From a phage, in NCBI GenBank assembly GCA_024875585.1, contig GCA_024875585.1_4107.1: a stretch of 64,000 nucleotides of DNA, one strand, 5' to 3'. Positions 1 through 64,000 of this stretch are shown here, piece by piece. Position numbers and translations under genes: made by a program. Positions within the stretch are counted from its first letter, which is position 1. Each line of letters begins with the position of its first letter. The notes under the pieces were generated by a model that did not search any database, was not told the origin of the DNA, and worked only from the letters and a program-made list of their open reading frames with translations.

Positions 1-26
1 AATTGAATCATATAATGTACAAGAAC

Positions 27-55
27 TTGATGTGAACAGTATTAAGTAGTATAAT
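27..55 (+). promoter_or_regulatory. sigma70-type promoter
   Basis: TTGATG(27-32)-17nt-TATAAT(50-55) upstream of 93..1334. Confidence 0.45.
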
Positions 56-92
56 AAATAATAATATATTATATGTTAAAGGAGGGCACACG

Positions 93-1334
93 ATGCCTAG
101 TGATTATAATAATGGTGATATGAAGCACAGAAATGGTGCAATTGTTCAACATTCAAAACGCAAGTCGGAGTACCGCCCTGCTGGAAACTATCATAGTGGT
201 AGAAAAATGAGTCGTAACCAAAGCACTGGTGCACAAGGTGTAGAAAATGCAAAGCCAGGTGAAGTAACAGATACTTCCAAAATGAATCAACATGAAAAAT
301 TAAAATACATGAATGCTTTGGGATTACTTAATGCTCATCAAAAAGAGCAACTAGCTGCAATGGATAAAGCACAAGAACGACCAGAAGCAGCAGAAGCCCC
401 CGCACAATCAAAAGCGACTAACCCTGTCAAAGAACTGTCTGATAAGTTAGGTAAGATCTTTGCAAATAAACCCCAACTTATTCAAGGTATTGTCAAAGAA
501 TTGCAATCTGTACCTAAAGAAGAATTAAAAGTCAAAGCACAAGCTGTTCTGGATGCAATGAAAGGAAACACCAGTACTGAACCAACCGAAGTATTCAGTA
601 CTATTATGCGTGCACTGGAAGGTAAACAACAAGGTGAAGAACGTGGTGATGAAGTAAGTCTTGAACGTGTTCTTAAAACATTTGATAGTATTGGGAAAGA
701 AGACCGTGTTAATGCACAACAGGTTAAAAATGTACTAGCAAAATTGGAAAACCGTCTAGAAGGTAAAGATGATAAGATTAAATTGGTATCCGATGCAGTT
801 GAAAATGCACTTAAATCTTATGTACAAGGTGAAAAGAGTCGTTTTGTAACTGCTATGGATGCTGCATTCAATACTATGAAAAAGTACGAAGCGGATCATG
901 GAGAGAAGGTAACACGAGATGGTTATTTGATGCGTGATGATGAAGAAGGTGCAGTGGAACAGAATGATGTTCATTCTGACGAAGATATTGATGACATGGA
1001 AGCAGAACTGTCACAGGACCGCCAAATGACTGAAAAATCTCACAATGAACTAAAGAAATTAATGCAGTGGGTTGCAGACGTAGGTGAAAAGGCGGGTGCT
1101 GACAAGAAGAGTATCAACCGAAACCTAAGTTGGATTAAAGATAAGGTTGGTAATAACGCTCGTAAACTACAAAAAGCATGGACTGATGTAGTGAATGGTG
1201 CAGTAGATATTGACGTTGAATCTGGTGAAGCATATGATTATGCATTGATTACACTTGATGATTCTTTTCGTGACTACGAAAAAGGAAACGTGACTCCTTG
1301 GGAAAAAGACATAATGAGCAAATACGGTAAATGA
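93..1334 (+). CDS. hypothetical protein (413 aa; basic N-terminus, K/E-rich helical body)
   Basis: long ORF; SD aaaggaggg just upstream of ATG; hairpin terminator follows. Confidence 0.85.
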   Translation: MPSDYNNGDMKHRNGAIVQHSKRKSEYRPAGNYHSGRKMSRNQSTGAQGVENAKPGEVTDTSKMNQHEKLKYMNALGLLNAHQKEQLAAMDKAQERPEAAEAPAQSKATNPVKELSDKLGKIFANKPQLIQGIVKELQSVPKEELKVKAQAVLDAMKGNTSTEPTEVFSTIMRALEGKQQGEERGDEVSLERVLKTFDSIGKEDRVNAQQVKNVLAKLENRLEGKDDKIKLVSDAVENALKSYVQGEKSRFVTAMDAAFNTMKKYEADHGEKVTRDGYLMRDDEEGAVEQNDVHSDEDIDDMEAELSQDRQMTEKSHNELKKLMQWVADVGEKAGADKKSINRNLSWIKDKVGNNARKLQKAWTDVVNGAVDIDVESGEAYDYALITLDDSFRDYEKGNVTPWEKDIMSKYGK

Positions 1335-1339
1335 TAACA

Positions 1340-1375
1340 AAAAGGTTGACTTCGGTCAGCCTTTTTTGTTATCAT
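1340..1375 (+). promoter_or_regulatory. bifunctional terminator hairpin / promoter (TTGACT across loop)
   Basis: aaaaggttgac-ttcg-gtcagcctttttt stem-loop with T-run; TTGACT(1346-1351)-18nt-TATCAT. Confidence 0.55.
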
Positions 1376-1400
1376 AGCTTTCCTAACTACAAAGGATGAC

Positions 1401-2045
1401 GTGATGACTAAGCAAGAAATATTCAAAACATTAATTGACATTTTACGTTCATCTAAAACTCGTTGTGCAATGGAGTTTGATATTCCTTACGCTGAACGAG
1501 TCATCTTTCCACAAGTAAAAGAGGCAGGGCTTACTTTACTTGGTATGGGGATGTACTCTGTAGTAGTTGAACATAAAAACTATCCAGGTCGTGCATTTAA
1601 AGTAACCACGTCACGATGGGATGGTTTTCGTGCTTATGCAAAGTACTGTATTGATAACACAGGAACTAAGTTTCTTCCTGTAATATACAGTGCAAATGAA
1701 CAAGGAAACTTTGGATGGTATGAAATGGATAAGTACTACCCTATCATTAAACAAAAAAATAATTATGATGACTTTGTTAGTACTAAAATTGGAGATTTGT
1801 ATTCGTATGCACATGCTGGTCAGCACGTAACTTCAGTGAATGAACTGCGTGGAAATTCAGAAGAGATTGCAATTGCAACTGTTGTAGCTAACATAATGAA
1901 AGAGTTTCATGGTCGTTTTGTACCAGACATTCATTCCAGTAATGTAATGATGGATAAAGATGGAAATTTATTCATCACTGACCCTATTTCGTGTGATGTA
2001 CGTCGAGAAATACCAATCACTGAAGAAGACCCAATTTTTTATTGA
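1401..2045 (+). CDS. atypical minimal protein-kinase-fold protein (RIO/Bud32/Kdo-kinase-like)
   Basis: G-loop-like LGMGMYSVV, AFKV lysine, catalytic-loop-like PDIHSSNVMM, LFITD in DFG position; ATG at 1404 after aaagga (GTG at 1401 also possible). Confidence 0.6.
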   Translation: MMTKQEIFKTLIDILRSSKTRCAMEFDIPYAERVIFPQVKEAGLTLLGMGMYSVVVEHKNYPGRAFKVTTSRWDGFRAYAKYCIDNTGTKFLPVIYSANEQGNFGWYEMDKYYPIIKQKNNYDDFVSTKIGDLYSYAHAGQHVTSVNELRGNSEEIAIATVVANIMKEFHGRFVPDIHSSNVMMDKDGNLFITDPISCDVRREIPITEEDPIFY

Positions 2046-2108
2046 CAGAACTTGTGTTCTGGTGTATATTAAGTGAATTATAAACAAATTGTGACACAGG
2101 ATTAAATC

Positions 2109-2390
2109 ATGCGTTCATTTGAAAACTTAATAGGTAAACTTCTTTTATCTGAAATTAGTGAAGACGTTAAGGAATTATGCAAATCAAAAAGTTACATTCA
2201 TTTGGATGAACTGTTTGTTAAGTACGGAGAGATTAGTTTTAAATCATTATTTGTTTTTACTATGAAAGTACATAGTTTAAAGTACTTCGATTTAAGTTAT
2301 AAAAATGGTCAACCAAATCTATATCATATGTATTATCTCAAGAATATAGAAGAAGCTCATATCTTATTTTCTGAATATCTGAAGGTATAA
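2109..2390 (+). CDS. hypothetical protein (93 aa)
   Basis: ORF in + strand gene train, abuts next gene. Confidence 0.6.
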   Translation: MRSFENLIGKLLLSEISEDVKELCKSKSYIHLDELFVKYGEISFKSLFVFTMKVHSLKYFDLSYKNGQPNLYHMYYLKNIEEAHILFSEYLKV

Positions 2391-2391
2391 A

Positions 2392-2730
2392 ATGGAACAA
2401 TATTTTGAATTAGTTAATAAAGTGTCATTCTATGTAGTGTCATTGGTTTGGGTTTATTTCATGTTTTGCTACATTATTGCATTCTTCCGATATACTACTT
2501 TATATGAACGTATCTATTATGATGCACCAATATCATTCTTGGTGTTCTGTGCATGTACCTGGGGAATATTAGAAGTACTGATATGTGGATATAGTACTGA
2601 TGAATTAAATCTGGTATCGGTATTGACTGGGTTATCACTTGGTGTTATGATATCTTTCTTTCCAGTATGGTTGTTCTTTGAACTGATCCATCGCATTGAT
2701 GTATGGCGTTCTAATATCCCTGAAAAATAA
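2392..2730 (+). CDS. family D small multi-pass membrane protein
   Basis: hydrophobic helices; basic tail ...WRSNIPEK; tandem with two paralogs. Confidence 0.75.
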   Translation: MEQYFELVNKVSFYVVSLVWVYFMFCYIIAFFRYTTLYERIYYDAPISFLVFCACTWGILEVLICGYSTDELNLVSVLTGLSLGVMISFFPVWLFFELIHRIDVWRSNIPEK

Positions 2731-2739
2731 GGATTGATA

Positions 2740-3081
2740 ATGATTTATTACACTAACGTGTTTGCCTATGCTGTTGCTTGCATTTACATTGTTTACTTCT
2801 TATTTGGTGGAGTGCTTTGCTTCTTTAAGTACAAAACACTGTTTAATAGGATGTATCCAAATCATCCTATTGTAGTTGTACTTTTGATTCTTTCTCTTTC
2901 CCAAATAATCGTTGAAACTACATTGGGTATCAGTAGTGTACATTATAGTTTTGGCACTATAGTAATTATTACTATGCTTATTGCATACATTTTAGTACTT
3001 GGATATGGTATATTTGGTAATGTTGGAATGAAAATGTATCATCGAATTAAAACCTTACGTGATAATCTACCGGAGCGTTAA
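2740..3081 (+). CDS. family D small multi-pass membrane protein
   Basis: ATG 2740 after aagga (track start 2734 is TTG); tail ...LRDNLPER. Confidence 0.75.
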   Translation: MIYYTNVFAYAVACIYIVYFLFGGVLCFFKYKTLFNRMYPNHPIVVVLLILSLSQIIVETTLGISSVHYSFGTIVIITMLIAYILVLGYGIFGNVGMKMYHRIKTLRDNLPER

Positions 3082-3082
3082 G

Positions 3083-3427
3083 ATGTATAATTTAAACCTA
3101 ATCTCATATATTATAACAACCCTGTTTACATTTTATGTCTATGTTGGTATAATCCTACTGTACTTTAAATTTTATAAAGTGTTTAACCGTTTCTATCCTT
3201 CAATGGAGAATGAGTTCTTCTTTGTGTTGTACGTCTGCTACACGCTAATGGCTACTTGTTTCACTGTAGTTGATGGTATCATTGGTATTAAAGCAGATGG
3301 ACCAAATGGTAGTACGCTGGTTGCATTTATTCTTACCGGATTCTTGGCAACTTATATTACCTTCATTTCAACATGGTCAGTGGTTGAATTTCTCTTACGA
3401 CTACGAAAGAATATGCCGAATCGATAG
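3083..3427 (+). CDS. family D small multi-pass membrane protein
   Basis: ATG 3083 after ggag; tail ...LRKNMPNR; track start 3059 overlaps previous gene. Confidence 0.75.
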   Translation: MYNLNLISYIITTLFTFYVYVGIILLYFKFYKVFNRFYPSMENEFFFVLYVCYTLMATCFTVVDGIIGIKADGPNGSTLVAFILTGFLATYITFISTWSVVEFLLRLRKNMPNR

Positions 3428-3436
3428 GAGACATAT

Positions 3437-3694
3437 ATGTTTGCATTGCGTAACAAAAACACTAAAGAATTATTATGTATTGATACAGTATGGGATTGTG
3501 CGGGTTCAACTACTGTTCTTGAAGAAGGTACTGGATATTGCGTGTTTGTTGTTCATGATAGGAATGAACTCGAATCATTGCTTGCTGAGTTTAATGCTGG
3601 TGGTAATCCTAACAGTACTAAATTCCCTGTGATTGTTAATCCAGCACCACCTGGTTCTTATGAAATTCTAACACTATGTGAGATGGATAAGTAA
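3437..3694 (+). CDS. hypothetical protein (85 aa), paralog of 5579..5848
   Basis: SD aggag; MFALRNKNTKE.. / ..VVHDRNELESLL resembles MYALYNKEKKQ.. / ..YVHDDVSVLQRLL. Confidence 0.7.
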   Translation: MFALRNKNTKELLCIDTVWDCAGSTTVLEEGTGYCVFVVHDRNELESLLAEFNAGGNPNSTKFPVIVNPAPPGSYEILTLCEMDK

Positions 3695-4074
3695 TGCGTC
3701 AAATGTACAAAGTGACCGAGCTAAACAAGCGTCTAGTTAAACAATCAATGTTCGAGGATAAAGAGTCTTATTATAACTTTAAACGTGCTGTAGAGGCTGC
3801 TATCCACATTCAGAAGCTTAAAGAACGTGGTTGTATTATTTTGGAAAATGGATCGGAAGTTGTATCGGATGACTTTAGTGTAGCGTTTGATGTTTCACCT
3901 GATGGGACGCTATCAATGCCCCGCTTAGGAACTGGAAACATGACTGTTTGGGTTGGCTTCACTATGGGTAATGTACCAGGCACAGTGTATGTAGATGATA
4001 TGGAGTTGAAAGAAAGCTTCAAAAACTTATCTTATCTTGAACCACAATACGCACATGAAATGAATTTATTTTGA
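3694..4074 (+). CDS. hypothetical protein (126 aa)
   Basis: TAATG overlap with upstream gene. Confidence 0.7.
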   Translation: MRQMYKVTELNKRLVKQSMFEDKESYYNFKRAVEAAIHIQKLKERGCIILENGSEVVSDDFSVAFDVSPDGTLSMPRLGTGNMTVWVGFTMGNVPGTVYVDDMELKESFKNLSYLEPQYAHEMNLF

Positions 4075-4075
4075 G

Positions 4076-4132
4076 TTGACAAACACATTCAGTACTGTAT
4101 AATGCTTATCAAGGGGATGAACTTCTCATCCC
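4076..4132 (+). promoter_or_regulatory. sigma70-type promoter + leader hairpin
   Basis: TTGACA(4076-81)-16nt-TATAAT(4098-4103) with cagtacTG; hairpin GGGGATGA-acttc-TCATCCC 4113-4132. Confidence 0.6.
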
Positions 4133-4150
4133 TACAATCGAGGAACGACC

Positions 4151-4705
4151 ATGATTACTTTTAAGAAAACTGCTAACCACATCCATGAAATCTACATTAA
4201 CGGTCACAAAGCTGGCCTTCTTCGTTTACTCAGCCATCATCCTGATGTTATTGTATCTGATAATGAACCCAAAGATTGGCGTGTCTTTTTCTTTGGGAAG
4301 TACAGTGATTTTCAAGTATCAAATCTGAAGAACATTCGTTCAGTATGCACGTTAACTGAAATTAAAGAAAAGTTAGTAAAAGCATTGAAAACTAATCCAG
4401 ATGCAGTTCTTCCACCAGATAACTTTGTAGAGAAAGGTTATGCCTTAGCTCATTTCAAAGATGGCACTATTCAATCTATCAGCACTGCATATGAATATCA
4501 ATGGACTGAGTACTTCACTTATGGCTCCCGTGAAACTTTGATGGCTTCACGTAGTGAATTGGAAGAAGTAATAACTATTATAAATGAACGTGAACGTCAT
4601 TTATATGATAAACCTGAAATGTGGAGTTCAAATTACATTGACCGTATTGACTATGTTATTATGACTCCAATCTTTGACACTGCTTACTATGATTCTTTGA
4701 AATAA
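4151..4705 (+). CDS. hypothetical protein (184 aa)
   Basis: SD gaggaa; clean ORF. Confidence 0.8.
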   Translation: MITFKKTANHIHEIYINGHKAGLLRLLSHHPDVIVSDNEPKDWRVFFFGKYSDFQVSNLKNIRSVCTLTEIKEKLVKALKTNPDAVLPPDNFVEKGYALAHFKDGTIQSISTAYEYQWTEYFTYGSRETLMASRSELEEVITIINERERHLYDKPEMWSSNYIDRIDYVIMTPIFDTAYYDSLK

Positions 4706-4716
4706 GGATAACTTAT

Positions 4717-4893
4717 ATGAAACTACGTACTCGTAATCGTTTGATGGATGCACTGTACCACGAACAATGTACAATGAATGATGTAAAGCGTCAGTTAATG
4801 TATACATATCAGTTACCAGCCCGTGCTGCGAAACAACGTTCCAAAGAATTACTGAAAGAAGCTATCGAGTACTGGGAATCTGATTCGTACTAA
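4717..4893 (+). CDS. hypothetical small protein (58 aa; below ORF-track cutoff)
   Basis: ATG 4717 after taaggat; MKLRTRNRLMDALYHEQ...EYWESDSY; fills an otherwise empty gap. Confidence 0.5.
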   Translation: MKLRTRNRLMDALYHEQCTMNDVKRQLMYTYQLPARAAKQRSKELLKEAIEYWESDSY

Positions 4894-4932
4894 TATTACG
4901 TGATATGTCACGTTAATTAAGTGAGACTATAA

Positions 4933-5193
4933 ATGAAAATTTTATTAGTTCTAATACTACTAATACTACTAATTGTTTTACCATTTACTTTAGTATCTCC
5001 TGAACTTGCATGGAATGTGTTTGTGTACTTAGTATGTACTATTGCGGTAAATGGTATCTTGTTCTTAGTTCTATTCATAAATGGAATAGGACACGGGGGT
5101 GGGTGGACCAGTACTGCTGATATTGTACATAAAACCACTATGTCTTTATTTGTAGTGTGGAATTTATTCTGGACTTGGTTTGTGTTCTTCTAA
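4933..5193 (+). CDS. small membrane protein (86 aa)
   Basis: very hydrophobic, 3 predicted TM runs; stop directly abuts next ATG. Confidence 0.65.
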   Translation: MKILLVLILLILLIVLPFTLVSPELAWNVFVYLVCTIAVNGILFLVLFINGIGHGGGWTSTADIVHKTTMSLFVVWNLFWTWFVFF

Positions 5194-5577
5194 ATGAAAA
5201 AAAATATGAATATAGATTTGAAAGGTGCAACCAGAACTGTTATCCTCATTGGTGAATACGCTATCAAGATTCCAACCTTCAAAAGCTGGAAGTTATTCTT
5301 AACGGGAATGATAGCTAACCTAAATGAACGTTCGTGGATGCAGTACTCCAATCGTAGTGACAGTAGTATCTGTCCTACGTTGTGGTCATCATGTACTGGA
5401 CTAATAACTGTACAGAAACGTTGTAAGCCAGTACAACATAGGGGTTTATTTTGGGTGGAGTTGTGTGCTTTAGCATTGAATTCTGAGTTAAGTATTGACT
5501 TCTTCTATTCAGATGCGAAGCCAGAAAACTTTGGGTATCTGGGTGGTAAGTTAGTTAAACTTGATTATGGAGATTAA
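5194..5577 (+). CDS. minimal kinase-fold protein ending right after the DFG-like motif
   Basis: GATRTVILIGEYAIKIP (G-loop + Lys), SDAKPENFGY (D-x-K-P-x-N catalytic loop), KLDYGD (DFG-like) then stop. Confidence 0.55.
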   Translation: MKKNMNIDLKGATRTVILIGEYAIKIPTFKSWKLFLTGMIANLNERSWMQYSNRSDSSICPTLWSSCTGLITVQKRCKPVQHRGLFWVELCALALNSELSIDFFYSDAKPENFGYLGGKLVKLDYGD

Positions 5578-5578
5578 T

Positions 5579-5848
5579 ATGTACGCATTGTATAATAAAG
5601 AAAAGAAACAATTTGCTAAGGTTGAAATTTCGATTGATACATTTGATATGTTGGAGTACTGTATTGTAACGGACCCATGTGCTAACTTGTATTACGTTCA
5701 TGATGACGTATCAGTACTGCAACGATTGCTTGAGAGTTCAAAAAGTCAATGTCAGGGAATCCATGATGGTTCATCCTATGAAACTCCTGAGTGTTCATAT
5801 GGCTGTCTGGATGGATATGAGATTGTTAAGTTAGGGATCGTTGAATAA
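5579..5848 (+). CDS. hypothetical protein (89 aa), paralog of 3437..3694
   Basis: ATG 5579 after ggag; track start 5561 overlaps upstream gene. Confidence 0.65.
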   Translation: MYALYNKEKKQFAKVEISIDTFDMLEYCIVTDPCANLYYVHDDVSVLQRLLESSKSQCQGIHDGSSYETPECSYGCLDGYEIVKLGIVE

Positions 5849-5850
5849 AG

Positions 5851-5887
5851 AAAAGGGTTGACTTTAGTCAGCCCTTTTTTCTATAAT
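5851..5887 (+). promoter_or_regulatory. bifunctional terminator hairpin / promoter
   Basis: aaaagggttgac-ttta-gtcagcccttttt; TTGACT(5858-63)-18nt-TATAAT(5882-87); near-identical copy at 10530. Confidence 0.6.
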
Positions 5888-5915
5888 CATTTCATCGGAA
5901 CGGAAGGATGTTGAA

Positions 5916-6398
5916 ATGAACTATTTAGATTTAATTAATACGTATGTCATCAGCCCATATCTTAACGATGAAAGTATCAAATGTGTAGTATCTGTTGATA
6001 ATCATCCAAATGGTGCATTAGAACTATTCGGTGCAGGACAGATTAACAATCGTTGTGGGTATACTTTTGAGTACTTACCAGAAAGAGATGTATTTGGTTG
6101 TTATGACCACAAAATCAAAAAAGGTGCTATATGGGGTAATCACAAAGATATTGCACAATCTTCACTTTTCGAAGATCATAATGGATATATGTGGCGTTCT
6201 CTTGGTGCAGTCCTACTTGATATCGCCCGTAGATATAAAAAGCGTATAACTCTTACTTATACACATACAGTTGAATATAAAAATGAAGTACAAGTAGAAG
6301 ATGAAGAATTTTTTAAAAGTATCCCGTACATTGAATTCAACTTCCAAAACGGGTATGCTATATATCCTGATGATTTTATTGGTGAAAAATATTTTTAA
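5916..6398 (+). CDS. hypothetical protein (160 aa)
   Basis: SD ggaagga; clean ORF. Confidence 0.8.
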   Translation: MNYLDLINTYVISPYLNDESIKCVVSVDNHPNGALELFGAGQINNRCGYTFEYLPERDVFGCYDHKIKKGAIWGNHKDIAQSSLFEDHNGYMWRSLGAVLLDIARRYKKRITLTYTHTVEYKNEVQVEDEEFFKSIPYIEFNFQNGYAIYPDDFIGEKYF

Positions 6399-6405
6399 AA
6401 AATAT

Positions 6406-6433
6406 TTGAAAAGAAAAGAATAAGTGCTATAAT
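6406..6433 (+). promoter_or_regulatory. sigma70-type promoter
   Basis: TTGAAA(6406-11)-16nt-TATAAT(6428-33), then ttacatcaagacaac leader as at other promoters. Confidence 0.5.
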
Positions 6434-6489
6434 TATTACATCAAGACAACAAACACTAACATGTAAACGCTACTAATTAGGAGACACAC

Positions 6490-6900
6490 ATGATTAACAA
6501 ACATTTCGCAGTTTCTAAAACAGTAACCATCGATAACGAATGGGAAATTACTATTCTTAATGATCCTGCTCGTGGGTTGCTTGCAGAGAATCTTGTACAG
6601 AAATACATCGACTGTAAGTCTGAATTGATTATTCACGACCGTACCAAATTTCTTCTCATCAATGGCAAGAAGTGTAAAGTATTAGTATTCACGGATAAAA
6701 TGAGCCGTGCAGACATTATCACCAAATTGGTAAGTTCTTCACGTCACCGCCCAGGAGTTAACAAATCTATCGAAGAAGTTAAAGATATGAAGCCTGGTGA
6801 TTTATTCATTATTGCGGGTTTTGATTCTAAAACAAGAGAAATGTACATTTCAGAAATGTACACTAATGCTGAAATGCGTAACAAATTCTTCTCTAACTAA
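6490..6900 (+). CDS. hypothetical protein (136 aa)
   Basis: SD taggag; clean ORF. Confidence 0.75.
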   Translation: MINKHFAVSKTVTIDNEWEITILNDPARGLLAENLVQKYIDCKSELIIHDRTKFLLINGKKCKVLVFTDKMSRADIITKLVSSSRHRPGVNKSIEEVKDMKPGDLFIIAGFDSKTREMYISEMYTNAEMRNKFFSN

Positions 6901-6931
6901 TCAACCTAATTATGTATTATACAAATCTATA

Positions 6932-8149
6932 ATGGATAAAAATATGATCTTCGAAACAGAAAAAACTTTACTTGAAACTTATACTTTAGAAAATCTTGTA
7001 CAACTTAATCTGGCCCGTCCTGATATTCAACGAAACTGGCAATGGAAAAGTAATAATCAAAATAATCTTATAATTTCTATTCTAAAGAATTCACCAATTG
7101 GACAATTTTTGGTATGGAATGAAACTTCTTCAAATACAATGTACATTACTGATGGACGCCATCGTTATACTGTAATTTCAAACTTCATTAATAATAAGTT
7201 CCCAGTAACAGTTAAAACCGAAAGTGGAACCAAAGATTATTATTATGGTTCTGACGATCCAATCGAAGAAGAAAACATTTCACTAAAACTTGGTGGTAAA
7301 AGTAAGACTTGGAATTTCTTATCAAAAGAAGAGCGTAATGCTTTTCGCAATAAAGAAGTATCAGTAACATTTGTTCATACAGATGATGCTGAGAAGATTT
7401 CTGAAATGTTTATGGCTATCAACACTGCTTCATCTAATTTGTGTAAAGTAGACTTGCTGGTATGCAAGCACCACAAAAATGCATACATGAAACGTATTGA
7501 TAAACTATTTTCAATTGAGATTGAAAAAGATGACCAAATGGCAGTTCTAGTTAGCGATTTCTATCGTGCAATCGGACACTGTAATGTCAACGGTAATTAC
7601 GAGAAACATTTAGCTAAACTTAAAGCTAACCCAAAAGTTCAGAAGCGTGAATTTTTTGAGATGTATTTTATGGTACGAGCCTTCACCAAATTGTGTCGTG
7701 ATGCTTTAAACGATACATTGAATTCATATCGTATGCCTAAGATGAATAAACAAATTGAAGATGCTATTATTAGTACTGAATCACTGAGTGAACAGCAAGC
7801 TAACGCCGATTTTGTTCAGTTCGTGAATGCAGTTCGTGAGATGAACCTTGTATCTCCAATAAAAGATTTACAAAAGTTTCAATTCATCCACGAAGATATG
7901 AAGAATACCTTTAACAAGCGTCTTTTTTGTATCTTAATGGGATTATATTATGCTTACGGTACACGTTTACCATTGCATTTTCGTGATGTTTGGTGTGCCA
8001 TTTATAATGAAATGTCAGAAAAAAGTACTGAACTACCAACAAACGGGACTGATAGTTCTTCTGCTATTGTAGCTGGTATCCAATTGATTGAACCGTACTT
8101 TAGTTCAGCCTTTAATAATATTTCATTGAGTGCTCGCGTGGGAAAGTGA
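6932..8149 (+). CDS. DUF262 (ParB/Srx-fold, GmrSD N-terminal-like) domain protein
   Basis: PDIQRNWQW, LIISILKNSPIGQFLVW, ITDGRHRYTVISNFI match the DUF262 FQR..W / PIG / DGQQR pattern; start at first ATG after stop of 6490..6900. Confidence 0.7.
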   Translation: MDKNMIFETEKTLLETYTLENLVQLNLARPDIQRNWQWKSNNQNNLIISILKNSPIGQFLVWNETSSNTMYITDGRHRYTVISNFINNKFPVTVKTESGTKDYYYGSDDPIEEENISLKLGGKSKTWNFLSKEERNAFRNKEVSVTFVHTDDAEKISEMFMAINTASSNLCKVDLLVCKHHKNAYMKRIDKLFSIEIEKDDQMAVLVSDFYRAIGHCNVNGNYEKHLAKLKANPKVQKREFFEMYFMVRAFTKLCRDALNDTLNSYRMPKMNKQIEDAIISTESLSEQQANADFVQFVNAVREMNLVSPIKDLQKFQFIHEDMKNTFNKRLFCILMGLYYAYGTRLPLHFRDVWCAIYNEMSEKSTELPTNGTDSSSAIVAGIQLIEPYFSSAFNNISLSARVGK

Positions 8150-8358
8150 AAAATCGTGGAATACTAAATATTTCACAAAAACAATATATTTTGAAAAAAT
8201 ATCCCGTTTGTTATCTTTGTAAACAATTTATATTAGATACAGATAAACCACACTTTGATCATGTACAGTCATTGAAAAATGGTGGTAGTAATGACCTAGA
8301 AAATATTAGACCAACGCACCCCATTTGTAATTTACGCAAAGGTGCTAAAAGTATGTAG
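8146..8358 (+). CDS. HNH endonuclease (70 aa)
   Basis: CYLCKQ...HFDHVQSLKNGGSNDLENIRPTHPICNLRKG; GTGA start/stop overlap with DUF262 gene. Confidence 0.75.
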   Translation: MKNRGILNISQKQYILKKYPVCYLCKQFILDTDKPHFDHVQSLKNGGSNDLENIRPTHPICNLRKGAKSM

Positions 8359-8407
8359 AATAAAGACTCCCATTGACTGGGAGTCTTGTTATATTAAAAG
8401 GATTTAT

Positions 8408-9244
8408 ATGAGTATTAAAAATAAATTAGATCAGTATTATACAAAACCAGAGTATGCTGTAGATTGTTATACTAAATCATTAGAATTAATTTCTGAACGT
8501 ATGGATATTAGTTCATCGTATTTTATGGAACCATGTGTCGGTACTGGTTCATTTTATCTACAATTTCCTGAAGAACGTCGTTTTGGTTGTGATATCGAAC
8601 CAGTACATCTTGATGAAAATGTTATACATTCTGATTTTTTGCTTGAGTTCGGGATTAATGCAAGAAGTAAAGGTGAGCCAATAATTGTTATAAGTAATCC
8701 ACCATTTGGTAAGATTTCTTCTTTGGCTATCAAATTCTTTAATAAATGTGCATCTATGCCTGAAGTGAAATATATTTGTTTTATTGTACCTAAGACATTC
8801 CGTAAAGTTGCAACACAGAATAAACTAAACGAGATGTTCCATCTTGTTCTTGATGAAGATTCACCACATGATGCTTTTATTCTGCATGGCGAACCGCATC
8901 ATGTACCATGTGTATTTCAGATATGGGAGCGTAGAGATGAAGTTCGTGAACAACACGAAATTAAAAATAAATCAAACTACTTCCAGTTTTGTACTAAGGA
9001 TGAAGCGGATATTTACATTAAGCGTGTAGGAACTAAAGCTGGTGAGTATGCTGCACCTGGTAAAGAACACAAAGATGCAAGTATGTACTACATTAAAACT
9101 GATTATGTTGATGAAATTATTAGAATTTTGCAAAGTGAAGACTACATTGACGAGATTAAACGTATACGCAAAACCACCGCTGGTGTATTCTGTGTATCTA
9201 AATCTGAACTTGTACTGAACATTGAAAAACGTTTGAATTTTTAA
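8408..9244 (+). CDS. N6-adenine DNA methyltransferase (gamma-type motif order)
   Basis: YYTKPE (motif X-like), EPCVGTGSF (motif I), VISNPPFG (motif IV NPPF); ATG 8408 after aaagga. Confidence 0.75.
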   Translation: MSIKNKLDQYYTKPEYAVDCYTKSLELISERMDISSSYFMEPCVGTGSFYLQFPEERRFGCDIEPVHLDENVIHSDFLLEFGINARSKGEPIIVISNPPFGKISSLAIKFFNKCASMPEVKYICFIVPKTFRKVATQNKLNEMFHLVLDEDSPHDAFILHGEPHHVPCVFQIWERRDEVREQHEIKNKSNYFQFCTKDEADIYIKRVGTKAGEYAAPGKEHKDASMYYIKTDYVDEIIRILQSEDYIDEIKRIRKTTAGVFCVSKSELVLNIEKRLNF

Positions 9245-9250
9245 AATACA

Positions 9251-9283
9251 GGGTTGACTTAGGTCAGCCCTTTTTGCTAAAAT
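9251..9283 (+). promoter_or_regulatory. bifunctional terminator hairpin / promoter
   Basis: gggttgac-ttag-gtcagccc+ttttt; TTGACT(9254-59)-18nt-TAAAAT. Confidence 0.55.
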
Positions 9284-9311
9284 TCTTTCATCGAAACGTG
9301 AGGATGAATAC

Positions 9312-9827
9312 ATGACACGCATTAACTTAGTACACGTTAAAGAACTTGCAGACCAACATCTGATGGCTGAATATCGTGAACTACCACGTGTATTTGGTGC
9401 TGTACAAAAACACGTTCAAGCATGTAAGCGTGTACGTGATTTCAAAATTAACAGTACTTATCTGTTAGGTTCAGGTCATGTGACATTCTTTTACGACAAG
9501 TTGCTGTACTTACAGAAGCGTCATATCGATATTGTCAACGAATGTTTGCGTCGTGGTATGAAGATTCAAAATACTGAAGTAAACGACATTAGCAGCTTCC
9601 CTGCTGAGTTTTGTAATGACTATGTACCATCGGAGTCAGAGATTGAAATGTCTCGTAAGCGTTTGATTGAGAAGCTTCAGATGAAGCCTACGTGGTATAA
9701 GTTTACTGATGTTGAATGTCCACAGTACGTTACAGATATGCTGAACGTAAGTAGTAAGTTCGAATATAGTACGGCTATGTTAGACGAAATTGAAGAACAA
9801 ATCAAAGATGAAATGAATAATTATTAA
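9312..9827 (+). CDS. denV: endonuclease V, pyrimidine-dimer DNA glycosylase/AP lyase
   Basis: [50 protein letters not shown] is near-colinear with T4 DenV as I recall it; about 35 extra acidic C-terminal residues. Confidence 0.92.
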
Positions 9828-9865
9828 AGGAAAGGATTGACTTCGGTCACATAAAGGAACATAAC

Positions 9866-10060
9866 ATGTTATTAGTATATTCAAAGCGTTTCTGGATTTC
9901 TTTTATTGTACTATCGCTAATCGGCTTCGGTGTGAGTATACTCTTTTCGTGGGATGAATTGGGCACATGGTATTATGAAGTCCCGTGGTACATGAAGATA
10001 GCTCCTTGTTACGCGGCATTGTTCGTATCATTCCTTATTGTTGTCTTCAGCGAGGATTAG
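9866..10060 (+). CDS. small membrane protein (64 aa)
   Basis: two hydrophobic runs; SD aaagga. Confidence 0.6.
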   Translation: MLLVYSKRFWISFIVLSLIGFGVSILFSWDELGTWYYEVPWYMKIAPCYAALFVSFLIVVFSED

Positions 10061-10112
10061 TTGATGTAGTATGTTCTACATCAAAAGTATTTGGATATTT
10101 GAGATATAAACA

Positions 10113-10141
10113 TTGACACATGTTCTATCTTTCTGTATTAT
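10113..10141 (+). promoter_or_regulatory. sigma70-type promoter
   Basis: TTGACA(10113-18)-17nt-TATTAT(10136-41) with upstream TG. Confidence 0.6.
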
Positions 10142-10167
10142 GTACATCACCAAATGAGGAATACAAC

Positions 10168-10527
10168 ATGGCATCTTTAAGTGAAATCGCGGAATACAAT
10201 CCACTAACAATCTCAACAATTCAACGTACAAAAACTTTTTATTTCCGTCCTGTTGATGGATGGAAACGTGGAATGAATAGTGACTATCGAGTACTGGAAG
10301 ATTCACTCATCGAGCGTATCAACTCTGAACTACAGAAGTATGAAGGTGTTAAAGTTGTACGTTCAACTTCTCGTTATTTTGAGTACTATATTGAGTCTTT
10401 AACAGTAAATGAAAACTCATCATCATCTGTGGATAACACTGATATTCTTCGTAATGCAGTTGGTCTGTTATGCAACATTGCAGAAGAAATGGGATTAACT
10501 ATCACAACAATGAGTGAAATAGAATAA
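10168..10527 (+). CDS. hypothetical protein (119 aa)
   Basis: ATG 10168 after tgaggaa; the track start 10120 lies inside the promoter. Confidence 0.75.
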   Translation: MASLSEIAEYNPLTISTIQRTKTFYFRPVDGWKRGMNSDYRVLEDSLIERINSELQKYEGVKVVRSTSRYFEYYIESLTVNENSSSSVDNTDILRNAVGLLCNIAEEMGLTITTMSEIE

Positions 10528-10529
10528 CA

Positions 10530-10567
10530 AAAAAGGGTTGACTTTAGTCAGCCCTTTTTGCTATAAT
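10530..10567 (+). promoter_or_regulatory. bifunctional terminator hairpin / promoter
   Basis: aaaagggttgac-ttta-gtcagccctttt; TTGACT(10538-43)-18nt-TATAAT(10562-67). Confidence 0.6.
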
Positions 10568-10595
10568 CATTTCATCAACTGATGAGGATAACGAA

Positions 10596-11369
10596 ATGAA
10601 CCGTACAGAGAAAGCACTCCAAATTGAAAAGAACTTCAACTCCATGATGGCAGCACTGGAATGTCTTCTTGATACACAAACTAACTCGATCAACTCGCTG
10701 ATCGTTTCTGGTAAAGGTGGTGTTGGTAAAACTTACAATGTTGACCAACGGTTACAGAAAGCTGATGACAACTTTGAAATCGACTACAAGAAAATCAGTG
10801 GTAAAGTAACTACTGTAGGTCTGTACGAAGCACTGTATCGTTCACGTCATGCTGCTTCAGTACTGTTACTTGACGACGTTGATATCTTCTCTGATGAAAC
10901 GAATATTGATTTGCTTAAAGCTGTATTGGATACTTCTGAGAAGCGTGTAGTGTCTTATGCTACATCTGCGAAGTACCTGGAACAGCAGGGTATCCCTAAA
11001 CAGTTTGAATTCCGTGGTAAAGTAATCTTTCTGACTAACAAAAATCTGTCACAGATTGCTAAAGGTAAAAGCAGTTTAGCACCACACATTGATGCACTGA
11101 TTACTCGTAGTATCTTTGTTGACCTGCAACTGTTCACCAACGAAGAAGTTATGATTCACATTGAGAATATCATGAACAAAACTAACATCCTTGAGAACAA
11201 TGGTGTTAACAAAAATGGTTGTAAAGCAATTTTGAACTGGATGTTGAGTAATGAAGATCGTCTGCGTTCACCTTCACTGCGTATGCCAGTACTGATCGCT
11301 GGACTGTATAATAAATTCCCATATGATTGGGAGTCAATGGCAGAGAATATGTTCCTTGAGAAAAATTGA
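10596..11369 (+). CDS. AAA+ family P-loop ATPase
   Basis: Walker A SGKGGVGKT, Walker B VLLLDDVD, sensor-1-like VIFLTN. Confidence 0.7.
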   Translation: MNRTEKALQIEKNFNSMMAALECLLDTQTNSINSLIVSGKGGVGKTYNVDQRLQKADDNFEIDYKKISGKVTTVGLYEALYRSRHAASVLLLDDVDIFSDETNIDLLKAVLDTSEKRVVSYATSAKYLEQQGIPKQFEFRGKVIFLTNKNLSQIAKGKSSLAPHIDALITRSIFVDLQLFTNEEVMIHIENIMNKTNILENNGVNKNGCKAILNWMLSNEDRLRSPSLRMPVLIAGLYNKFPYDWESMAENMFLEKN

Positions 11370-11425
11370 TCACGAGCATTAACCGAACTAACAATGTGTA
11401 GTATTTAATTTACTGGAGACACCCA

Positions 11426-11767
11426 ATGTGTGAGTTTTTTGAATCTAATATAATGCTTGGTATTACATTGATATACATGTATGTATTCTTGTTTTATCAT
11501 TCAATTGTAATTAGTCTTTGGTATTTTAAAAGGAAAATGGTTTTTAAATTATATTCATATGATAATGTATTCTTAGTTATATATAGTATCATACAAGGTG
11601 GGTTTGTTCTATTTGGTATTATGACGTATGTGATTTATAGATTACAAATTGATAACACACCATACATTACACAATATGTTGTGTTTTCAGGACTAATCGT
11701 ATGGTTATTGGTGTGTATAATTTATTTTATAATTAAAGCTCGTGATAAAATTAAAGGGGATTTCTAA
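11426..11767 (+). CDS. family D small multi-pass membrane protein
   Basis: MCEFFESNIMLGITLIYM..; tail ARDKIKGDF; first of 8 tandem paralogs. Confidence 0.8.
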   Translation: MCEFFESNIMLGITLIYMYVFLFYHSIVISLWYFKRKMVFKLYSYDNVFLVIYSIIQGGFVLFGIMTYVIYRLQIDNTPYITQYVVFSGLIVWLLVCIIYFIIKARDKIKGDF

Positions 11768-12105
11768 TGTTAGAATTTTTTAAATCAGATGTGATGCTTA
11801 GTATTACATTGATTTATATGTTTGGTTTTTTATTTTATCATCTACTAGTTGTAGTTCTATGGTATTTTAAAAAGAAAATAGTTTTCAAACTGTATCCACC
11901 TAGTAACATTTTATTGTTTCTTTACACACTTATTCAAGGTATGTTTGTTATTATTGGTGTTATCACACACTTAATCTATTGTTATAATCCACATTTAAAA
12001 TCAATAACACAATATATTGTTTTCTTTGGGTTGTTCATTTGGTTAATTATATACTTAATTGAACTCATTATTCATAGTAGAGAAAAAATTCGTGGAGACT
12101 TCTAA
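11767..12105 (+). CDS. family D small multi-pass membrane protein
   Basis: MLEFFKSDVMLSITLIYM..; tail SREKIRGDF; TAATG junction. Confidence 0.8.
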   Translation: MLEFFKSDVMLSITLIYMFGFLFYHLLVVVLWYFKKKIVFKLYPPSNILLFLYTLIQGMFVIIGVITHLIYCYNPHLKSITQYIVFFGLFIWLIIYLIELIIHSREKIRGDF

Positions 12106-12452
12106 TGTTTGAAGCTTATCTTGATTTTTTAAGAAATAGTCCAGTTGCACATTCACTTGCAGGAATTATACTAACAACTTATATCACATTTTGGGGAGTT
12201 ATGTTTCTAGGATGGTATTTTAAACGACAATTCTATAAACGTAATGGCGAACATTTTATGAATTCTGTCATTAATCAATCGTTGTTTGCATCAACATTTA
12301 TAGCATCTATTTTAGCCATACTCACAGGAAAGGTTCTGCCAGCGTATTCAGTAACTTACGGAACACTTTGGATGATATGTTTAACTTTTATATTGACCAT
12401 TAAAATTTGTTGTGTTATGATTGAACTTCGAAATAAGATACCGGAGGAATGA
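12105..12452 (+). CDS. family D small multi-pass membrane protein
   Basis: tail LRNKIPEE; TAATG junction. Confidence 0.8.
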   Translation: MFEAYLDFLRNSPVAHSLAGIILTTYITFWGVMFLGWYFKRQFYKRNGEHFMNSVINQSLFASTFIASILAILTGKVLPAYSVTYGTLWMICLTFILTIKICCVMIELRNKIPEE

Positions 12453-12787
12453 TGGAGTATTTTATTGATTTACTGCCGTGGTATATGAAAGTGAGTATTT
12501 TATACTATATTATTAGTACTGGATTCTACTTCCTGATGTGGTTTTTTAAACGACCAATTTCAGTGTACATTGCTAATAACATGCTGCAATTAAAATTACA
12601 CGCATGGTTTTTTATGGCGATGTTTATGCCTATTATTCACTACTCAATGATTAGTATAGGTTTACGTTCTAATGGTGAACCAATTGTATTAGTATTCTAT
12701 TGGGGTTCAACTATAGTATATTTCGGTTTGCTATTGTTCCCCATCATTCATAAATTACGTGCTAAAGTTCCTGATGCGAGGTATTAA
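12449..12787 (+). CDS. family D small multi-pass membrane protein
   Basis: tail LRAKVPDARY; ATGA overlap. Confidence 0.8.
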   Translation: MMEYFIDLLPWYMKVSILYYIISTGFYFLMWFFKRPISVYIANNMLQLKLHAWFFMAMFMPIIHYSMISIGLRSNGEPIVLVFYWGSTIVYFGLLLFPIIHKLRAKVPDARY

Positions 12788-13101
12788 TGGATATCGTAAC
12801 ATTGATCTACACGTTGTATTCATTCTATTTCATTATGTGTTGGGTTGGATTTTTATTTGTACTCAAGATGTTTGATTATGTTGAAAAACAGATAAAAGAT
12901 TTTTGTATTCCTTTTATCGGTTCAACCATTATTAGTGTTTCTTGTGTTTATTTTTTAGTGTTTGATCCACCAGATAACACTGCGATGATTGACTTCATGT
13001 TACTACCAACCACTGTAATTTTTTTATGTAGTCTGATGCCACCTATTAGTCGTGGATTAACTGAATTTAGACGCAAACAAAAGCGTAAAAGAGGGATGTA
13101 A
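12787..13101 (+). CDS. family D small multi-pass membrane protein
   Basis: tail EFRRKQKRKRGM; TAATG junction. Confidence 0.75.
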   Translation: MDIVTLIYTLYSFYFIMCWVGFLFVLKMFDYVEKQIKDFCIPFIGSTIISVSCVYFLVFDPPDNTAMIDFMLLPTTVIFLCSLMPPISRGLTEFRRKQKRKRGM

Positions 13102-13469
13102 TGGAAATTGCTCTTATTATCTTAACTGCTATGCTGTTTATTAGTACATTGGTTATAATTGGCAAATTCTTTTGTGTATCATTTTTAGAAACGGTATACG
13201 ATGAAATTGCTGATGATTATGAATTACACGCCGGATTTTTCATTACGTATTGGCTTAGTTTATTTTGTCTAGTCATTGTTTGGATTTTACATATCTTTAA
13301 ATGGGGTATGGTGGACGGTGATCCTATCATGGCAATTATTGTTCTAGTGTTTGGTATCCTAGGTGGTGCAGTACATAATATGATGGTTATTTGGCAAACT
13401 GTTCAATGTGTATTGGTTCCTTATTTCGAAAAAATGCACAGTACAATTAAAAAACGTAAACGAGGTTAG
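13101..13469 (+). CDS. family D small multi-pass membrane protein
   Basis: tail HSTIKKRKRG; TAATG junction. Confidence 0.75.
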   Translation: MEIALIILTAMLFISTLVIIGKFFCVSFLETVYDEIADDYELHAGFFITYWLSLFCLVIVWILHIFKWGMVDGDPIMAIIVLVFGILGGAVHNMMVIWQTVQCVLVPYFEKMHSTIKKRKRG

Positions 13470-13470
13470 T

Positions 13471-13833
13471 ATGAACGGGATTGAATTATCTTTCATTGGT
13501 CAAATACTAGTAATGGTGAATACTTTCTTTTTCTCACTTATTGCATTAATGTGCATTGGAAAGTATTTTCATAAACAACCATTCTCAAATTTATATGATG
13601 TAATAAAAAAGAAATATAGTCCTGCACATAGTGTACTTATTTGCAGTTTCAATTTTGGTTTTGTTGTATTAATAATTGGATTGTTAACATCAACGTCAAA
13701 TGTAATGATCTTCGGTCTTATGATCTGTTCATTGGTATTAGCAGTAATTGTATGTTGTTTAGTACTGCACCTTGTAGTACTATTATATATAAAGCTCGTT
13801 GAAATCCATCAACGTTTAGGTATGAGGAAATAA
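13471..13833 (+). CDS. family D small multi-pass membrane protein
   Basis: ATG 13471 right after previous stop (track start 13408 overlaps); tail HQRLGMRK. Confidence 0.75.
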   Translation: MNGIELSFIGQILVMVNTFFFSLIALMCIGKYFHKQPFSNLYDVIKKKYSPAHSVLICSFNFGFVVLIIGLLTSTSNVMIFGLMICSLVLAVIVCCLVLHLVVLLYIKLVEIHQRLGMRK

Positions 13834-13834
13834 T

Positions 13835-14206
13835 ATGAGTTACCGTGAGATATTTTCCATTATTTCAATTATTATGTTCAGTGCTGGGACATTGGTGTGG
13901 GTATTATATTTTTTCTGTGTATCACCAGTGTATAATATGTTATGTAATATTAAATCAAGTTCTGGATATATGACTTTTATGATCTTTATGGGATATTATT
14001 GTCTAAGCATTTTAGGTGTTGTTTTGGTTGTTATATTTGATGTAGGGCCAAATAAGGATGGTCTGAAAATGTATGAGTTAATAACTATGTTTGGGTGTAT
14101 GATACCAACTGCACTAATGTTTGTAGCTATTGGTGCTGGATGTATAAAGTTATACAATTATTTAAAATCCATTCATCATTCCATTCATAATAAACGTATG
14201 TCATAA
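13835..14206 (+). CDS. family D small multi-pass membrane protein
   Basis: tail HHSIHNKRMS; last of the array; hairpin ccagtact-gaat-agtactgg follows (14214-14233). Confidence 0.75.
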   Translation: MSYREIFSIISIIMFSAGTLVWVLYFFCVSPVYNMLCNIKSSSGYMTFMIFMGYYCLSILGVVLVVIFDVGPNKDGLKMYELITMFGCMIPTALMFVAIGAGCIKLYNYLKSIHHSIHNKRMS

Positions 14207-14247
14207 TAAAAATCCAGTACTGAATAGTACTGGACTAATAAGGAGTT

Positions 14248-14898
14248 ATGATGAAATCAAAATTAGGTTTGTTTTATGGAAACTACTTCATTAAACAGCG
14301 TAAATTCATAAAAAAATACTTCTCCACAGAGAAATCTAGTCCTATAATTTTTAAAAGACCAAAATATAATTTTTACTTAGCAGGTGCTAAACAGTCTAAG
14401 AAATTCATTACATTTTTAAATAAAAACAAAATTAAAGCTTCTTATGTTGAAACTAGAAAGAACTCATCGATAATTCCTGGTGATTTCATTGAATACGGAT
14501 GTTTCAATATTAAGTACAATGATAGCACATACTGTATGGATATTGATTGCAATACATCAAATCTTTTTAACATTGTAATAAATCCATCGAAACAATATAA
14601 TGTTTATGGTGATTCAATTATCAAATTAATAAAAAACAAAGATTGGTTTGATTTTGAAATAAATGTTTTAGATGAAAATTATGATGAAGTTCCAGTTAAC
14701 CCTGAAATATGTGATATATTAAACAGTTTAAAAGGTAGTAGCTACAATATACCATCTGATTTAATGTTTCAGTACTCTTTAATACATAAAGATATTGAAC
14801 ATTATATTGTGTGTGCTAAAATCTTGAATTATCTGTATGATGAATTTAAAATGAGTTCTAAAATAACAGCATATACTCTTTATAATATTTCTATATAA
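14248..14898 (+). CDS. hypothetical protein (216 aa), distant family B member
   Basis: SD aaggag; C-terminal SDLMFQYSLIHKD matches the family B xxxFQxSL(I/V)xxD core. Confidence 0.75.
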   Translation: MMKSKLGLFYGNYFIKQRKFIKKYFSTEKSSPIIFKRPKYNFYLAGAKQSKKFITFLNKNKIKASYVETRKNSSIIPGDFIEYGCFNIKYNDSTYCMDIDCNTSNLFNIVINPSKQYNVYGDSIIKLIKNKDWFDFEINVLDENYDEVPVNPEICDILNSLKGSSYNIPSDLMFQYSLIHKDIEHYIVCAKILNYLYDEFKMSSKITAYTLYNISI

Positions 14899-14908
14899 TT
14901 TAAAATAT

Positions 14909-14936
14909 TAAAGCCAGTACGAGAGCACTGGCTTTA
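14909..14936. terminator. bidirectional terminator between convergent genes
   Basis: taaagccagt-acgagagc-actggcttta, A/T runs on both sides. Confidence 0.6.
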
Positions 14937-14939
14937 ATA

Positions 14940-16085
14940 TTATTTTTTCCAAGGAAGTAACGAAGTTGGAATCTTGATAGGTATATTTGATGCAACAACA
15001 TCAGGAAAATTTGCATCTCCACAAACATACAAATTATCGATTTCGTCTATCAATAATGTATAGTTGTAACTTCTACAAAAACCACTTAAGACTCTTCCCT
15101 CTAATGCAGATAAATTCATTTCAGTGAATTGAGTGATATATGTTTCATTTGAACCAACACCACATTGACCATTAGCATTTATACCACAAGTAAGCAATTT
15201 ATTATTGTTTTGAATTACACATGATGGTCCAGCAAGGTTCGTACCTAGTTCACCTACAACATTAACTTCACCTTTTAATGATAAATTTGGGATCACTGTA
15301 CTCATTGGGACTCGAGATGTATTTCCGACACCTGCTTGCCCTGAGCCATTAGTGGATGCTACTTTAACAGTACCGTCATTAAGAAAAATATAAGATGTTT
15401 CGATTGTATTAACTGCTTGAGTAGCTGATGTTATTGACGTATCCTGTTTGAATTTAAGTACATTTGTCGTTGTTGAACCAGAGATAAATGTAGCACCTGC
15501 GTACCAATATGTTCCATCCTGGAGTACTAAACCAGTACTTCTAATTGAACACCCAGCACTTCGAACATTTTCTATATGACTATATGTAAAGGTTGATACG
15601 ATTGAAGATTCACCATTACCGAACACCCCACCAGTACCTGCACCACAGAAAAACCATTTACCGTTTTTCAAAAATACACGCATACAAGCAGAAATAACCA
15701 CACTATCAATATCACTTGCAGTTACACCAAAATCGGTAAAGAAATGAGTTATATCAATCCAATTACCACCAGTATTTGATGGGAGATGTGGAATTACAAC
15801 TCTAGTCCCTGTGTACCAGATTGTATCATCATCTTTAATAACAAGCGTACCTTGAACACCACCCCAATACCTGGTTACATTAGTATTAACAAGTGTCCAC
15901 TCATTAGATGATTCCGTTGAGCCATTACCACCTTGACCATATGATGATGAACCGCACCAGTATAAATTGCCATTTTTATTTAAATAAAATTTTGCATCAG
16001 CCGAACATTGTAATCTGTATTTGAATACAGTTTTTGGTGCTGGTGCAATATTTGCATACTTAATCATTCTTCCAAAAGGTAACAT
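14940..16085 (-). CDS. RCC1-like repeat (beta-propeller) protein, paralog 1
   Basis: N-terminus MLPFGRMIKYAN; repeats LYWCGSSSYGQGGNGS, WFFCGAGTGGVFGNGES, LLTCGINANGQCGVGSNE. Confidence 0.75.
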   Translation of the reverse strand: MLPFGRMIKYANIAPAPKTVFKYRLQCSADAKFYLNKNGNLYWCGSSSYGQGGNGSTESSNEWTLVNTNVTRYWGGVQGTLVIKDDDTIWYTGTRVVIPHLPSNTGGNWIDITHFFTDFGVTASDIDSVVISACMRVFLKNGKWFFCGAGTGGVFGNGESSIVSTFTYSHIENVRSAGCSIRSTGLVLQDGTYWYAGATFISGSTTTNVLKFKQDTSITSATQAVNTIETSYIFLNDGTVKVASTNGSGQAGVGNTSRVPMSTVIPNLSLKGEVNVVGELGTNLAGPSCVIQNNNKLLTCGINANGQCGVGSNETYITQFTEMNLSALEGRVLSGFCRSYNYTLLIDEIDNLYVCGDANFPDVVASNIPIKIPTSLLPWKK

Positions 16086-16151
16086 ATTTTCCTCCTTTAT
16101 TCATTATACTGTATTTAACCCAATTAAGAAAAGCCAGTATCAAGTACTGGT
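16086..16151 (-). promoter_or_regulatory. conserved upstream cassette (SD + TATAAT) plus terminator hairpin of the gene above
   Basis: minus-strand reading: ccagtacttgatactgg hairpin, ...cagTATAATgaataaaggaggaaaatATG; -10 at 16103-16108. Confidence 0.5.
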
Positions 16152-16157
16152 ATTTTA

Positions 16158-17507
16158 TTATTGTAATGGAATTTCAGTGAGTGTTTTATATGTACTTCCG
16201 TTATACACCCCTCTCCAATATACTTTACCATCAGTACTAACCACTAATAATCCATATGTTGTAAACCCAAGAGTACCACCAACATACATAGCATCTTTGA
16301 TTCTAATACCAATGTCTTCATATGTAAATGACGCGACTGCACCCGCTTGCCATGACGGACTAGCGTAGTAATCACTATAAACACCATGTGCTTTATATAT
16401 TGATGTTGTTCCTGGTTCAAAAATTACAGTTCCACAGTAGTTCATTCGTATTTTAGTACTGGATGAAGTTGGTACATTTATACCCACGTCATCTTTTATC
16501 CCTGTGGTTAGAACGTTAAAACCCCCCGCCACACGGTTGACATCATTCTCACCGATTGAATACATACCAACGTTGTAGCCCATATAATACACACTAGAAC
16601 TTCCATTCCAGAAAGAAAAACCACCACCATTACCACAGCGATATAGTTGTGAATTTGAGCAGTACATCATACCTTCGTTTGTTGCATCAAATTCATCTGC
16701 TGTTCCGATCACAGCCACTGTAGTCCATGTTTTAATCACTTGGTTTGCACTAGCGGGTTTTTGAATACCATATCGTATATTATATCCTTTACCGACTATT
16801 GTACCATCTTCTAATTTGGCATAAAGTACAGGTCTATTACCAACAAAATACATATTATTGTGTGACATGTCTATTGTACGTCTTAATGAAACTACTTTTT
16901 TTGTCAATTGATTATCTTTAGTAAAAGACGTAAAGTAGTAATCCGATGTTGAATTGTTTATTAAACCTTGTATTGACAACCCCATATACCAGATTTCTCC
17001 CTTACTATTCAAAGATGCCAAAATACAACTATATTTTGAAGTGTATGTTGGGTTTACTGAAGTTGCTGGTCCTTTGTCATATCCACCACAGAATACCATC
17101 TCCACAACTTCACCTACGTTAGCAAAATAAGAAGATACATTGATAAAACCATTTGTTATAAAAGGTGCTGTATTTATACTTGAATGTGTGAATATCCCAT
17201 TTGCATATACACCACAAAAATGATATGAACCATCATTATCTTGGACTATTATTCCATTTGATAGTAACCAAAAATTGTTTACATTTTTTCTTACTAATTC
17301 GATTCCTGCCCCATTAGTTGGCGTTATACCAAAAGAAACATATTTTGTTTGACCAATTCCATATAAATTTCCATTTGATGCTAATATTGCACCAAACCAA
17401 TTACCACCACCATTCTTGTTATGACCCATACCTATAGAATCAAATTTCTTAACAGTAGGAGCTTGTACTTTGTTCCCATAATTCACCATTCTTCCAAAAG
17501 GTAACAT
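16158..17507 (-). CDS. RCC1-like repeat protein, paralog 2 (most diverged)
   Basis: N-terminus MLPFGRMVNYGN; LYGIGQTKYVSFG, LYRCGNGGGFSFWNGSS. Confidence 0.65.
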   Translation of the reverse strand: MLPFGRMVNYGNKVQAPTVKKFDSIGMGHNKNGGGNWFGAILASNGNLYGIGQTKYVSFGITPTNGAGIELVRKNVNNFWLLSNGIIVQDNDGSYHFCGVYANGIFTHSSINTAPFITNGFINVSSYFANVGEVVEMVFCGGYDKGPATSVNPTYTSKYSCILASLNSKGEIWYMGLSIQGLINNSTSDYYFTSFTKDNQLTKKVVSLRRTIDMSHNNMYFVGNRPVLYAKLEDGTIVGKGYNIRYGIQKPASANQVIKTWTTVAVIGTADEFDATNEGMMYCSNSQLYRCGNGGGFSFWNGSSSVYYMGYNVGMYSIGENDVNRVAGGFNVLTTGIKDDVGINVPTSSSTKIRMNYCGTVIFEPGTTSIYKAHGVYSDYYASPSWQAGAVASFTYEDIGIRIKDAMYVGGTLGFTTYGLLVVSTDGKVYWRGVYNGSTYKTLTEIPLQ

Positions 17508-17573
17508 ATTTCCCTCCTTTATTCATTATACTATATTTAATACTAAAAGAAAAAGCCAGTATCAAGTACTGGC
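17508..17573 (-). promoter_or_regulatory. conserved upstream cassette + terminator hairpin
   Basis: ...aaatatagTATAATgaataaaggagggaaatATG (minus); hairpin gccagtatcaagtactggc 17555-17573. Confidence 0.5.
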
Positions 17574-17579
17574 ATTATG

Positions 17580-18689
17580 TCATTTTGGTAAATTAATTTT
17601 AGTAAAGACTGCAACATCCTCGATTGCACCAGGAATTGCGTAATACGATCCAGTACTATATACATCTCCGTCTTTGGTTAATATTGATGTTAAACCATCA
17701 CTAAAAAGAACATCCCTAATCTCACTAACTTCAACGGGTAATTGTAAATTAGTAGCACTATATATTGCACCAGTTTGAGAATTGTTTAATCCCAAACCAC
17801 GGTTCGCCCCAACACCCTTCTGATATGTACTAGTAATTACCATTTGTGTAGCAGTATTTAAGGCAGGTGAATTCGTCATAAACAACGGTGAACTATTAGG
17901 CAAAGTACTTGCAGGAACTGCACGAAATGTAGTTGTATCTGAACTAAGAAAGTTTGGCGTTTGACCACATACGAAATATGATGTACCATTATAGTAATTA
18001 AATGCATTACCACCAATGACTGCATCGATTACACCAGAGCTACGTAATCCCCACGTGTTAATTTGTGTTCGGTTCCCCGTGCCATGCTGACCCCTGTCAT
18101 TCCACCCAGAACTATATAACTTATTATCTAATGTAATATACATACTGTCATTTGCATTCGTCATTACTTTACGCACATTAGTAGCACATTGAGTTAATGT
18201 GTAAATTGATGATGAACCAATACCTAAAGCACCACGATATCCATTAGCTCCTGCACCATAGAGTACTGAACTAGTGCTAAGTACAAATATTAAACCATAC
18301 GAACATACAATATTAGCAATTTCACTCACTGGTATAGCACTGGTAAACCAATTAGTTCTTTCAACTAATACTGTGCTGTAAGAAGTAGTTGTAGACGATG
18401 TGAACCAATATGTTTCCCCTGATGTCCATATAGTATTATCATTTTTAATAATAACAAGTGCACGATCACCTACGAAAAAATTAGAAACATCTGCACTTAC
18501 TAATATCCATGAAGATACCGTGTTTTTATTACCATTTCCAGATTCACCACCTTGATTTCTACCTATGTAATATAAATCATGTGAATCAGTTAATAAGAAT
18601 TGACCCTGTGTAGATGCACCAACTTTAATTATATTTTTAGGACCAGGTACAATATTCCCATAATCAAACATTCTTACAAAAGGTAACAT
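17580..18689 (-). CDS. RCC1-like repeat protein, paralog 3
   Basis: start at MLPFVRMFDYGN (18689) as in paralogs; LYYIGRNQGGESGNGNK, LYGAGANGYRGALGIGSS, LYSSGWNDRGQHGTGNRT. Confidence 0.75.
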   Translation of the reverse strand: MLPFVRMFDYGNIVPGPKNIIKVGASTQGQFLLTDSHDLYYIGRNQGGESGNGNKNTVSSWILVSADVSNFFVGDRALVIIKNDNTIWTSGETYWFTSSTTTSYSTVLVERTNWFTSAIPVSEIANIVCSYGLIFVLSTSSVLYGAGANGYRGALGIGSSSIYTLTQCATNVRKVMTNANDSMYITLDNKLYSSGWNDRGQHGTGNRTQINTWGLRSSGVIDAVIGGNAFNYYNGTSYFVCGQTPNFLSSDTTTFRAVPASTLPNSSPLFMTNSPALNTATQMVITSTYQKGVGANRGLGLNNSQTGAIYSATNLQLPVEVSEIRDVLFSDGLTSILTKDGDVYSTGSYYAIPGAIEDVAVFTKINLPK

Positions 18690-18760
18690 AACTAAAATCT
18701 CCATATAATAATTATAATGTATTTACAAAAAAATACCAGTACGTATTTCAGTACTGGTAT
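18690..18760 (-). promoter_or_regulatory. upstream cassette + terminator hairpin
   Basis: minus reading gtaaatacatTATAATtattatatggagattttagttATG; hairpin ataccagtac-gtatttca-gtactggtat 18734-18760. Confidence 0.45.
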
Positions 18761-18763
18761 CAT

Positions 18764-19945
18764 TTATGGTAAAATGATAGATTGTAACGAACTCATACCC
18801 AATGCTGGAACACTAGCCTGTGGTGCTGGAGAATTCAATTTTGGTGATGAAACCGCATATGACATTCCTGAACCCAAATCTGGATCAAAAACTACAGCAC
18901 AATAATTCCCACTATATATAAGTCCATTCTTGTATCCTTGTGCACTTTGAATGCATTTCGTGAACGTACCAATATCTGTCGTGGCATTTATTAAGTTCCT
19001 CCCACGATAACCGCAGGTGTATATGAAATTATCATCGCCTATGTACATACTAGAATCCCCAGAAGAACTACATAGATACGACATATAAGCACGCATGTTT
19101 TTAGGAGCAACTGACAATGTACCTGCATAGAATTTATTATTCGAACCCGTAATATCACCATCACCCAATGCACCAAAACTTCCCCAGCCAGTACCGTAAT
19201 ATCTCTTATCACTCAAAAATATAATACAGTTGTTATTACACATCTTGATTTGATATATCAATGAAGGATCAACCCCAGGGAATGATTCAGTGAATGTTAG
19301 AACAGCCGGATCAGTACTAGCATTACATTGATGATATGTATTAGTACCAGCGGACAAGATTGTTCCATTAGCTAACAGAATTCTCGCAGTACCAGTACCA
19401 GCAGTACAAGCAACTGCACTTCCTGCACTTCCGGTGTATATTTGTCTGAAAGTAAAGAAACCAACAGTTTTACTTCCCTGCCCACTCCAACCAGTATTAT
19501 CAACTCCACACGCCCATACTGAACCATCTTGCATGATCATCATTACACCAAAGCGTTCTATTGAAATATAAACAATCTTCGTTGTATCAACTGCACTAAA
19601 TCTAGAAGTTATATCAGTCCATACCTTAACACTTACCGCCGTCGCACTGGAAGTAGGATCTTCACCAGCTATCATTATCCTCCCATTGTTAGTAAGATAC
19701 ATTGTCTGACTATAACCAGTACTACAAAACTTAACACTATCAGTCTCTGGAACTTTTAACCACTCGTTGTAACGTGTTACGTTAGTGTTATTACCTAACT
19801 GATAATAGTTATTCATCCCAGATACATATAACACACCATCCTTTATTAAACTATAAGTCGCACTATAGTCACTACAGGTATAACGTGTACCCACAGGTCG
19901 CTCAACGACGTTCCCGTACTTAACCATTCTCCCAAAAGGTAACAT
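18764..19945 (-). CDS. RCC1-like repeat protein, paralog 4
   Basis: MLPFGRMVKYGN; LYVSGMNNYYQLGNNTN, VWACGVDNTGWSGQGSK, YYGTGWGSFGALGDGD. Confidence 0.75.
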   Translation of the reverse strand: MLPFGRMVKYGNVVERPVGTRYTCSDYSATYSLIKDGVLYVSGMNNYYQLGNNTNVTRYNEWLKVPETDSVKFCSTGYSQTMYLTNNGRIMIAGEDPTSSATAVSVKVWTDITSRFSAVDTTKIVYISIERFGVMMIMQDGSVWACGVDNTGWSGQGSKTVGFFTFRQIYTGSAGSAVACTAGTGTARILLANGTILSAGTNTYHQCNASTDPAVLTFTESFPGVDPSLIYQIKMCNNNCIIFLSDKRYYGTGWGSFGALGDGDITGSNNKFYAGTLSVAPKNMRAYMSYLCSSSGDSSMYIGDDNFIYTCGYRGRNLINATTDIGTFTKCIQSAQGYKNGLIYSGNYCAVVFDPDLGSGMSYAVSSPKLNSPAPQASVPALGMSSLQSIILP

Positions 19946-20011
19946 ATTTTCCTCCTTTATTCATTATACTATATTTAATACAAAAAGAAATGCCAGTATC
20001 AAGTACTGGCA
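19946..20011 (-). promoter_or_regulatory. conserved upstream cassette + terminator hairpin
   Basis: ...aaatatagTATAATgaataaaggaggaaaatATG (minus); hairpin tgccagtatcaagtactggca 19991-20011. Confidence 0.5.
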
Positions 20012-20018
20012 TATTAAT

Positions 20019-21167
20019 TCATTGTATAAATGACATATCTACTTCTGTATAATTAAGAACGTTCTGTCCAGAAATACCACCCATTACTACTATTGCAAGG
20101 CCACAATAATATAATTTTCCAGTATCCGTAAGTATAAGTGATCCAGATGGACTGCGTACCAAATCACACGAACTATTAAAAGAAGTATAAGAAGGAGTAT
20201 AGGAGTACTGATTATTATTATTACCAACACCTAATTGCCCAAACCCATTCGATCCAGAAGCATATAGAACTTCATCTGCTTTGACAATATGTGATGCCAT
20301 GTTACCAACACAAGTATATAGAGTATAAACTCCTGAACTCAATAATGTCGGAGTTTTATATTGTATATCTGTAGATGTAGAAGTACCACCTGTACCAAAT
20401 TCGTTCCCATATTGTGCACCGAACTGTTTACCACAAGCGTACAAATTATTATCCGATTTGATAAAAAATGTACTCTGATAACTTACATTAAAATCTATAA
20501 CATCCGAAGAAATCATCGTCACCCCAGTAATAGAAGTTTGATTACCCGTGCCCAACTGGTAGTAATAGTTAAAACCACAACCCCATAAAGTATTATCTTC
20601 TCGCAAATAAATGTTACCAACTGCCTTTTTAACCGAAGTTATAGTATCTACTCTTTTGAATGTGTTAAAAGAATTAATGTTTGTACCATCACCAAATGAT
20701 GATATGTTCGATATATTGTTAACTCCACAACAATACAATGTACCATCTTTTGTTATCAAATTCACCTTCATATCATAAAAACTACTCATGTATTTTATAT
20801 CAGAAACATTAACACCACTTGATGTTATCCACGTAGTACAGTCCGTCCACAAAGTTTTTCTATCAGTTACACCAGTGAATGCCTTCGTGTTACCAGTGAT
20901 AAAAACTTTTCCAGTACCTTTCTCTTCATACAATTGACAATCACTACTGTTATCTTCCAATAGAACTCGTTTAACATTCTCCGCACAAAGAATAAATTTA
21001 CTCGATGCTACACCTGTACCAGTACCCCAATTCGTCGCAGAAGATGCATACAACTTATCAGTATAAGTATCATGAAGATACATAGAATCACTGGAATATA
21101 TTTTAAAACGCCCTTCTTTCTCAGGTATAATATTCCCGTACTTAACCATTCTCCCAAAAGGTAACAT
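20019..21167 (-). CDS. RCC1-like repeat protein, paralog 5
   Basis: MLPFGRMVKYGN; LWGCGFNYYYQLGTGNQT, LYACGKQFGAQYGNEFGTG, LYASGSNGFGQLGVGNNN. Confidence 0.8.
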   Translation of the reverse strand: MLPFGRMVKYGNIIPEKEGRFKIYSSDSMYLHDTYTDKLYASSATNWGTGTGVASSKFILCAENVKRVLLEDNSSDCQLYEEKGTGKVFITGNTKAFTGVTDRKTLWTDCTTWITSSGVNVSDIKYMSSFYDMKVNLITKDGTLYCCGVNNISNISSFGDGTNINSFNTFKRVDTITSVKKAVGNIYLREDNTLWGCGFNYYYQLGTGNQTSITGVTMISSDVIDFNVSYQSTFFIKSDNNLYACGKQFGAQYGNEFGTGGTSTSTDIQYKTPTLLSSGVYTLYTCVGNMASHIVKADEVLYASGSNGFGQLGVGNNNNQYSYTPSYTSFNSSCDLVRSPSGSLILTDTGKLYYCGLAIVVMGGISGQNVLNYTEVDMSFIQ

Positions 21168-21200
21168 ATCCCCTCCTTATTCATTATATCATATTTACCC
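21168..21200 (-). promoter_or_regulatory. conserved upstream cassette
   Basis: minus reading gggtaaatatgaTATAATgaataaggaggggatATG. Confidence 0.45.
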
Positions 21201-21209
21201 AAAAAACAC

Positions 21210-21238
21210 TTGACACCCTTTCAGTACTGTTGTACGAT
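21210..21238 (+). promoter_or_regulatory. sigma70-type promoter of the family C array (divergent from RCC1 island)
   Basis: TTGACA(21210-15)-17nt-TACGAT(21233-38); spacer contains cagtactg. Confidence 0.55.
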
Positions 21239-21263
21239 AGAAGGAATATTAGGAGAACTACAC

Positions 21264-21491
21264 ATGACAAATACCCTTAAGTACTACCTCAATACTCTGC
21301 CCGACCTAGAGTACGGGAAGTTTCTCGCAGATAGTTCGTGGCTGATTGAGCTAAAAACACATAACAGCCCTGGATGCACCCTTATGATGAACAATGCAAT
21401 TGATACCCTTATAGTGAGTATTTTACATAGCAATATCTACGAGGATAACAATAAACAATTAACAAAAATCTTAGTACTGCTATCTCTATGA
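21264..21491 (+). CDS. family C small protein (diverged member)
   Basis: ATG 21264 after aggag; LKYYLNTL.., MNNAIDTLI.., tail ILVLLSL. Confidence 0.65.
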   Translation: MTNTLKYYLNTLPDLEYGKFLADSSWLIELKTHNSPGCTLMMNNAIDTLIVSILHSNIYEDNNKQLTKILVLLSL

Positions 21492-21700
21492 ACACTATGA
21501 GCACTGAACAGTTCTACATCAATGCACTACCAACTAAAAGTCTTCAAGAAAGCTTACTGTATACACAAAAGAATTTTAAAAACTTCAAACGTTGCCCTAA
21601 ACTACTGAACTCGTACAGGAATAATATTATAAGAAATGTTTTACAAGGAGAAGAAAGTATGCAATACTATCACATCCTTATCCTTATATTGGAGTACTAA
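21488..21700 (+). CDS. family C small protein
   Basis: ATGA overlap; EQFYINAL.., tail ILILILEY. Confidence 0.65.
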   Translation: MNTMSTEQFYINALPTKSLQESLLYTQKNFKNFKRCPKLLNSYRNNIIRNVLQGEESMQYYHILILILEY

Positions 21701-21701
21701 T

Positions 21702-21911
21702 ATGAATACTGAACATAAAGAATTCTACACCAAATACCTCAGTAACGAAGAACAATTGTTTCTAAGAAGTGTATCACCTGTAAGTACCAATACTCAATTC
21801 GGTAGAGATTGCTTTAATAATTGTATACGTAGTACCCTAGAAGCTATCGAATACAATAACAAAAATATTATGTACTCAGGTTTAATAGGACTAATATTCT
21901 TCTATGAATAA
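21702..21911 (+). CDS. family C small protein
   Basis: MNTEHKEFYTKYL.., FNNCIRSTLEAI, tail LIGLIFFYE. Confidence 0.7.
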   Translation: MNTEHKEFYTKYLSNEEQLFLRSVSPVSTNTQFGRDCFNNCIRSTLEAIEYNNKNIMYSGLIGLIFFYE

Positions 21912-22098
21912 TCATAAAGATTTCTATGGTAGTAAACTACACAAACATGAACAGCTATCATTCTCTTTAGCACCACCTATGAGAAAGGATAATCTATATT
22001 ATAATTACGATTTCAGGATGGCGACACGTTATGCAATAGAACATCAGTTCCCTGAAACTAAGTACCGCTCTATCCTGAACCTCATCTTTAAGTTCTAA
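21904..22098 (+). CDS. family C small protein
   Basis: MNNHKDFYGSKL.., tail ILNLIFKF. Confidence 0.7.
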   Translation: MNNHKDFYGSKLHKHEQLSFSLAPPMRKDNLYYNYDFRMATRYAIEHQFPETKYRSILNLIFKF

Positions 22099-22145
22099 AA
22101 ACCGCACCAGGGTCCGAGTACTTTAACATAGTAAGGCTAATTACA

Positions 22146-22331
22146 ATGAATCACATAAGCTACTACTACCAACAACTATCCGACAGAGACAAGTACAGCC
22201 ACAATTCCCATGTATGGTACTACAAACGCGGCAGTATAAGAGACAAACAACATTACTTCTGTATTTCTATTAAAGAAGCACTAACAACTAAGTACACGTA
22301 CAGAGCAGTACTTAAACTAATCTCTATCTAA
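22146..22331 (+). CDS. family C small protein
   Basis: MNHISYYYQQL.., tail VLKLISI. Confidence 0.6.
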   Translation: MNHISYYYQQLSDRDKYSHNSHVWYYKRGSIRDKQHYFCISIKEALTTKYTYRAVLKLISI

Positions 22332-22339
22332 GGAATACT

Positions 22340-22519
22340 ATGCAAGAATTCTATATAGAACATATAACCATAAAAGACCGTTTCATGTACGACACCTTCG
22401 TGAAATACTACAAACTGGGAACAAAAAGTACTAAAAATATAAATCTCAATAGCTGCATTCATTCTGCACTAACAAAAGAAAATCCCTTCAGGGAAATCCT
22501 TGCACTTGCATCTGTATAA
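22340..22519 (+). CDS. family C small protein (59 aa; below ORF-track cutoff)
   Basis: MQEFYIEHI...NSCIHSALTKEN...ILALASV; SD aagga. Confidence 0.6.
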   Translation: MQEFYIEHITIKDRFMYDTFVKYYKLGTKSTKNINLNSCIHSALTKENPFREILALASV

Positions 22520-22529
22520 AGGAATTCAA

Positions 22530-23189
22530 ATGAAACTTAATCCACACAGTAAACAATACCTTAAGCACTTTAAATACCTCAACAGTATTCAAGCAGAATC
22601 AGTTACATCATCTTATACGTATCACCCGAATATACTAAAGAAACGAAATAAAAAGAAAAAATCCAGACCTGTTCTCGTATCTAAGAACCTCAAATCGTAC
22701 TTGAAGAAAAATAATATAGCTCTTGCTTTTATTAGTATCTATAATACTGATTTAAAAGTATTGAGTACTAATACCAGCACAAAAGCACTAAAGAATGCAT
22801 CTATCTATATACACATGGATAATATCCCGTGCACTATAATTCTATCTTTCGGGAATGTATACTTCTTCGGGAATTGTAATAGCACCCATGATATCAGTAC
22901 TGCACAATTCCAAATCGGAGATATGTACTGCATGGGTTCAGAAAAAATACACGATAACATGCACTTCTTCCAAAAGCAACGTACTAACGAAACTGATACA
23001 GTACTGCAATTCCTCAAAGAATTACAAAACAAAGAATTATCCGAGGAAGAAGAATTCATGTACAGTACTGTAATCGATAATCCAGGACTCTATAAAAACG
23101 CGTACAAACTAACAAAACATGTACAGGAACTTATCAGTACTGATAAGAAATTCCATCACCTCATTACGTATATTTCAAACTATGTATAA
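22530..23189 (+). CDS. hypothetical protein (219 aa) embedded in family C array; family B-like core
   Basis: ATG 22530 after aaagga; LSEEEEFMYSTVIDN resembles family B LSDESLFQYSTMYDN (Q replaced by M). Confidence 0.7.
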   Translation: MKLNPHSKQYLKHFKYLNSIQAESVTSSYTYHPNILKKRNKKKKSRPVLVSKNLKSYLKKNNIALAFISIYNTDLKVLSTNTSTKALKNASIYIHMDNIPCTIILSFGNVYFFGNCNSTHDISTAQFQIGDMYCMGSEKIHDNMHFFQKQRTNETDTVLQFLKELQNKELSEEEEFMYSTVIDNPGLYKNAYKLTKHVQELISTDKKFHHLITYISNYV

Positions 23190-23364
23190 AGAATTCTACA
23201 AAGATAAAATCCCAATGCATCTACAACACCATATACCAAACGTTGCATTGGGCATAAAAGATCACGCAAAGATAATGTTCCAACAATGTACTAAGTACAC
23301 GCTCATATACGATGATAATCCATATATGCTGTACTACGTAGTAATGCTAACATTCAGGTACTAA
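23182..23364 (+). CDS. family C small protein
   Basis: MYKEFYKDKI.., tail VVMLTFRY. Confidence 0.7.
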   Translation: MYKEFYKDKIPMHLQHHIPNVALGIKDHAKIMFQQCTKYTLIYDDNPYMLYYVVMLTFRY

Positions 23365-23365
23365 T

Positions 23366-23545
23366 ATGCACAAATATAAAGAATTCTACCTCTCGTACCT
23401 TAATTCCGATATAGTAACATCCAATACCTTCAGTACTAAAATTATCTATAATGAAGTAATGAAAGAATGTATTAAAGGTGCTATTAACCCTAAAGATACG
23501 TATGACTTGTACTATGCAGTACTAACCCTTGTTTTCACGAAATAA
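23366..23545 (+). CDS. family C small protein (59 aa; below ORF-track cutoff)
   Basis: MHKYKEFYLSYL...MKECIKGAINPK...VLTLVFTK; ggtactaatATG junction. Confidence 0.6.
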   Translation: MHKYKEFYLSYLNSDIVTSNTFSTKIIYNEVMKECIKGAINPKDTYDLYYAVLTLVFTK

Positions 23546-23553
23546 CACATAAT

Positions 23554-23742
23554 ATGAATAACCACAAAGAATACTACATACAATTTCTCCCCAGTATTTT
23601 TGAACACTACGCCAGATATAAAGTCCCCCTGGATAACGATTTGGCAGTACTGGGATTCAATCACTGCATAGAACGAAGTATAGAAAATAGTAATAGCTAT
23701 GAACAATTATATAACACTATCCTACTTATATTCAGGTACTAA
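23554..23742 (+). CDS. family C small protein
   Basis: MNNHKEYYIQFL.., FNHCIERSIENS, tail ILLIFRY. Confidence 0.75.
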   Translation: MNNHKEYYIQFLPSIFEHYARYKVPLDNDLAVLGFNHCIERSIENSNSYEQLYNTILLIFRY

Positions 23743-23743
23743 T

Positions 23744-23932
23744 ATGCACAAAGAATACTACGCAAAATATTTCCCAATGTATCTCAGAACTAATCTATTA
23801 GATAAACCTCGCGATATCAATGCACAAAACGATAAAGTGTACTTTATTATGTGCACTAAAGCATGTATACTAGATCATGACAGCTACCATCGAGTACTGT
23901 ATCATACACTGTACCTAGCTTTCGTATTCTAA
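23744..23932 (+). CDS. family C small protein
   Basis: MHKEYYAKYF.., tail LYLAFVF; ggtactaatATG junction. Confidence 0.75.
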   Translation: MHKEYYAKYFPMYLRTNLLDKPRDINAQNDKVYFIMCTKACILDHDSYHRVLYHTLYLAFVF

Positions 23933-23941
23933 GAGAACAAT

Positions 23942-24127
23942 ATGCATAAAGAATTCTACTTAAGCCATCTGGATCTAAACTCCCAAATGCTTATACCACT
24001 AATCCCAATAGATATCAAGGATAAGAAAAATACCGAACAATTCATTTACCATACACAGTGTGCGATCACCCCAAATTACATTCCATATGAATTGTACTAC
24101 ATTCTCGCCCTAATATATAGGTACTAA
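23942..24127 (+). CDS. family C small protein
   Basis: MHKEFYLSHL.., tail LALIYRY. Confidence 0.75.
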   Translation: MHKEFYLSHLDLNSQMLIPLIPIDIKDKKNTEQFIYHTQCAITPNYIPYELYYILALIYRY

Positions 24128-24128
24128 T

Positions 24129-24314
24129 ATGCATAGAGAATACTACACACAATTTGTTAAAGGGAACTACAAACATGCCGTACCCAGAACCCCTTTAAAT
24201 TCTCATGACCCAAGTACTATATTCCTGTTTAATGACGCAATACGTACAGTACTCAATACTAAAGATGAACAAGTGCAGTACGTATTCTTACTTTTACTTA
24301 TATACAGACACTAA
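24129..24314 (+). CDS. family C small protein
   Basis: MHREYYTQFV.., FNDAIRTVLNTK, tail LLLIYRH; 18-bp tandem duplication (atacagacactaactaat x2, 24302-24337) at its 3' junction. Confidence 0.75.
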   Translation: MHREYYTQFVKGNYKHAVPRTPLNSHDPSTIFLFNDAIRTVLNTKDEQVQYVFLLLLIYRH

Positions 24315-24337
24315 CTAATATACAGACACTAACTAAT

Positions 24338-24520
24338 ATGAATAAAGAACATAAAGACTTCTACATAAGAAAACTAACATTCGTCCCCGTAAGAATATAC
24401 AAAGAATGCGACCCAAGATTATACCTATGGCACTTCAATGAGTGCATAAAAGATTCTATATACCCTAAGAACTATAAAGAACAATTGTGCTCAGTACTAA
24501 CACTAGTACTATCATATTAA
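24338..24520 (+). CDS. family C small protein
   Basis: MNKEHKDFYIRKL.., FNECIKDSIYPK, tail LTLVLSY. Confidence 0.75.
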   Translation: MNKEHKDFYIRKLTFVPVRIYKECDPRLYLWHFNECIKDSIYPKNYKEQLCSVLTLVLSY

Positions 24521-24533
24521 TAGAGATAATACT

Positions 24534-24725
24534 ATGTATAAAGAGTACTATATAAGTAAACTCAAAGAGAATGAACAAGCATGGATTAAATCTATAATAG
24601 CACTTGCATTTAATAGATATGCATTTAACAGATGCACAGAGATTGCTATAGAACCTTGTCCTATTAAAGAGAAGGCACAGTACAATCAGTACTACTATAT
24701 GTTAATGCTTATATATAGAAAGTAA
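24534..24725 (+). CDS. family C small protein
   Basis: MYKEYYISKL.., FNRCTEIAIEPC, tail LMLIYRK. Confidence 0.75.
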   Translation: MYKEYYISKLKENEQAWIKSIIALAFNRYAFNRCTEIAIEPCPIKEKAQYNQYYYMLMLIYRK

Positions 24726-25381
24726 TTCAACATAGAGACAGGGGAAGCTCCGCAGGGTAAGCATTGGACAGGCTTTAACATATGTTATATATGTTAAAAT
24801 TCAGCCTGGACAAATGCGATCACTAGGATTCTCCCCAGGCTAAACCCCGTAATCATATATAAACATTTAAGTAATCATTTATAATCATTGTGGTGATCAG
24901 TAGTGATTAGTATTGAGTACTAGAGTGTAATAGAGTACAGGAATGTGCACGTTTAATCAAGAACGTAGCAGTACTGATATGCCACTAAGTAGGCAGAGGA
25001 AGTCTGCCGTACTTTGTAGTTTCCAAGCTCCTTTTCCATTTTGCAAATTACATCAAATGTAATCAAAAGTAATCACGTAATGATTAGTACTGAAATATTA
25101 GTTTCATCTTTTTTCAAATACCTTTTTACCCTTCGGGATAAATGTATTTTTATCCATTTACCTTTGGGGTAAAATCCCATTACCCCTTGAGGCTCCAGCA
25201 AAAAGTTGGAAAGTACTCCATCGTAAATATGGATCGTAAAAATTTTGGAGTACCTATGAAATAAAAGTTGGATCTTCGAAAGTTGAAATTTACGTTGGGA
25301 CATTGATGTTTTTTGGGATATAATGAGTTTTGTAGTGATGAAGTTTGTACGATTACAGTACTGAATAATGAAAGAAAGCTA

Positions 25382-25409
25382 TTGACATTATGATTCAGTA
25401 CTGTATAAT
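25382..25409 (+). promoter_or_regulatory. orphan sigma70-type promoter (no ORF downstream)
   Basis: TTGACA(25382-87)-16nt-TATAAT(25404-09) with cagtacTG extended -10. Confidence 0.55.
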
Positions 25410-25811
25410 GTTCTACATAGAGAGATGAGTTGCCGCAAACAATTCATTCACTCTACCTCCTGTCGTGAGACAGTACAGAAAAGATAGTTCCTCCTATGCG
25501 TGGTACATCTTTTTATAACCTCTTTTTTAGTAATATAAACAGTACTGGTATTAACAGAATGGTATCAGTACTGACTTTAATCTAATACATTATACCACCA
25601 GCACAAGCTGGTGGATTCCCTCTAACAGTATTCAGTACTACATGATAGTCTTCATCCTCCTAGGGTAACATAGTGAGGGCTATTGTGGGAGTACTGAATA
25701 CTCCTTTCAAAAGATAGAATAATGGTATAGTACCGACGGATTTTGGGCGTAGTTACCCTGGGTGGATTTTGGACGTAGATATGTCTAGCCCTCCAGAAGT
25801 CTGGAAGTAAA

Positions 25812-25923
25812 GATGGCTATCCATCTAGACGGCTAAACGGATAGATTTCTAGATGGCTGTATGGCTAGACGTTTGGATGGCTAAACGGCTAGATGGTTAC
25901 ACGTCTGGAAGTATAGACGGCTA
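25812..25923. repeat. 8-bp-periodic iteron-like array (about 14 units, consensus GAYGGCTA)
   Basis: gatggcta tccatcta gacggcta aacggata gatttcta gatggctg tatggcta gacgtttg gatggcta aacggcta gatggtta cacgtctg gaagtata gacggcta; flanked by gtctggaagta at 25797 and 25901. Confidence 0.7.
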
Positions 25924-26084
25924 AATCAAAATTTTTATTTTGTTTTTCCAATAGTTCCCCTACCGCGTGAGGATATTTTTCCCCGCAGTATCTGGAGTTA
26001 GATTTTTCTGAATCTGGAATCATTATCTAATAAACTGGGGGCAATGTCAACCGCCTGGATGAATATTTTTAAAAATAATCTAGT

Positions 26085-26174
26085 ACTGAATTTTGGGCGT
26101 AACTATGCACCCGGTGGGCTTGAGTCTTTCTCGACTTGATGAAACTATTATACAGTACTAGAAAAATAAAGCAA
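26085..26174 (-). ncRNA. candidate small-RNA unit (own promoter + CCCAC-core transcript)
   Basis: minus reading TTGCTT(26174-69)-16nt-TATAAT(26152-47), then agtttcatcaagtcgagaaagactcaagCCCACCGGGTGCatagttacgcccaaaattc; no ORF. Confidence 0.35.
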
Positions 26175-26261
26175 TACCCTAAACGCAAAAAAATTTAATT
26201 AATTTGCTTGCTATCCTGGGCCGTAATATGGTACTATTAGTTCAGTACTGAGAAAGTGCTT

Positions 26262-26290
26262 TAACCTGCTAGGGTGCGGGAGTGTATCCT
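26262..26290 (+). repeat. partial plus-orientation copy of the CCCAC-N-GGGTGCGGGAGTGTATC element
   Basis: ctgctAGGGTGCGGGAGTGTATCc; faces the reverse copy at 26313-26324. Confidence 0.5.
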
Positions 26291-26294
26291 TTTT

Positions 26295-26391
26295 AAATTA
26301 TATGAATTTTGGGCGGATCTCGGCACCCTGTGGGTCAGTGCCTTGTGTCCGGCTTATGTAGTAATTATACGCTTTTTCAGTACTGAGTCAA
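26295..26391 (-). ncRNA. candidate small-RNA unit (own promoter + CCCAC-core transcript)
   Basis: minus reading TTGACT(26391-86)-16nt-TATAAT(26369-64), then tactacataagccggacacaaggcactgaCCCACAGGGTGCcgagatccgcccaaaattc; GGCAC/GUGCC can close an 11-nt loop. Confidence 0.35.
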
Positions 26392-26628
26392 TAGCTAAAA
26401 ACAAAAATAATTGAAAATAATTTAACGCGTTTAAACGGCCCGTAAAGCCCTGGAGTGATTGGAATGGTACAAATGTATAGCTTAGGTGTATTAATGCGTT
26501 AGAATGCGATTGAGGCCGTTTTATGGGGTGTAGTGGTGATTTGATTGATTCAGTACTGAATAATAGTACTGAAAGATAGTTCCCCTATATAGAAAGAAAA
26601 CTATTTTAAAAGTACATGTAGAAAGTAC

Positions 26629-26687
26629 TTGCAAACTATCTCAATTGGCGTATAATGTTTTACATCGAGAGCGGGAACACTTCCCGC
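26629..26687 (+). promoter_or_regulatory. early-type promoter + GGGAA/TTCCC leader hairpin
   Basis: aaAGTACTTGCAA-16nt-TATAAT(26651-56); hairpin gcgggaa-cac-ttcccgc 26671-87. Confidence 0.65.
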
Positions 26688-26711
26688 TGCACATAAAGAG
26701 AGATTAAAACG

Positions 26712-27074
26712 ATGGCTACTCAAATCAATAAAATTATTGCTAACCTGGTTAACTTCCGCGACGAGATGAAAGGTCTTCCGGCTGAAACGGTAAAAATTCA
26801 CATTTCAGCTTATCGGGAACTTATTGCAATGTTACCGCTTAAGCGTGAACAATACGCCGCTACCGTGATGCTTGATGCGATGATCCATAAGATGATCGCC
26901 AGTGATTTAACGATGGTTTATCAGTACATGGGCGAAAATTTCGCGGTGTCTGGTAAGCCAGTACCAGGGATGGCAACTACTGAGGAATTGCACGGTTTAA
27001 ATTTAAAACAAGATGCATGGGATAATATGCCTCGTTTCCTGGTATGGGCTGACAGTGGCAAAATTTACAAATAA
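26712..27074 (+). CDS. hypothetical protein (120 aa)
   Basis: clean ORF after promoter/hairpin; purine-rich SD agagag. Confidence 0.8.
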   Translation: MATQINKIIANLVNFRDEMKGLPAETVKIHISAYRELIAMLPLKREQYAATVMLDAMIHKMIASDLTMVYQYMGENFAVSGKPVPGMATTEELHGLNLKQDAWDNMPRFLVWADSGKIYK

Positions 27075-27088
27075 GTTTAATAAAGTAC

Positions 27089-27174
27089 TTGCATACTAAG
27101 TTAAAACAAGTATAATACTTTCTATCAGGTGCAACGGGAAGTTTTTAAACTTCCCTATAGGGGAATAGTTCCCC
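27089..27174 (+). promoter_or_regulatory. early-type promoter + tandem leader hairpins
   Basis: TTGCAT-16nt-TATAAT(27111-16); hairpin A gggaagtttttaaacttccc 27136-55; hairpin B ggggaa-tag-ttcccc 27160-74. Confidence 0.65.
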
Positions 27175-27195
27175 ACTATATAAGAGGATTAAAAA

Positions 27196-27435
27196 ATGGC
27201 TAAATCAAAAATGTTCTTAGGTCACAAAAACAAAACTCATTGGAATGTAAGCCTTTGGATTAATAACGATGAGTCATTGTACCGGTTGGCCCAGGACTTT
27301 ATTGCCGCCAACACTAATCGCAATGATGCGGCCCGTCATATGATGTTATTTTTAGAACAGACTGGACAAGATAAAACACCGGACGGATTCAAATATAGCA
27401 CTACTGCGATCCGTGCGGCGATGGTTGGAATGTAA
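27196..27435 (+). CDS. hypothetical small protein, paralog of 29228..29467
   Basis: GHKNKTHWNVSLWINNDESLYR...TPDGFKYSTTAIRAAMVGM shared with paralog. Confidence 0.85.
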   Translation: MAKSKMFLGHKNKTHWNVSLWINNDESLYRLAQDFIAANTNRNDAARHMMLFLEQTGQDKTPDGFKYSTTAIRAAMVGM

Positions 27436-27447
27436 TAGAATTTATTT

Positions 27448-27483
27448 AAAGTACTATCGCAAAAAATGATAGTACTTTATAAT
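27448..27483 (+). promoter_or_regulatory. promoter embedded in 11-bp inverted repeat
   Basis: AAAGTACTATC(27448-58)...GATAGTACTTT(27468-78) overlapping TATAAT(27478-83); weak -35 ATCGCA. Confidence 0.5.
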
Positions 27484-27520
27484 AGTGTTTTATTCATACA
27501 CCAACGATAAGGGCAACAGC

Positions 27521-27787
27521 ATGAATATTAAGTATTTTGCGACGCGTGAACAAGCTCGGAAGGCGGCGAAAGTGGAAGGTGCAACGTTTAAAGATATGGG
27601 CATACAATCGGAACGTGGTAAACGTTGGGCCATTGTAAAGCGTAGTACAGCCAGATCATTACAGTACTGGCTATCAGCTTTAAAAAGTCCTGATAGTGTA
27701 TCGCGTCGAGTGGTAGAAATAAAGCTCGACCGTAAGGGGAATCGTGTTACCGTGTACCGTACTAAAAAGATTGCAGTGCTTGAATAA
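27521..27787 (+). CDS. hypothetical small protein, paralog of 39641..40036
   Basis: MNIKYFATREQARKAAKVEGATFKDMG...DRKGNRVTVYRTKK shared pattern; ATG 27521. Confidence 0.8.
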   Translation: MNIKYFATREQARKAAKVEGATFKDMGIQSERGKRWAIVKRSTARSLQYWLSALKSPDSVSRRVVEIKLDRKGNRVTVYRTKKIAVLE

Positions 27788-27794
27788 AAAGTAC

Positions 27795-27853
27795 TTGCAA
27801 ACTATGTTTAATGGCGTATAATGTTTTACATCGAGAGCGGGAACACTTCCCGC
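27795..27853 (+). promoter_or_regulatory. early-type promoter + leader hairpin
   Basis: TTGCAA(27795-800)-16nt-TATAAT(27817-22); gcgggaa-cac-ttcccgc 27837-53. Confidence 0.65.
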
Positions 27854-27873
27854 CTATAACCTGGAGTAATAAA

Positions 27874-28104
27874 ATGACTAATATGTATATGACTGAAGTT
27901 AAAACCGTAAAAGATACTACCACTAATAAAACTACTTACTTACAGCGGATCTGTGGTGTATGGCAACGTATCAGCAAATCAAAGTACTTTAAATTAACAT
28001 CATATGCCAATCGTTCGGATTCATTCAGTACTGAAATAAAAGGTAATAAAGTACACCAATACGGCACTTATTATTATTATAGCCTGGCCGCGATTGCAGT
28101 ATAA
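27874..28104 (+). CDS. hypothetical small protein (76 aa)
   Basis: ATG 27874 after ctggag; the track start 27811 lies in the promoter. Confidence 0.7.
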   Translation: MTNMYMTEVKTVKDTTTNKTTYLQRICGVWQRISKSKYFKLTSYANRSDSFSTEIKGNKVHQYGTYYYYSLAAIAV

Positions 28105-28134
28105 GTAGTTTACAAATCTTTACAATTGCCGGTA

Positions 28135-28225
28135 TTGACTTAAAATGTCAGTACTGGCATAATGTATCTATTGAAACGAACAATTTGGCCCACGGGGTGC
28201 GGGAGTGTATCTATAGAAAAAGTAG
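28135..28225 (+). ncRNA. candidate small-RNA unit, rightward member of a convergent pair
   Basis: TTGACT(28135-40)-17nt-CATAAT(28158-63), then gtatctattgaaacgaacaatttggCCCACGGGGTGCGGGAGTGTATCtatag; no ORF. Confidence 0.35.
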
Positions 28226-28308
28226 TTTAGTACAGTTACAATTGTGCACCCGGTGGGTTAGCTGTTGTCATGGGATATATTATACCAGTACTGGATAGTG
28301 CTGTCAAT
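28226..28308 (-). ncRNA. candidate small-RNA unit, leftward member of a convergent pair
   Basis: minus reading TTGACA(28308-03)-18nt-TATAAT(28284-79), then atatcccatgacaacagctaaCCCACCGGGTGCacaattg. Confidence 0.35.
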
Positions 28309-28352
28309 ACCTTTTTACTATTCAGTACTGAAAACTATTTGATAAAAAGTAC

Positions 28353-28380
28353 TTGCAAACTATGTTTAAAGGCGTATAAT
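28353..28380 (+). promoter_or_regulatory. early-type promoter driving structured leader
   Basis: TTGCAA(28353-58)-16nt-TATAAT(28375-80); upstream ttcagtactgaa palindrome. Confidence 0.6.
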
Positions 28381-28386
28381 GTTTTA

Positions 28387-28466
28387 CATCAGGACGGGGA
28401 ATGAAATAAGTAACTTCCCGTTAAGTAGCCCAGGAGTAAGGCATACGAAAAACTCCCCTGATAAAA
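28387..28466 (+). ncRNA. structured leader / candidate RNA motif (three-way junction), copy 1
   Basis: P1 atcagg/cctgat, P2 acgggga/ttcccgt, P3 ggagt/actcc, helices abutting; near-identical copy at 38447. Confidence 0.45.
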
Positions 28467-28470
28467 TAGT

Positions 28471-28498
28471 TTGACAATTGTTTTTAAAAGCGTATAAT
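28471..28498 (+). promoter_or_regulatory. second sigma70-type promoter after the structured leader
   Basis: TTGACA(28471-76)-16nt-TATAAT(28493-98). Confidence 0.55.
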
Positions 28499-28530
28499 AC
28501 TTACATCAACTACTGAATGAGGGTTACAAA

Positions 28531-29142
28531 ATGAAAACTATCACTACTACTACTTATGTTATGGATTTTTCTGAATTGAACGCAGAACAAAAAACGTCAG
28601 CTATCGAACTGGTTCGGGAACGTGAAAAAAACTTAAACGACGATTATTTTTCTGAAAGTGAAATTGAATACTATAAAGAAACAGTATTGCCGGAATATGG
28701 CATTAATGAAGCTGAAATACAATTCAGTGGTTTTTGGTCGCAGGGTGACGGTGCATCAATTAGTACTGACCACGTTGACGCAGTGAAGTTTTTACGTAAG
28801 GTAAGAGCATTAACTAAGTATCGCTCAATCCGTCACCTGCTGAATGAAGATGATTTGGCGATGAGTGTAAAGCGTTCTCACTCCCGCTACTCACATGAGA
28901 ACACTGTAAGCGGGTACATTGAATCGGCTTACACTGATTTAACCGCAAAACAAGAAACGTTAGTTAATGAGCTTGAGGAACTACTCACTGATACTATTCG
29001 TGAATTATCCCGCAAGTTGTACCGTGATTTAGAAAATGCATATGAGGATCAATTCACTACTGAAAACATCGTATCACTGATTGAGGGTAACGAATATCAA
29101 TTCAATGTTATTGATGGCGTAGTAGAATCAATTGCATATTAA
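28531..29142 (+). CDS. hypothetical acidic protein (203 aa)
   Basis: SD tgaggg; contains FSGFWSQGDGASISTD motif that I cannot place in a family. Confidence 0.85.
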   Translation: MKTITTTTYVMDFSELNAEQKTSAIELVREREKNLNDDYFSESEIEYYKETVLPEYGINEAEIQFSGFWSQGDGASISTDHVDAVKFLRKVRALTKYRSIRHLLNEDDLAMSVKRSHSRYSHENTVSGYIESAYTDLTAKQETLVNELEELLTDTIRELSRKLYRDLENAYEDQFTTENIVSLIEGNEYQFNVIDGVVESIAY

Positions 29143-29149
29143 AAAGTAC

Positions 29150-29209
29150 TTGCAAACTAAGTTTAAAAGCGTATAATACTTTATATCGAGGCGGGGAATG
29201 GTTCCCCGC
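29150..29209 (+). promoter_or_regulatory. early-type promoter + leader hairpin
   Basis: TTGCAA(29150-55)-16nt-TATAAT(29172-77); gcggggaa-tgg-ttccccgc 29191-209. Confidence 0.65.
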
Positions 29210-29227
29210 TCAAACGAGGATTTAAAA

Positions 29228-29467
29228 ATGGCTAGTACTAAAACTTACAACGGACACAAAAACAAAACTCATTGGAATGTAAGCCTTTGGATCAATAACG
29301 ATGAATCATTGTACCGGATTGCTCAAAATTGCATCGCTCAAAGTAAAACGAAAGATATTGCAGCGGAATTTATGTACCGCAGATTAAAAGCCAACGGTAT
29401 TACTACAACGCCGGACGGATTCAAGTATAGCACTACGGCGATCCGTGCTGCAATGGTTGGAATGTAA
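29228..29467 (+). CDS. hypothetical small protein, paralog of 27196..27435
   Basis: ATG 29228 after cgagga; NGHKNKTHWNVSLWINNDESLYR...AIRAAMVGM. Confidence 0.85.
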   Translation: MASTKTYNGHKNKTHWNVSLWINNDESLYRIAQNCIAQSKTKDIAAEFMYRRLKANGITTTPDGFKYSTTAIRAAMVGM

Positions 29468-29486
29468 TATTCAGTACTATAACAAT

Positions 29487-29506
29487 GGCGGGGAATAGTT
29501 CCCGCC
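29487..29506 (+). promoter_or_regulatory. GGGAA/TTCCC hairpin between genes
   Basis: ggcggggaa-tag-ttcccgcc followed by ttta. Confidence 0.45.
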
Positions 29507-29524
29507 TTTACTAAGGGTTATCTA

Positions 29525-29806
29525 ATGAGTAAAGTAATAAAGTACAATGTGTTAAGCAAATCATTGTCTATCAGTGAATGCACCGATGGTTTTTGGCTGT
29601 ACGATGAAACGCGTGGCATGAATTTAGCTATGCAGGAGAAAACTGCTGATGCGGCATATCTTAAAGCACTGGAATACTACCAGAAGCGTTTAACGGAAGT
29701 AGAAAACGATTATAATAACCTTAAAGCGAAAGTGGATAATTTCGTTGGTCAATTCGTTGACGATGACGAGGGGCACTACTGCGACCGTTGTGGATCTTAC
29801 AGTTAA
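29525..29806 (+). CDS. hypothetical protein (93 aa)
   Basis: SD taaggg; C-terminal HYCDRCGSYS. Confidence 0.75.
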   Translation: MSKVIKYNVLSKSLSISECTDGFWLYDETRGMNLAMQEKTADAAYLKALEYYQKRLTEVENDYNNLKAKVDNFVGQFVDDDEGHYCDRCGSYS

Positions 29807-29823
29807 GTACTAAGGATTATATA

Positions 29824-30027
29824 ATGAGTGATTTAATTGAACGTATCAAAGAGCTTGAAGAAAAAGAATTGCAGTTGATCGGTTTACAGAATAAAATCTA
29901 TCATGATTTGGGGAGTTTTATCAATGCGTGGGATAATGGCGATCCTGATGCGTTACCTGCTAACCGCCAGGCAATGATCAATGATGTGCGTGGTGTCTTT
30001 GAGTATGTTTTAAAGCAATTAAATTAA
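29824..30027 (+). CDS. hypothetical small protein (67 aa, coiled-coil-like)
   Basis: ATG 29824 after taagga. Confidence 0.7.
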   Translation: MSDLIERIKELEEKELQLIGLQNKIYHDLGSFINAWDNGDPDALPANRQAMINDVRGVFEYVLKQLN

Positions 30028-30036
30028 AAAAAGTAC

Positions 30037-30096
30037 TTGCAATTAGTTTTTAGTACTGTATAATGTTTTACATAGAGGGGAGAAATGGTTCTCCCT
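30037..30096 (+). promoter_or_regulatory. early-type promoter + leader hairpin
   Basis: AGTACTTGCAA-16nt-tAGTACTGTATAAT(30059-64); aggggagaa-atgg-ttctccct 30076-96. Confidence 0.65.
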
Positions 30097-30114
30097 GGTA
30101 ATGAGGAAAATACA

Positions 30115-30336
30115 ATGGCTAATATCACTACTCTTTCTCAACTGGAAGCACTGGTTAAATCTATGCGGGAACATGCCGACAAAATCGGCGTAAAAGATCC
30201 AGCCGTTTGCTTCTGCGACGAAATGAATGATGATACATTGGTAATAGCAGAAGTTCAGGACGTTTCTAACTATTCATCGCGTTACACTGGCGGCGTAGCA
30301 AATAAAGGTGACTTCTGTTTATACCTTACAAAATAA
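30115..30336 (+). CDS. hypothetical small protein (73 aa)
   Basis: ATG 30115 after tgaggaa. Confidence 0.75.
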   Translation: MANITTLSQLEALVKSMREHADKIGVKDPAVCFCDEMNDDTLVIAEVQDVSNYSSRYTGGVANKGDFCLYLTK

Positions 30337-30341
30337 CAACG

Positions 30342-30368
30342 AGGGGATCAATTGATCCCCTTTCTTTT
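30342..30368 (+). terminator. intrinsic terminator
   Basis: aggggatca-at-tgatcccct + tttcttttt. Confidence 0.7.
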
Positions 30369-30371
30369 TCA

Positions 30372-30469
30372 GTACTGAATAATTTAATAGACGGATCTAT
30401 GCACCCGGTGGGTTAGTGACTGTTTCGTCTTTATGTAGTAATTATGCCAGTACTGGATGCACTTGTCAA
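30372..30469 (-). ncRNA. candidate small-RNA unit (own leftward promoter + CCCAC-core transcript)
   Basis: minus reading TTGACA(30469-64)-17nt-CATAAT(30446-41), then tactacataaagacgaaacagtcactaaCCCACCGGGTGCatagatccgtcta...; runs into the palindromic terminator at 30342. Confidence 0.35.
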
Positions 30470-30502
30470 CAACTATTTTTCAAATACTTTTTATTAAAAT
30501 AC

Positions 30503-30556
30503 TTGCAATTAGTTTTTAAACGCGTATAATGTTTTGCATAGGGGGAGCGGTTCCCC
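30503..30556 (+). promoter_or_regulatory. early-type promoter + leader hairpin
   Basis: TTGCAA(30503-08)-16nt-TATAAT(30525-30); gggga-gcggt-tcccc 30541-56. Confidence 0.6.
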
Positions 30557-30577
30557 TGGTAACTAAGGAATAAGAAA

Positions 30578-30814
30578 ATGGTCGAACAAATCAAATCAAC
30601 GTCTTCGAATGTAACGGGAACGGTAGCACACTTTACTTGTGATGAATCGCGGGGCGTTCCCTATTGTGCTGTACATGTAAACACTGAGGGTAACTACTGG
30701 TTTACGGTTTACGGATCATATTCATTTGGACGGCCAGGGCATCAAAAAATTCTGGATAAAGTACAACCAACGGGTAAAAATATCACTGCCGAAATGTTTT
30801 ATAAAAACAAATAA
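30578..30814 (+). CDS. hypothetical small protein (78 aa)
   Basis: SD taagga. Confidence 0.8.
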   Translation: MVEQIKSTSSNVTGTVAHFTCDESRGVPYCAVHVNTEGNYWFTVYGSYSFGRPGHQKILDKVQPTGKNITAEMFYKNK

Positions 30815-30831
30815 AAGTACTTGATAATAGT

Positions 30832-30888
30832 TTGACTATGTATTACAGTACTGTATAATAGATACATAAGGGGCGAATAGTTTGCCCC
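30832..30888 (+). promoter_or_regulatory. sigma70-type promoter + leader hairpin
   Basis: TTGACT(30832-37)-16nt-TATAAT(30854-59); ggggcgaa-tag-tttgcccc 30870-88. Confidence 0.6.
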
Positions 30889-30908
30889 TAGTACAAAGGG
30901 GAAACATT

Positions 30909-31139
30909 ATGCCAGGCCGAATAGTTTTACTTAACGCTGGAAGTACTACACAACTCCTTAACGCCGTGTATTATGATATTGAAACGAGCGTCAATCTTAT
31001 CAGTACTGTAGTATTGTTGGACACTGGAAAGGTCGCAAATGATAAAGCGATTGCAGGTATACTAACGGATCTTAAACCAGGTTGCAGTACTCCAATAACT
31101 TTAAATGATAAAGTGTTTAATATTTTACTAACTGATTAA
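30909..31139 (+). CDS. hypothetical small protein (76 aa)
   Basis: ATG 30909 after aaagggga. Confidence 0.7.
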   Translation: MPGRIVLLNAGSTTQLLNAVYYDIETSVNLISTVVLLDTGKVANDKAIAGILTDLKPGCSTPITLNDKVFNILLTD

Positions 31140-31145
31140 GTACAT

Positions 31146-31168
31146 AGCCCACCTGGTGGGCTTTTTTG
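31146..31168 (+). terminator. intrinsic terminator
   Basis: agcccac-ctg-gtgggct + tttttt. Confidence 0.75.
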
Positions 31169-31211
31169 TTTTTGTAGTACTGCATACTTTGAAAATAGTT
31201 TTAAAAAAGTA

Positions 31212-31239
31212 GTTGACATTACCGCAAAAAGGCGTAGAA
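31212..31239 (+). promoter_or_regulatory. sigma70-type promoter
   Basis: TTGACA(31212-17)-16nt-TAGAAT(31234-39). Confidence 0.55.
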
Positions 31240-31245
31240 TGTATT

Positions 31246-31330
31246 ACATCAAGACGGGGAGCACTAAGTAGACCGCCAGTAAGTCGAACGAAAAACTGGA
31301 CACGTCGAGAAAACTTTGATACACTAACTA
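31246..31330 (+). ncRNA. structured leader, diverged third copy of the 28387/38447 motif
   Basis: keeps ctaagtagacc and acgaaaaa; P3 is ccagt/actgg instead of ggagt/actcc; P1 atcaag/ctttgat. Confidence 0.35.
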
Positions 31331-31363
31331 ACATAAACTAAACTTTAATTGAGGATTTATAAA

Positions 31364-31846
31364 ATGGCTAATGTAAAATCATTTCTGAAAGCACTGATTT
31401 CTAACGATACTGCTATTGCTGCTGAATTGCTGGCGGATCTGGATAGCGATACCATGAAAGCGGTACGCAACAATTTTAACATTGCGTACAGTGAAGCTAA
31501 AGAACTGCAAGCCAAAAAGATAGCAGAACTGGAAGAACAGAAAAAAGCCCGTGAAGAAGAATTACAAGCAACTATTGAAAGTATTCAGGCGGCGGTTGCA
31601 GGGTTGGATCTGGATGTAGTTGTAGAAATGGCACATAAAGCCCTGGCAGTTAAGTACGGTGAAGATAAGCCAGTATCTAAACCTAAAAAATGGATTCAGG
31701 AACGCGTAACGGTTGTTCTTGATAATGGCGAGGAACATTTAATTCCCGTGCGTGGTAACTGCATTGCGGTAGTTCTGGATGCTATCAAAGAAAGCGGATT
31801 GACTCGCGAGGAATGGATCGAAGCTCACCGCAAGATTGAAGCATAA
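31364..31846 (+). CDS. hypothetical protein (160 aa, helical/coiled-coil middle)
   Basis: ATG 31364 after tgagga. Confidence 0.8.
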   Translation: MANVKSFLKALISNDTAIAAELLADLDSDTMKAVRNNFNIAYSEAKELQAKKIAELEEQKKAREEELQATIESIQAAVAGLDLDVVVEMAHKALAVKYGEDKPVSKPKKWIQERVTVVLDNGEEHLIPVRGNCIAVVLDAIKESGLTREEWIEAHRKIEA

Positions 31847-31867
31847 CAATTAAAGTACTGAATCAAT

Positions 31868-31895
31868 AGCCCACTTTTTATAGTGGGCTTTTTTG
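31868..31895 (+). terminator. intrinsic terminator
   Basis: agcccact-ttttat-agtgggct + tttttt. Confidence 0.75.
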
Positions 31896-32049
31896 TGCTT
31901 ATCGTTTACCATGCCACCAGCACCGCCTAGAATCGATTCTAACGCATTAAACTGATTATCTGATGAATCGCCCTAGCTGGTGGCGTTAATGCCGTTAGAA
32001 CGCGATTGAGGATGTTTAAAGTATTTTTGCAAAAAGTAATAAAAAGTAC

Positions 32050-32077
32050 TTGCACGATTAAGAGATTAGAGTATAAT
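32050..32077 (+). promoter_or_regulatory. early-type promoter
   Basis: AGTACTTGCAC-16nt-TATAAT(32072-77). Confidence 0.6.
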
Positions 32078-32122
32078 TAATTACATCAAGACAAGACACC
32101 TTAACTAACTGAGGATATAAAG

Positions 32123-32275
32123 ATGAATACTTATGAACTGGATTGTTTTACTTTACAAGTAATGTCAGTATGCAGTAAAAAAGATTGGTCATCAAAGGAA
32201 TTTAAAGCAGTTATTGCGTGTGCAAAACACGGCAAGACTATCAATGAAACGGCATCAATCATTGATAAACTTTAA
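32123..32275 (+). CDS. hypothetical small protein (50 aa; below cutoff), paralog of 36122..36265
   Basis: ATG 32123 after tgagga; ...HGKTINETASIIDKL resembles ...DGKSVKDTVKIIRKM. Confidence 0.55.
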   Translation: MNTYELDCFTLQVMSVCSKKDWSSKEFKAVIACAKHGKTINETASIIDKL

Positions 32276-32283
32276 AAAATAGT

Positions 32284-32312
32284 TTGACAATAGTTTTAAG
32301 TACTGCGATAAT
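32284..32312 (+). promoter_or_regulatory. sigma70-type promoter
   Basis: TTGACA(32284-89)-17nt-GATAAT(32307-12). Confidence 0.55.
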
Positions 32313-32345
32313 ACATACATCAACTACTGAATAGGAATAAAAACA

Positions 32346-32573
32346 ATGGCTATCGTAATCACTCGCGTAACTGGTACTACTGGCACTGCTTCAACTGTTG
32401 CTGTAATTACTAATAAGAAAGGTGCAGAATTACATTTTGCAATGGATAAATGGGCCGTTAATGAGTTTGGTCAGTGGGCAAGTGTAGAATACATTGAAAC
32501 CTATCAAGTGCCATCGATTAGCTTAACTGATTTAGGTGTAGAACGTATCCTTTGTCTGGATGAATTAAATTAA
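32346..32573 (+). CDS. hypothetical small protein (75 aa)
   Basis: SD tagga; MAIVITR.. N-terminus like 32886 and 35841. Confidence 0.75.
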   Translation: MAIVITRVTGTTGTASTVAVITNKKGAELHFAMDKWAVNEFGQWASVEYIETYQVPSISLTDLGVERILCLDELN

Positions 32574-32581
32574 AAAAGTAC

Positions 32582-32642
32582 TTGCAAAGTAAATCGAATA
32601 AAGTATAATACATTACATCAAGGGGAGAAAATGGTTCTCCCC
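32582..32642 (+). promoter_or_regulatory. early-type promoter + leader hairpin
   Basis: TTGCAA(32582-87)-16nt-TATAAT(32604-09); ggggagaa-aatgg-ttctcccc 32622-42. Confidence 0.65.
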
Positions 32643-32660
32643 ACTAAGAGGAAACTAAAA

Positions 32661-32804
32661 ATGAAAACTTGTCAATGTGGTAAAAAATCTATTACTGGTT
32701 TGAAACGGGGCGTTTCACTTTGCCAGTACCATTATAATTTACAAGTATGGGGTAAAGAATGGGCCGACCAGGTTGAAGCATCAAAGAAAGCAAAAAGTAA
32801 GTAA
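32661..32804 (+). CDS. hypothetical Cys-rich small protein (47 aa; below cutoff)
   Basis: ATG 32661 after aagagga; MKTCQCGKK...SLCQYHYN. Confidence 0.55.
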   Translation: MKTCQCGKKSITGLKRGVSLCQYHYNLQVWGKEWADQVEASKKAKSK

Positions 32805-32805
32805 A

Positions 32806-32885
32806 ATTATTATCACAGTACTATTGACATAGATTGATAGTACTGGCATAATAGATTTTATCAAGACAACTAAGAGGAAATTAAA
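32806..32885 (+). repeat. about 80-bp promoter cassette, copy 1 of 4
   Basis: tatcaCAGTACTATTGACAtagattgATAGTACTGgCATAATagattttatcaagacaactaagaggaaattaaa; TTGACA 32824-29, CATAAT 32847-52; 9-bp inverted arms 32816-24 / 32837-45. Confidence 0.7.
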
Positions 32886-33098
32886 ATGGCTATCATTATT
32901 AAAAACAAAGTTAATAAGACTATCGTTAAACTGGCAGAAGTGAAAGAAGGTTATAAAGTATCTTGGGAGGGTTTTTATCGGACGTTTACTGATATTGACG
33001 ATGCAATCAATTACTACACTGATACGGTTAAAAACTTTGTTCGTGCTGATGTGGTTATGGCAGTGGCAACATATAAAGCATCAAAAGAAAGTAAGTAA
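32886..33098 (+). CDS. hypothetical small protein (70 aa), paralog of 35841..36020
   Basis: MAIIIKNK...FYRTFTDIDDAINYYTDTVKNF vs MAIIAKTE...YVREYETVDEAFESYIRQVNKA. Confidence 0.8.
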   Translation: MAIIIKNKVNKTIVKLAEVKEGYKVSWEGFYRTFTDIDDAINYYTDTVKNFVRADVVMAVATYKASKESK

Positions 33099-33100
33099 AA

Positions 33101-33180
33101 AATATTATCACAGTACTATTGACATAGATTGATAGTACTGGCATAATAGATTTTATCAAGACAACTAAGAGGAAATTAAA
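33101..33180 (+). repeat. promoter cassette, copy 2 of 4
   Basis: near-identical to 32806-32885; TTGACA 33119-24, CATAAT 33142-47. Confidence 0.7.
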
Positions 33181-33525
33181 ATGGCTAACATCAATACTAT
33201 AGCAGCACAAAATATCAACCTGTCTTCTGTTGAAGTTGTACACATTGCCGCCCGGCGTTGGTTCCAGGCGTCTTATGGTAATACGTATTTCTCTTTAACG
33301 GTAGATGTTGAAATCAATGGCGAATTTATTGAAGTAGTAAACGTGCCGTTCCAATATGGCTACGGGGATCATTTTGACACTGTAGCAATGGAAGAATTAA
33401 GCAAGGTTATTAATATGGAAGGTAAAGAGTTTTTACGCGGTTCTTATCTTTCCCGTTTTTGCCGTGATAATAATATTACTGTTTATAGTTCTGTTAGTGA
33501 TGTTAAACGCAAAAAAGATCTTTAA
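33181..33525 (+). CDS. hypothetical protein (114 aa), paralog of 39222..39545
   Basis: YGNTYFSL..V..FQYGYGDHF...DVKRKKDL vs NGNTYHSC..FTYGYGTQG...DVKRKKDM. Confidence 0.85.
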   Translation: MANINTIAAQNINLSSVEVVHIAARRWFQASYGNTYFSLTVDVEINGEFIEVVNVPFQYGYGDHFDTVAMEELSKVINMEGKEFLRGSYLSRFCRDNNITVYSSVSDVKRKKDL

Positions 33526-33605
33526 TTAGCTTTACTTTATGCAGATACTTTGATACAGTGTCTGCATAGGGGAAAGAAATTAAATCAACTTAAGAGGATA
33601 GTAAA

Positions 33606-33875
33606 ATGAAAAATATCAGTACTTTAATCGATGCAGGTACACATGTTCGTCGGTCTATGGTTGCAACCAGTTCTACAAAACAAGTAGCGAGCGGTTATCT
33701 TGTATTTGTGCACGATGGTAAACTCCTGGAACGTTCAATCAATTTTGATGTTAAAAACAATTGCCGTTTTATTATCTTTAAGCGTGAGCAATATAAAATT
33801 GATTTACCAGCGAAGCCCATTAGTGGGGCGTACAACGTTCAATCATTGTTTGAGCGTCAACCATACACCTATTAA
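33606..33875 (+). CDS. hypothetical protein (89 aa)
   Basis: SD taagagga. Confidence 0.75.
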   Translation: MKNISTLIDAGTHVRRSMVATSSTKQVASGYLVFVHDGKLLERSINFDVKNNCRFIIFKREQYKIDLPAKPISGAYNVQSLFERQPYTY

Positions 33876-33926
33876 TCAAAACAACGTTAGCGGTCGATTT
33901 AGGCCGCTTATACTGGGGATTATATA

Positions 33927-34199
33927 ATGAATACTAATCAAGTACTGAATGAGATTGAAAGCATCATTAAACCGATGAAGCGTACTGATGCTATGTTAAC
34001 ACCGGAAGAATGCCGCCTTTATGAGCGTTACAGCGTCGAACAAGTCCAGGCAATGGCTATGGCTACCCCAGCCGTTAAACAGCCTGAGAACGCGTTACAG
34101 GACGTTACAGGGGATTATATCATCAATCCAGTACTAGGGAAGATGGAAGCAATCACCGAAGAACAAAAAGACTACTTAAGCCAGTACTTAAAAGGTTAA
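33927..34199 (+). CDS. hypothetical protein (90 aa)
   Basis: SD tgggga. Confidence 0.7.
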   Translation: MNTNQVLNEIESIIKPMKRTDAMLTPEECRLYERYSVEQVQAMAMATPAVKQPENALQDVTGDYIINPVLGKMEAITEEQKDYLSQYLKG

Positions 34200-34204
34200 T
34201 TAAT

Positions 34205-34414
34205 ATGCTTACTGTACAGGATAAGATCGACATCTTAAAGGTTAATATGTATGTGATTGATGCAGATCCTGAAAAAGTATTTGCATACGATGATTCTAAT
34301 CGTAGTCCTTTTTATTGTAGTCATGTAGTTGGATATGTGCCGTTATCGTATGTTATCGAAAGAGTGGTTGATTCAGCATACAAACATTTTTTAGAAAATA
34401 GTACTTGCAATTAG
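34205..34414 (+). CDS. hypothetical protein (69 aa)
   Basis: in-train ORF; its 3' end overlaps the next promoter. Confidence 0.65.
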   Translation: MLTVQDKIDILKVNMYVIDADPEKVFAYDDSNRSPFYCSHVVGYVPLSYVIERVVDSAYKHFLENSTCN

Positions 34415-34464
34415 TTTTTAGTACTGTATAATGTTTTACATGAAGGGGGGAAATGATTCTCCCC
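34405..34464 (+). promoter_or_regulatory. early-type promoter + leader hairpin
   Basis: TTGCAA(34405-10)-16nt-TATAAT(34427-32); gggggaaa-tga-ttctcccc 34445-64. Confidence 0.6.
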
Positions 34465-34482
34465 AATAACAGGAGAAACAAA

Positions 34483-34635
34483 ATGAAACAATACAACGCT
34501 CGGTTTGATGTTACTATCGGCAACGGCAAAGGTCAATTCTCTTTCAGTACTCGTAAGAGTTATACAGAAAACTTCTTGCGTAATTGTGCACTGACCGCCG
34601 CACAAATTAAACATTATTTTCAGGCTAAAAAATGA
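34483..34635 (+). CDS. hypothetical small protein (50 aa)
   Basis: ATG 34483 after caggag. Confidence 0.6.
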   Translation: MKQYNARFDVTIGNGKGQFSFSTRKSYTENFLRNCALTAAQIKHYFQAKK

Positions 34636-34721
34636 AATCATTAGCTTATTATAGCTCGGCCCTGGTCGGTGCATTGATCGCGGCATTGTTAGTAGCTTAT
34701 CTATTCTTTATGGTGATTTAA
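34632..34721 (+). CDS. 29-aa hydrophobic single-TM peptide (below cutoff)
   Basis: ATGA overlap; MKSLAYYSSALVGALIAALLVAYLFFMVI. Confidence 0.45.
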   Translation: MKSLAYYSSALVGALIAALLVAYLFFMVI

Positions 34722-34859
34722 ATGAATCCTAACGGTATAATTTACAGTACTCCTAAAACGAAAGCAGATAAAGCGGAAGCACGTAAAGCGAAAGTAAAGG
34801 AGTACATCAAGCAAGGTATGACACGAAAGGCGGCGATTCTAAAAGCTAAAAATAAATGA
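34722..34859 (+). CDS. 45-aa basic peptide (below cutoff)
   Basis: ATG directly abuts previous stop; MNPNGIIYSTPKTKADKAEARKAKVKEYIKQGMTRKAAILKAKNK. Confidence 0.45.
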   Translation: MNPNGIIYSTPKTKADKAEARKAKVKEYIKQGMTRKAAILKAKNK

Positions 34860-34866
34860 AAAAAAG

Positions 34867-34898
34867 TGGTTGACTTCGGTCAGCCATTTTGCTATTAT
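34867..34898 (+). promoter_or_regulatory. bifunctional terminator hairpin / promoter
   Basis: tggttgac-ttcg-gtcagcca+tttt; TTGACT(34870-75)-17nt-TATTAT(34893-98). Confidence 0.6.
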
Positions 34899-34904
34899 AT
34901 ATTC

Positions 34905-34960
34905 ATTGAGAGATAGCTCACTAGCCCACAGGGTGCGGGAGTGTATCTATTATATAAGTA
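34905..34960 (+). ncRNA. candidate short transcript with CCCAC-N-GGGTGCGGGAGTGTATC core
   Basis: attcattgagagatagctcactagCCCACAGGGTGCGGGAGTGTATCtattatataag; core 34925-36; no ORF. Confidence 0.35.
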
Positions 34961-35002
34961 TTGAGTACTGAAAACTATTTTAAAAGTACATGTAGAAAGT
35001 AC

Positions 35003-35061
35003 TTGTAAACTATGTTTAAAGGCGTATAATGTTTTACATCGAGAGCGGGAAACGGTTTCCC
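35003..35061 (+). promoter_or_regulatory. early-type promoter + leader hairpin
   Basis: TTGTAA(35003-08)-16nt-TATAAT(35025-30); gggaaa-cgg-tttccc 35047-61. Confidence 0.6.
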
Positions 35062-35082
35062 CTAGTAATAAGGAATAAAATC

Positions 35083-35424
35083 ATGACTATTGCAATTGTA
35101 CAATCTAACTTTGAAAACGAAATCATCGCCCAAGCACTGCGTTTAAATGATGGTCGGGCCGAAATTAATTACGGTTTCAATTCAGGCGGTTGTGAAAAAT
35201 ATCAGTACTTTATAACTGCTGATGGCGGTGTCCTGGGTATTAATACAGTTATTGTAAACATTCAGAAAATTAATTTCAATGATCCAGACGATAGCCAGTT
35301 TTACATTGTAGGCGTAGACGTGAACTATGAGGATGACTCACTAACTGATGATTACACTGGCGAGAAGTTAGAAAGTGCATACGGTGAAGATGATTATCAG
35401 TCAGTACCGGAAGATTTTGAATAA
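35083..35424 (+). CDS. hypothetical acidic protein (113 aa)
   Basis: ATG 35083 after taagga. Confidence 0.8.
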   Translation: MTIAIVQSNFENEIIAQALRLNDGRAEINYGFNSGGCEKYQYFITADGGVLGINTVIVNIQKINFNDPDDSQFYIVGVDVNYEDDSLTDDYTGEKLESAYGEDDYQSVPEDFE

Positions 35425-35438
35425 TATTAAAAAATAGT

Positions 35439-35528
35439 TTGACAATAGATTATAGTACTGTATAATAGTTTACATCAAGGGCGACGGGAAGTTTTAAAAA
35501 CTTCCCTATAGGGAGAATAGTTCTCCCC
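35439..35528 (+). promoter_or_regulatory. sigma70-type promoter + tandem leader hairpins
   Basis: TTGACA(35439-44)-16nt-TATAAT(35461-66); hairpin A 35486-506, hairpin B gggagaa-tag-ttctcccc 35511-28. Confidence 0.65.
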
Positions 35529-35548
35529 ACTAACAGAGAGAAAACAAA

Positions 35549-35761
35549 ATGGCTAATATCTGCACTGTACTGAAAAATGCAAAACAAGTTTTATTTTCTG
35601 ATCACGATCATTTAAACAAGGATATTACTGGCGTTCGGAATATCAAAGATGTAAAACGTGTTATGGGTATCTATTGCAATATGAAACGTGTCGGCACGTT
35701 CGGTAATAAATTTCTATACCAGGCGGGGGATTACAATTTTACACTGACTATCATTAACTAA
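35549..35761 (+). CDS. hypothetical small protein (70 aa)
   Basis: SD agagag. Confidence 0.75.
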   Translation: MANICTVLKNAKQVLFSDHDHLNKDITGVRNIKDVKRVMGIYCNMKRVGTFGNKFLYQAGDYNFTLTIIN

Positions 35762-35840
35762 AAATATTATCACAGTACTATTGACATAGATTGATAGTAC
35801 TGGCATAATAGATTTTATTAAAACAACTGAGGAAATTAAA
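35762..35840 (+). repeat. promoter cassette, copy 3 of 4
   Basis: TTGACA 35781-86, CATAAT 35804-09; near-identical to 32806-32885. Confidence 0.7.
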
Positions 35841-36020
35841 ATGGCTATCATCGCAAAAACTGAAATCATCGGCCTGGATTCTATCATCATGACGTTTGAA
35901 GATCAAAAAGGTATGTATGTAGTTTCCTATGGTGATTATGTTCGGGAGTATGAAACGGTAGACGAAGCCTTTGAAAGTTACATTCGCCAGGTGAATAAAG
36001 CATACGACGATTACCGCTAA
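35841..36020 (+). CDS. hypothetical small protein (59 aa; below cutoff), paralog of 32886..33098
   Basis: MAIIAKTEIIGLDSII... Confidence 0.65.
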   Translation: MAIIAKTEIIGLDSIIMTFEDQKGMYVVSYGDYVREYETVDEAFESYIRQVNKAYDDYR

Positions 36021-36030
36021 AATATATTAC

Positions 36031-36075
36031 CAGTACTATCAAAGCTATTGACAACGTTTGATAGTACTGTATAAT
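36031..36075 (+). promoter_or_regulatory. promoter enclosed by 13-bp inverted repeat
   Basis: CAGTACTATCAAA(36031-43)...TTTGATAGTACTG(36057-69); TTGACA 36048-53, TATAAT 36070-75. Confidence 0.6.
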
Positions 36076-36121
36076 AAGTTTTATCAACTGTAGTTAACTT
36101 AACAAAAGAGAGAGAAACAAA

Positions 36122-36265
36122 ATGATCGCACTGGATTCATTCATCGATGCAGTTCTGGCAAAAACTGGCGAGGATCTGACCGCAGAACAATACGCAATGA
36201 TCGAGCAATGCCAGCAAGACGGTAAATCGGTGAAAGATACTGTTAAGATTATCCGCAAGATGTAA
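36122..36265 (+). CDS. hypothetical small protein (47 aa; below cutoff)
   Basis: SD agagagag; MIALDSFIDAVLAKTGEDL... Confidence 0.55.
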   Translation: MIALDSFIDAVLAKTGEDLTAEQYAMIEQCQQDGKSVKDTVKIIRKM

Positions 36266-36272
36266 GATTATA

Positions 36273-36300
36273 AGCCCATTAGTTAACGCTGGTGGGCTTT
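36273..36300 (+). terminator. terminator-like hairpin
   Basis: agcccat-tagttaacgctg-gtgggct + tt. Confidence 0.5.
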
Positions 36301-36371
36301 AATCATTTACCCTATACAATGCCAGTACTAAACCGTTTATCTCGTTAGAATGCATTACAGGACGTTTGACA

Positions 36372-36569
36372 ATGATTAGCATGAAATCAGTACAAAAACA
36401 AATAGAAACATTATCAAAAATTAAACGTAAACAGTACTCATTAGAATATAATATCAATGGTAACTATCATCTAATGAAAGAGAATAATTTTATCGTCATT
36501 GATGAATCATTGCAAATTATTAGTATAGTACTGAAAGCATTAATTAATGATAGAAAAAGGTTAAAATAA
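36372..36569 (+). CDS. hypothetical small protein (about 65 aa)
   Basis: first ATG of the ORF (track start 36366 is TTG); weak SD. Confidence 0.5.
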   Translation: MISMKSVQKQIETLSKIKRKQYSLEYNINGNYHLMKENNFIVIDESLQIISIVLKALINDRKRLK

Positions 36570-36826
36570 TGGCAGTAGGATTCGCGAAAGATGGAGCCGA
36601 GCAAGATGAGATTAACGCAGTTATTCAAGCCGCCGTTAACCACGCTAGAAAGCAAATTAACGCACAAATAGAATCACTGATACATTGCCTCGACTGCGGC
36701 GATAAAATCCCTGAGAATCGCCGACAGGCTGTTAAGGGATGTAAGTACTGCATAACCTGCCAGGAAGATCATGATAGTACTTTTAAAAGAGATCCGCGTA
36801 ATTGTTGGCATAGATCTATGAGATAA
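36569..36826 (+). CDS. TraR/DksA-family C4 zinc-finger protein
   Basis: CLDCGDKIPENRRQAVKGCKYCITCQ matches C-x2-C-G-x2-IP-x2-RR...C-x2-C. Confidence 0.75.
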   Translation: MAVGFAKDGAEQDEINAVIQAAVNHARKQINAQIESLIHCLDCGDKIPENRRQAVKGCKYCITCQEDHDSTFKRDPRNCWHRSMR

Positions 36827-36833
36827 AAAGTAA

Positions 36834-36861
36834 TTGACAGTACTGAAAGATAGTGTATAAT
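36834..36861 (+). promoter_or_regulatory. sigma70-type promoter
   Basis: TTGACA(36834-39)-16nt-TATAAT(36856-61). Confidence 0.6.
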
Positions 36862-36890
36862 GTTTTATATCTTAACTGAGGATAGAAATC

Positions 36891-37247
36891 ATGGGAATAC
36901 AACATATCACGCGGACCACTGACAATGGCGAGATCACTGGTTATCAAGTACAGGGCAAAGTAGCACAATTGCAGTACTGGTTTGTTAAACGTGGAATCAT
37001 TGCACCGGATCTTGATTATGACCGTGTAGCGTTTATTGATTCTCTTTATGTTGATCCTGATAGTCGGGGCAATGGTGAAGGTAACGAATTAATGAATGCC
37101 TTTATTGATGCTGCCGATGATTCAGATTGTATCATTTTAGAATGCGATACGGGAGAAGATAACGCCTTCAATCTTAAAGAATGGTACGAAGGTTTCGGAT
37201 TCGAAGTACTGATCGATAGTGAATATCCTATCATGATTTTATCATAG
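36891..37247 (+). CDS. GNAT-family N-acetyltransferase
   Basis: LYVDPDSRGNGEGNELMNAF (R-G-x-G-x-G motif A) and WYEGFGFE. Confidence 0.6.
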   Translation: MGIQHITRTTDNGEITGYQVQGKVAQLQYWFVKRGIIAPDLDYDRVAFIDSLYVDPDSRGNGEGNELMNAFIDAADDSDCIILECDTGEDNAFNLKEWYEGFGFEVLIDSEYPIMILS

Positions 37248-37261
37248 TACTAAAAAAGTAA

Positions 37262-37318
37262 TTGACAGTACTATCAGATAGTGTATAATGTTTTACATAG
37301 AGGGGAAACATCTTCCCC
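37262..37318 (+). promoter_or_regulatory. sigma70-type promoter + leader hairpin
   Basis: TTGACA(37262-67)-16nt-TATAAT(37284-89); ggggaa-acatc-ttcccc 37302-18. Confidence 0.65.
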
Positions 37319-37336
37319 TACTAAGAGGAAATGAAA

Positions 37337-37525
37337 ATGGAAAAATTATCAAGTATTTTAGTACAAGATGATTTTGGTAATCCTGGAAGTGCTATCATTG
37401 TTCGGGGTAATAAAGCAACGTTTGTTATTGCTGGTGGACCTGTACAGCGTAGCATTAAAAACAATGCTGTTACTATTAATAATGTACGCTATCGCTTAGA
37501 TAAAGAATTGATTCATAAACTTTAA
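37337..37525 (+). CDS. hypothetical small protein (62 aa)
   Basis: ATG 37337 has better SD spacing (aagagga) than 37331. Confidence 0.7.
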   Translation: MEKLSSILVQDDFGNPGSAIIVRGNKATFVIAGGPVQRSIKNNAVTINNVRYRLDKELIHKL

Positions 37526-37532
37526 AAAGTAC

Positions 37533-37622
37533 TTGCAATTAGTTTTTAGTACTGTATAATAGTTTACATGAAAGGCAACGGGAAGTTTAAAAACTTCCCT
37601 AAAGGGGGAAATGATTCTCCCC
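37533..37622 (+). promoter_or_regulatory. early-type promoter + tandem leader hairpins
   Basis: TTGCAA(37533-38)-16nt-TATAAT(37555-60); hairpin A 37580-99; hairpin B 37604-22. Confidence 0.65.
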
Positions 37623-37640
37623 ACTAAGAGGAAAGAAAAA

Positions 37641-37853
37641 ATGCAAGGTCAACTAATCGTTCGTAAATGGTCTGATACTAATGAAAAACCGTGGGATGTA
37701 CAATACATCGGACCGGATGGGGTATCACGTTATCAGCCAGGCGTAACGCATAGTACTGAGCAATATGCCGCCGCTCATCGTGAACGCCTGTTAGAATCTA
37801 TGCAACAGGGTTTAGGTGAAAAATTCATTCAAGATCATTGGCTGAAAGATTAA
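37641..37853 (+). CDS. hypothetical small protein (70 aa)
   Basis: ATG 37641 after aagagga. Confidence 0.75.
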   Translation: MQGQLIVRKWSDTNEKPWDVQYIGPDGVSRYQPGVTHSTEQYAAAHRERLLESMQQGLGEKFIQDHWLKD

Positions 37854-37860
37854 AAAGTAC

Positions 37861-37920
37861 TTGTGTAGTATAGAAAATAAAGTATAATGTTTAATACAGG
37901 AAGGGGAATAGTTCCCCTCC
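37861..37920 (+). promoter_or_regulatory. early-type promoter + leader hairpin
   Basis: TTGTGT(37861-66)-16nt-TATAAT(37883-88); ggaaggggaa-tag-ttcccctcc 37899-920. Confidence 0.6.
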
Positions 37921-37939
37921 TAACAAAAAGGAAAGTAAC

Positions 37940-38113
37940 ATGATTCATGTAGAATTGTCAGTACTGAGAGATTTGTTTTATCGGATGGGTACTACTGGCG
38001 AATATCCGAAGGGTGATACTGCAAAACTTTTTGTATCTCTCGACTTATGGCAACGCGAACAATTAGTAATGTCGTGGCGTAAAGGTAAAGCAGATCGCGA
38101 GGTGAAAGCATGA
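37940..38113 (+). CDS. hypothetical small protein (57 aa; below cutoff)
   Basis: ATG 37940 after aaagga; MIHVELSVLRDLFYRMG... Confidence 0.55.
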   Translation: MIHVELSVLRDLFYRMGTTGEYPKGDTAKLFVSLDLWQREQLVMSWRKGKADREVKA

Positions 38114-38259
38114 AAGAATTTTTATTCGAAGTAGTTTTTATTGGTGTAAGTAGTCACCAATTGATTCGCTCAAGTGGTTATAATGTTTGCCAGGCATGGA
38201 ATAACATTAAACAAATGTACCCGAACGCTATCACATATCGCAACCCAAAACAAGTTTAA
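38110..38259 (+). CDS. hypothetical small protein (49 aa; below cutoff)
   Basis: ATGA overlap with 37940..38113; MKEFLFEVVFIGVSSHQ... Confidence 0.5.
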   Translation: MKEFLFEVVFIGVSSHQLIRSSGYNVCQAWNNIKQMYPNAITYRNPKQV

Positions 38260-38270
38260 AAATAATTAAA

Positions 38271-38307
38271 AAAAGGATTGACTTCGGTCAGTCCTTTTTG
38301 CTATTAT
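38271..38307 (+). promoter_or_regulatory. bifunctional terminator hairpin / promoter
   Basis: aaaaggattgac-ttcg-gtcagtcctttt; TTGACT(38278-83)-18nt-TATTAT(38302-07). Confidence 0.6.
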
Positions 38308-38313
38308 ATATTC

Positions 38314-38370
38314 ATTGAGAGATAGCTCACTGACCCATAGGGTGCGGAAGTGTATCTATTATATGCTGGT
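38314..38370 (+). ncRNA. candidate short transcript with CCCAC-type core
   Basis: attcattgagagatagctcactgaCCCATAGGGTGCGGAAGTGTATCtattatatgc; core 38334-45. Confidence 0.35.
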
Positions 38371-38412
38371 GGGTGTATTATCTAGTACTGAAAACTATTT
38401 GATAAAAAGTAC

Positions 38413-38440
38413 TTGCATTGTACTTAGAATCAAGTATAAT
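38413..38440 (+). promoter_or_regulatory. early-type promoter driving structured leader
   Basis: TTGCAT(38413-18)-16nt-TATAAT(38435-40). Confidence 0.6.
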
Positions 38441-38446
38441 GTTTTA

Positions 38447-38526
38447 CATCAGGACGGGGAACGAAATAAGTAAATCCCTGTTAAGTAGCCCAGGAGTAAG
38501 GCATACGAAAAACTCCCCTGATAAAA
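38447..38526 (+). ncRNA. structured leader / candidate RNA motif (three-way junction), copy 2
   Basis: same P1/P3 as copy 1; P2 acgggga/tccctgt re-pairs with a shifted G-U. Confidence 0.45.
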
Positions 38527-38530
38527 TAGT

Positions 38531-38559
38531 TTGACAATAATTTTAAGTACTGATAAAAT
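38531..38559 (+). promoter_or_regulatory. second promoter after structured leader
   Basis: TTGACA(38531-36)-17nt-TAAAAT(38554-59). Confidence 0.45.
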
Positions 38560-38591
38560 AATCACATCAACTACTGATAAGGAAACATAAA

Positions 38592-38867
38592 ATGCGGGTT
38601 CTTCTGACAGCTAACGAAATCGAGCAAGTACTTACTACTAACCTGGAACAATGGAAACGTGAAGCAGATATCCAGGCGGTTCAATTGTTAAATGAGAAGT
38701 TAACGCCGGATGATTTAAGTAAGATTGTAGATCCTCAATTCTACGAAGATATTCACGACACCGCGTTAAGCGTCGAGGATGTACTAGATAAGCACTACAT
38801 TGATACTAATTTACAGGGTTACGGTCGTAAAAATTTTATTACTATTCACGACATTTACAATAATTAA
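38592..38867 (+). CDS. hypothetical protein (91 aa)
   Basis: SD taagga. Confidence 0.8.
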   Translation: MRVLLTANEIEQVLTTNLEQWKREADIQAVQLLNEKLTPDDLSKIVDPQFYEDIHDTALSVEDVLDKHYIDTNLQGYGRKNFITIHDIYNN

Positions 38868-38870
38868 GTA

Positions 38871-38931
38871 TTGACAAAGTATCTTAGTACTGTATAATAG
38901 TTTACATCAAGTGAGGGGAATGGTTCCCCTC
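38871..38931 (+). promoter_or_regulatory. sigma70-type promoter + leader hairpin (cassette copy 1 of 3)
   Basis: TTGACA(38871-76)-16nt-TATAAT(38893-98); gaggggaa-tgg-ttcccctc 38913-31. Confidence 0.65.
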
Positions 38932-38952
38932 CTAACAAAGAGAGAAATAAAA

Positions 38953-39135
38953 ATGGCTAAGTGCACTATCTGTAAGAAAGAAATCGTATTAGTTCCAAGT
39001 GCCCGTGAGCGTGCCGCTCGGTTCGGTGGCAAAGCGTCAGACTATACAAAAATGTTTACTACTCATGCAAATTGCCAGGTAGCAAAACGTTCACAAGAAA
39101 GCGTAGAATTAATGCGTAAACTTTCCAAAAAATAA
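38953..39135 (+). CDS. hypothetical basic Cys-containing small protein (60 aa)
   Basis: ATG 38953 after agagag; MAKCTICKKEIVL...HANCQVAKR. Confidence 0.7.
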   Translation: MAKCTICKKEIVLVPSARERAARFGGKASDYTKMFTTHANCQVAKRSQESVELMRKLSKK

Positions 39136-39138
39136 GTA

Positions 39139-39200
39139 TTGACAAAGTATCTTAGTACTGTATAATAGTTTACATCAAGTGAGGGGAAACGGTTCCCCTC
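39139..39200 (+). promoter_or_regulatory. sigma70-type promoter + leader hairpin (cassette copy 2 of 3)
   Basis: TTGACA(39139-44)-16nt-TATAAT(39161-66); gaggggaa-acgg-ttcccctc 39181-200. Confidence 0.65.
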
Positions 39201-39221
39201 CTAACAAAGAGAGAAATAAAA

Positions 39222-39545
39222 ATGACTATGATCCTTGCCCAGAAAGTAGAACTGAAAATTGTAACTTCCTTTGACATTAAAGTTAATCGCTGGACTGATC
39301 GGAACGGTAATACTTACCACTCTTGCTACGTGTCTGCATTGATTGGTGATCGTTGGGAAGACTTGGGACACGAAACCTTTACATACGGTTATGGTACGCA
39401 AGGCGAATACACTGGTTTGGAGATCATTAAAGAAACCGTTATAGGTTTCAACCCGAAAGAAAAAGTTATTCACCGCATCGAAAAAGAGATTAACAAAGAA
39501 ATAACAGTTCGCTACTACGATGTAAAACGTAAGAAAGACATGTAA
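39222..39545 (+). CDS. hypothetical protein (107 aa), paralog of 33181..33525
   Basis: see 33181; shared tail DVKRKKD(L/M). Confidence 0.85.
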   Translation: MTMILAQKVELKIVTSFDIKVNRWTDRNGNTYHSCYVSALIGDRWEDLGHETFTYGYGTQGEYTGLEIIKETVIGFNPKEKVIHRIEKEINKEITVRYYDVKRKKDM

Positions 39546-39557
39546 TAGAATCCATTT

Positions 39558-39596
39558 AAAGTACTATTTGACATTACACAGATAGTACTTTATAAT
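39558..39596 (+). promoter_or_regulatory. promoter embedded in 10-bp inverted repeat
   Basis: AAAGTACTAT(39558-67)...ATAGTACTTT(39582-91); TTGACA 39568-73 -17nt- TATAAT 39591-96. Confidence 0.6.
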
Positions 39597-39640
39597 AGAC
39601 TCTAACTTGTAGTACTAACTTAACTAATAGGATGTATACC

Positions 39641-40036
39641 ATGATTACTAAATTCTACGCTACCCGTGAAGCTGCCCGTATTGTTGCACGCGAGGAAGGA
39701 GCGGCATTTAAAGACATGGGCAAAGATGCACCGAAAGGCCAACGCTGGAGCGTACAGTTCAAAGAAATCTCTGATATTGTGAATTCACCTGAACCAGTAC
39801 TGACAGCAGCAGAACAGAAGAAAGCTGATGAACTGGCGGCAATTCTTAACGCTCAAGATGAATTCGTCGAGGGTGCTGATATCCAGGTTGTAGTAAATTC
39901 GAATGCATGGACTCACGCGGATCATCTGGCTAACCTGAAGCGTCCAAGCGTACTGATTCGCAACCAGAAAGAGATCCGTCATGACCGTAAGGGTAATCGT
40001 GTAACAGTATACAGTAAACGCCGCCAGGTTATCTAA
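39641..40036 (+). CDS. hypothetical protein (131 aa), paralog of 27521..27787
   Basis: MITKFYATREAARIVAREEGAAFKDMG...HDRKGNRVTVYSKRR. Confidence 0.8.
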   Translation: MITKFYATREAARIVAREEGAAFKDMGKDAPKGQRWSVQFKEISDIVNSPEPVLTAAEQKKADELAAILNAQDEFVEGADIQVVVNSNAWTHADHLANLKRPSVLIRNQKEIRHDRKGNRVTVYSKRRQVI

Positions 40037-40058
40037 TAACTTGCAGTTCTAACAACAC

Positions 40059-40083
40059 GGCGGGATCTGTTCCCGCCTTTTTT
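40059..40083 (+). terminator. intrinsic terminator
   Basis: ggcggga-tctgt-tcccgcc + tttttt. Confidence 0.7.
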
Positions 40084-40098
40084 ACAGGATAAACTAAA

Positions 40099-40353
40099 AT
40101 GATTAAGGTAAAACTATCTAAAGATAATATCTTGCGGGTACACTATAAAGCCCCTCAGAGAATCATCACAAAGGCCGTACAGCTTGCGAATGAGTTTATT
40201 AATGGTAATCTATTACCTAGGAAGTTAAGCAACGGAAAACTGCGTGTAATCGATGTAGACACTAACAACAGAATAGTAATAGAGAATACCGGAAAGATAA
40301 ACCTATATGAACACCAACAATATAATAAGAAAATAAAACTAATTAGTCGTTGA
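40099..40353 (+). CDS. hypothetical protein (84 aa)
   Basis: SD cagga. Confidence 0.7.
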   Translation: MIKVKLSKDNILRVHYKAPQRIITKAVQLANEFINGNLLPRKLSNGKLRVIDVDTNNRIVIENTGKINLYEHQQYNKKIKLISR

Positions 40354-40378
40354 CAGTACTCAAATGTTTTAGTACTAT
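40350..40378 (+). promoter_or_regulatory. sigma70-type promoter
   Basis: TTGACAGTACTcaaatgttttAGTACTAT; -10 TACTAT 40373-78; duplicated at 40627. Confidence 0.5.
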
Positions 40379-40407
40379 ATATCTATACCAACACGGAGAG
40401 AAACAAA

Positions 40408-40626
40408 ATGAAATTATCTAAAATCGAAAAGAAAACTATTGACGTAGCTATCCAACATGGTTACACATTTCGTAATGATTTACATTTTACCAATTTTCAA
40501 CAAGGGTATCGTACTATTAAAAAACTAATTGACAAAGGTTTATTAGTTAAAGTAGACAACGGCAACGGCGTTGAATATCAACCAACACAGGACGCATTTA
40601 ATTTTAAGAAATATAATATTATCTAA
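40408..40626 (+). CDS. possible winged-helix DNA-binding protein (72 aa)
   Basis: ...YRTIKKLIDKGLLVKVDNGNG... resembles a wHTH recognition helix plus wing; weak. Confidence 0.7.
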   Translation: MKLSKIEKKTIDVAIQHGYTFRNDLHFTNFQQGYRTIKKLIDKGLLVKVDNGNGVEYQPTQDAFNFKKYNII

Positions 40627-40655
40627 TTGACAGTACTCAAATATTTTAGTACTAT
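40627..40655 (+). promoter_or_regulatory. sigma70-type promoter (duplicate of 40350)
   Basis: TTGACA(40627-32)-17nt-TACTAT(40650-55). Confidence 0.5.
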
Positions 40656-40682
40656 ATCTATACCAACACAGGAAAAAACAAA

Positions 40683-41267
40683 ATGCGTAATTATACTAAA
40701 TTCATCCGTACACTGTCAGAAATGGAAACCAACAAAGAGATCTTGACAGCTTGTCGGTTAGCTGGTCTGGAGATCATCGGTGCGGGGTCTTCCCGTATTG
40801 TATTCGCTTTAAATGATCGGTTAGTGATTAAGGTCGCGAATTGTGATGCAGGTGTAGAACAAAATGAAACAGAATGTAAAGTATGGAATTTTTTAGATTA
40901 TGACCGCCCTCAGTTGAAACAGTTCTTTGCTAAAGTACATATGCATTTAAGCGATCCTGATAATATGTTTATTGTTATGGATCGGTTGAGTACTGCAAGT
41001 AAAGGCAGTGTAAAGCACGTTAATGCGTGCAACGAATTAAAGTACAATATTAAACGTAATGCCATTGAACGCCAACACCGCTTTGCTGATGCACTACAAC
41101 ACGTAGATGATACATTATCAACACTAACGATTAGAGATATCAGAAAACAGAATATCGGCCAGGATCGAAATGGACTGATTAAAGTACTTGATTATGGTTT
41201 AACCCGCAATATCTGGAATCAGTACTATAAAAAGCGTGATGTAGCAGCAAGTAAGGTAACACGATAA
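40683..41267 (+). CDS. atypical minimal protein-kinase-fold protein
   Basis: GAGSSRIVFALNDRLVIKVAN (G-loop + VIK Lys), IRDIRKQNIG (D-x-x-x-x-N), KVLDYGL (DFG-like). Confidence 0.65.
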   Translation: MRNYTKFIRTLSEMETNKEILTACRLAGLEIIGAGSSRIVFALNDRLVIKVANCDAGVEQNETECKVWNFLDYDRPQLKQFFAKVHMHLSDPDNMFIVMDRLSTASKGSVKHVNACNELKYNIKRNAIERQHRFADALQHVDDTLSTLTIRDIRKQNIGQDRNGLIKVLDYGLTRNIWNQYYKKRDVAASKVTR

Positions 41268-41280
41268 AAAAGATTAAAAA

Positions 41281-41314
41281 AGGGATTGACTCCGGTCAGT
41301 CCCTTTGCTATTAT
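41281..41314 (+). promoter_or_regulatory. bifunctional terminator hairpin / promoter
   Basis: agggattgac-tccg-gtcagtccct; TTGACT(41286-91)-17nt-TATTAT(41309-14). Confidence 0.6.
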
Positions 41315-41320
41315 ATATTC

Positions 41321-41375
41321 ATTGAGAGATAACTCACTGACCCATAGGGTGCGGGAGTGTATCTATTATATAAGT
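41321..41375 (+). ncRNA. candidate short transcript with CCCAC-type core
   Basis: attcattgagagataactcactgaCCCATAGGGTGCGGGAGTGTATCtattatataag; core 41341-52. Confidence 0.35.
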
Positions 41376-41407
41376 ATTGAGTACTGAAAACTATTTTTAA
41401 AAAGTAC

Positions 41408-41468
41408 TTGCAATGTACTTAGAATCAAGTATAATGTTTTATATCGAGAGGGGGAAATGGTTCTCCCC
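41408..41468 (+). promoter_or_regulatory. early-type promoter + leader hairpin
   Basis: TTGCAA(41408-13)-16nt-TATAAT(41430-35); gggggaaa-tgg-ttctcccc 41450-68. Confidence 0.6.
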
Positions 41469-41489
41469 AATACAATAAGGAATAAAATC

Positions 41490-41711
41490 ATGACTACAAT
41501 GACTTGCATTTACGCTTCCAATCTTCTGAATGATGCGGCCTTTAATGTTGATTCAGAATATCAATGTTATCGGGATGAAAATAAAAAAGTTTTTGTAGTT
41601 GATAATAATGGTTTCCATATTGAATTGCAATCCGGCTTCACTGGCGTTGATGGTAAATCAGTATGGGGCGTACAGGATGATAAAGGTACATATCATTTTA
41701 AACGTAATTAA
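41490..41711 (+). CDS. hypothetical small protein (73 aa)
   Basis: ATG 41490 after taagga. Confidence 0.75.
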   Translation: MTTMTCIYASNLLNDAAFNVDSEYQCYRDENKKVFVVDNNGFHIELQSGFTGVDGKSVWGVQDDKGTYHFKRN

Positions 41712-41714
41712 GTA

Positions 41715-41804
41715 TTGACAAAGTATCTTAGTACTGTATAATAGTTTACATCAAGGGCAACGGGAAGTTTTTAAAACTTCCCTATAGGGAGAATAGATCT
41801 CCCC
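41715..41804 (+). promoter_or_regulatory. sigma70-type promoter + tandem leader hairpins (cassette copy 3 of 3)
   Basis: TTGACA(41715-20)-16nt-TATAAT(41737-42); hairpin A 41762-82; hairpin B 41787-804. Confidence 0.65.
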
Positions 41805-41826
41805 GATACTAAAAGGAAACAAAAAT

Positions 41827-42099
41827 ATGTCTAGCTACTCCGCTACTATGATCATTAAAGATATGAACGGTAATCCTACTGCTGCTGGTGGATCATTTGG
41901 AAACATTAACTTAGATGGTCGGTTAACCATGCAATCAGCCATCAATGCAGCGAAAGAAGTTTTTAAGAATGAATGCACTGTAAGTAAGCTGGATTATATG
42001 GGATTCGCTATCGAGAAAACTAATCGTTTTGTGAACTACAAAAATCCACTGATGATTGATACCAACCTGAAAGCTAACGAAGTGGAATACTTATTATGA
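41827..42099 (+). CDS. hypothetical protein (90 aa)
   Basis: SD aaagga. Confidence 0.8.
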   Translation: MSSYSATMIIKDMNGNPTAAGGSFGNINLDGRLTMQSAINAAKEVFKNECTVSKLDYMGFAIEKTNRFVNYKNPLMIDTNLKANEVEYLL

Positions 42100-42287
42100 C
42101 AGTTGAAGAAGTTAAAAAAGTACTGGCAGTTCTACGCTATCATAATCATTGCAAGGTGAAGAATGATCCTGATTATCTTGATTCATCCCTTGAGGAAGAC
42201 ACATTAAACGCAATAAGCTATATGCAAACATTATTAAAACGTATGACCGAAAAGAATAGACCGGACTATATCGGAAATAAAATTTAA
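42096..42287 (+). CDS. hypothetical small protein (63 aa)
   Basis: ATGA overlap with upstream gene. Confidence 0.7.
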   Translation: MTVEEVKKVLAVLRYHNHCKVKNDPDYLDSSLEEDTLNAISYMQTLLKRMTEKNRPDYIGNKI

Positions 42288-42294
42288 AAAGTAC

Positions 42295-42355
42295 TTGCAT
42301 TGTAGTTAGATTAACGTATAATGTTTTATATCGAGAGGGGAAATGGTTTCCCCTC
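42295..42355 (+). promoter_or_regulatory. early-type promoter + leader hairpin
   Basis: TTGCAT(42295-300)-16nt-TATAAT(42317-22); gaggggaaa-tgg-tttcccctc 42335-55. Confidence 0.65.
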
Positions 42356-42373
42356 AAGTCCAGGAGATACACA

Positions 42374-42637
42374 ATGAACACTATCGAAATCACTATCAAT
42401 GCTCACGTATACGACAACGTAGTACTGCAAACTACTATGACCGCTAATGATACCAGAACTTTGCGGAATACTGTTATAAGTGCCGTATGTGCTGCAATTG
42501 GTGATGTATCCCTGGAAAATGCAGAACATATCAACAACGGTTTCACTATGTGCAAACGTGATAACGCAAAACATATCATCGTAGAAGGTTACGGCGGTGT
42601 AGAATATAATCTTTATATGAAAAAAGTACTTGCATAG
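42374..42637 (+). CDS. hypothetical protein (87 aa)
   Basis: SD caggag; 3' end overlaps next promoter. Confidence 0.8.
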   Translation: MNTIEITINAHVYDNVVLQTTMTANDTRTLRNTVISAVCAAIGDVSLENAEHINNGFTMCKRDNAKHIIVEGYGGVEYNLYMKKVLA

Positions 42638-42686
42638 TAACTAAAACAAAGTATAATGTTTTGCATAGGGGGAGATATCCTCCCCC
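42629..42686 (+). promoter_or_regulatory. early-type promoter + leader hairpin
   Basis: TTGCAT(42629-34)-17nt-TATAAT(42652-57); gggggag-atatc-ctccccc 42668-86. Confidence 0.6.
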
Positions 42687-42704
42687 ACTAAAAGGAGTAC
42701 TAAA

Positions 42705-42929
42705 ATGGCTAACTTTGATGAACTGATGCGGGAAGTAGCTACCCTGGCAGAAGAGAAGAAATCATTTGATTCTATCTATAACACCTCTTACCGTGATTCA
42801 GTACTGGCATGTAACCAGGATCAAAAAGATGAACTAATCGCCACCTATCATGAAGCGTGGAAGTATTACCGCCAATGGGAGAAAGAAGAAAGTGAGTCTA
42901 CCATTGACGGCCTCAATAATCTAATCTAA
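42705..42929 (+). CDS. hypothetical acidic small protein (74 aa)
   Basis: SD aaaggag. Confidence 0.8.
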   Translation: MANFDELMREVATLAEEKKSFDSIYNTSYRDSVLACNQDQKDELIATYHEAWKYYRQWEKEESESTIDGLNNLI

Positions 42930-42934
42930 AGTTT

Positions 42935-42976
42935 TATTTCAGTACTATTGACATAGATTGATAGTACTGATATGAT
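42935..42976 (+). repeat. promoter cassette, partial copy 4 of 4
   Basis: tttCAGTACTATTGACAtagattgATAGTACTGatatgat; TTGACA 42948-53 -17nt- TATGAT 42971-76. Confidence 0.55.
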
Positions 42977-43004
42977 AACTTTACTAACTACAAGGGGAAA
43001 CATC

Positions 43005-43262
43005 ATGGAACAATTCACACAATATCGGGTAAATCCTCAAGCTATGGCATACGTAGAAGACCATAAAACGTTACCAGTACAAACACCAATTAAAGGCCAT
43101 ATCTATCGTGCAATGTCATGGAATCCGGCCCAGGATGGCTATAAAACCGTAGCCGTGGGTATGTACTGCGGTAATGGTGAATGGTTTGATCCTAACAATC
43201 CGATTGCACTTGATAGTACTGAAAAAATGAAATGGGCCGACTACATCGAAGATATTTCATAA
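43005..43262 (+). CDS. hypothetical protein (85 aa)
   Basis: ATG 43005 after aagggga. Confidence 0.75.
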   Translation: MEQFTQYRVNPQAMAYVEDHKTLPVQTPIKGHIYRAMSWNPAQDGYKTVAVGMYCGNGEWFDPNNPIALDSTEKMKWADYIEDIS

Positions 43263-43269
43263 AAATTAT

Positions 43270-43330
43270 TTGACAGTACTAACCAGTAATGTATAATGTT
43301 TTACATAGAGCGGGGGAATAGTTCTCCCGC
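43270..43330 (+). promoter_or_regulatory. sigma70-type promoter + leader hairpin
   Basis: TTGACA(43270-75)-16nt-TATAAT(43292-97); gcgggggaa-tag-ttctcccgc 43310-30. Confidence 0.65.
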
Positions 43331-43352
43331 CAATAGTTTGGAGTAAAACATT

Positions 43353-43553
43353 ATGTCTATCGCTATCGCCCTGGTCGAAGTACTGAAAGAAGCTAAAGCC
43401 AACCTTATCGATGTACAGATTAAGGAATTGCAAAATGGCTTAATCGGCTGTACTTGTACCGCTGGTGGCCCGTCAGACTATCGGGAATTCGAATCACTTG
43501 AATCGATGGTCCGTTATCTTACAATCATCGTAGAAGATTGGAGAATCATCTAA
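43353..43553 (+). CDS. hypothetical small protein (66 aa)
   Basis: SD tggag. Confidence 0.75.
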   Translation: MSIAIALVEVLKEAKANLIDVQIKELQNGLIGCTCTAGGPSDYREFESLESMVRYLTIIVEDWRII

Positions 43554-43571
43554 CAAAAAAAAAGAATAAAA

Positions 43572-43605
43572 AGGGATTGACTCCGGTCAGTCCCTTTGCT
43601 ATTAT
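43572..43605 (+). promoter_or_regulatory. bifunctional terminator hairpin / promoter
   Basis: agggattgac-tccg-gtcagtccct; TTGACT(43577-82)-17nt-TATTAT(43600-05). Confidence 0.6.
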
Positions 43606-43611
43606 ATACGC

Positions 43612-43670
43612 ATAGACAAAAACTAGCCCACAGGGTGCATAGGTGTATCTAAAATATATAGTTAATAACG
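43612..43670 (+). ncRNA. candidate short transcript with CCCAC-type core (diverged 3' half)
   Basis: cgcatagacaaaaactagCCCACAGGGTGCATAGGTGTATCtaaaatat; core 43627-38. Confidence 0.3.
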
Positions 43671-43716
43671 GTGAGTAACCATCTGCTGGTGGAGTGAAAA
43701 CTATTAATAAAAAGTA

Positions 43717-43745
43717 TTGACAAAGTATATCAGTACTGCAATAAT
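43717..43745 (+). promoter_or_regulatory. sigma70-type promoter
   Basis: TTGACA(43717-22)-17nt-AATAAT(43740-45), cagtactg in spacer. Confidence 0.5.
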
Positions 43746-43799
43746 GTATCTCGTAGGGCGGCAATGGTGCGACGGCCCACAAAGTTAGGAGATACACAA

Positions 43800-44132
43800 A
43801 TGAGTACTTCAATCGCTATCGTTAAAGCTTTCATCCGTACCAACGTTTCATCTGTATTCATTGACGGATTGGATCGGGAAGTAGAATACTCAATCATTAT
43901 CGCACAAACGGCAAACGGTGCTCGGTACATCCTTAATGATAGTGAAGCAAATCACTACTACTTCACTAAAGCCACTGGCTTTAAACGCATCGATGCTGAT
44001 GTAGTATACGCTAAGATGAATAAGCTGGTAGATAAGATTAACACTAAAGGTACTATCGATTTACAGTACTGGACCGAAACCGATCCAGAATATGGATCTC
44101 ACCGCTACCTGAATCCAGGTATTAAAATGTAA
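43800..44132 (+). CDS. hypothetical protein (110 aa)
   Basis: ATG 43800 after taggag. Confidence 0.8.
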   Translation: MSTSIAIVKAFIRTNVSSVFIDGLDREVEYSIIIAQTANGARYILNDSEANHYYFTKATGFKRIDADVVYAKMNKLVDKINTKGTIDLQYWTETDPEYGSHRYLNPGIKM

Positions 44133-44139
44133 AAAGTAC

Positions 44140-44201
44140 TTGTGTAGCACTTAGATTTAAGTATAATGTTTTTCATAGAGAGGGGGAAATGGTTCTCCCT
44201 C
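44140..44201 (+). promoter_or_regulatory. early-type promoter + leader hairpin
   Basis: TTGTGT(44140-45)-16nt-TATAAT(44162-67); gagggggaaa-tgg-ttctccctc 44180-201. Confidence 0.6.
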
Positions 44202-44221
44202 ATAAATTAAGGAGTTTTATC

Positions 44222-44623
44222 ATGACCTTCTCAATCACTTCCTTCGCTGACGTTTTAGTACTGGCTCGGACTTTTGGCAAAGCTGGCCTTGAGCACGCTG
44301 TAAGTAATGGTTATATGCACCCGGAATATTGCCGCATTATCGGTAGCTGCAAACGTTGGGCCGTGTCCCGTAATATTGAGATTGAAAACTTCAATGATGG
44401 TAACAACGAATATACAGTTGATGCAGTATTCGAATCCGTTGATCTCGGCGGTATCTATAACACTAACCTGAATGATGTGCGTATCGTTCGCACGGGGTTC
44501 GGTGCTTATGATGTATCTATCCGTGAAGCGATGGACAAGGGATACATTAGCAAGGATCAGTTAGCTTACATTATGCAGCAGACTAAAGAGCGTAATGAAG
44601 CACGCACTATCTTAGGTCTGTAA
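44222..44623 (+). CDS. hypothetical protein (133 aa)
   Basis: ATG 44222 after aaggag. Confidence 0.85.
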   Translation: MTFSITSFADVLVLARTFGKAGLEHAVSNGYMHPEYCRIIGSCKRWAVSRNIEIENFNDGNNEYTVDAVFESVDLGGIYNTNLNDVRIVRTGFGAYDVSIREAMDKGYISKDQLAYIMQQTKERNEARTILGL

Positions 44624-44647
44624 GCATTACACATCACTAAACATCAT

Positions 44648-44667
44648 AGGCCGCTCTCTAGCGGCCT
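44648..44667 (+). terminator. GC-rich hairpin (terminator-like, no clear T-run)
   Basis: aggccgct-ctct-agcggcct. Confidence 0.4.
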
Positions 44668-44691
44668 TAACTATATCAGGAGTACATACAC

Positions 44692-44901
44692 ATGATCTAT
44701 ACAGTATACAGCGTTCTAGGCACTATTGCAGGTGTACACGATAACGTCGATGATACTATGAGTACAGTACTGCAACAGGTTCCACTAAAGCCTAAGACAG
44801 TTAAGAAGATGACCGCACGACTAACCAGGGCGACGGCTGGCGTGGAAGTATGGCAGGACTACGGGGATACACAGGTAATCGTAAGCGTAACGAGGGATTA
44901 A
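44692..44901 (+). CDS. hypothetical small protein (69 aa)
   Basis: SD caggag. Confidence 0.75.
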   Translation: MIYTVYSVLGTIAGVHDNVDDTMSTVLQQVPLKPKTVKKMTARLTRATAGVEVWQDYGDTQVIVSVTRD

Positions 44902-44926
44902 TACGTAAAATGATTTAGTACTGATT

Positions 44927-45010
44927 CAGAAAAAAGTCAAGGCGTTTTTAAAATTATGCGTTAAAAAAATGCATAGGTAATCCCTTGACTTTTTTGAAAT
45001 AAAAGGGATT
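44927..45010 (+). promoter_or_regulatory. overlapping alternative hairpins at the module boundary
   Basis: aaaaaagtcaagg(44930-42)/ccttgactttttt(44983-95) versus aatccctt(44979-86)/aagggatt(45003-10); the two share 44983-86. Confidence 0.35.
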
Positions 45011-45150
45011 GGACTATGGCAAAATGCGTAGGGGGGCTAAAGTGCGGGTAACTTAGCGGCTTCGATAAAGGGGTATTACGAATAAAATGTTATTGACTTT
45101 TTATATAAATCGTATAAAATATGATTGATAATAATTTTAAGGGAGTCCCT

Positions 45151-45348
45151 GTGCGTATTTTAACTCAAGCAGAACACCACGAAAGACTTATCAATAACAT
45201 GGCTATGATAATGTATAAGTCCCATGACCGTGGTATTGCCTATAAGCGTGAATTAGTACTGGAACTATTCATTGGAACTAACTTTCAGGAAAGGTATGTC
45301 AACGATTGGATTTGGTATTTAATTGAAGATATAACGAGTAAACTATGA
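45151..45348 (+). CDS. family A small protein (LGTNYQE-motif paralog) A1
   Basis: GTG 45151 after aagggag gives family-like N-terminus VRILTQAEHHERL; IGTNFQERYV...ITSKL. Confidence 0.7.
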   Translation: MRILTQAEHHERLINNMAMIMYKSHDRGIAYKRELVLELFIGTNFQERYVNDWIWYLIEDITSKL

Positions 45349-45539
45349 TCATTTTAAATAAAGAAGAATATCAAGAACTGTTACGTAAAAACTTTGTAAA
45401 GATTTATAATACAGACACACACGTAGAACGAATGGAGTTATACCTTTTGATTACATTGGGAACTAACTATCAGGAAAGATGGGTGATTCAATATATGGAT
45501 ACATTGAAAAATAAAATATTGTCCACGAGGAAACAATGA
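45345..45539 (+). CDS. family A small protein A2
   Basis: ATGA overlap; MIILNKEEYQELL; LGTNYQERWV. Confidence 0.85.
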   Translation: MIILNKEEYQELLRKNFVKIYNTDTHVERMELYLLITLGTNYQERWVIQYMDTLKNKILSTRKQ

Positions 45540-45745
45540 AAACTATAACACGAACCCAATCATACGGACTTATCTTGAAATACATGGACTTAATGGTGGA
45601 TATCAGCAAAGACCTGCCTAAAACTGCAATTGAAGTTGCAAGAGCAGAGATCCGCATGTTGGCTGTACTGAACACAAACCATCAGGAAGAGTATGTTGAC
45701 GATTGGATTCGATTTTTAATAGAAGATATTAAGAGTAAACTATGA
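45536..45745 (+). CDS. family A small protein A3
   Basis: ATGA overlap; LNTNHQEEYV...IKSKL. Confidence 0.85.
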   Translation: MKTITRTQSYGLILKYMDLMVDISKDLPKTAIEVARAEIRMLAVLNTNHQEEYVDDWIRFLIEDIKSKL

Positions 45746-45954
45746 TTATATTAACACCTGAAGAATATAAGAAACGTTTTAATTCTGTCCAGACTGAAAT
45801 ATTACTTATATACCTTTCAAATGCAGATCTTAACTTATCAAGGGTAATGGAGAAGGATTTACTTATGGGTGCATTTTTGGATACAGACTTTCAGGAGTAT
45901 TATGTAGGGGAATACTTTATTGCACTTCAGAACCACATTAAGAGTAAACTATGA
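45742..45954 (+). CDS. family A small protein A4
   Basis: ATGA overlap; MIILTPEEYKKRF; LDTDFQEYYV. Confidence 0.85.
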   Translation: MIILTPEEYKKRFNSVQTEILLIYLSNADLNLSRVMEKDLLMGAFLDTDFQEYYVGEYFIALQNHIKSKL

Positions 45955-46166
45955 TTATTCTAGAAAAATCATATCAATATACTGAACGCATCGCTGCCAG
46001 ACAACTTGAAATCCTCATAATATACGAAGAGACTTCTGATTTAAACTTAGCCGAGGTATTGGAAAATGAAATACTTTTGGGTGCATTCTTGGGAACAGAC
46101 TATCAGGAGTATTATGAGGAAAAGTATTTGTCATCTCTTGAGAAATACGTCAGGAGCAAACTATGA
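45951..46166 (+). CDS. family A small protein A5
   Basis: ATGA overlap; LGTDYQEYYE. Confidence 0.85.
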   Translation: MIILEKSYQYTERIAARQLEILIIYEETSDLNLAEVLENEILLGAFLGTDYQEYYEEKYLSSLEKYVRSKL

Positions 46167-46390
46167 AACATTTAAGTAATATAGAGAAGAATAAAATTAT
46201 CATTGCTGTAATAAACAAATATTTTACACTTCCACAAAAAGAATGTTTATCTATAAGGGAACACAGGATAAACACCACCGAGATTCGCATGTTGGCTGTA
46301 CTGGGGACTAACTTCCAAGAAGGCTATGTTCATGAGCACATCGTTGCACTCACTAATTACATAATGGACAAATGTAATGAACATCATTAA
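46163..46390 (+). CDS. family A small protein A6
   Basis: ATGA overlap; LGTNFQEGYVHEHIVALTNYIMDKC. Confidence 0.85.
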   Translation: MKHLSNIEKNKIIIAVINKYFTLPQKECLSIREHRINTTEIRMLAVLGTNFQEGYVHEHIVALTNYIMDKCNEHH

Positions 46391-46601
46391 TAACTTTGAA
46401 TACGAGGCCCGTGCTAAGAGTGCCAGAAAAAAAGAGAACACCATTTACTTCACTATGATGTACTTACAATGGACTGAAATTGAAGAAAAGGTTGCTGAAG
46501 TATGGATGTTGGAATTCATGGGGACGCAGTATCAGAATAGGTTTGCGGGTGAGTATATCAATGTTCTTATGAAACAAATAGAAAGGAAGGAAAAGAACTA
46601 A
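46377..46601 (+). CDS. family A small protein A7
   Basis: MGTQYQNRFA. Confidence 0.8.
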   Translation: MNIINNFEYEARAKSARKKENTIYFTMMYLQWTEIEEKVAEVWMLEFMGTQYQNRFAGEYINVLMKQIERKEKN

Positions 46602-46690
46602 TGGAGGGATGCTGTACTTTATTGGAACTTTTATATATTCATGAACACATAGTTGCCCTCACAAATCTAATAAAGGATAAATGTAAATGA
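46601..46690 (+). pseudogene. truncated family A remnant (C-terminal half only, 29 codons)
   Basis: MEGCCTLLELLYIHEHIVALTNLIKDKCK aligns with the 3' half of A6 (..VHEHIVALTNYIMDKC); GTNxQE region degraded. Confidence 0.55.
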
Positions 46691-46944
46691 AACACTTGAC
46701 TGATGATGAACATGAAACTATAATTCGTAAACTAACCCCCATCACAAGGATAGTCTACGGTGATCCCAGCCTCACATGGAACCAAATGCGAGCTAAAGTT
46801 AATGAGCTATGGTTGCTGTACTTTATGGGGACTCAATATCAAGATAAGTTTTGCACAGAATATATCGAACAATTAACGAATGTTATACAGGATAAACTAA
46901 ATGAACGAATTGTGGAAAAATATGAAAACTTTATCAAGCATTGA
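46687..46944 (+). CDS. family A small protein A8 (3'-extended)
   Basis: MGTQYQDKFC; usual ..aaactATGA junction reads aaactaaATGA here, so the ORF runs 18 extra codons. Confidence 0.8.
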   Translation: MKHLTDDEHETIIRKLTPITRIVYGDPSLTWNQMRAKVNELWLLYFMGTQYQDKFCTEYIEQLTNVIQDKLNERIVEKYENFIKH

Positions 46945-47173
46945 GTATCAGACTGCCCTCTTCTCTCTTCTAAACACCCTCCGCACGAACAATAAACTTT
47001 ATAATTCCCGTGAAGCTGATATTGTCAACGCTGATGTATATCTTAATAAATTTATAGGGACTAACTATCAAGAACTGTTTGTTTTACGATATATCTCTGC
47101 ACTAAGAAACGAAATATCAGATAAAACCCGCCAAGCCAGAAGAGAATGGAAGAGACAATGCAACAAAGACTAA
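46901..47173 (+). CDS. family A small protein A9
   Basis: IGTNYQELFV; start at junction ATG 46901 or at 46922 (MKTLSSIEY, more family-like). Confidence 0.75.
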   Translation: MNELWKNMKTLSSIEYQTALFSLLNTLRTNNKLYNSREADIVNADVYLNKFIGTNYQELFVLRYISALRNEISDKTRQARREWKRQCNKD

Positions 47174-47409
47174 ATCACAAAATGTATTGTAAACTATTAC
47201 AGAATCTAGGACAAAAACACTATGATACAGTATCTGAAATATTACCCTATGATATCATGCGTTTAATTCATAGTGAGGCAGAGATGCTTGTACTGATGAC
47301 CGGTACTGATAAAACAGCAATCACCAGATCGATAGAGCAATATATTGATGCACACTGTCAATGTATTAGAACTGAGATATGGAGGCGAGTAAATGAAAGT
47401 ACTGAATGA
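47146..47409 (+). CDS. family A small protein A10 (diverged)
   Basis: MTGTDKTAITRSIEQYI in the motif position. Confidence 0.65.
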   Translation: MEETMQQRLNHKMYCKLLQNLGQKHYDTVSEILPYDIMRLIHSEAEMLVLMTGTDKTAITRSIEQYIDAHCQCIRTEIWRRVNESTE

Positions 47410-47608
47410 GTATCAGTATCATTGGAGGTTACAAACTATAAGAGGGAAAGTTGTTAGTATTTCTTTAGATAAGTCTATTGCACAAGAGGACAAATGTGTT
47501 ATAATAGCTGAAATGAAGTTGGGTGTATTTGTAGGAACAAACTATCAAAACATCTACACTGACGTATTATTAAGTGCCTTACGCAACAAGGTGTTATCCA
47601 GAGAATGA
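47393..47608 (+). CDS. family A small protein A11
   Basis: VGTNYQNIYT. Confidence 0.85.
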   Translation: MKVLNEYQYHWRLQTIRGKVVSISLDKSIAQEDKCVIIAEMKLGVFVGTNYQNIYTDVLLSALRNKVLSRE

Positions 47609-47823
47609 GAAAATTAATAGGTTACGAATATGTTAAGCTTCTGAAAACCTGTAGTATTAGCAGGGTAAAGATTCAATCTGATAAGAGTATTCCTGTTGAA
47701 CTAAAGTACGCAATGATGGCTGAACTTTATGTAGGTGCACTATTGGGGACAAACTATCAACAAATGTATGTAGACCTATGGGTTGACGCACTACTGAAAG
47801 AGGTCCAAAGTAAATGCAAATGA
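47605..47823 (+). CDS. family A small protein A12
   Basis: ATGA overlap; LGTNYQQMYV. Confidence 0.85.
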   Translation: MRKLIGYEYVKLLKTCSISRVKIQSDKSIPVELKYAMMAELYVGALLGTNYQQMYVDLWVDALLKEVQSKCK

Positions 47824-48035
47824 TTCATTTATCTTACTATGAATATCAAAAACGTTTAAATGCATCAAGGGATATAAGGATTAAAATCTACAATAACAAA
47901 AGATTGAAATCTGAAGCCAAAAAAATCAAAATGATAGAAGCTGAATTATGCAACTTCCTTGGGACGAACTATCAGGATGATAAGGTAACAAACTATCTTA
48001 GAGAACTAATGATTAGTATCAAGAGTAAATGTTAG
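47814..48035 (+). CDS. family A small protein A13
   Basis: LGTNYQDDKV. Confidence 0.85.
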   Translation: MQMIHLSYYEYQKRLNASRDIRIKIYNNKRLKSEAKKIKMIEAELCNFLGTNYQDDKVTNYLRELMISIKSKC

Positions 48036-48045
48036 GCAGATGTAC

Positions 48046-48297
48046 ATGAAAATGATTAAATTATCTCAAGCAAAATATAAAGAACGCCTGGTGAAAATTG
48101 CACCTAGACTTAATGAAATCCATCACGGAGAAGTCATTAAACACGGAAATAAGATGATTATGAAACTTGAGTTAAAGGTGGGTGCATTCATAGGAACAAA
48201 CTATCAGGAGTATTATGTAGATGAATACATAATCGCACTTAAGAGATACATTGGAAGAAAACTATATCTACAAACTAAAGAATTGTATTGCAAATAA
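48046..48297 (+). CDS. family A small protein A14
   Basis: IGTNYQEYYV; three candidate ATGs (48040/48046/48052). Confidence 0.8.
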   Translation: MKMIKLSQAKYKERLVKIAPRLNEIHHGEVIKHGNKMIMKLELKVGAFIGTNYQEYYVDEYIIALKRYIGRKLYLQTKELYCK

Positions 48298-48314
48298 ATG
48301 CAAGGATAATGAAT

Positions 48315-48578
48315 ATGAAAATGATCAATTTAAGTAAAGATGAATATACCGAGCGTATGACAAAAATTACGCACAAACGTAATACAATCTATCACAACCC
48401 AGAAATTCAACACAGTAAGAAAATGATTATGATGCGTGAGTTAAAGATGGGTGTATTCTTAGGAACAAACTATCAAGATACAGAAGTAAATCGCTTAATC
48501 GCGGAGTTACTACTGGAAATCAGAGGTAAGCTGTACTTTCATCAAATGACCCAACCACTGAGGTGTACTAAGAAATGA
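48315..48578 (+). CDS. family A small protein A15
   Basis: LGTNYQDTEV; ATG 48315 has best spacing to aagga. Confidence 0.8.
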   Translation: MKMINLSKDEYTERMTKITHKRNTIYHNPEIQHSKKMIMMRELKMGVFLGTNYQDTEVNRLIAELLLEIRGKLYFHQMTQPLRCTKK

Positions 48579-48790
48579 TCAACATCACATTGCAAGAAAG
48601 ATTCATCCGAATCAACTATGCAATTACCAAATTAGATGCTACTATAGGATTCCAAAGTCTACCGTTCCAAACAAGAATGATATTAGAGTGCGAAGCTAAA
48701 TTGGGTGTACTGTTAGGAACGCAACACCAACAACGATATGTGGAAATCTGGATTGATCTTTTAACCCAAAATGTACATGAGAAAATGTAA
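48575..48790 (+). CDS. family A small protein A16
   Basis: ATGA overlap; LGTQHQQRYV. Confidence 0.85.
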   Translation: MINITLQERFIRINYAITKLDATIGFQSLPFQTRMILECEAKLGVLLGTQHQQRYVEIWIDLLTQNVHEKM

Positions 48791-49027
48791 ATGAAAAATG
48801 AAATGATATACTTAACGAATGAAGAGTTTCAAGAGAAGATGTTAAAAATCTATGATAATACTCTTGAGTACGTTCCAAATCAATCAATATATGAAGTGTC
48901 TGCGAATGTATTATTTCAGAAGCTACCATACGTTCTTGGAACGGATAAACAAGAATTTATGGTCAAAAATATGATTGAACATCTTATGATGAGTATTAAG
49001 GAAAAAGTGAATGCAAAAGAAAAATGA
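48791..49027 (+). CDS. family A small protein A17
   Basis: MKNEMIYLTNEEF; LGTDKQEFMV. Confidence 0.8.
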   Translation: MKNEMIYLTNEEFQEKMLKIYDNTLEYVPNQSIYEVSANVLFQKLPYVLGTDKQEFMVKNMIEHLMMSIKEKVNAKEK

Positions 49028-49274
49028 AATGATATACTTAACACCTGCTGAGTTAACAGAAAGACTAGTTAAATCCAGAAGATATACAAATCAACTTCCT
49101 CACAACCCAAATCAAACCCCAGCGGAAAGGAGTGCAGAAGTTTTATTCCAATCACTACCATACCTTCTTGGAACTAATAGACAAGAGTATCATATCGAAC
49201 GTATAATTAAATATCTTAAAATTACTATTAAGGAAAAAGTAAATGCTCAAGAATTTAAAAATCCTAACAGTTAA
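49011..49274 (+). CDS. family A small protein A18
   Basis: MQKKNEMIYLTPAEL; LGTNRQEYHI. Confidence 0.8.
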   Translation: MQKKNEMIYLTPAELTERLVKSRRYTNQLPHNPNQTPAERSAEVLFQSLPYLLGTNRQEYHIERIIKYLKITIKEKVNAQEFKNPNS

Positions 49275-49485
49275 TGAATATCATAAGATTGTAATGAAAA
49301 CTAATAGTGCAATTTCTAAAAAATCAAACCCAAAGTACATACTGGAACACACATTTGAAGAACGTCAATTAGCTTTAGTTGAAGCAAAACTTCTTGCACT
49401 ATTAGGAACAAACTATCAGGAAGAATACATCAGAAAACTAATATACCTTTTAACTAAACACATCAGGAAAAGAAAAAAAGCATGA
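49243..49485 (+). CDS. family A small protein A19
   Basis: LGTNYQEEYI. Confidence 0.85.
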   Translation: MLKNLKILTVNEYHKIVMKTNSAISKKSNPKYILEHTFEERQLALVEAKLLALLGTNYQEEYIRKLIYLLTKHIRKRKKA

Positions 49486-49712
49486 AGCACTTGACAGATG
49501 ATGAACATGGGCTTATAGTAATGGATGTAATCAACATCGAATACAAAAAGTTGATACGCTATCGTTGTTATGAAGATAAGCAACTAGTTCTAGCAGAACA
49601 GAAGTTGTTTCGACTCTTAAACACAAACTTCCAAGCACAATACGAAGAATCGTATATGTACCTTTTGGCGAGGAAAGCAAAAAGAGATTATGAAAATTTT
49701 AAGCAAAGGTGA
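49482..49712 (+). CDS. family A small protein A20
   Basis: ATGA overlap; LNTNFQAQYE. Confidence 0.8.
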   Translation: MKHLTDDEHGLIVMDVINIEYKKLIRYRCYEDKQLVLAEQKLFRLLNTNFQAQYEESYMYLLARKAKRDYENFKQR

Positions 49713-49911
49713 TTCAGTAATATTACTTATAGAGAGTTCAAATAAATTCTTAAACATAACACTGTCTGATATAGATGAAGATGATAAAGAAGTACTGAGA
49801 GCAGATTTAAGAGTACTGTTACATCTCGGAACAAACCTACAAGAAGAATATGTAGAGTACTACATTGATGAACTTAAAGAATCAGTACTGAGAAGATGCA
49901 AATGCGAATGA
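49690..49911 (+). CDS. family A small protein A21
   Basis: LGTNLQEEYV. Confidence 0.85.
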   Translation: MKILSKGDSVILLIESSNKFLNITLSDIDEDDKEVLRADLRVLLHLGTNLQEEYVEYYIDELKESVLRRCKCE

Positions 49912-50123
49912 TTACCGACGAAGAATACCTAACAATTATAAATGGATTGTTTTTGAAGTTGTTTGTTATTAACACATCAGATATACCAGATATGGATAAA
50001 ATTATTAAGAGAAATGAAATCTATGTTCTAGCTACCCTGGGAACTAACTATCAAGAATGCAATATTAATGATTATATTAATACACTTAAAGGAGCGATTG
50101 AACTAAAATGCCAAAACCACTAG
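49896..50123 (+). CDS. family A small protein A22
   Basis: LGTNYQECNI. Confidence 0.85.
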   Translation: MQMRMITDEEYLTIINGLFLKLFVINTSDIPDMDKIIKRNEIYVLATLGTNYQECNINDYINTLKGAIELKCQNH

Positions 50124-50323
50124 GAACAGCAGAATACATTGAACTCATGGGATTACACTTCTCATCCTTTCAGAAACTTATGCGAGAATCAAAGAATGAT
50201 TTAGAATATACCATCAGAGGTTCAGATTTAAGAATGCTTCTCACCCTAGACACAGATTCCCAAGAGAGATTTGTCAATGAGCATATTAGAGCACTTTTAA
50301 TGGAAATTAAAAGTAAACTATGA
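50108..50323 (+). CDS. family A small protein A23
   Basis: LDTDSQERFV...IKSKL. Confidence 0.8.
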   Translation: MPKPLGTAEYIELMGLHFSSFQKLMRESKNDLEYTIRGSDLRMLLTLDTDSQERFVNEHIRALLMEIKSKL

Positions 50324-50535
50324 AGGTAATATCAAACCAAGAGTACTTGGCACTATTCAGGAAGAATAATCACAAATATATGGCACTTGATTCAAGAACT
50401 GATATAGGGGAACTTGAAAAAAATCTTTTGCGTTCAGAGATGATAGTACTGACACTCTTAGGAACACAACATCAAGAGAGAACTGTTGATTCATATATTG
50501 AGATTCTTAAGAAGCTTATACAGGAAAAACTATGA
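50320..50535 (+). CDS. family A small protein A24
   Basis: ATGA overlap; LGTQHQERTV. Confidence 0.85.
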   Translation: MKVISNQEYLALFRKNNHKYMALDSRTDIGELEKNLLRSEMIVLTLLGTQHQERTVDSYIEILKKLIQEKL

Positions 50536-50762
50536 GAATCATAACACAAACAGACATATTTAAGTTAGCAAGGGAACATACATCTGAAATTGATGCTATA
50601 GTATCAAAAAGTTACAATGACCCTTATACACAAGATGTGCACTACAATGAATTATGGGTGTATATACTTTTAGGTACAAATTATCAAGAGCAAGCAGTAC
50701 AGAAGTATTTGGCAGCTTTAAGTACTGCTACTGCTAATAGTATAGGTATTAAAAAATGCTAG
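50532..50762 (+). CDS. family A small protein A25
   Basis: ATGA overlap; LGTNYQEQAV. Confidence 0.85.
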   Translation: MRIITQTDIFKLAREHTSEIDAIVSKSYNDPYTQDVHYNELWVYILLGTNYQEQAVQKYLAALSTATANSIGIKKC

Positions 50763-50992
50763 TACTGACAGAACTAGAAATGTATCATAGATTTAATAAG
50801 TACTATCATTTACTTAAGCCTATACAGAGGATTAAATGTCCATTTGAAGAGAAACAGGTATTAATTTATGAGCATAAGTTATTTGTATCATTAGGTACGA
50901 ATGAACAAGAGTATTATTTGAAGTTGTACTTAATTACTTTAATTGAATTGATTAATCACAAAACACAGAAAGCTAAGAAATCTAAAAAATGA
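50756..50992 (+). CDS. family A small protein A26
   Basis: LGTNEQEYYL. Confidence 0.8.
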   Translation: MLVLTELEMYHRFNKYYHLLKPIQRIKCPFEEKQVLIYEHKLFVSLGTNEQEYYLKLYLITLIELINHKTQKAKKSKK

Positions 50993-51327
50993 AAACTAAT
51001 ATTCAACTCAAGGTATACATATCTTATGAATCTATATACATCAAATGCAGTCTATGTAAAGATGTAATGGATTATAAAGGTAAGCCATTCACAATTACTT
51101 ACAGTCTAACAGGAGGCTTTTATATATCTTTTGTTGATTACGAAAATAAAATATACAAGCACATTGATATTAAAGATTTAAGTACCTTGTCAGATGAGGA
51201 ATACTTTCAAGAATCATTAGTATGGGATTTAGAGTTTCCTATGACATTAGTACACAAAATGATAGTACTAATGAAAGAAACTAAACCTGAGCCGAGTGGT
51301 TATGAAGAATTCATTATTGAGTATTAA
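50989..51327 (+). CDS. family B protein B1 (short form, core domain only)
   Basis: ATGA overlap; LSDEEYFQESLVWDLEF. Confidence 0.8.
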   Translation: MKTNIQLKVYISYESIYIKCSLCKDVMDYKGKPFTITYSLTGGFYISFVDYENKIYKHIDIKDLSTLSDEEYFQESLVWDLEFPMTLVHKMIVLMKETKPEPSGYEEFIIEY

Positions 51328-51339
51328 GAGTACTGATAT

Positions 51340-51555
51340 ATGAAAAGATTATCATACAAAGATTACAGTAAACTTATCAGTACTTTACAACCAGAAATTA
51401 GAAGAATTAATTATCTTCCTATACCCAACGAAGAACGTGTAGTACTGAAAAATGAGTTAATATTAAAACGCACAGTAGGTACTAACTATCAAGATAATAG
51501 TGTTTGCGATTTAATTAGAGGGTTAATGATCACAATAAAGGCCAAGTGCTATTGA
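51340..51555 (+). CDS. family A small protein A27
   Basis: VGTNYQDNSV. Confidence 0.85.
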   Translation: MKRLSYKDYSKLISTLQPEIRRINYLPIPNEERVVLKNELILKRTVGTNYQDNSVCDLIRGLMITIKAKCY

Positions 51556-51561
51556 CAGTAC

Positions 51562-51591
51562 TTGACGGAGCTTTTCATTACTGATATAGTA
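51562..51591 (+). promoter_or_regulatory. possible sigma70-type promoter
   Basis: TTGACG(51562-67)-18nt-TATAGT(51586-91). Confidence 0.4.
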
Positions 51592-51619
51592 CACTAACGT
51601 TAATCATAGGGTAGAAATT

Positions 51620-51865
51620 ATGTTAAAATTTTTAAATTTCCTTATCGTCTTGTGTATTGTTCTTGGGATTGCACCGTTTGTACTGGTGTATATGGATTCA
51701 GATGAAATGCAAAAGATGAATTGCACAAAGACGGGACAGAGTAGAGAAGAGACGATTCTTATGCCTGTTACTGTTATTGTTAATAATATGCCCATTACAA
51801 ACATGGTCCCTACCCTAACGACAACGTACCAGTACTCTTGTACAGACGGGGAGAGGTGGAGATGA
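51620..51865 (+). CDS. small membrane/secreted protein (81 aa)
   Basis: N-terminal hydrophobic MLKFLNFLIVLCIVLGIAPFVLV. Confidence 0.65.
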   Translation: MLKFLNFLIVLCIVLGIAPFVLVYMDSDEMQKMNCTKTGQSREETILMPVTVIVNNMPITNMVPTLTTTYQYSCTDGERWR

Positions 51866-52182
51866 AATTTAATATAGCAAAAACATCGAATGTATGTATA
51901 TTTGGTTATGCAGAAGAGTTAGGTGATATTGACATTCTTTTGTACAAAAAGGATGGTGTTATGCATTTCAAGTACCAGGATGAAGAGGCAGACAATTATC
52001 TTTTGCCTAATTTAGTACAAATGCAGGAAGAGGAATTATTCCAGTACAGCTTAGTATATGACATTGATATTTGCACGATGCCAGTACTAATTAATATTCA
52101 AAAAGTGATGCTCGATGTGTTTGATAGGCTAATACAAGGCACACAAGGAAGAACCATATATGTCAATGTACAAGACAATTAA
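51862..52182 (+). CDS. family B protein B2 (short form)
   Basis: ATG 51862 after ggtggag; MQEEELFQYSLVYDIDI. Confidence 0.8.
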   Translation: MKFNIAKTSNVCIFGYAEELGDIDILLYKKDGVMHFKYQDEEADNYLLPNLVQMQEEELFQYSLVYDIDICTMPVLINIQKVMLDVFDRLIQGTQGRTIYVNVQDN

Positions 52183-52375
52183 TCAAGAATGGAAGAATCA
52201 AAAGTACAGAGAATTCAATAGGAATTTTACAAAAGACGAATTGAATATAAAAACAACAGAATTTGATATGTTTATTTTTCTCGGAACACGTTCTCAGGAG
52301 CAATTTGTTCATTATTATATAAATTCGTTGCGAGCGGAGATAGTATGCAAAACAAAGGGTATTATAAAAAGGTAA
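52160..52375 (+). CDS. family A small protein A28 (diverged)
   Basis: LGTRSQEQFVHYYINSL. Confidence 0.75.
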   Translation: MSMYKTINQEWKNQKYREFNRNFTKDELNIKTTEFDMFIFLGTRSQEQFVHYYINSLRAEIVCKTKGIIKR

Positions 52376-52611
52376 ACCAACATTTGTACGCTACAAAGTA
52401 CAGGGATTTTTGTTTAAAGGGTGGTGATGAAGATTTTTCTTTGCGATTATCAGAATTTAATCTGTTATTTTATCTTGGTACATCGGAACAAGAAGAAATG
52501 GCACAGAAATTTCTCAATCACCTTGTACAAAAAATTAATATGCAAATTTTGATGCTTAAGTTACAGGATGAGATAAATGAATATGAACCCAACAATAGTA
52601 CAGGATCTTAA
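52345..52611 (+). CDS. family A small protein A29 (diverged)
   Basis: LGTSEQEEMAQKFLNHL. Confidence 0.75.
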   Translation: MQNKGYYKKVNQHLYATKYRDFCLKGGDEDFSLRLSEFNLLFYLGTSEQEEMAQKFLNHLVQKINMQILMLKLQDEINEYEPNNSTGS

Positions 52612-52972
52612 ACAAGTAATATTCCTTTTGAATACAAGAAGTGAATTGTATACAGAGTTTAAAGAGATTAATGCATTTTATCAGAATTTTGTAATTCAAG
52701 AGTTCAGTGATTTAATTACAGATGCATTATTTGAATTATCGGAAAAATACAAAGGAACAGAGTTCAGTGTTAAAAATGTATTACGTTCTTTATCAACGCG
52801 TATAATAAAATTAGATCATTTCAAATTTGAAAATAAAGATTTATTCAGTCACAATCCAAGTACAGCTTTATATTTTATTCCTGATTCAGACAAAAATCAT
52901 CCTATTCATTACGGATGGATTTTGTCGTACATAGTACAAGGAAAGGAGTATCCTATTAAATGGAACGATTAG
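52577..52972 (+). CDS. hypothetical protein (131 aa)
   Basis: SD cagga; in-train ORF. Confidence 0.7.
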   Translation: MNMNPTIVQDLKQVIFLLNTRSELYTEFKEINAFYQNFVIQEFSDLITDALFELSEKYKGTEFSVKNVLRSLSTRIIKLDHFKFENKDLFSHNPSTALYFIPDSDKNHPIHYGWILSYIVQGKEYPIKWND

Positions 52973-53121
52973 GGCGATTAGATTATTACACAATTAATAC
53001 AAATTATTTGTTGCGTAATATAAAATCCGATTACAAAATATGGATAAAGAACAGAGATAGCATGTGTTATGAATTTTATTTAGATTATGCTATCAAACGA
53101 TTTTTAAGAGAAGAACATTAG
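52960..53121 (+). CDS. hypothetical small protein (53 aa; below cutoff)
   Basis: MERLGRLDYYTINTNYLLRN...; bridges the gap between neighbours with short overlaps. Confidence 0.45.
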   Translation: MERLGRLDYYTINTNYLLRNIKSDYKIWIKNRDSMCYEFYLDYAIKRFLREEH

Positions 53122-53324
53122 TGCAAAATAGTAATACGATAACATTAAATGCATTACAGGATTCATTATTAGATAGTATTAAGATGTATTACAATATACA
53201 TTTGAGGGGTGGCATTGATGATTATAATTATTATTTGAGTTTAATTGTAATTGAGCACCTTTCAGTACAGGACAGGATTTTACATCCTACAAATCCTAGG
53301 TATCCATCGATAGGTAAATTATGA
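53121..53324 (+). CDS. hypothetical small protein (67 aa)
   Basis: GTG start overlapping the previous stop (taGTG). Confidence 0.55.
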   Translation: MQNSNTITLNALQDSLLDSIKMYYNIHLRGGIDDYNYYLSLIVIEHLSVQDRILHPTNPRYPSIGKL

Positions 53325-53878
53325 ATGAGATAGAGTTATTAGCACACAAGATAAGTACAATAATGCTTATCCTCAATAACAACCATCCTATATCGCAGAT
53401 AGATGGAATCCTGAGTCAGAGGACAGGTGGTAGTTTATATTTGTCCCTAAACGCAAATATCGCAAGGAAATACATTGACATTGGTGATGTTGATGCTGAA
53501 ATCGAATGTGATACAACTGGAATTGTTGATGTAGGTGCATTAATCAGTTCAAATCCTGTATCAGTATCCCCGTTGACCAAAGGTGTTAGTACAGGATTCG
53601 AAGGATATTTGTGGTATAATGCTAATGATAATTATTTTATATATCAGCATTCTAATACAAATTATGATGAAGATAAATTTGAGTTCATTGACCCTTATGA
53701 TGAAGCTGGAGTATTTCAACAATCATTAATCACAAAACCACATCAAATGATGTATCTAATGTTATTCAGTACAATGAATTTGAATCCATTAATTAATGGT
53801 TTAAAGTTTTATATTCAATTGAATTTGGTTCATGTAGTTTATGATTTATTAATGCAAGGATATAGTTATGAAGTATAA
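53321..53878 (+). CDS. family B protein B3
   Basis: ATGA overlap; YDEAGVFQQSLITKP. Confidence 0.8.
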   Translation: MNEIELLAHKISTIMLILNNNHPISQIDGILSQRTGGSLYLSLNANIARKYIDIGDVDAEIECDTTGIVDVGALISSNPVSVSPLTKGVSTGFEGYLWYNANDNYFIYQHSNTNYDEDKFEFIDPYDEAGVFQQSLITKPHQMMYLMLFSTMNLNPLINGLKFYIQLNLVHVVYDLLMQGYSYEV

Positions 53879-54170
53879 AATGATGTATACTCCAGATATG
53901 ATTTATGTTGAATTAGAAGACGATGACGACGGCTGGAATTTGATTTATTCAATTAGTTCAGGTTGGTACATGGCACATTTAAATGATAACAAAGTTACAG
54001 ATTATTTTGTAGATTTCAACACCTTATCCGATGAAGAATTGTTTCAACAACAATTAGTGATTGATACAGGTGGTTATGATGTGTTATTATTAAAAAAGAT
54101 ACAGAAAGCTGTTATTGATTTTAAGCCCAATATGTTGCAAAGGAAATATTATGACATCGAAGTACAATAA
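53868..54170 (+). CDS. family B protein B4 (short form)
   Basis: SD caagga; LSDEELFQQQLVIDTG. Confidence 0.8.
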   Translation: MKYKMMYTPDMIYVELEDDDDGWNLIYSISSGWYMAHLNDNKVTDYFVDFNTLSDEELFQQQLVIDTGGYDVLLLKKIQKAVIDFKPNMLQRKYYDIEVQ

Positions 54171-54504
54171 TGTATTTGATATTAAGAAATTAAAAGAATG
54201 GGTTTATAGTATTGAAATTGAAGCAATTCCTTATCATAGATACAAACAATATGATTTATGTAATATAGATATTCGTGAGTTGTACGCATATTATCAGAGT
54301 GCATTAGAGATGCATAAGATATTTTTGAGTTCAAATTACATGACACGTTGTAATGATGCTTTTAAAGAATTTAATAATTATAATTTAGTACAAAAATATG
54401 TCGTATCAAAGTACATGTACAATCAAGGAATTAAAGGTTGTATTGAATTCAATTCGGTCTTTGCTTTAGTTGAGATAATTTTATGCAGTACATGTCTGAT
54501 TTAG
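54151..54504 (+). CDS. hypothetical protein (117 aa)
   Basis: ATG 54151 after aaagga. Confidence 0.7.
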   Translation: MTSKYNNVFDIKKLKEWVYSIEIEAIPYHRYKQYDLCNIDIRELYAYYQSALEMHKIFLSSNYMTRCNDAFKEFNNYNLVQKYVVSKYMYNQGIKGCIEFNSVFALVEIILCSTCLI

Positions 54505-54980
54505 AGTTTAGTTTAGATGCTGCTTTTAAATTTGTACACAAGATAGAAACAATATATCGTACATTATGTGCAATACGATTAGTAACATCTGAACTTGATG
54601 TTGGTAAAAGGTATCAGGTATGGAATAACACATTTCTAGACAAAGAGCGTTGTTCAACTGGGTTTAATATTTTATCATTTAATCCAAGTAATTGTTACCC
54701 AGAGAAGCATGAGCGTTATCCGAATGATGACATGTGGTTTGAGTACAAAGAAGATGGTGATATGTCGTTCATTGAAGTTCCTGATGATTTTAATGCACAA
54801 GATTTAACAGAAGAATGGTGGTTCCAGCAGAATTTAGTCCACGATGATATTGATTTATTTTTTTATGTAGTATTTAAAATGCTTTATCACAACAAGATAG
54901 TACAAGATAGTGTATTTTTTTCATGTCTATATATTGATGATTTGTACAATGAAATTCAAATCAACATGCCTGTATCGTAA
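54483..54980 (+). CDS. family B protein B5
   Basis: LTEEWWFQQNLVHDDID. Confidence 0.8.
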   Translation: MQYMSDLEFSLDAAFKFVHKIETIYRTLCAIRLVTSELDVGKRYQVWNNTFLDKERCSTGFNILSFNPSNCYPEKHERYPNDDMWFEYKEDGDMSFIEVPDDFNAQDLTEEWWFQQNLVHDDIDLFFYVVFKMLYHNKIVQDSVFFSCLYIDDLYNEIQINMPVS

Positions 54981-55005
54981 GATATGGGCTTTTTTTGTTT
55001 TGGTA

Positions 55006-55034
55006 TTGACATAGAAGTACAAAACTGTTATCAT
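55006..55034 (+). promoter_or_regulatory. sigma70-type promoter
   Basis: TTGACA(55006-11)-17nt-TATCAT(55029-34); preceded by a T-run. Confidence 0.5.
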
Positions 55035-55060
55035 GGGTAATCATTTTAAAGGAGGAATTT

Positions 55061-55594
55061 ATGGCGAGTTTTATGGTTCCAAGTACATACGAAGATGCAT
55101 CAAGTGCAGTGCATAAGGTTCATCATATTTTTAATTTAATTATTAATGCATCAAAAAATAAAATGTATGCACCTCTAGTGAAATTTAATAAAAATGAGGA
55201 AATTTTTGTTAGTACAGAACAAACGATTTTTCCATATTTCAATAAAGATAGATTATGGTTCATGCATTCAGTTGCATTACAAAGATATAATATAACAAGA
55301 TCCAACGAAAATCATAATCCAGGATATTTGCATATATCGTTATACCATCCCGATATTGGAGAGGATGTATATTTTCAGTACAGCACAGTACACTGCCATG
55401 AAGATATCTTTGCTGCTATGCTTATTGCTAAACTGAACACCGTTGATTTGGAGTACCACAAATACAATAATAAATCATTTAAGATCATAATCCCTGCATT
55501 CATAGCTCTTTATGATTATGTGGTGCATAACAAAAAAGATGATACATATGCTTTCAATGAAGAGTATTTGGATTTTTTTAAGGAGAACATATGA
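55061..55594 (+). CDS. family B protein B6
   Basis: SD aaaggagg; GEDVYFQYSTVHCHED. Confidence 0.85.
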   Translation: MASFMVPSTYEDASSAVHKVHHIFNLIINASKNKMYAPLVKFNKNEEIFVSTEQTIFPYFNKDRLWFMHSVALQRYNITRSNENHNPGYLHISLYHPDIGEDVYFQYSTVHCHEDIFAAMLIAKLNTVDLEYHKYNNKSFKIIIPAFIALYDYVVHNKKDDTYAFNEEYLDFFKENI

Positions 55595-56136
55595 GCAGTA
55601 CAACAGTACAGAAAGCAATGACATTCAATGAAATTGGTGCATTTAAAGATAAGATTATTGATAGTATTGAATATTTGATTTGTTGTAACATCAATAAGAT
55701 AGATGTATATAACAAGGTAAATGGTTCATATCACACAATGTACATGACAAACAACAATGGAACTATTCCATTTATTTCGGATAGTACAATATGGTACGCA
55801 TGTGATACAACAAAATACACAGCAGGTTCGTATGTGTTAGGGACACATAAGGAATTAATTATTCCTGAGCATTGTATACAAGAAGAAGAATATTTTCAAA
55901 TGCAGTTAGTACACGCACCATTAGAGATGGTTGCTTTATATATGATACCTTATATCTCTAAATGTGTTCATGAGAATAAAGCTCCATGGAATCATGAATT
56001 TGGTTCGTTGAAGTTATTGTATAATGTTTTAGCACAATATTATGATTACAGACACGAGGGTACAATCAGCGATGTATGGGATTTTGAATCACTAAGGGTG
56101 AAAACATACACAGGTGAATTATATGTCCAGAATTAA
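55591..56136 (+). CDS. family B protein B7
   Basis: ATGA overlap; IQEEEYFQMQLVHAP. Confidence 0.85.
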   Translation: MSSTTVQKAMTFNEIGAFKDKIIDSIEYLICCNINKIDVYNKVNGSYHTMYMTNNNGTIPFISDSTIWYACDTTKYTAGSYVLGTHKELIIPEHCIQEEEYFQMQLVHAPLEMVALYMIPYISKCVHENKAPWNHEFGSLKLLYNVLAQYYDYRHEGTISDVWDFESLRVKTYTGELYVQN

Positions 56137-56737
56137 AATGTGTGATTTGATGCAGTACAGTAAAATTGCAATTCCAGTACTTAATAAAGTTCTTGATGCA
56201 TTCATTGCAAAATACCCTGAGAATTCAGAATTACGTATTCCGTTTCGTGTACCAGACATAGATGATACATTCTATGTAAATGTCAGTACACGTGGTATTA
56301 CATTGCAGCAGAAATACAGGGATACAGAATACTATGGAATAAAGTTGGATTCGGGGCAGGGTTCTAAATCATCCTATGATTTTTTTGTTCCTAATAATAT
56401 AGAGTCATGGGAAACAAACATTTCAAAGAAAGATGAAAATGATGTTCCTATTAGTGGTGAATTAAGCAATAAAGTTTTTTATTATTACGAAACTGATAAA
56501 TTCCCTGAAGAGTTATATTACAATTCAGAAATGAGTGAAGATGTAGATGCATTCATGTTTCAATTATCTTTAGTACAGGATATAATTAATGTTCAAGAGT
56601 TAAGAGCAGAAATCAATTTAGCTAAAGAGTTGTCGGACATGTTGCCACCGTTTAGTATGATTTTTTGTGAAGGAGGTTATTTTACAAAAGAAGTGTTTGA
56701 ACATTTCGTAGATGTTGTAAAAGGGTTGGATATATAG
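56123..56737 (+). CDS. family B protein B8
   Basis: ATG 56123 after aggtg; DVDAFMFQLSLVQDI. Confidence 0.8.
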   Translation: MSRIKMCDLMQYSKIAIPVLNKVLDAFIAKYPENSELRIPFRVPDIDDTFYVNVSTRGITLQQKYRDTEYYGIKLDSGQGSKSSYDFFVPNNIESWETNISKKDENDVPISGELSNKVFYYYETDKFPEELYYNSEMSEDVDAFMFQLSLVQDIINVQELRAEINLAKELSDMLPPFSMIFCEGGYFTKEVFEHFVDVVKGLDI

Positions 56738-56738
56738 T

Positions 56739-56969
56739 ATGCTTACTGATGATATTAAACAAAAATACCGTAAGTTTGATTGGTTCACCGACAGTTTCCA
56801 GCTTGAATTACTGTATTTGAATATAAGTGAGACATTATGTGCAGAAACACAAGATGAATTTGATGACAGAGTTCTTAACATAGTAATGCTTTCTTGCTTT
56901 AAACACTTTGGTTATTTTTCGAACAGGATTAAGGTACAAAATGCATCAACACAAGCATCATTCATATGA
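56739..56969 (+). CDS. hypothetical small protein (76 aa)
   Basis: in-train ORF. Confidence 0.6.
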   Translation: MLTDDIKQKYRKFDWFTDSFQLELLYLNISETLCAETQDEFDDRVLNIVMLSCFKHFGYFSNRIKVQNASTQASFI

Positions 56970-57456
56970 TTTTGCAATTAACATTATGAAGTTCATTCGA
57001 GCGTTGGAGGATGGGAAGCTTAGTCATAAGTACAGGAAAGAGGGTAACAATTGGTTCAGAAATGATTCCGAGTTCAGGAGTCATAACATCGTGTATAGCA
57101 ATCAGTACAGTGCTAATTACCTACAAGATGTAGTGATGTGTTTTGAATATGTATTGCAGTTCAGGGGTACAATCCAGAATGAATTAATGGATCACATGTA
57201 CATCCGATACCTTCCAATGCATAAAGATGAAAATGCATTATTAGGTTCAATATACCAACGAGTAAGGGAAATTGAGTGCAGGGATATATTAGATACAGAA
57301 GAATCGTATTTCCAGCAATCTCTTATTACTGCACCTGATTCATTACAGGCACATAATTTGTTTAATACATTACGTCAGAACATCAGTACAGACATATTTT
57401 TGTCATTATTGGATTATGATACATTTGTCAAAGATTTAGAGGAAATAGGTTTATGA
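56941..57456 (+). CDS. family B protein B9
   Basis: ATG 56941 after aagg; DTEESYFQQSLITAP. Confidence 0.8.
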   Translation: MHQHKHHSYDFAINIMKFIRALEDGKLSHKYRKEGNNWFRNDSEFRSHNIVYSNQYSANYLQDVVMCFEYVLQFRGTIQNELMDHMYIRYLPMHKDENALLGSIYQRVREIECRDILDTEESYFQQSLITAPDSLQAHNLFNTLRQNISTDIFLSLLDYDTFVKDLEEIGL

Positions 57457-57809
57457 GTATATTTTCGGTTTATATAGTAAACGTCCACAACGATGGTAGT
57501 TTAATTGAATTTGATCTAGTTGATAACGATGATAATGCATATGGTATTAAAGTGCAGGGAGATGAAGTGCAGTTCACTACAAGAACAAATTTTGAAAATC
57601 CAGTCCAAGTTCCTAATTTCATAGAAGATGAAGCTGCACGATTCCAATACGAAACGATATACGAGAATGTACATATGCATACTGTTATGCAACAAAGTTT
57701 AGTTCAATTAGTTCCTTTGTTTAAACAAAATATATATGTACATGAATTGTCGATTAATGACGTTCGCAGTTCCGTTTTGTTCGGTTCCAGGGATACCGAT
57801 GATATGTAA
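57453..57809 (+). CDS. family B protein B10 (short form)
   Basis: ATGA overlap; EDEAARFQYETIYEN. Confidence 0.75.
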   Translation: MSIFSVYIVNVHNDGSLIEFDLVDNDDNAYGIKVQGDEVQFTTRTNFENPVQVPNFIEDEAARFQYETIYENVHMHTVMQQSLVQLVPLFKQNIYVHELSINDVRSSVLFGSRDTDDM

Positions 57810-57818
57810 GGAAGTGTT

Positions 57819-58367
57819 ATGAGTTTATTAGATACATTAGAAAAAGACCGAAGTGCAATTAAACGATTAAAAAAGCAAATTCAAAAGATTGTATACAACG
57901 TTGATAAGTTTGAGGTTCCTGGGAGAGTAGGTGATATTTCCCATACTGAGATCAAATCCCTTAAGTCAGATTTGTTGGTTAAAAATAAAAATGAGTTGAT
58001 TTTAGTTTTGAGTTCAGATATGATGGGGGTAAGATATGGTTTTAATTCAGTATCAGTGCATCCTAAGAGTGAAGGGATATATCTATCACAGGGTTTCAAT
58101 AGCAACGAGCAGAAGTGTTTTTACGATGCTGTACATGAACCTTTGAAGTTTACGAGAAGTGAAGCTCAAGCGTTATTAGAGCTATCAGACGAGAGTTTGT
58201 TTCAGTACAGTACAATGTACGACAATGACAAGCTTCGTTGTATGTACGCAGTGAAGCATTATGCACATGAGTTCTCTGGATTTGAATACCTTTTAGTTAG
58301 AACCAATACAATGTATCTTGATATGTTAGAAGAATACATCGATAAAGTTGTTAATGAGTATCACTAA
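57819..58367 (+). CDS. family B protein B11
   Basis: SD aagga; LSDESLFQYSTMYDND. Confidence 0.85.
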   Translation: MSLLDTLEKDRSAIKRLKKQIQKIVYNVDKFEVPGRVGDISHTEIKSLKSDLLVKNKNELILVLSSDMMGVRYGFNSVSVHPKSEGIYLSQGFNSNEQKCFYDAVHEPLKFTRSEAQALLELSDESLFQYSTMYDNDKLRCMYAVKHYAHEFSGFEYLLVRTNTMYLDMLEEYIDKVVNEYH

Positions 58368-58528
58368 TGAAAGAGTTATTTGAAGATCAGTTCAATACCT
58401 ATGTGGATAATATTCTTTATTCCAATCGTGCCAGTCAACGAGGAAATCGTGCTTACAATATTGATTACCTATTAGTGGTACTGAGTTCACAGTACACACA
58501 CGCTGTACAGAGGATGTATTATGAATAG
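58367..58528 (+). CDS. hypothetical small protein (53 aa; below cutoff)
   Basis: TAATG junction; MKELFEDQFNTYVDNILYSN... Confidence 0.45.
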   Translation: MKELFEDQFNTYVDNILYSNRASQRGNRAYNIDYLLVVLSSQYTHAVQRMYYE

Positions 58529-58724
58529 TTATCACGATATTGCAAAGGAGAAGTTGGAGTGTAGTTTAGATTACGGTTTAAATAATTTTCTTACATGCAC
58601 AATGTACAGGGATGAAGATTATGAACAATCCGTAATTTCGTTGCATAGATATTTCGAAATAATTTACGCAAGATATCTTAGAAGGTTAAACGGGATAGGG
58701 GATTGGAATTATGATTACGTTTGA
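58521..58724 (+). CDS. hypothetical small protein (67 aa)
   Basis: SD gagga. Confidence 0.6.
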   Translation: MNSYHDIAKEKLECSLDYGLNNFLTCTMYRDEDYEQSVISLHRYFEIIYARYLRRLNGIGDWNYDYV

Positions 58725-58965
58725 AGAACCAGAAACAATGAGTCCATATACGATGAAAGGTTTTGAATTCATGATGGATTCGATTTTGAAGAATTCGTGT
58801 TTAGTACACAATCCTGGATGTGCTACAGTGAGGGAATATCAGGACAATGCATTGCATCGTGTAATGAATATGTACAGGAATACGAGCCGTAAGCTTTGTG
58901 CGATTAAAAGGATTAAAGAAATCAAGGCTTCTAAGATGAATAAAATCAATCCGTGTGATTTTTGA
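58711..58965 (+). CDS. hypothetical small protein (84 aa)
   Basis: in-train ORF. Confidence 0.6.
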   Translation: MITFEEPETMSPYTMKGFEFMMDSILKNSCLVHNPGCATVREYQDNALHRVMNMYRNTSRKLCAIKRIKEIKASKMNKINPCDF

Positions 58966-59001
58966 AATCTTCGTATTCATATATCATAAGGTTTAATAAA
59001 A

Positions 59002-59730
59002 ATGAAATATAAAGAATTTTGTATAAAAACATGGATGTACACTGGTGAATTGCTTACGTGCTGTAATTTGTACAAGCGTGATGTAAACTTCACAAAGGAC
59101 AAAGTTATCAAGTATGAAAATTCTCAATTTTATTTGATGGATTTTAGTACTGGGTTTCATGGTAAATCAACCGAGATGCTGGATTATACATTAATGGATG
59201 AGGCGGCACTATTTCAAGAATCATTAGTATTTGATAAGAAGTACATCTGTACATTAGAAGAGATGATTGAAATTCAGAATAAAATTAAATGTGTTCACAG
59301 GGAATGTATTGATAAATGGTGTAAAACGGGTGAAACTGATTTTAGTAATCATTTTAATCTAGGAGAAAGAGTGATGGAATTTGATTTTTTAATATCAGTG
59401 CATACATTCAAGAATACACATCAGTACTTTTGTAATTTAAACAAAGGTGATTTAATGCACAGTGCGAATGAGTATATTCATTTTATGGATGGTAAATTCA
59501 CATTCATTGATTACAGTTCATTACAATATCCACATCAAGATATGCCGGACTATACAATAATGAATGAGGCTGAACTATTTCAAGCTTCATTAGTATTTGA
59601 CAAGAAGTACATCTGTACATTTGAAGAAGTAATTACTATACAAAATGAAATGAAGGAGTATGCATCTTTGAATAAACCCAATGAAGGTATTAATCAAGAA
59701 TACAAATTCAATATAGAGATTCCAAAATGA
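59002..59730 (+). CDS. family B protein B12 (two fused core domains)
   Basis: MDEAALFQESLVFDKKYICTLEEM and MNEAELFQASLVFDKKYICTFEEV in one ORF; second unit begins near MEFDF (about 59375). Confidence 0.85.
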   Translation: MKYKEFCIKTWMYTGELLTCCNLYKRDVNFTKDKVIKYENSQFYLMDFSTGFHGKSTEMLDYTLMDEAALFQESLVFDKKYICTLEEMIEIQNKIKCVHRECIDKWCKTGETDFSNHFNLGERVMEFDFLISVHTFKNTHQYFCNLNKGDLMHSANEYIHFMDGKFTFIDYSSLQYPHQDMPDYTIMNEAELFQASLVFDKKYICTFEEVITIQNEMKEYASLNKPNEGINQEYKFNIEIPK

Positions 59731-60086
59731 CATATGATTACTCTATGTACTATTATAAGTTACCTAAAGGATGGGACTTGTGCTGTAATCTTATTAAGGG
59801 AGACTCGGAACATGAGTTGAATTTATATATGCACTACAAAGATTCTTGTTTTAAATTTATTCATGTATCACATGATGACTATGACTATGAATCTGAGAGT
59901 CTTATAGATTATACAGTACTGGACGATGGCGAACTATTTCAGGAAGCATTAGTGTTTGATAAGAATAAGTACTCCTGTACATTTGAAGAAATGGTTTCTT
60001 TGCAAACTGAAATGAAGAGATTTGAAAAAGAAAACGTATTTAATCCATCCCCATCAAGAACGAATAATTATTATTTCAATATATGA
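59727..60086 (+). CDS. family B protein B13 (short form)
   Basis: ATGA overlap; LDDGELFQEALVFDKNKYSCTFEEM. Confidence 0.85.
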   Translation: MTYDYSMYYYKLPKGWDLCCNLIKGDSEHELNLYMHYKDSCFKFIHVSHDDYDYESESLIDYTVLDDGELFQEALVFDKNKYSCTFEEMVSLQTEMKRFEKENVFNPSPSRTNNYYFNI

Positions 60087-60095
60087 GATTATAAA

Positions 60096-60578
60096 ATGAC
60101 ATTACAGAGTTCATTGGAAAAAGCAAAGAAGATCCATGAGTACATGAATATGGCAAAAGAAGGTTCAGTTTACGGTGTTTTCAAAGACACAAGTACTCAA
60201 TATTTTGTGCCGGATAACCTCCTTTATAATGACTACTCAGATACAGAAACGTGCGTACTGGATACCGACCCTAAAGATTATGAATGTTTCATTGATATGC
60301 ATTATGAGTACATGGTCTATATTAATGATGCAGATATTACCATCTACAGTACTGACTGCAATTCCGATGATATTATAATTCCTAGTGAAGTTCTGAATGG
60401 CCCGTGGGATAGTGAAGAGTATTACTTCCAACAAAGTACTGTATACAATGAAGAAGTACTTGATGTTATTATAATTATGTGGTACTTTAAAAATATTGGT
60501 TCTGATAACTTCTATTTCGATTACAGATACGTAAAGAAAGCTATAGATAACGATATTAATAAACCACACGGGGGTTGA
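60096..60578 (+). CDS. family B protein B14 (MSLQSALEKAKKIH subfamily)
   Basis: WDSEEYYFQQSTVYNEEVLDVIIIMWYFKN. Confidence 0.85.
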   Translation: MTLQSSLEKAKKIHEYMNMAKEGSVYGVFKDTSTQYFVPDNLLYNDYSDTETCVLDTDPKDYECFIDMHYEYMVYINDADITIYSTDCNSDDIIIPSEVLNGPWDSEEYYFQQSTVYNEEVLDVIIIMWYFKNIGSDNFYFDYRYVKKAIDNDINKPHGG

Positions 60579-60579
60579 A

Positions 60580-61050
60580 ATGAGTTTAGAAAGAGCATTA
60601 GAGATTGCGAAGTTAATTGATTTATGCAGCAAAGAAATTGTATCAAATTGTCTCAATGGATATCTATTCAAGGAAGGTAAATCATATTGTCGAATGAGAT
60701 ACGATGACAGTAGTGAGTATATTCACATGTATGAAGAAGACCTTGATGATTCCGAAATAACACTGAATGGGTGTGATGTTAATCTGGAAGATAATTACAT
60801 TTACTTCAGTCGTGGTGCTGATATTTTAATACAAGAAACATCAATTCAACATGTGAATCCAGATGTATATCTTCCATATTCAGTACTGGATAATGACTGG
60901 GGAAGTGAAGAGGTTTACTTTCAGCATAATACTATCTACGATGAAGATGTGCTTGACAAGCTTGTCATTCTGTGGTACTTTAAGAACACTGATACTCCCA
61001 ACTTCTATATGGATTTGGATCTACTACGAGTTATAAAAGAGGATATATGA
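60580..61050 (+). CDS. family B protein B15 (same subfamily)
   Basis: MSLERALEIAKLI; WGSEEVYFQHNTIYDEDVLD. Confidence 0.85.
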   Translation: MSLERALEIAKLIDLCSKEIVSNCLNGYLFKEGKSYCRMRYDDSSEYIHMYEEDLDDSEITLNGCDVNLEDNYIYFSRGADILIQETSIQHVNPDVYLPYSVLDNDWGSEEVYFQHNTIYDEDVLDKLVILWYFKNTDTPNFYMDLDLLRVIKEDI

Positions 61051-61490
61051 GTTTAGCAAGTGCACTTAAACTGGCACACAAAATACATCACTTCCACGAT
61101 AACATAAAAAGTGGGTTCTATGGTGATAAAGTAAGTGCATTGGGTAATGAGTATTATCTATCAGGTATAAAGACATACTCTGATGATATTTTACTTATGG
61201 GACATGATAAAGACAATACTATACAGTACTCTTCATGTAGTCAATATACTAGTTTTATGGTATATATTCCAGGTACTAAGATTACGTTTGACACATCAAA
61301 TTCACCTGTTGACTTCGGGGTACTTGATGGCCCGTGGGGTACTGAAGAGTATTACTTCCAACAGAGTCTTATTTTCAACCAAGAAATTCTTGATTCCTTG
61401 GTTGTTTTGTGGTACTTTAAGGAATTGAATTTTGAACCATTCTTTCTTGACTGGGGAGCATGTGAGTATTTAAGTACAGGGGATTTGTAA
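61047..61490 (+). CDS. family B protein B16 (same subfamily)
   Basis: ATGA overlap; MSLASALKLAHKIH; WGTEEYYFQQSLIFNQEILD. Confidence 0.85.
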   Translation: MSLASALKLAHKIHHFHDNIKSGFYGDKVSALGNEYYLSGIKTYSDDILLMGHDKDNTIQYSSCSQYTSFMVYIPGTKITFDTSNSPVDFGVLDGPWGTEEYYFQQSLIFNQEILDSLVVLWYFKELNFEPFFLDWGACEYLSTGDL

Positions 61491-61978
61491 TGTCGTTACA
61501 AAGTGCATTAAAAGAAGCAAAGAAAATCCATGAGTACATGATTATGGTACAAGAAGGTTCAGTCCCAGGTGTGTATAAAACATCTGATACTGAATTTTTT
61601 GTAAAAGACCGTGACGATTATGATGAGTCAGAGATATGTGCAGAAACGTTAGTACTGCACACTGATACTGGTGATAGTGATAACTGTGAATATCATATGT
61701 ACAATCAGTACATTAGTTATTGCCGTAATGAAGATATTACCATCTACAACACAGATATTGATGCTGATGACACTATCATTCCGTATTCAGTACTGGAAGG
61801 TCCGTGGGATAGTGAAGGGTATTACTTTCAGAATAGTACTATCTACAATGAAGAAGAACTGGATGTTATTGTGATTATGTGGTACTTTAAAAGTATTGAC
61901 TCCAGTAGTTTCTATTTTGATTATGAATATGTAGAGAATACAGTAGGAGAAGGTAATGTCATTACAAAGTGCTCTTGA
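61490..61978 (+). CDS. family B protein B17 (same subfamily)
   Basis: TAATG junction; MSLQSALKEAKKIH; WDSEGYYFQNSTIYNEEELD. Confidence 0.85.
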   Translation: MSLQSALKEAKKIHEYMIMVQEGSVPGVYKTSDTEFFVKDRDDYDESEICAETLVLHTDTGDSDNCEYHMYNQYISYCRNEDITIYNTDIDADDTIIPYSVLEGPWDSEGYYFQNSTIYNEEELDVIVIMWYFKSIDSSSFYFDYEYVENTVGEGNVITKCS

Positions 61979-62402
61979 AAAAGCAAAAGAAATACATGGA
62001 TACTTTGAAGATATAAAGGCAGGAAAGTTCAAAGAAGTATACAAAGCCGAGAACGGTAACTACTACAAAGATGAAATATATAATAATTCCGTTGGTGTAA
62101 GGGTTATTCTTGAGTTGAATTCCAATAGTCCTGTGTCGTTTTCTGAATACAATAGAGATGCAGAATTCATTAGTTATGTTGAAAATGGTAGCATTCGTTT
62201 TATTAATAGACAAAAACCATTAATTTTGAATTATGAAGTTCTGGATGGTCAGTGGGATAATGAAGAGTATTACTTCCAAAACAGTACTGTATACGACGAT
62301 GAAGTACTTGAAGCATTAGTTATTATGTGGTACTTCAAGAGTATTAACTGTCCTCGATTTTATTTGGATTTCGAAGAACTTGGTAAAGATCCAGAGGTAT
62401 AG
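61956..62402 (+). CDS. family B protein B18 (same subfamily)
   Basis: MSLQSALEKAKEIH; WDNEEYYFQNSTVYDDEVLE. Confidence 0.85.
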   Translation: MSLQSALEKAKEIHGYFEDIKAGKFKEVYKAENGNYYKDEIYNNSVGVRVILELNSNSPVSFSEYNRDAEFISYVENGSIRFINRQKPLILNYEVLDGQWDNEEYYFQNSTVYDDEVLEALVIMWYFKSINCPRFYLDFEELGKDPEV

Positions 62403-62403
62403 A

Positions 62404-62718
62404 ATGAAAAACTTATTCAGTGTTCAGTACGTTCCAGGTGAAATTAGTTTATTGTATCTCTTTGACCATGATAATTCATTATTACTAGTAGTAAAGAAAT
62501 GTCAAGCTAGTTCGTTTGTTGAATACATTCACGATAATGAATATATACCTGATTTTTTAGAGTGCGATTATTACGATGATCATGAATCATTTATTTTTCA
62601 GGAATCGCTAGTATGGGACAAATCGATTAACTTCTTTACGTTAATTGAATTACAAAAGCAAGTGAAGTATCATTGGGATTATTTAATTACACAGGATTAC
62701 ATTGAGATAGAAATATAA
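62404..62718 (+). CDS. family B protein B19 (short form)
   Basis: ATG 62404 after agagg; DDHESFIFQESLVWDKS. Confidence 0.8.
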   Translation: MKNLFSVQYVPGEISLLYLFDHDNSLLLVVKKCQASSFVEYIHDNEYIPDFLECDYYDDHESFIFQESLVWDKSINFFTLIELQKQVKYHWDYLITQDYIEIEI

Positions 62719-62960
62719 TGACTAAAAATGAATTTGATTCACTTTGTACTGTTTATAATTCATTAACAGAAATACCTAACTTTATTAGTTATATTTCAGC
62801 TTTAAATCACATTATGCATAGTTTTGAACAATCGTTTGAAGAGAAATATGCTGGAAGAAAAGTTCTATGTCATATGCCAATGTACTTAGGAGATGGTGAG
62901 CCTTACACTACAAGTACTACATGTGAAATAAAAAATATAATATATTATTGGGTACTATAG
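62718..62960 (+). CDS. hypothetical small protein (80 aa)
   Basis: TAATG junction. Confidence 0.6.
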   Translation: MTKNEFDSLCTVYNSLTEIPNFISYISALNHIMHSFEQSFEEKYAGRKVLCHMPMYLGDGEPYTTSTTCEIKNIIYYWVL

Positions 62961-63021
62961 AATTCACAGTATCCAATGGCGGTAGTTATATGTACTTTAG
63001 AGATGGAGTGGTTGAATTATT

Positions 63022-63471
63022 ATGAGTTACGAAAGTGCAATCAAGAAAGCAAATGATATTCTACGCGTCGTTCAATTCTTCAAAGAAAATCCTGAATACG
63101 TAGATGATAAAAACCAAGAGCACGATGAGAGATTGAGACGAAAAATTATCTCTTTATTTGACACTAATAAAGATAATTGGAGTCTAATTGAGTTAGCATA
63201 CGATTATATTTCATTGAACCGAAATGATGATGTAGTTAAGATAGAAAGGCATGAGTCAGAAGAATCTTTTAGAATTTCAGATATTTTATCCCTGAGTACT
63301 GAAGAAGGGTACTTCCAGGGTAGCACTCTTTATAATGAAGAAACACTTGACAATCTATGCACATTCAGTGTAATATATCAGAAATCTGTACTAGATATAT
63401 TTTATCTTGACACTGCTGAACTGCATACCCTAACCAATTTTGTTACTACCGAAGAGGCTACATTCGAGTGA
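63022..63471 (+). CDS. family B protein B20
   Basis: MSYESAIKKANDIL; LSTEEGYFQGSTLYNEETLD. Confidence 0.85.
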   Translation: MSYESAIKKANDILRVVQFFKENPEYVDDKNQEHDERLRRKIISLFDTNKDNWSLIELAYDYISLNRNDDVVKIERHESEESFRISDILSLSTEEGYFQGSTLYNEETLDNLCTFSVIYQKSVLDIFYLDTAELHTLTNFVTTEEATFE

Positions 63472-64000
63472 TGAAAGTTAACATTAATGACTTTGATGCA
63501 TTACAAGATTTATCAAAAAAGATTCGCACCATCGTACCAGTACTTAAAAAATGCAGTACTGGTTTAATCGATCCTAGTTCTGTTGTCAATGAGAAGTACA
63601 ATTTTCATCGTGTATTACAGGGGACAGGTGCATTTCAGAAGTGTGAGGTACGTGAGAAACATGTAATTGATACATCGTTGTTTTCTATTGGTGCACCTGT
63701 GTCAAACAATACTATTTTCCTGGATGCCGCTGGAAATATTCAACAATTAACATTTAAGAAAAGGAAAAAGAATAATAACATTGGTGTGTACGAGATGAAG
63801 TGGGGACAGCCAGAGTTGATGCGTGACATTCACATTCCTAAGTACAATTTCAATGCATTTGAAGAACAGTGTTTTCAACTTTCTTGTACTGACCCTGACT
63901 ATGCTATCATTCAATTCTATATGGAATTGCAGATTGCATTTAATAGTAATTTGTATATTAACTTATTGGCAATGAACATAGATGAAGTATTCAAAAACAT
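63471..64000 (+). CDS. family B protein B21 (3'-partial, runs off window)
   Basis: ATGA-type overlap with B20; open to the window end; AFEEQCFQLSCTDPDY. Confidence 0.7.
   Translation, partial: MKVNINDFDALQDLSKKIRTIVPVLKKCSTGLIDPSSVVNEKYNFHRVLQGTGAFQKCEVREKHVIDTSLFSIGAPVSNNTIFLDAAGNIQQLTFKKRKKNNNIGVYEMKWGQPELMRDIHIPKYNFNAFEEQCFQLSCTDPDYAIIQFYMELQIAFNSNLYINLLAMNIDEVFKN

Follow-up and report, generated by a model that had tools for sequence, protein, structure and literature searches.

Three short kinase-fold proteins in a jumbo coliphage

The window, a stretch of 64,000 nucleotides analyzed as a whole, derives from an Asteriusvirus-type jumbo phage of E. coli (121Q/PBECO4/G17 group). Our analyses support that it encodes three proteins of the protein-kinase-like (PKL) fold whose catalytic motifs are intact, and all of them are unusually short past the DFG-like Asp. 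The new part is the shortest of them, P2, which represents a large and unnamed phage family ending at the DFG motif. The three ORFs lie on the + strand, namely P1 (214 aa; 1401..2045), P2 (127 aa; 5194..5577), and P3 (194 aa; 40683..41267). Their best PHROG matches had E-values of 2e-88, 6e-45, and 2e-42, and their dN/dS values of 0.052, 0.067, and 0.053 indicate purifying selection, respectively. As strong PHROG matches are combined with dN/dS of 0.05-0.07, we regard none of the three as a chance ORF.

The initial annotation had read kinase motifs in all three proteins. These motifs were all found, in the order seen in kinases, and their key residues are kept in the homologues of P1, P2, and P3. 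The set comprising the beta3 Lys, the catalytic-loop Asp/Asn, and the metal-binding Asp did not vary in any of the three family alignments; all residues required for Mg-ATP binding and phosphate transfer are conserved. A failure of fold or profile searches to recover kinases had been named beforehand as a possible refutation, but these searches did return kinases, and the catalytic Lys and Asp positions turned out to be conserved among the orthologues of each protein. The stretches between the DFG-like Asp and the C-terminus are as short as described earlier (20, 3, and 24 residues in P1, P2, and P3, respectively), and the helical C-lobe core (alphaF onward) follows the DFG motif in none of the three, which sets them apart from every solved kinase.

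Other parts of the earlier reading need revision. The genes, described as three copies in one region, form no local duplication cluster: P3 is 35 kb away from P1 and P2, at a position corresponding to the terminal repeat in relatives. The trio was also described as unusual, which is weakened for P1 and P3, since their orthologues in a sister phage have already been termed kinases in print (PMC11895373). No published activity assay on the orthologues of P1, P2, or P3 was found in the literature.

P2 represents a large phage family ending at the DFG motif

P2 was recognized from its ORF, its match to PHROG 4301, and its AF2 model. On the + strand, it carries the G-loop G11-x-T13-R14 (5224-5235), K25 (5266-5268), the alphaC motif N42..E45 (5317-5328), the catalytic loop D107-A-K-P-E-N112 (5512-5529), D124-Y-G126 (5563-5571), and the stop codon (5575-5577). 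The ATG at 5206 is an alternative start, which would give 123 aa as in the annotated relatives. Among 29 sequences, G11, K25, E45, D107, N112, and D124 were invariant.

The AF2 model of P2 (pLDDT 89.8 and pTM 0.80) has its elements in the order b1-b2-b3-aC-b4-b5-aE-catalytic loop-b7-b8 and matched kinase folds over ~112 of the 127 residues. The predicted structure comprises the N-lobe, a single helix (alphaE), the catalytic loop, and beta7-beta8, and stops at the DFG motif, with neither an activation segment nor alphaF-alphaI. P2 is shorter than any solved kinase chain matched in the fold searches. With Foldseek, 37 entries of BFVD were matched at E<=1e-3; the RaK2 orthologue of P3 is among them, as are kinases of giant viruses and herpesviruses. 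Together with the P3 profile that finds protein kinases (see below), these matches lead us to assign the kinase fold to both P2 and P3. Pfam Pkinase (PF00069) gave no match in P2, and no Pfam kinase model matched 125 members of the P2 family at E<=0.05 except for one weak match of PIP49_C. Neither Pfam nor NCBIfam contains a kinase model that reaches its cut-off on this family.

At E<=1e-3, the P2 family comprises no fewer than 1,280 clusters (50% identity) from many unrelated phage groups, among them model phages of E. coli K-12 in the BASEL collection. The family was picked up neither by a recent survey of the kinases of BASEL phages nor by the current domain libraries. As P2 ends 3 residues past the DFG Asp and the next ORF follows 1 nt after its stop codon, P2 could be a truncated pseudogene, which the initial annotation had raised as a point to be checked, or part of a longer kinase gene that was called wrongly. 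However, ~120 aa with a D-Y-G end is the norm of the family. The median length of 175 members is 123 aa, and 83% and 90% of them end within 5 and 10 residues of the DFG Asp, respectively. Homologues of the same length were found in T4-like, N4-like, and phiKZ-like (OBP) phages, the siphovirus PaMx25, and myoviruses of 89 kb and 145 kb. Furthermore, the genes downstream are unrelated between phages. These lengths, the spread of the homologues, and the dN/dS of 0.067 together effectively refute truncation, to which we assign a negligible chance.

Conservation in the wider P2 family (176 sequences) is strong but uneven. K25, E45, and D124 are kept in 174, 176, and 175 sequences, respectively, while the catalytic Asp is kept in 127 (Glu instead in 46) and the catalytic Asn in 128 (Ser instead in 44). 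About a quarter of the family has Glu for Asp and Ser for Asn, and the chemistry may differ in this part. We considered that P2 is not an enzyme but an ATP/nucleotide-binding module (a pseudokinase, regulator, or nucleotide sponge) whose effect comes from binding a signalling nucleotide or a host protein. Without alphaF and the spine anchors of the C-lobe core, P2 could be catalytically incompetent, a 'KEESD' sub-family with an altered catalytic loop does exist, and small phage proteins often work by stoichiometric binding. On the other hand, at least one of the catalytic residues is usually lost in pseudokinases, whereas the Lys, Glu, and DFG Asp are each kept in at least 174 of the 176 sequences and the complete K-E-D-N-D set in 122, the sub-family in which P2 of the window sits. 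A non-enzymatic P2 is therefore quite unlikely in our view.

No gene neighbor of P2 was shared across 15 independent lineages, and the adjacent genes differed in every phage inspected. This bears on the idea of a split kinase, with P2 as one half and the C-lobe given in trans by a second phage protein or a host protein. In full kinases, alphaE is buried against alphaF and alphaH, and the alphaE segment of P2 (G84-LFWVELCALAL) is strongly hydrophobic; the translation of P2 is also coupled to that of both flanking genes. Nevertheless, the lineages have no partner gene in common, and AF2 folds the P2 monomer confidently on its own (pTM as above), so that we see very little room for a split kinase, though a host-encoded partner is conceivable.

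In some phages, P2 homologues reside beside the genes of nucleic-acid enzymes, namely rnlB (RNA ligase 2) in JS10 and denV in PaMx25. We also observed denV near the homologue in 121Q and a tRNA cluster beside that in Bas45. Such neighbors would fit P2, and perhaps P3, being a kinase for a non-protein substrate, such as small molecules, nucleotides (signalling nucleotides included), RNA/DNA ends, or a 2'-OH. Precedents are ArkI, a tRNA kinase of archaea, and the aminoglycoside kinases, and P2 lacks the peptide-binding activation segment and the alphaG region. However, the neighbors are not conserved across the 15 lineages, and small-molecule kinases use a large helical C-lobe for substrate binding, which is missing in P2. 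Moreover, the D-x-K-P-E-N catalytic loop is of the type seen in Ser/Thr protein kinases, and 153 of the 176 members of the P2 family retain its Lys. We consider a non-protein substrate unlikely, albeit worth keeping in mind.

P2 and P3 are distant homologues

The pairwise BLASTP comparison between P2 and P3 was insignificant. In hhalign, however, the two were aligned over their full lengths, with each motif opposite its counterpart (probability of 91.4% and E of 9e-7; 96.4% and 1.2e-9 with 125 sequences). Both matched PHROG 4301, whose profile has 225 positions, P2 over 36-167 and P3 over 12-185. The G-x-[ST]-R-x-V glycine loop, the beta3 Lys, the N-x-x-E motif in alphaC, the D-x-[KR]-x-x-N-x-G catalytic loop, and D-Y-G are common to the two proteins. 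By these sequence comparisons, P2 and P3 are distant homologues that represent two sub-families of a single phage-specific lineage, PHROG 4301. The profile-profile comparison of P1 with P2/P3 detected no significant similarity, and the T7 gp0.7 family (PHROG 2828 / 15752) matched neither P2 nor P3. Thus, the earlier designation of the three as paralogues is correct only in part: P2 and P3 do share an origin, albeit as ancient and distant homologues, but P1 belongs to the separate lineage of T7 gp0.7.

P3 was assigned by its ORF and its match to phrog_4301. An N-terminal helical extension of ~30 aa precedes the G-loop G33-x-G35-S-S-R38 (40779-40796), which is followed by K50 (40830-40832), N61..E64 (40863-40874), D152..N157 (41136-41153), D170-Y-G172 (41190-41198), and the 24-aa tail, all on the + strand. 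G35, K50, E64, D152, N157, and D170 were invariant in 12 sequences, and P3 was found only in RaK2/121Q-type jumbo phages. Pfam Pkinase (PF00069) hit P3 with an E-value of 1.3e-3 and 18.6 bits, under the gathering threshold of 31.7 bits. The P3-family profile found 342 PDB sequences at E<=10; the 60 of these 342 that were listed are all protein kinases, the best being MKK4 (2.7e-4). In the AF2 model of P3 (pLDDT 68.6), the N-lobe is confident, while the C-terminal half is poor. P3 has already been recognized as a putative kinase in several GenBank records as well as in one paper. The orthologues in Muenster (HHpred 99.9%), Munch, and K64-1 are annotated as 'putative protein kinase'. In Muenster, the repeat_region 1-20030 (~20-kb terminal repeat) covers the P3 orthologue, and the G17 record contains two copies of the orthologue that are 350,146 bp apart.

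P1 is a T7 gp0.7-type kinase domain

P1, identified by its ORF, PHROG matches, and tblastn, corresponds to the kinase domain of T7 gp0.7 (T7K). It bears the G-loop G48/G50 (1542-1550), K67 (1599-1601), the catalytic D176..N181 (1926-1943), and the DFG-like D194-P-I (1980-1988) on the + strand. G48/G50, K67, D176/N181, and D194 were invariant in 20 sequences with identity down to 38%. The true start is likely the ATG at 1404 rather than the GTG at 1401: AAGGA lies 7 nt upstream of this ATG, and the resulting 213 aa is the length in most homologues. P1 matched phrog_15752 'protein kinase' (2.2e-88) and phrog_2828 'serine-threonine kinase' (2.8e-17), and the tblastn search reached 872 phage records, mostly of T7-like podoviruses. 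The tblastn E-values were about 1e-15 for the KP32-type kinases and 3e-4 for T7 itself (26% identity). The alignment with T7K and hundreds of T7-like kinases spans residues ~40-200. The counterparts in 121Q and UE-S1 are annotated as 'protein kinase', and a 'putative protein kinase' is annotated under the P1 match in the close relative G17.

P1 has no C-terminal shutoff (DNA-binding) domain and stops with a conserved acidic tail (R-E-I-P-x-T-E-x-D-P). The motif D194-P195-I196 appears as D-P-L/I in the homologues. The T7K homologues of jumbo phages, including Escherichia phage G17, lack the shutoff domain, and the Val of the DPV motif is absent or less conserved in them (PMC13645617). Judging from its sequence, P1 is a member of this jumbo-phage branch of T7K, consisting of the kinase domain alone with D-P-I in place of D-P-V, and the branch has already been described in the literature. 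Pfam Pkinase (PF00069) gave no match in P1. We place P1 in the PKL fold by T7K homology only.

Putative expression signals and gene arrangement

The promoters and terminators described below, all on the + strand, are consensus matches only. Upstream of P1, the preceding gene is followed by a terminator-like hairpin read from the sequence (GGTTGAC-TTCG-GTCAGCC plus a T run; 1339..1375), and a sigma-70-like site with a TG extension (TTGACT-18-TATCAT) overlaps this hairpin. A perfect sigma-70-like promoter (TTGACA-16-TATAAT, 12/12 in the consensus scan; 4076..4103) heads the tightly packed block 4151-5848 that contains P2. In this block, the TAA of a gene (5191-5193) abuts the ATG of P2 at 5194, and another ATG is found at 5579, 1 nt past the P2 stop codon. 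P3 looks like a single-gene unit, since a sigma-70-like promoter (TTGACA-17-TACTAT; 40627..40655) ends 28 nt upstream of its start and a terminator-like hairpin with a 12-bp stem (41279..41306) lies 12 nt past its stop. In G17, a terminator is annotated directly 3' of the P3 orthologue. The region 38500-43000 contains 25 promoter-like sites against 16.7 +/- 4.4 in shuffles, including four perfect 12/12 sites that are intergenic and on the + strand, while the sites in the region 1-6500 were not above shuffles (26 against 30.5 +/- 5.1).

Putative functions of the three proteins

We lean towards the view that P1, P2, and P3 are stand-alone PKL phosphotransferases of two phage kinase lineages that are active, made early, and directed to host proteins. 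The most likely role would be that of early host-takeover or anti-defence phosphotransferases. All three would be catalytically active and made early from host sigma-70 promoters, with P3 being transcribed from the terminal-repeat region. They may then phosphorylate host proteins, and perhaps phage proteins, in a T7K-like manner for takeover or counter-defence. Protein substrates are favored for P2, as its D-A-K-P-E-N loop has the Ser/Thr-protein-kinase form. Having neither an activation loop nor a peptide-binding platform, P2 would be constitutively active, and it would either have loose specificity or depend for its stability on docking, be it to the target or to another P2. At the same time, autonomous activity is not assured, as there is no precedent for a kinase without the helical C-lobe core. 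That the P2 family comprises autonomous, active kinases of ~120 residues without the C-lobe core, perhaps as a widespread enzyme of takeover or counter-defence, is a tentative proposal, to which we give somewhat less than an even chance. If true, no known kinase domain would be smaller, and the P2 family would define the least that the kinase fold needs for catalysis.

Comparison with known systems

P1 shares the D-P-x variant of the DFG motif with the T7 gp0.7 family but differs from T7K in having an acidic tail in place of the shutoff/DNA-binding domain and in being only 26% identical. The initial annotation likened the three proteins to RIO/Bud32/Kdo-type kinases. This comparison understates the case of P2: RIO, Bud32, ArkI, and Kdo-type kinases retain some of the C-lobe helices past the DFG motif, whereas P2 has nothing there. 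The match to RIO/Bud32/ArkI is at the fold level only; these are cellular kinases acting on the ribosome or tRNA machinery with the catalytic loop H-x-D-x-x-x-x-N, in contrast to D-x-K-P-E-N in P2. APH(2''), an enzyme of ~300 aa, has a large helical substrate-binding C-lobe that is missing here; the identity is 14-16%, and no sequence-profile match to it was found. OspG, NleH, and HopBF1, which are type III effectors working inside eukaryotic host cells, retain helices past the DFG motif, and their solved chains are of 160-176 residues against 127 in P2; none of them appears among the PDB sequence matches listed. The home family of P2 and P3, PHROG 4301, is a phage family without functional annotation, to which the kinase fold can now be assigned, with a core form of ~120 aa (P2 type) and a jumbo-phage form of ~194 aa (P3 type).

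Three Kinase-Fold Genes in a Jumbo Phage Genome

P1 (1401-2045; 214 aa), P2 (5194-5577; 127 aa), and P3 (40683-41267; 194 aa) were found as ORFs on the + strand, and the kinase motifs quoted for them in the initial annotation were all present. The C-terminus lay 20, 3, and 24 residues from the DFG-like Asp (the metal-binding Asp of the kinase fold) in P1, P2, and P3, respectively. Both "kinase fold" and "minimal" are apt for the three proteins, which retain complete catalytic residues, are under purifying selection, and are encoded by stand-alone genes. The observation as a whole was confirmed and its interpretation was supported in part. The "unusual cluster" of three kinases did not hold up. 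P1 and P3 are ordinary and not novel; both have been called kinases before, in publications as well as in GenBank entries.

A megablast search with positions 1-8000 of the window retrieved 41 phage records, and those at the top were Asteriusvirus jumbo coliphages of ~350 kb (ph0011, UE-S1, SP27, G17, Sharanji, 121Q, and PBECO4) with 87-96% identity. By these matches, the window is a fragment of a 121Q/PBECO4-type jumbo myovirus genome.

P1 Belongs to the T7K Family

The probable start of P1 is the ATG at 1404, preceded by AAGGA 7 nt upstream, and most of the P1 homologs are 213 aa long. P1 matched phrog_15752 ("protein kinase; inhibitor of host transcription...") with an E value of 2e-88 and phrog_2828 ("serine-threonine kinase") with 2.8e-17. 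No match was found in NCBIfam or PADLOC; the homologs bear the precomputed Pfam accession PF27024. By tblastn, 872 phage records were hit, mostly of T7-like podoviruses and annotated as Ser/Thr kinases, and T7 itself was matched over residues 41-197 with 26% identity (E = 3e-4). Among 20 homologs of at least 38% identity, G48, G50, K67, D176, H178, N181, and T193-D194, followed by P195, were invariant, and a conserved acidic tail follows. P1 has D-P-I where T7K (the phage T7 gp0.7 protein kinase) has D-P-V. PHROG 2828 was the basis of a previous search for T7K homologs, in which a jumbo-phage clade without the shutoff domain and with a less conserved valine in D-P-V was described (PMC13645617, Nature 2026). 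Furthermore, the Sharanji protein WNN14432.1, which occupies the position of P1 in that phage, has been named a T7 kinase homolog (PMC11895373). The PHROG matches, the tblastn match to T7, and these two studies place P1 in the jumbo-phage branch of the T7K family, a known kind of kinase on a branch noticed before.

Upstream of P1, 93-1334 encodes a 413-aa acidic, low-complexity protein with no Pfam match, annotated in the relatives as "structural protein," "virion structural protein," or "chromosome segregation protein." Between P1 and P2, three tandem genes (2392-3427) encode paralogous small hydrophobic proteins of 112, 115, and ~114 aa, which are probably membrane proteins and share a similar C-terminal R-x-N-[ILM]-P-[EN]-[KR] tail. 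BLASTP aligned the first and second with 31% identity (E = 9e-11) and the second and third with an E value of 5e-6; unlike the kinases, this trio is a real local duplication.

P3 Is a Putative Kinase of Jumbo Phages

P3 matched phrog_4301, a family of unknown function that also contains P2 (PHROG 4301), with an E value of 2e-42, and Pfam Pkinase only weakly (E = 1.3e-3), its 18.6 bits falling short of the 31.7 required. A profile of 12 P3 homologs hit 342 PDB sequences at E ≤ 10, and the best 60 of the 342 were all protein kinases; the alignment with the best match, MKK4 (2.7e-4), starts ahead of alphaE and extends across the catalytic loop and the DFG motif. The residues invariant in the P3 family include G35-S-S-R38, K50, N61, E64, D152, N157, and D170-x-G172. 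The AF2 model (mean pLDDT 68.6) is a confident prediction in the N-terminal half only, with pLDDT of 84-94 for residues 1-100 and 41-61 for the later ones. The homologs were confined to jumbo phages of the RaK2/121Q/GAP32 type; those of Muenster (HHpred 6J5T, 99.9%), Munch, and K64-1 are labeled "putative protein kinase," and that of fEgEco12 carries the label "PRP4." In the PADLOC/NCBIfam search, P3 weakly matched the kinase of the PD-T4-6 defense system (E = 1.3e-4), which we read as generic kinase similarity.

P3 follows a sigma-70-like site on the + strand (TTGACA-17-TACTAT; a consensus match), the end of which is 28 nt upstream of the start, and a hairpin with a 12-bp stem lies directly after the stop in the sequence. 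The surrounding 4.5 kb (38500-43000) contained 25 promoter-like sites against 16.7 ± 4.4 in shuffles, four of which are perfect (TTGACA-16/17-TATAAT) and lie between genes on the coding strand (38871, 39139, 39568, and 41715). These consensus matches, together with the analogy to other phages, suggest that the P3 region may be an early block transcribed by the host polymerase. The region (~24.8-45.5 kb as extrapolated from G17) is dense in small genes on the + strand, many of which have their own near-perfect sigma-70-like promoter and hairpin.

The same region matches the ~20.7-kb direct terminal repeat of G17, Sharanji, and Muenster. The Muenster ortholog of P3 sits within the annotated terminal repeat of 20,030 bp, and the G17 record has two copies of the ortholog (4252-4833 and 354398-354982), as expected from a terminal repeat of ~20.7 kb; the repeat of Sharanji is 20,668 bp (PMC11895373). 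Since the region corresponds to the terminal repeat of the relatives, one physical end of the genome may lie close to 45.5 kb of the window by extrapolation from G17.

The Window Holds Two Kinase Lineages

The initial annotation regarded the three proteins as paralogs. Pairwise BLASTP among P1, P2, and P3 gave no significant similarity, with weak local matches only near the catalytic loop and DFG, and this rules out recent paralogy. In profile-profile comparison, the P2 and P3 families matched with a probability of 91.4% (E = 9e-7), or 96.4% (E = 1.2e-9; 118 columns) when 125 sequences were used. The G-loop, Lys, N-x-x-E, catalytic loop, and D-Y-G were in register. Beyond the generic motifs, the two families have in common a glycine loop with [ST]-R-x-V, an alphaC with N-x-x-E, and a catalytic loop followed by N-x-G. 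The P1-family profile, on the other hand, showed no significant similarity to either the P2 or P3 family (probability about 2% or less). Thus, the window holds two lineages (P1; P2 and P3) and not three paralogs. P2 and P3 are ancient branches, each with its own wide or narrow distribution among phages, and not products of local duplication. No fourth copy was found among 376 stop-to-stop ORFs (at least 50 aa; six frames) searched with the three family HMMs, in which the sole cross-matches were P3 with the P2 profile (E = 0.009) and with the P1 profile (E = 0.1).

P2 Represents a Large Family of Kinase Cores Ending at DFG

P2, for which the start may be the ATG at 5206 as in the 121Q annotation, matched phrog_4301 with an E value of 6e-45 and nothing in Pfam, NCBIfam, or PADLOC. 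It lies below the canonical Pkinase threshold and lacks everything in the fold that follows DFG. The full K-E-D-N-D set is present. The AF2 model from 29 homologs (pLDDT 89.8; pTM 0.80) runs from b1-b2-b3 and a long helix to b4-b5, then through a second helix (83-96) and a short turn into two strands that end at residue 122. This order is that of the N-lobe of a kinase followed by alphaE, the catalytic loop, and b7-b8. The fold matches were APH(2'') (8.6), JAK (8.4), PknB (8.1), BRAF (8.0), Rio2 and Bud32 (7.6 each), ArkI (7.3), and OspG (6.9). Foldseek against BFVD gave 37 matches at E ≤ 1e-3, namely phage proteins of 117-273 aa, including the RaK2 ortholog of P3, followed by protein kinases of giant viruses and herpesviruses. 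Against PDB sequences, a 29-sequence family profile found nothing relevant, and a 125-sequence profile found only sub-threshold matches to TTK/Mps1 (E = 0.36-1.1), in which the aligned part was the catalytic loop and DFG.

An exhaustive search of 1.84 billion representatives with the P2-family HMM detected 1,280 clusters at E ≤ 1e-3 and 715 at E ≤ 1e-10. The 175 members retrieved had a median length of 123 aa, and the C-terminus was located within 5 residues of the DFG Asp in 83% of them and within 10 residues in 90%. The initial annotation had raised the question of whether P2 is a truncated pseudogene. The length norm of the family and the dN/dS of 0.067 between P2 and its 121Q counterpart indicate that the short form is functional and selected, with a native length of ~120 aa; the pseudogene explanation is effectively refuted. 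In the 175 members plus P2 (n = 176), E45 was invariant, and D124, the DFG Asp (175), K25 (174), G11, R14, and G114 (173 each) were nearly so; K109 was found in 153. Position 107 was Asp in 127 and Glu in 46, and position 112 was Asn in 128 and Ser in 44.

About a quarter of the members (40 of the 176) constitute a "KEESD" group, in which E-N-K-x-D-S replaces D-x-K-P-E-N, the catalytic Asp being Glu and the Asn being Ser; P0121, P0160, P0182, P0193, and P0203 are examples among the variant or extended members. These substitutions in a quarter of the wider family speak for a less likely alternative, in which P2 would be a non-catalytic ATP-binding protein. P2 itself belongs to those with the complete catalytic set.

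A few members have N-terminal extensions or up to 187 residues after DFG with no recognizable domain, and P0207 has an N-terminal DUF5522. When the longer members (153-313 aa) were examined for a C-lobe or fused domain, Pfam gave no informative matches, nor do the tails of these members resemble activation segments.

By tblastn, homologs of the same length were found in T4-like phages (JS10, IME341, and Bas45), N4-like phi G17, phiKZ-like OBP, the siphovirus PaMx25, 89-kb and 145-kb myoviruses, and jumbo phages of Erwinia, Ralstonia, and Aeromonas; a scan of viral contigs for further loci gave 10. Multiple copies of the P2 or PHROG 4301 type per genome recur outside Asteriusvirus: P2 hit two places in Shewanella phage SXP01, where the homolog is annotated as "putative virion structural protein," and in Aeromonas phage PS1, and Pectobacterium phage CBB has structural matches of 194 and 168 aa.

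This family has largely escaped recognition. Among 125 diverse members, no Pfam kinase match was obtained at E ≤ 0.05 except for one weak PIP49_C, and only two of the homologs among the GenBank matches listed (pEa_SNUABM_5 and AH04) bear a kinase label. The Sharanji paper names two kinases, not three (PMC11895373), and the P2 ortholog WNN14422.1 is labeled "hypothetical." The search for kinases in the BASEL collection reported T7K homologs and P1 Doc only (PMC13645617); BASEL phage PaulHMueller (Bas45) has a 126-aa P2 homolog, bas45_0262 (41% identity; E = 4e-23). No description of a P2-type family was found in the searchable literature, which leaves out most subscription journals. Altogether, P2 reveals a large, unrecognized family of ~120-residue kinase cores ending at DFG.

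Genomic Context of P2

P2 is part of a block of closely spaced genes (4151-5848) that follows a perfect sigma-70-like site (4076-4103). Its ATG directly follows the upstream stop, the next gene begins 1 nt beyond its own stop, and the flanking genes have no Pfam match. We clustered the ORFs within 2.5 kb of a P2 homolog at 21 loci representing 15 independent lineages, and no conserved neighbor was found across the 15 lineages; denV and a DUF4326 protein each recurred in two. A C-lobe partner supplied in cis by an adjacent gene is thus disfavored, and the idea of a split kinase with an operon partner was rejected; a partner acting in trans is an unlikely alternative.

Some neighbors are nucleic-acid genes. 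DenV is encoded two genes downstream in 121Q, the PaMx25 homolog (L005 2402-3312) overlaps the start of denV, the JS10 homolog (L002 2477-3854) is directly upstream of RNA ligase 2 (rnlB), and a tRNA gene cluster begins ~900 bp downstream of the Bas45 homolog (L027 2507-4354). Other neighbors that recur inconsistently encode DUF4326, HD_4, Dam, and Asn_synthase proteins. The association, suggestive and inconsistent, lends weak support to a nucleic-acid substrate. A less likely alternative, in which P2 would act on a non-protein substrate, draws on these neighbors and on APH being the top fold match. Protein substrates are favored by the D-A-K-P-E-N loop of P2, the variant of Ser/Thr protein kinases.

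In the window, similarity to 121Q ends at ~5896. Where 121Q and Sharanji have endonuclease V/pyrimidine-dimer glycosylase (denV), the window carries ORFs of no relation to it (5916-6398 and 6490-6900; no Pfam match) and a gene (6797-8149) whose ~450-aa product has a GmrSD_N (DUF262) domain (1.4e-17) and a weak DndB match. The segment of 5897-8149 looks like a swapped accessory cassette.

Possible Function and Comparison With Known Kinases

P1, P2, and P3 would be active phosphotransferases, and early transcription of the three genes from promoters of the host type is probable. T7K phosphorylates most of the host and phage proteins and, by this mass phosphorylation, disarms many defense systems including retron and DarTG (PMC13645617); by analogy, the three proteins may modify host proteins for takeover or counter-defense. 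A second, far more widespread lineage of phage kinases would widen the picture drawn from the T7 kinase, because current kinase annotation does not recognize the P2 lineage. PHROG 4301 and its members can now be labeled as kinase-fold proteins.

As P2 has no activation segment, it is predicted to be constitutively active, and the lack of alphaF-alphaI predicts either low intrinsic specificity or docking on a target or self-association, by which the hydrophobic alphaE (G84-LFWVELCALAL) would be shielded. The existence of a conserved family under strong selection that ends at DFG and keeps all of the catalytic residues raises the question of whether catalysis needs the C-lobe core. The family offers a 120-residue test object for kinase catalysis and is directly testable, because Bas45, a BASEL phage grown on E. 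coli K-12, has a homolog.

All of the solved kinase chains matching the P2 model exceed P2 in length, including the "minimal" OspG (169 residues) and ArkI (173). OspG, ArkI, and the other matched chains retain the post-DFG helices, the C-lobe core. The nearest named analogs by size, OspG, NleH1, HopBF1, and ArkI, have solved chains of 160-176 residues; P2 resembles them at the level of the fold only and is about a quarter shorter.

Follow-up and report, generated by a model that had tools for sequence, protein, structure and literature searches.

The two tandem blocks of small membrane-protein genes in the window (the whole 64,000-nucleotide stretch analysed, which comes from an Asteriusvirus-type, 121Q/PBECO4-like jumbo coliphage) very probably encode one family of early, non-structural inner-membrane proteins with three transmembrane (TM) helices each. 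Profile comparisons indicate that the 11 genes (D1 to D11) are paralogues of a single highly diverged, fast-evolving, phage-only family of ~105–125 aa. By analogy, their role is most plausibly an envelope takeover or, as with Imm, a barrier to the entry of rival phages; this is our leading guess, ahead of lysis. To the whole statement, family description together with a mechanism of envelope takeover or superinfection exclusion, we assign a probability of roughly 0.4; the mechanism by itself is tentative, and more doubtful than that.

All 11 open reading frames listed in a preliminary description of this DNA were recovered on the plus strand at the same coordinates, and the sizes it gave (104–123 aa) are correct once start codons are refined. 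Its C-terminal strings, quoted here for D1–D7, were likewise all verified. Block 1 opens with orf93 (2109..2390, +), a soluble 93-aa leader gene that is not a family member (no TM helix, no match to Pfam or to the family HMM), and continues with three genes of orthogroup S1: D1 (2392..2730; 112 aa; WRSNIPEK; phrog_19285; dN/dS 0.14), D2 (2740..3081; 113 aa; LRDNLPER; dN/dS 0.06) and D3 (3083..3427; 114 aa; LRKNMPNR; dN/dS 0.17). Block 2 comprises D4 (11426..11767; 113 aa; S45; KIKGDF; dN/dS 0.22), D5 (11767..12105; 112 aa; S45; KIRGDF), D6 (12105..12452; 115 aa; S6; LRNKIPEE), D7 (12449..12787; 112 aa; S7; LRAKVPDARY), D8 (12787..13101; 104 aa; S8; FRRKQKRKRGM), D9 (13101..13469; 122 aa; S9; MHSTIKKRKRG), D10 (13471..13833; 120 aa; S10; IHQRLGMRK) and D11 (13835..14206; 123 aa; S11; IHHSIHNKRMS). 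The most likely starts are ATG 3083 rather than GTG 3059 for D3, ATG 13471 rather than GTG 13408 for D10, and ATG 2740 for D2, with TTG 2734 a possible alternative. D5 is a recent duplicate of D4: the common N-terminus noticed earlier is real, and the two proteins are 54% identical (E=1e-35 to 1e-41).

Pairwise BLAST connects only D1–D3 and D4–D5, most pairs being non-significant, and PHROGs places the genes in at least nine separate families (orthologues fall in phrog_19285, 19454, 19046, 27396, 33258, 26405, 27618, 16874 and 19792, all labelled 'unknown function' or generically 'membrane protein'). Where PHROGs has separate families, our analysis finds one superfamily with common architecture and motifs. 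Alignment of orthologue profiles with hhalign unites all eight orthogroups at 92–97% probability between subfamilies, end-to-end over 89–109 columns, as compared to at most 1.3% for column-reversed, composition-matched control profiles; the two super-clusters align at 96.3% (E=2e-9, 107 columns). Leave-one-genome-out HMMs gave cross-matches between subfamilies of 1e-10 to 1e-3, and in the window the family HMM matches exactly D1–D11, with no match to other small TM open reading frames of the window or of the same loci. Together, these results bear out the earlier proposal that the genes are paralogues and that their products are small inner-membrane proteins, multi-pass and with a basic tail, which we predict to be cytoplasmic. 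That D1–D11 are not one family, their likeness reflecting hydrophobic composition and purine-rich Shine-Dalgarno sites within the C-termini, is hardly credible: the BLAST and PHROGs results favour it and the terminal PE, GD and RG codons do serve as Shine-Dalgarno sites, but the profile scores, alignment spans and HMM selectivity argue otherwise, those codons do not include the invariant F and R/H columns, and RaK2 ORF280 and A4_7662, single-copy and without downstream coupling, retain a ...KLPER ending.

The family is restricted to Asteriusvirus and Alcyoneusvirus (RaK2) phages and close metagenomic relatives. We found 36 family clusters among 1.84e9 representative proteins and members in 45 phage records, all of jumbo phages infecting Escherichia, Salmonella or Klebsiella; the family HMM also matches eight array genes in an independent metagenomic relative. 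The order of the eight orthogroups (S1, S45, S6, S7, S8, S9, S10 and S11) is unchanged between E. coli phages and the Klebsiella phage RaK2, the best conserved group being S7 (D7; 37% identity to RaK2). Copy number differs among phages for S1 (1–3), S45 (1–2), S6 (1–2) and S8 (1–2); S45 is single in WPEC5, phAPEC6, A4, JNE01 and RaK2, and the D8 orthologue of 121Q is a split gene (gp228 + gp229). The orthogroups are ancient, with occasional lineage-specific duplications. Calling the array an unusually large investment for a phage, as the preliminary description did, is fair, though less striking because the genome is that of a ~350-kb jumbo phage and the array is of ancient origin and has been conserved in two genera. 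Relative to their flanks the arrays are hypervariable, with 28–53% identity to JNE01 versus 77–96% for the flanks. The early region that contains them is plastic and punctuated by PeSL-like motifs, and it also encodes a kinase, DenV and a GmrSD-like nuclease.

Kyte-Doolittle hydropathy supports the membrane helices proposed earlier, at exactly three per protein rather than three to four, and D1–D11 are the only small three-TM open reading frames across the window. AlphaFold2 (AF2) models of D6 (pLDDT 86) and D11 (pLDDT 76) each contain three long helices. K+R per protein is 0.36 in the N-terminus, 2.73 in loop 1, 0.64 in loop 2 and 4.36 in the C-tail. From this distribution we predict that the proteins sit N-out/C-in in the host inner membrane, with hydropathy, AF2 and the positive-inside rule as the basis of the topology. 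TM1 ends in an aromatic-F-(K/C) motif, and an amphipathic juxtamembrane helix with heptad-like L/I spacing follows TM3 and closes with (R/H)-x-(K/N)-(I/L); the conserved columns hold F in 49 of 50 sequences and R/H in all 50. Conservation is highest in TM1 and the cytoplasmic face, and variability in the TM2-loop2-TM3 hairpin is roughly double that in the remainder of the protein. All 11 genes are under purifying selection (dN/dS 0.06–0.37), and by region the ratio was 0.15–0.17 versus 0.30–0.36, below 1 throughout. The final 2–4 residues of the recurring C-terminal ending double as the Shine-Dalgarno site for the next gene, so that this part of the motif is constrained at two levels.

Both blocks appear to be translationally coupled operons. 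The TAATG or ATGA junctions described earlier hold for about half of the gene pairs, with TAATG at D4/5, D5/6, D7/8 and D8/9 and ATGA at D6/7; the rest have short spacers, of 1 nt at D2/3, D9/10 and D10/11 and of 3–9 nt at D1/2. Intergenic sequence upstream of orf93-D1-D2-D3 carries a sigma-70 promoter-like site (2042..2070, +; TTGACA-17-TATATT, 11/12). Seven sites scoring at least 11/12 occur within positions 1–16200, all on the plus strand, the total count of sigma-70-like sites not being enriched relative to shuffles. Upstream of the block-2 operon lies a PeSL-like composite (10536..10567, +), an element class described previously (PMC2839356, PMC4122927): a hairpin, GGTTGACTTTAGTCAGCC, with a T-run and a -35 TTGACT inside its stem, then a -10 TATAAT. 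The window has six PeSL-like sites on the plus strand, one of them matching the minus strand too, against a chance expectation of 0. The block-2 operon opens with a non-member gene, for a T4 NrdC.10-like putative ATPase (10596..11369, +; 41% identity to T4 nrdC.10; RaK2 annotation; weak AAA_16 match) that is 96% identical to its JNE01 counterpart (array 35–53%) and 58% to that of 121Q (array 77–95%), and that XaC1 and T4 have although they lack the array. This mosaic NrdC.10/array boundary is evidence of cassette exchange. A palindromic hairpin directly follows the D11 stop codon (14211..14236; no T-run on the plus strand), and a strong intrinsic-terminator-like hairpin with T-run (14904..14941, +) closes the plus-strand transcription unit after orf216.

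The late-type TATAAATA motif is absent from the array genes. Both blocks would be transcribed by host RNA polymerase from their near-consensus sigma-70 (PeSL-type) promoters and thus be early genes, promoter class and timing being consensus predictions. Orthologues were undetected in the phAPEC6 virion proteome, which is weak evidence since virion mass spectrometry frequently fails to pick up small membrane proteins; we infer that the family products are non-structural.

The earlier statement that no recognisable motif points to a function also stood: Pfam, PADLOC, NCBIfam, PDB sequence and fold searches returned no relatives and PHROGs no family of known function. No sequence, profile or fold search mapped the family to a known holin or Imm family, or linked it to Imm, gp15 or any other exclusion protein. 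Superinfection exclusion is nonetheless plausible given the analogy of T4 Imm. That small early protein, oriented N-out in the inner membrane, blocks genome translocation by binding an incoming phage's tape-measure protein (bioRxiv 10.64898/2026.03.06.709160). For channel or transport modulation, also raised in the preliminary description, the results speak neither in favour nor against. We propose that the proteins would insert into the inner membrane soon after infection, that the conserved TM1 and cytoplasmic face may serve insertion, oligomerisation or a shared partner, and that the variable hairpin may give each paralogue a separate membrane-embedded target. The most plausible targets would be the tape-measure or ejection proteins with which superinfecting phages form channels, in the manner of T4 Imm and HK97 gp15, with host inner-membrane proteins as the alternative. 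If this is true, the array is a battery with multiple specificities that serves envelope takeover or superinfection exclusion rather than lysis. Counting against a battery are dN/dS below 1 in every region and the stable retention of eight paralogue types across genera, a pattern closer to a hetero-oligomer, or to fixed roles without redundancy, than to a set of genes in an arms race.

A possible, though not likely, reading is that each of the eight types contributes a subunit to a single hetero-oligomeric complex built by the phage in the inner membrane (such as a channel, a scaffold or a structure anchoring phage machinery in the cytoplasm), with stoichiometry fixed by coupled operons. The orthogroup order retained across genera, the tight translational coupling, in which upstream genes contain the Shine-Dalgarno sites, the conserved TM1/cytoplasmic face, the heptad-like spacing after TM3 and the purifying selection throughout are all consistent with such a complex. 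Set against these are the differing copy numbers of S1, S45, S6 and S8, the split D8 of 121Q, the separation of block 1 from block 2 both physically and in transcription, and the adjacent NrdC.10-like ATPase, which by its identities to JNE01 and 121Q and its array-free occurrence in XaC1 and T4 has not co-evolved with the array.

Host targets instead of incoming phages define another alternative, in which the proteins are anti-defence or host-takeover factors that would neutralise inner-membrane proteins of the host by binding them; examples are abortive-infection effectors that form membrane pores, FtsH-like proteases, transporters, and the machinery of division or of the cell wall. Such a role would fit products predicted to be made early, to sit in the inner membrane and to be non-structural, as well as the variable hairpin combined with a conserved cytoplasmic face and the plastic early region shared with the kinase, DenV and GmrSD-like nuclease. 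We consider it unlikely, since the proteins show no likeness to known anti-defence proteins and no consistent PADLOC-related match, no host target is indicated, and the family is kept across E. coli, Salmonella and Klebsiella hosts although their defence repertoires differ.

A role as holins, antiholins or lysis-timing proteins, which the preliminary description had also raised, is quite improbable. The architecture does resemble that of class I holins (lambda S105, P22 gp13 type; ~105–120 aa), with three TM helices, a predicted N-out/C-in orientation and a highly basic cytoplasmic C-terminus in proteins of 104–123 aa; one metagenomic member has a sub-threshold match to Pfam Phage_holin_2 (20.5 bits, threshold 32), and the great diversity of holins makes missing homology non-decisive. 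However, no Pfam or PHROGs holin family matches genes of the window, and unlike class I holins D1–D11 have early-type sigma-70 rather than late promoters, no consistent dual-start motif, and a location far from the endolysin: in 121Q the SAR-type endolysin gp532 is ~140 kb distant, with no family member nearby. Eleven copies of eight conserved types are, moreover, unlike any known holin system.

Among known systems, the setting of the arrays recalls the hyperplastic regions that PeSL promoter-terminator cassettes delimit in T4-type phages, with a plastic early region and PeSL-like motifs (PMC2839356, PMC4122927). Those studies mostly describe unrelated single open reading frames that are gained and lost, whereas here a coherent eight-member paralogous set is stable across two genera. 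In their protein features D1–D11 resemble T4 Imm (PF14373) and HK97 gp15, which are small phage inner-membrane proteins made early (as predicted for D1–D11), with a periplasmic N-terminus and no enzymatic domain. Whereas Imm is a single gene of 83–94 aa, the family described here has 11 genes that fall into eight types; its proteins have three TM helices and carry a conserved cytoplasmic motif of their own.

All 11 of the open reading frames attributed to this family (D1–D11) are present on the plus strand, D1–D3 (block 1) behind orf93 and D4–D11 (block 2) behind the gene for an NrdC.10-like putative ATPase (10596–11369). The protein lengths of 104–123 aa given in the preliminary description were recovered with refined start codons: D3 and D10 almost certainly begin at ATG 3083 and ATG 13471 rather than at upstream GTGs, D2 most likely begins at ATG 2740, and all the starts chosen have a Shine-Dalgarno site at −6 to −11. 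Translation bore out the quoted C-terminal strings and the N-terminus shared by D4 and D5. The proteins are indeed multi-pass, but the suggested three to four helices reduce to exactly three transmembrane (TM) segments in each of the 11 by Kyte-Doolittle hydropathy; a scan of all ATG-initiated ORFs revealed no other small three-TM proteins in the 64 kb. Similarly, the junctions described as TAATG or ATGA overlaps are so in part, with four TAATG and one ATGA; the other four have spacers of 1–9 nt.

At the nucleotide level this region is closest to Escherichia phage UE-S1 (94% identity), and its identity to most of the other 121Q/PBECO4-type phages is 86–90%; all of these are ~350-kb Asteriusvirus jumbo myoviruses, of whose genome the D family takes up about 3.8 kb, or roughly 1%. 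The genes are labelled 'hypothetical protein' in every annotated record, the 121Q counterparts being gp207–209 and gp224–232. In 121Q the D8 orthologue is split into two short ORFs, gp228 and gp229 (12646–12961 of the record), by a frameshift or a sequencing error, and in the phAPEC6 annotation no gene is called for the D10 or the D1 orthologue, with gaps at 15741–16107 and 24991–25342 of that record.

Pairwise BLASTP among the 11 proteins joined only D1, D2 and D3 to one another and D4 to D5, and in PHROGs the genes fall into nine or more families, each annotated either as of unknown function or with the generic label 'membrane protein'. Because the BLASTP links were insufficient, we turned to profile methods, taking syntenic orthologues from 121Q, WPEC5, JNE01, A4 and Klebsiella phage RaK2 to define eight orthogroups: S1 (D1–D3), S45 (D4 and D5) and S6–S11 (D6–D11 singly). 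Aligning the orthogroup profiles with hhalign, each pair over 89–109 columns, gave probabilities of 96.6% for S1–S45, 95.4% for S1–S6, 97.2% for S6–S7, 91.8% for S6–S8 and 91.9% for S9–S11; the resulting super-clusters, {S1, S45, S6, S7, S8} and {S9, S10, S11}, aligned to each other end-to-end over 107 columns (96.3%, E=2e-9), while composition-matched, column-reversed controls reached at most 1.3%. With leave-one-genome-out HMMs, the best match was the member's own orthogroup for 31 of 32 proteins from the window, JNE01, A4 and RaK2 (the exception, RaK2 ORF316, matched S1 best, at 8e-05), and most members had secondary matches to other orthogroups at 1e-10 to 1e-3. A family HMM matched exactly the 11 D genes in the window, together with eight genes from the array of a metagenomic relative, independent and outside the training set; it matched neither other small TM ORFs nor anything in Xanthomonas phage XaC1. 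These hhalign, leave-one-out and family-HMM results support the proposed paralogy of the 11 genes, at the profile level only. All 11 carry the features of the family: ~100–130 aa, three TM segments, both of the motifs described below and a place in a tandem array. Judged by profile similarity, this analysis unifies the nine or more PHROG families into one superfamily. The sequences themselves were already public; what is new here is the superfamily, its motif and topology map, its orthogroup structure and the overlap of Shine-Dalgarno sites with protein C-termini.

Additional candidates (JNE01 5121 and 16121, A4 1311 and 2062, and two in the window) were judged to be non-members. The two in the window are small hydrophobic plus-strand ORFs between the blocks, 4933–5193 (86 aa, two or three TM) and 9866–10060 (64 aa, two TM), without a family-HMM match.

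The AlphaFold2 (AF2) model of D6 (pLDDT 86, pTM 0.63) comprises a short N-terminal helix, TM1 (residues 13–38), a short loop helix, TM2 (48–73), and a long TM3 continuing into a juxtamembrane helix (80–110); the D11 model (pLDDT 76), representing the second super-cluster, shows these elements in the same arrangement. Lysine and arginine residues average 0.36 per protein in the N-terminus, 2.73 in loop 1, 0.64 in loop 2 and 4.36 in the C-tail, a distribution from which the positive-inside rule predicts an N-out/C-in orientation. Two motifs define the family: firstly, an aromatic-F-(K/C) motif at the cytoplasmic end of TM1, whose phenylalanine, lying between W/Y/F and K/C, is present in 49 of 50 sequences; secondly, a C-terminal (R/H)-x-(K/N)-(I/L) motif, in which the R/H column is filled in all 50, the K/N and I/L columns are informative, and the preceding helix carries L/I at 4-3-4 spacing. 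Going by the most informative alignment columns, TM1 and the cytoplasmic face are thus the conserved parts, and the TM2–TM3 hairpin is the variable one.

The 3' ends of D2 and of D4–D10 (11740–13835 for D4–D10) have a second property: their last two to four codons encode the Shine-Dalgarno sequence of the next gene, as in PE (CCG GAG), GD (GGG GAT or GGA GAC) and RG (AGA GGG or CGA GGT). Since the site lies inside the upstream coding sequence, the extreme C-terminal ending is, on this reading of the codons, constrained twice, as protein and as mRNA. The Shine-Dalgarno site does not include the R/H-x-K-I part, and the ending ...KLPER is kept in the uncoupled single-copy members RaK2 ORF280 and A4_7662.

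Sigma-70-like sites matching the consensus at 11 or more of 12 positions number seven in 1–16200, all on the plus strand and mostly intergenic. One predicted by consensus at 2042–2070 precedes orf93 and D1–D3, and another, at 10538–10567, precedes the NrdC.10-like gene and D4–D11; a strong terminator is predicted at 14904–14941 on the plus strand, 3' of orf216, the gene after D11. The T4-type late motif TATAAATA is absent from 1–16000. The promoter at 10538–10567 lies within a repeated element made of a hairpin, a T-run and a sigma-70 promoter (GGTTGACTTnrGTCAGCCyTTTTT...TATAAT), which occurs at six intergenic plus-strand sites in the window (1344–1367, 5856–5879, 9252–9275, 10536–10559, 34868–34891 and 38276–38299; 0 expected by chance), with the −35 box in the terminator stem. 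In form it corresponds to the PeSL promoter-terminator cassettes known from T4-type phages (PMC2839356, PMC4122927), here in a Rak2-like jumbo phage; a truncated copy lies at ~9836. The D orthologues of phAPEC6 (gp012c–017c and gp028c–029c) are absent from its virion proteome, and a literature search found no description, transcriptome or phenotype for the D genes. The part of the interpretation that we regard as well supported (probability about 85–90%) is that the D genes, arranged in two coupled operons, encode a phage-specific family whose members are early, non-structural inner-membrane proteins with three TM segments and an N-out/C-in orientation.

Functional coupling to the NrdC.10-like ATPase was considered and rejected: the histories of the two are discordant and mosaic, and XaC1 and T4-like phages have the ATPase but lack the array. 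We likewise dropped the idea that block 1 is always linked to the protein kinase, as the kinase-adjacent genes of a metagenomic relative encode unrelated soluble proteins. Directly downstream of the array, from 14940 onward on the minus strand, RCC1-repeat ('DNA condensation') genes form a large array of their own; several of their phAPEC6 orthologues (gp003, gp005–gp007, gp009 and gp010) are virion proteins by mass spectrometry. Relative to 121Q, 6932–9244 is an insertion, which may be a phage-carried split type-IV-restriction-like nuclease; it encodes a protein with a GmrSD_N/DUF262 domain (Pfam E=1e-17) and, overlapping this, an HNH endonuclease of 70 aa (E=2e-10), and a further ORF of ~280–300 aa has no Pfam match.

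Searching with D7 by tblastn retrieved 45 phage records, all jumbo phages of Escherichia, Salmonella or Klebsiella. HMMER, run exhaustively against 1.84e9 representative proteins, yielded 36 true clusters with the same motifs, of 89–127 aa except for one 56-aa fragment (P0023 was dropped as a repetitive artefact), and when the family alignment was used to query 5.8e9 proteins by word index, nothing beyond orthologues came up. A divergent metagenomic phage has the same layout, in which an NrdC.10-like gene is followed by about 11 members in tandem and then by opposite-strand RCC1 genes. The eight types and their order are kept from Asteriusvirus to Alcyoneusvirus, RaK2 differing in order twice (two S6 copies ahead of S45, and S11 ahead of S10). 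Copy number varies: S1 has three copies in the window, 121Q, WPEC5 and JNE01 and one in A4 and RaK2; S45 has two in the window and 121Q and one elsewhere; S6 is duplicated in RaK2 and S8 in JNE01. In the metagenomic contig L009 (69–1205) a small signal-peptide protein precedes two D-family genes, and in phage A4 (1311–2415 of its record) the weakly D-like three-TM A4_1691 has small signal-peptide proteins on both sides; these neighbours hint at a possible link to periplasmic partners in some lineages.

Compared with 121Q, all 11 genes have a dN/dS of 0.06–0.37. By region, omega is 0.15–0.17 for the N-terminus, TM1, loop 1 and C-tail and 0.30–0.36 for TM2-loop2-TM3; pervasive positive selection on this hairpin was tested and found absent, and its higher omega reflects relaxed constraint rather than demonstrable positive selection. 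The D family is 28–53% identical to that of JNE01 (D4–D11, 35–53%), as compared to 77–96% for flanking genes and 96% for the NrdC.10-like gene. Against 121Q the pattern inverts, with 58% identity for the NrdC.10-like gene and 77–95% for D4–D11. These opposite patterns imply a recombination breakpoint within the 56 nt that separate the NrdC.10-like gene from D4 (11370–11425).

By analogy with T4 Imm (superinfection immunity protein) and HK97 gp15, we tentatively favour an Imm/gp15-like envelope role, in which each paralogue's variable hairpin would engage a membrane-embedded target, for example the proteins with which incoming phages form channels. A hetero-oligomeric complex of the paralogues, an alternative we regard as doubtful, would account almost as well for the stable set of eight types, the coupling and omega below 1, as would host-target or anti-defence roles, which we consider unlikely. 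We would also give rather low odds to a multi-paralogue inner-membrane system that combines the conserved TM1/cytoplasmic module with eight diversified hairpins, either as an eight-subunit hetero-oligomer or as a 'broad-spectrum immunity battery' whose paralogues would each act on a different class of rival phage and stop its membrane-channel step. If true, either form would represent a novel type of phage envelope-control system that has no homologue beyond these jumbo phages.

Eight paralogue types are kept in two genera of jumbo phages with E. coli, Salmonella and Klebsiella as hosts, and the D family is now a concrete candidate for a role in excluding superinfecting phages or in taking over the envelope during infection by Rak2-like phages. 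Several phages of this group are under development for therapy. Were the exclusion reading true, it would extend the Imm/gp15 paradigm to multi-gene batteries and bear on phage-cocktail design, because exclusion predicts interference between phages; were it wrong, the genes would still be a clean example of translational coupling imprinting Shine-Dalgarno sequences on protein C-termini.

Comparison with known families agrees with the earlier view that no recognisable motif is present. Neither the window genes nor 44 family members belong to a holin, Imm or defence-related family in Pfam, PHROGs, PADLOC or NCBIfam; in particular, no window gene matches the curated holin profiles of Pfam and PHROGs or an Imm family there, and PF14373 (Imm_superinfect) finds no Pfam match in the 11 window genes and 44 members. 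What matches there are, we take as composition noise: scattered sub-threshold hits to unrelated families of TM proteins, such as Phage_holin_2 at 20.5 bits against a 32-bit cutoff in one of 44 members (metagenomic P0055), and three isolated PADLOC matches, each in one of 44 members (E=0.002–0.035), with no consistent model. Searching by fold returned only the query's own orthologue in BFVD and a best E≥8 in the PDB (Foldseek), without an Imm fold in either, and a PDB sequence-profile search returned only designed TM bundles (E≥0.17).

A role as holin or antiholin is improbable on genomic context, even though the D family resembles class I holins in its predicted three TM segments, N-out/C-in orientation, charged cytoplasmic C-terminus and ~95–125 aa size (hydropathy, positive-inside rule, AF2): the genes have early-type sigma-70 promoters, their timing being predicted, and lie far from the lysis cassette, with the SAR-type endolysin gp532 (CBB paper) at 254 kb in 121Q and the D genes at 106–116 kb, ~140 kb apart, and no D-family member in 246–272 kb, around gp532, or in 285–325 kb. 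T4 Imm blocks genome injection by a superinfecting phage by binding its tape-measure protein (bioRxiv 10.64898/2026.03.06.709160). Like Imm, the D proteins are predicted to be small, early-expressed inner-membrane proteins with a periplasmic N-terminus.
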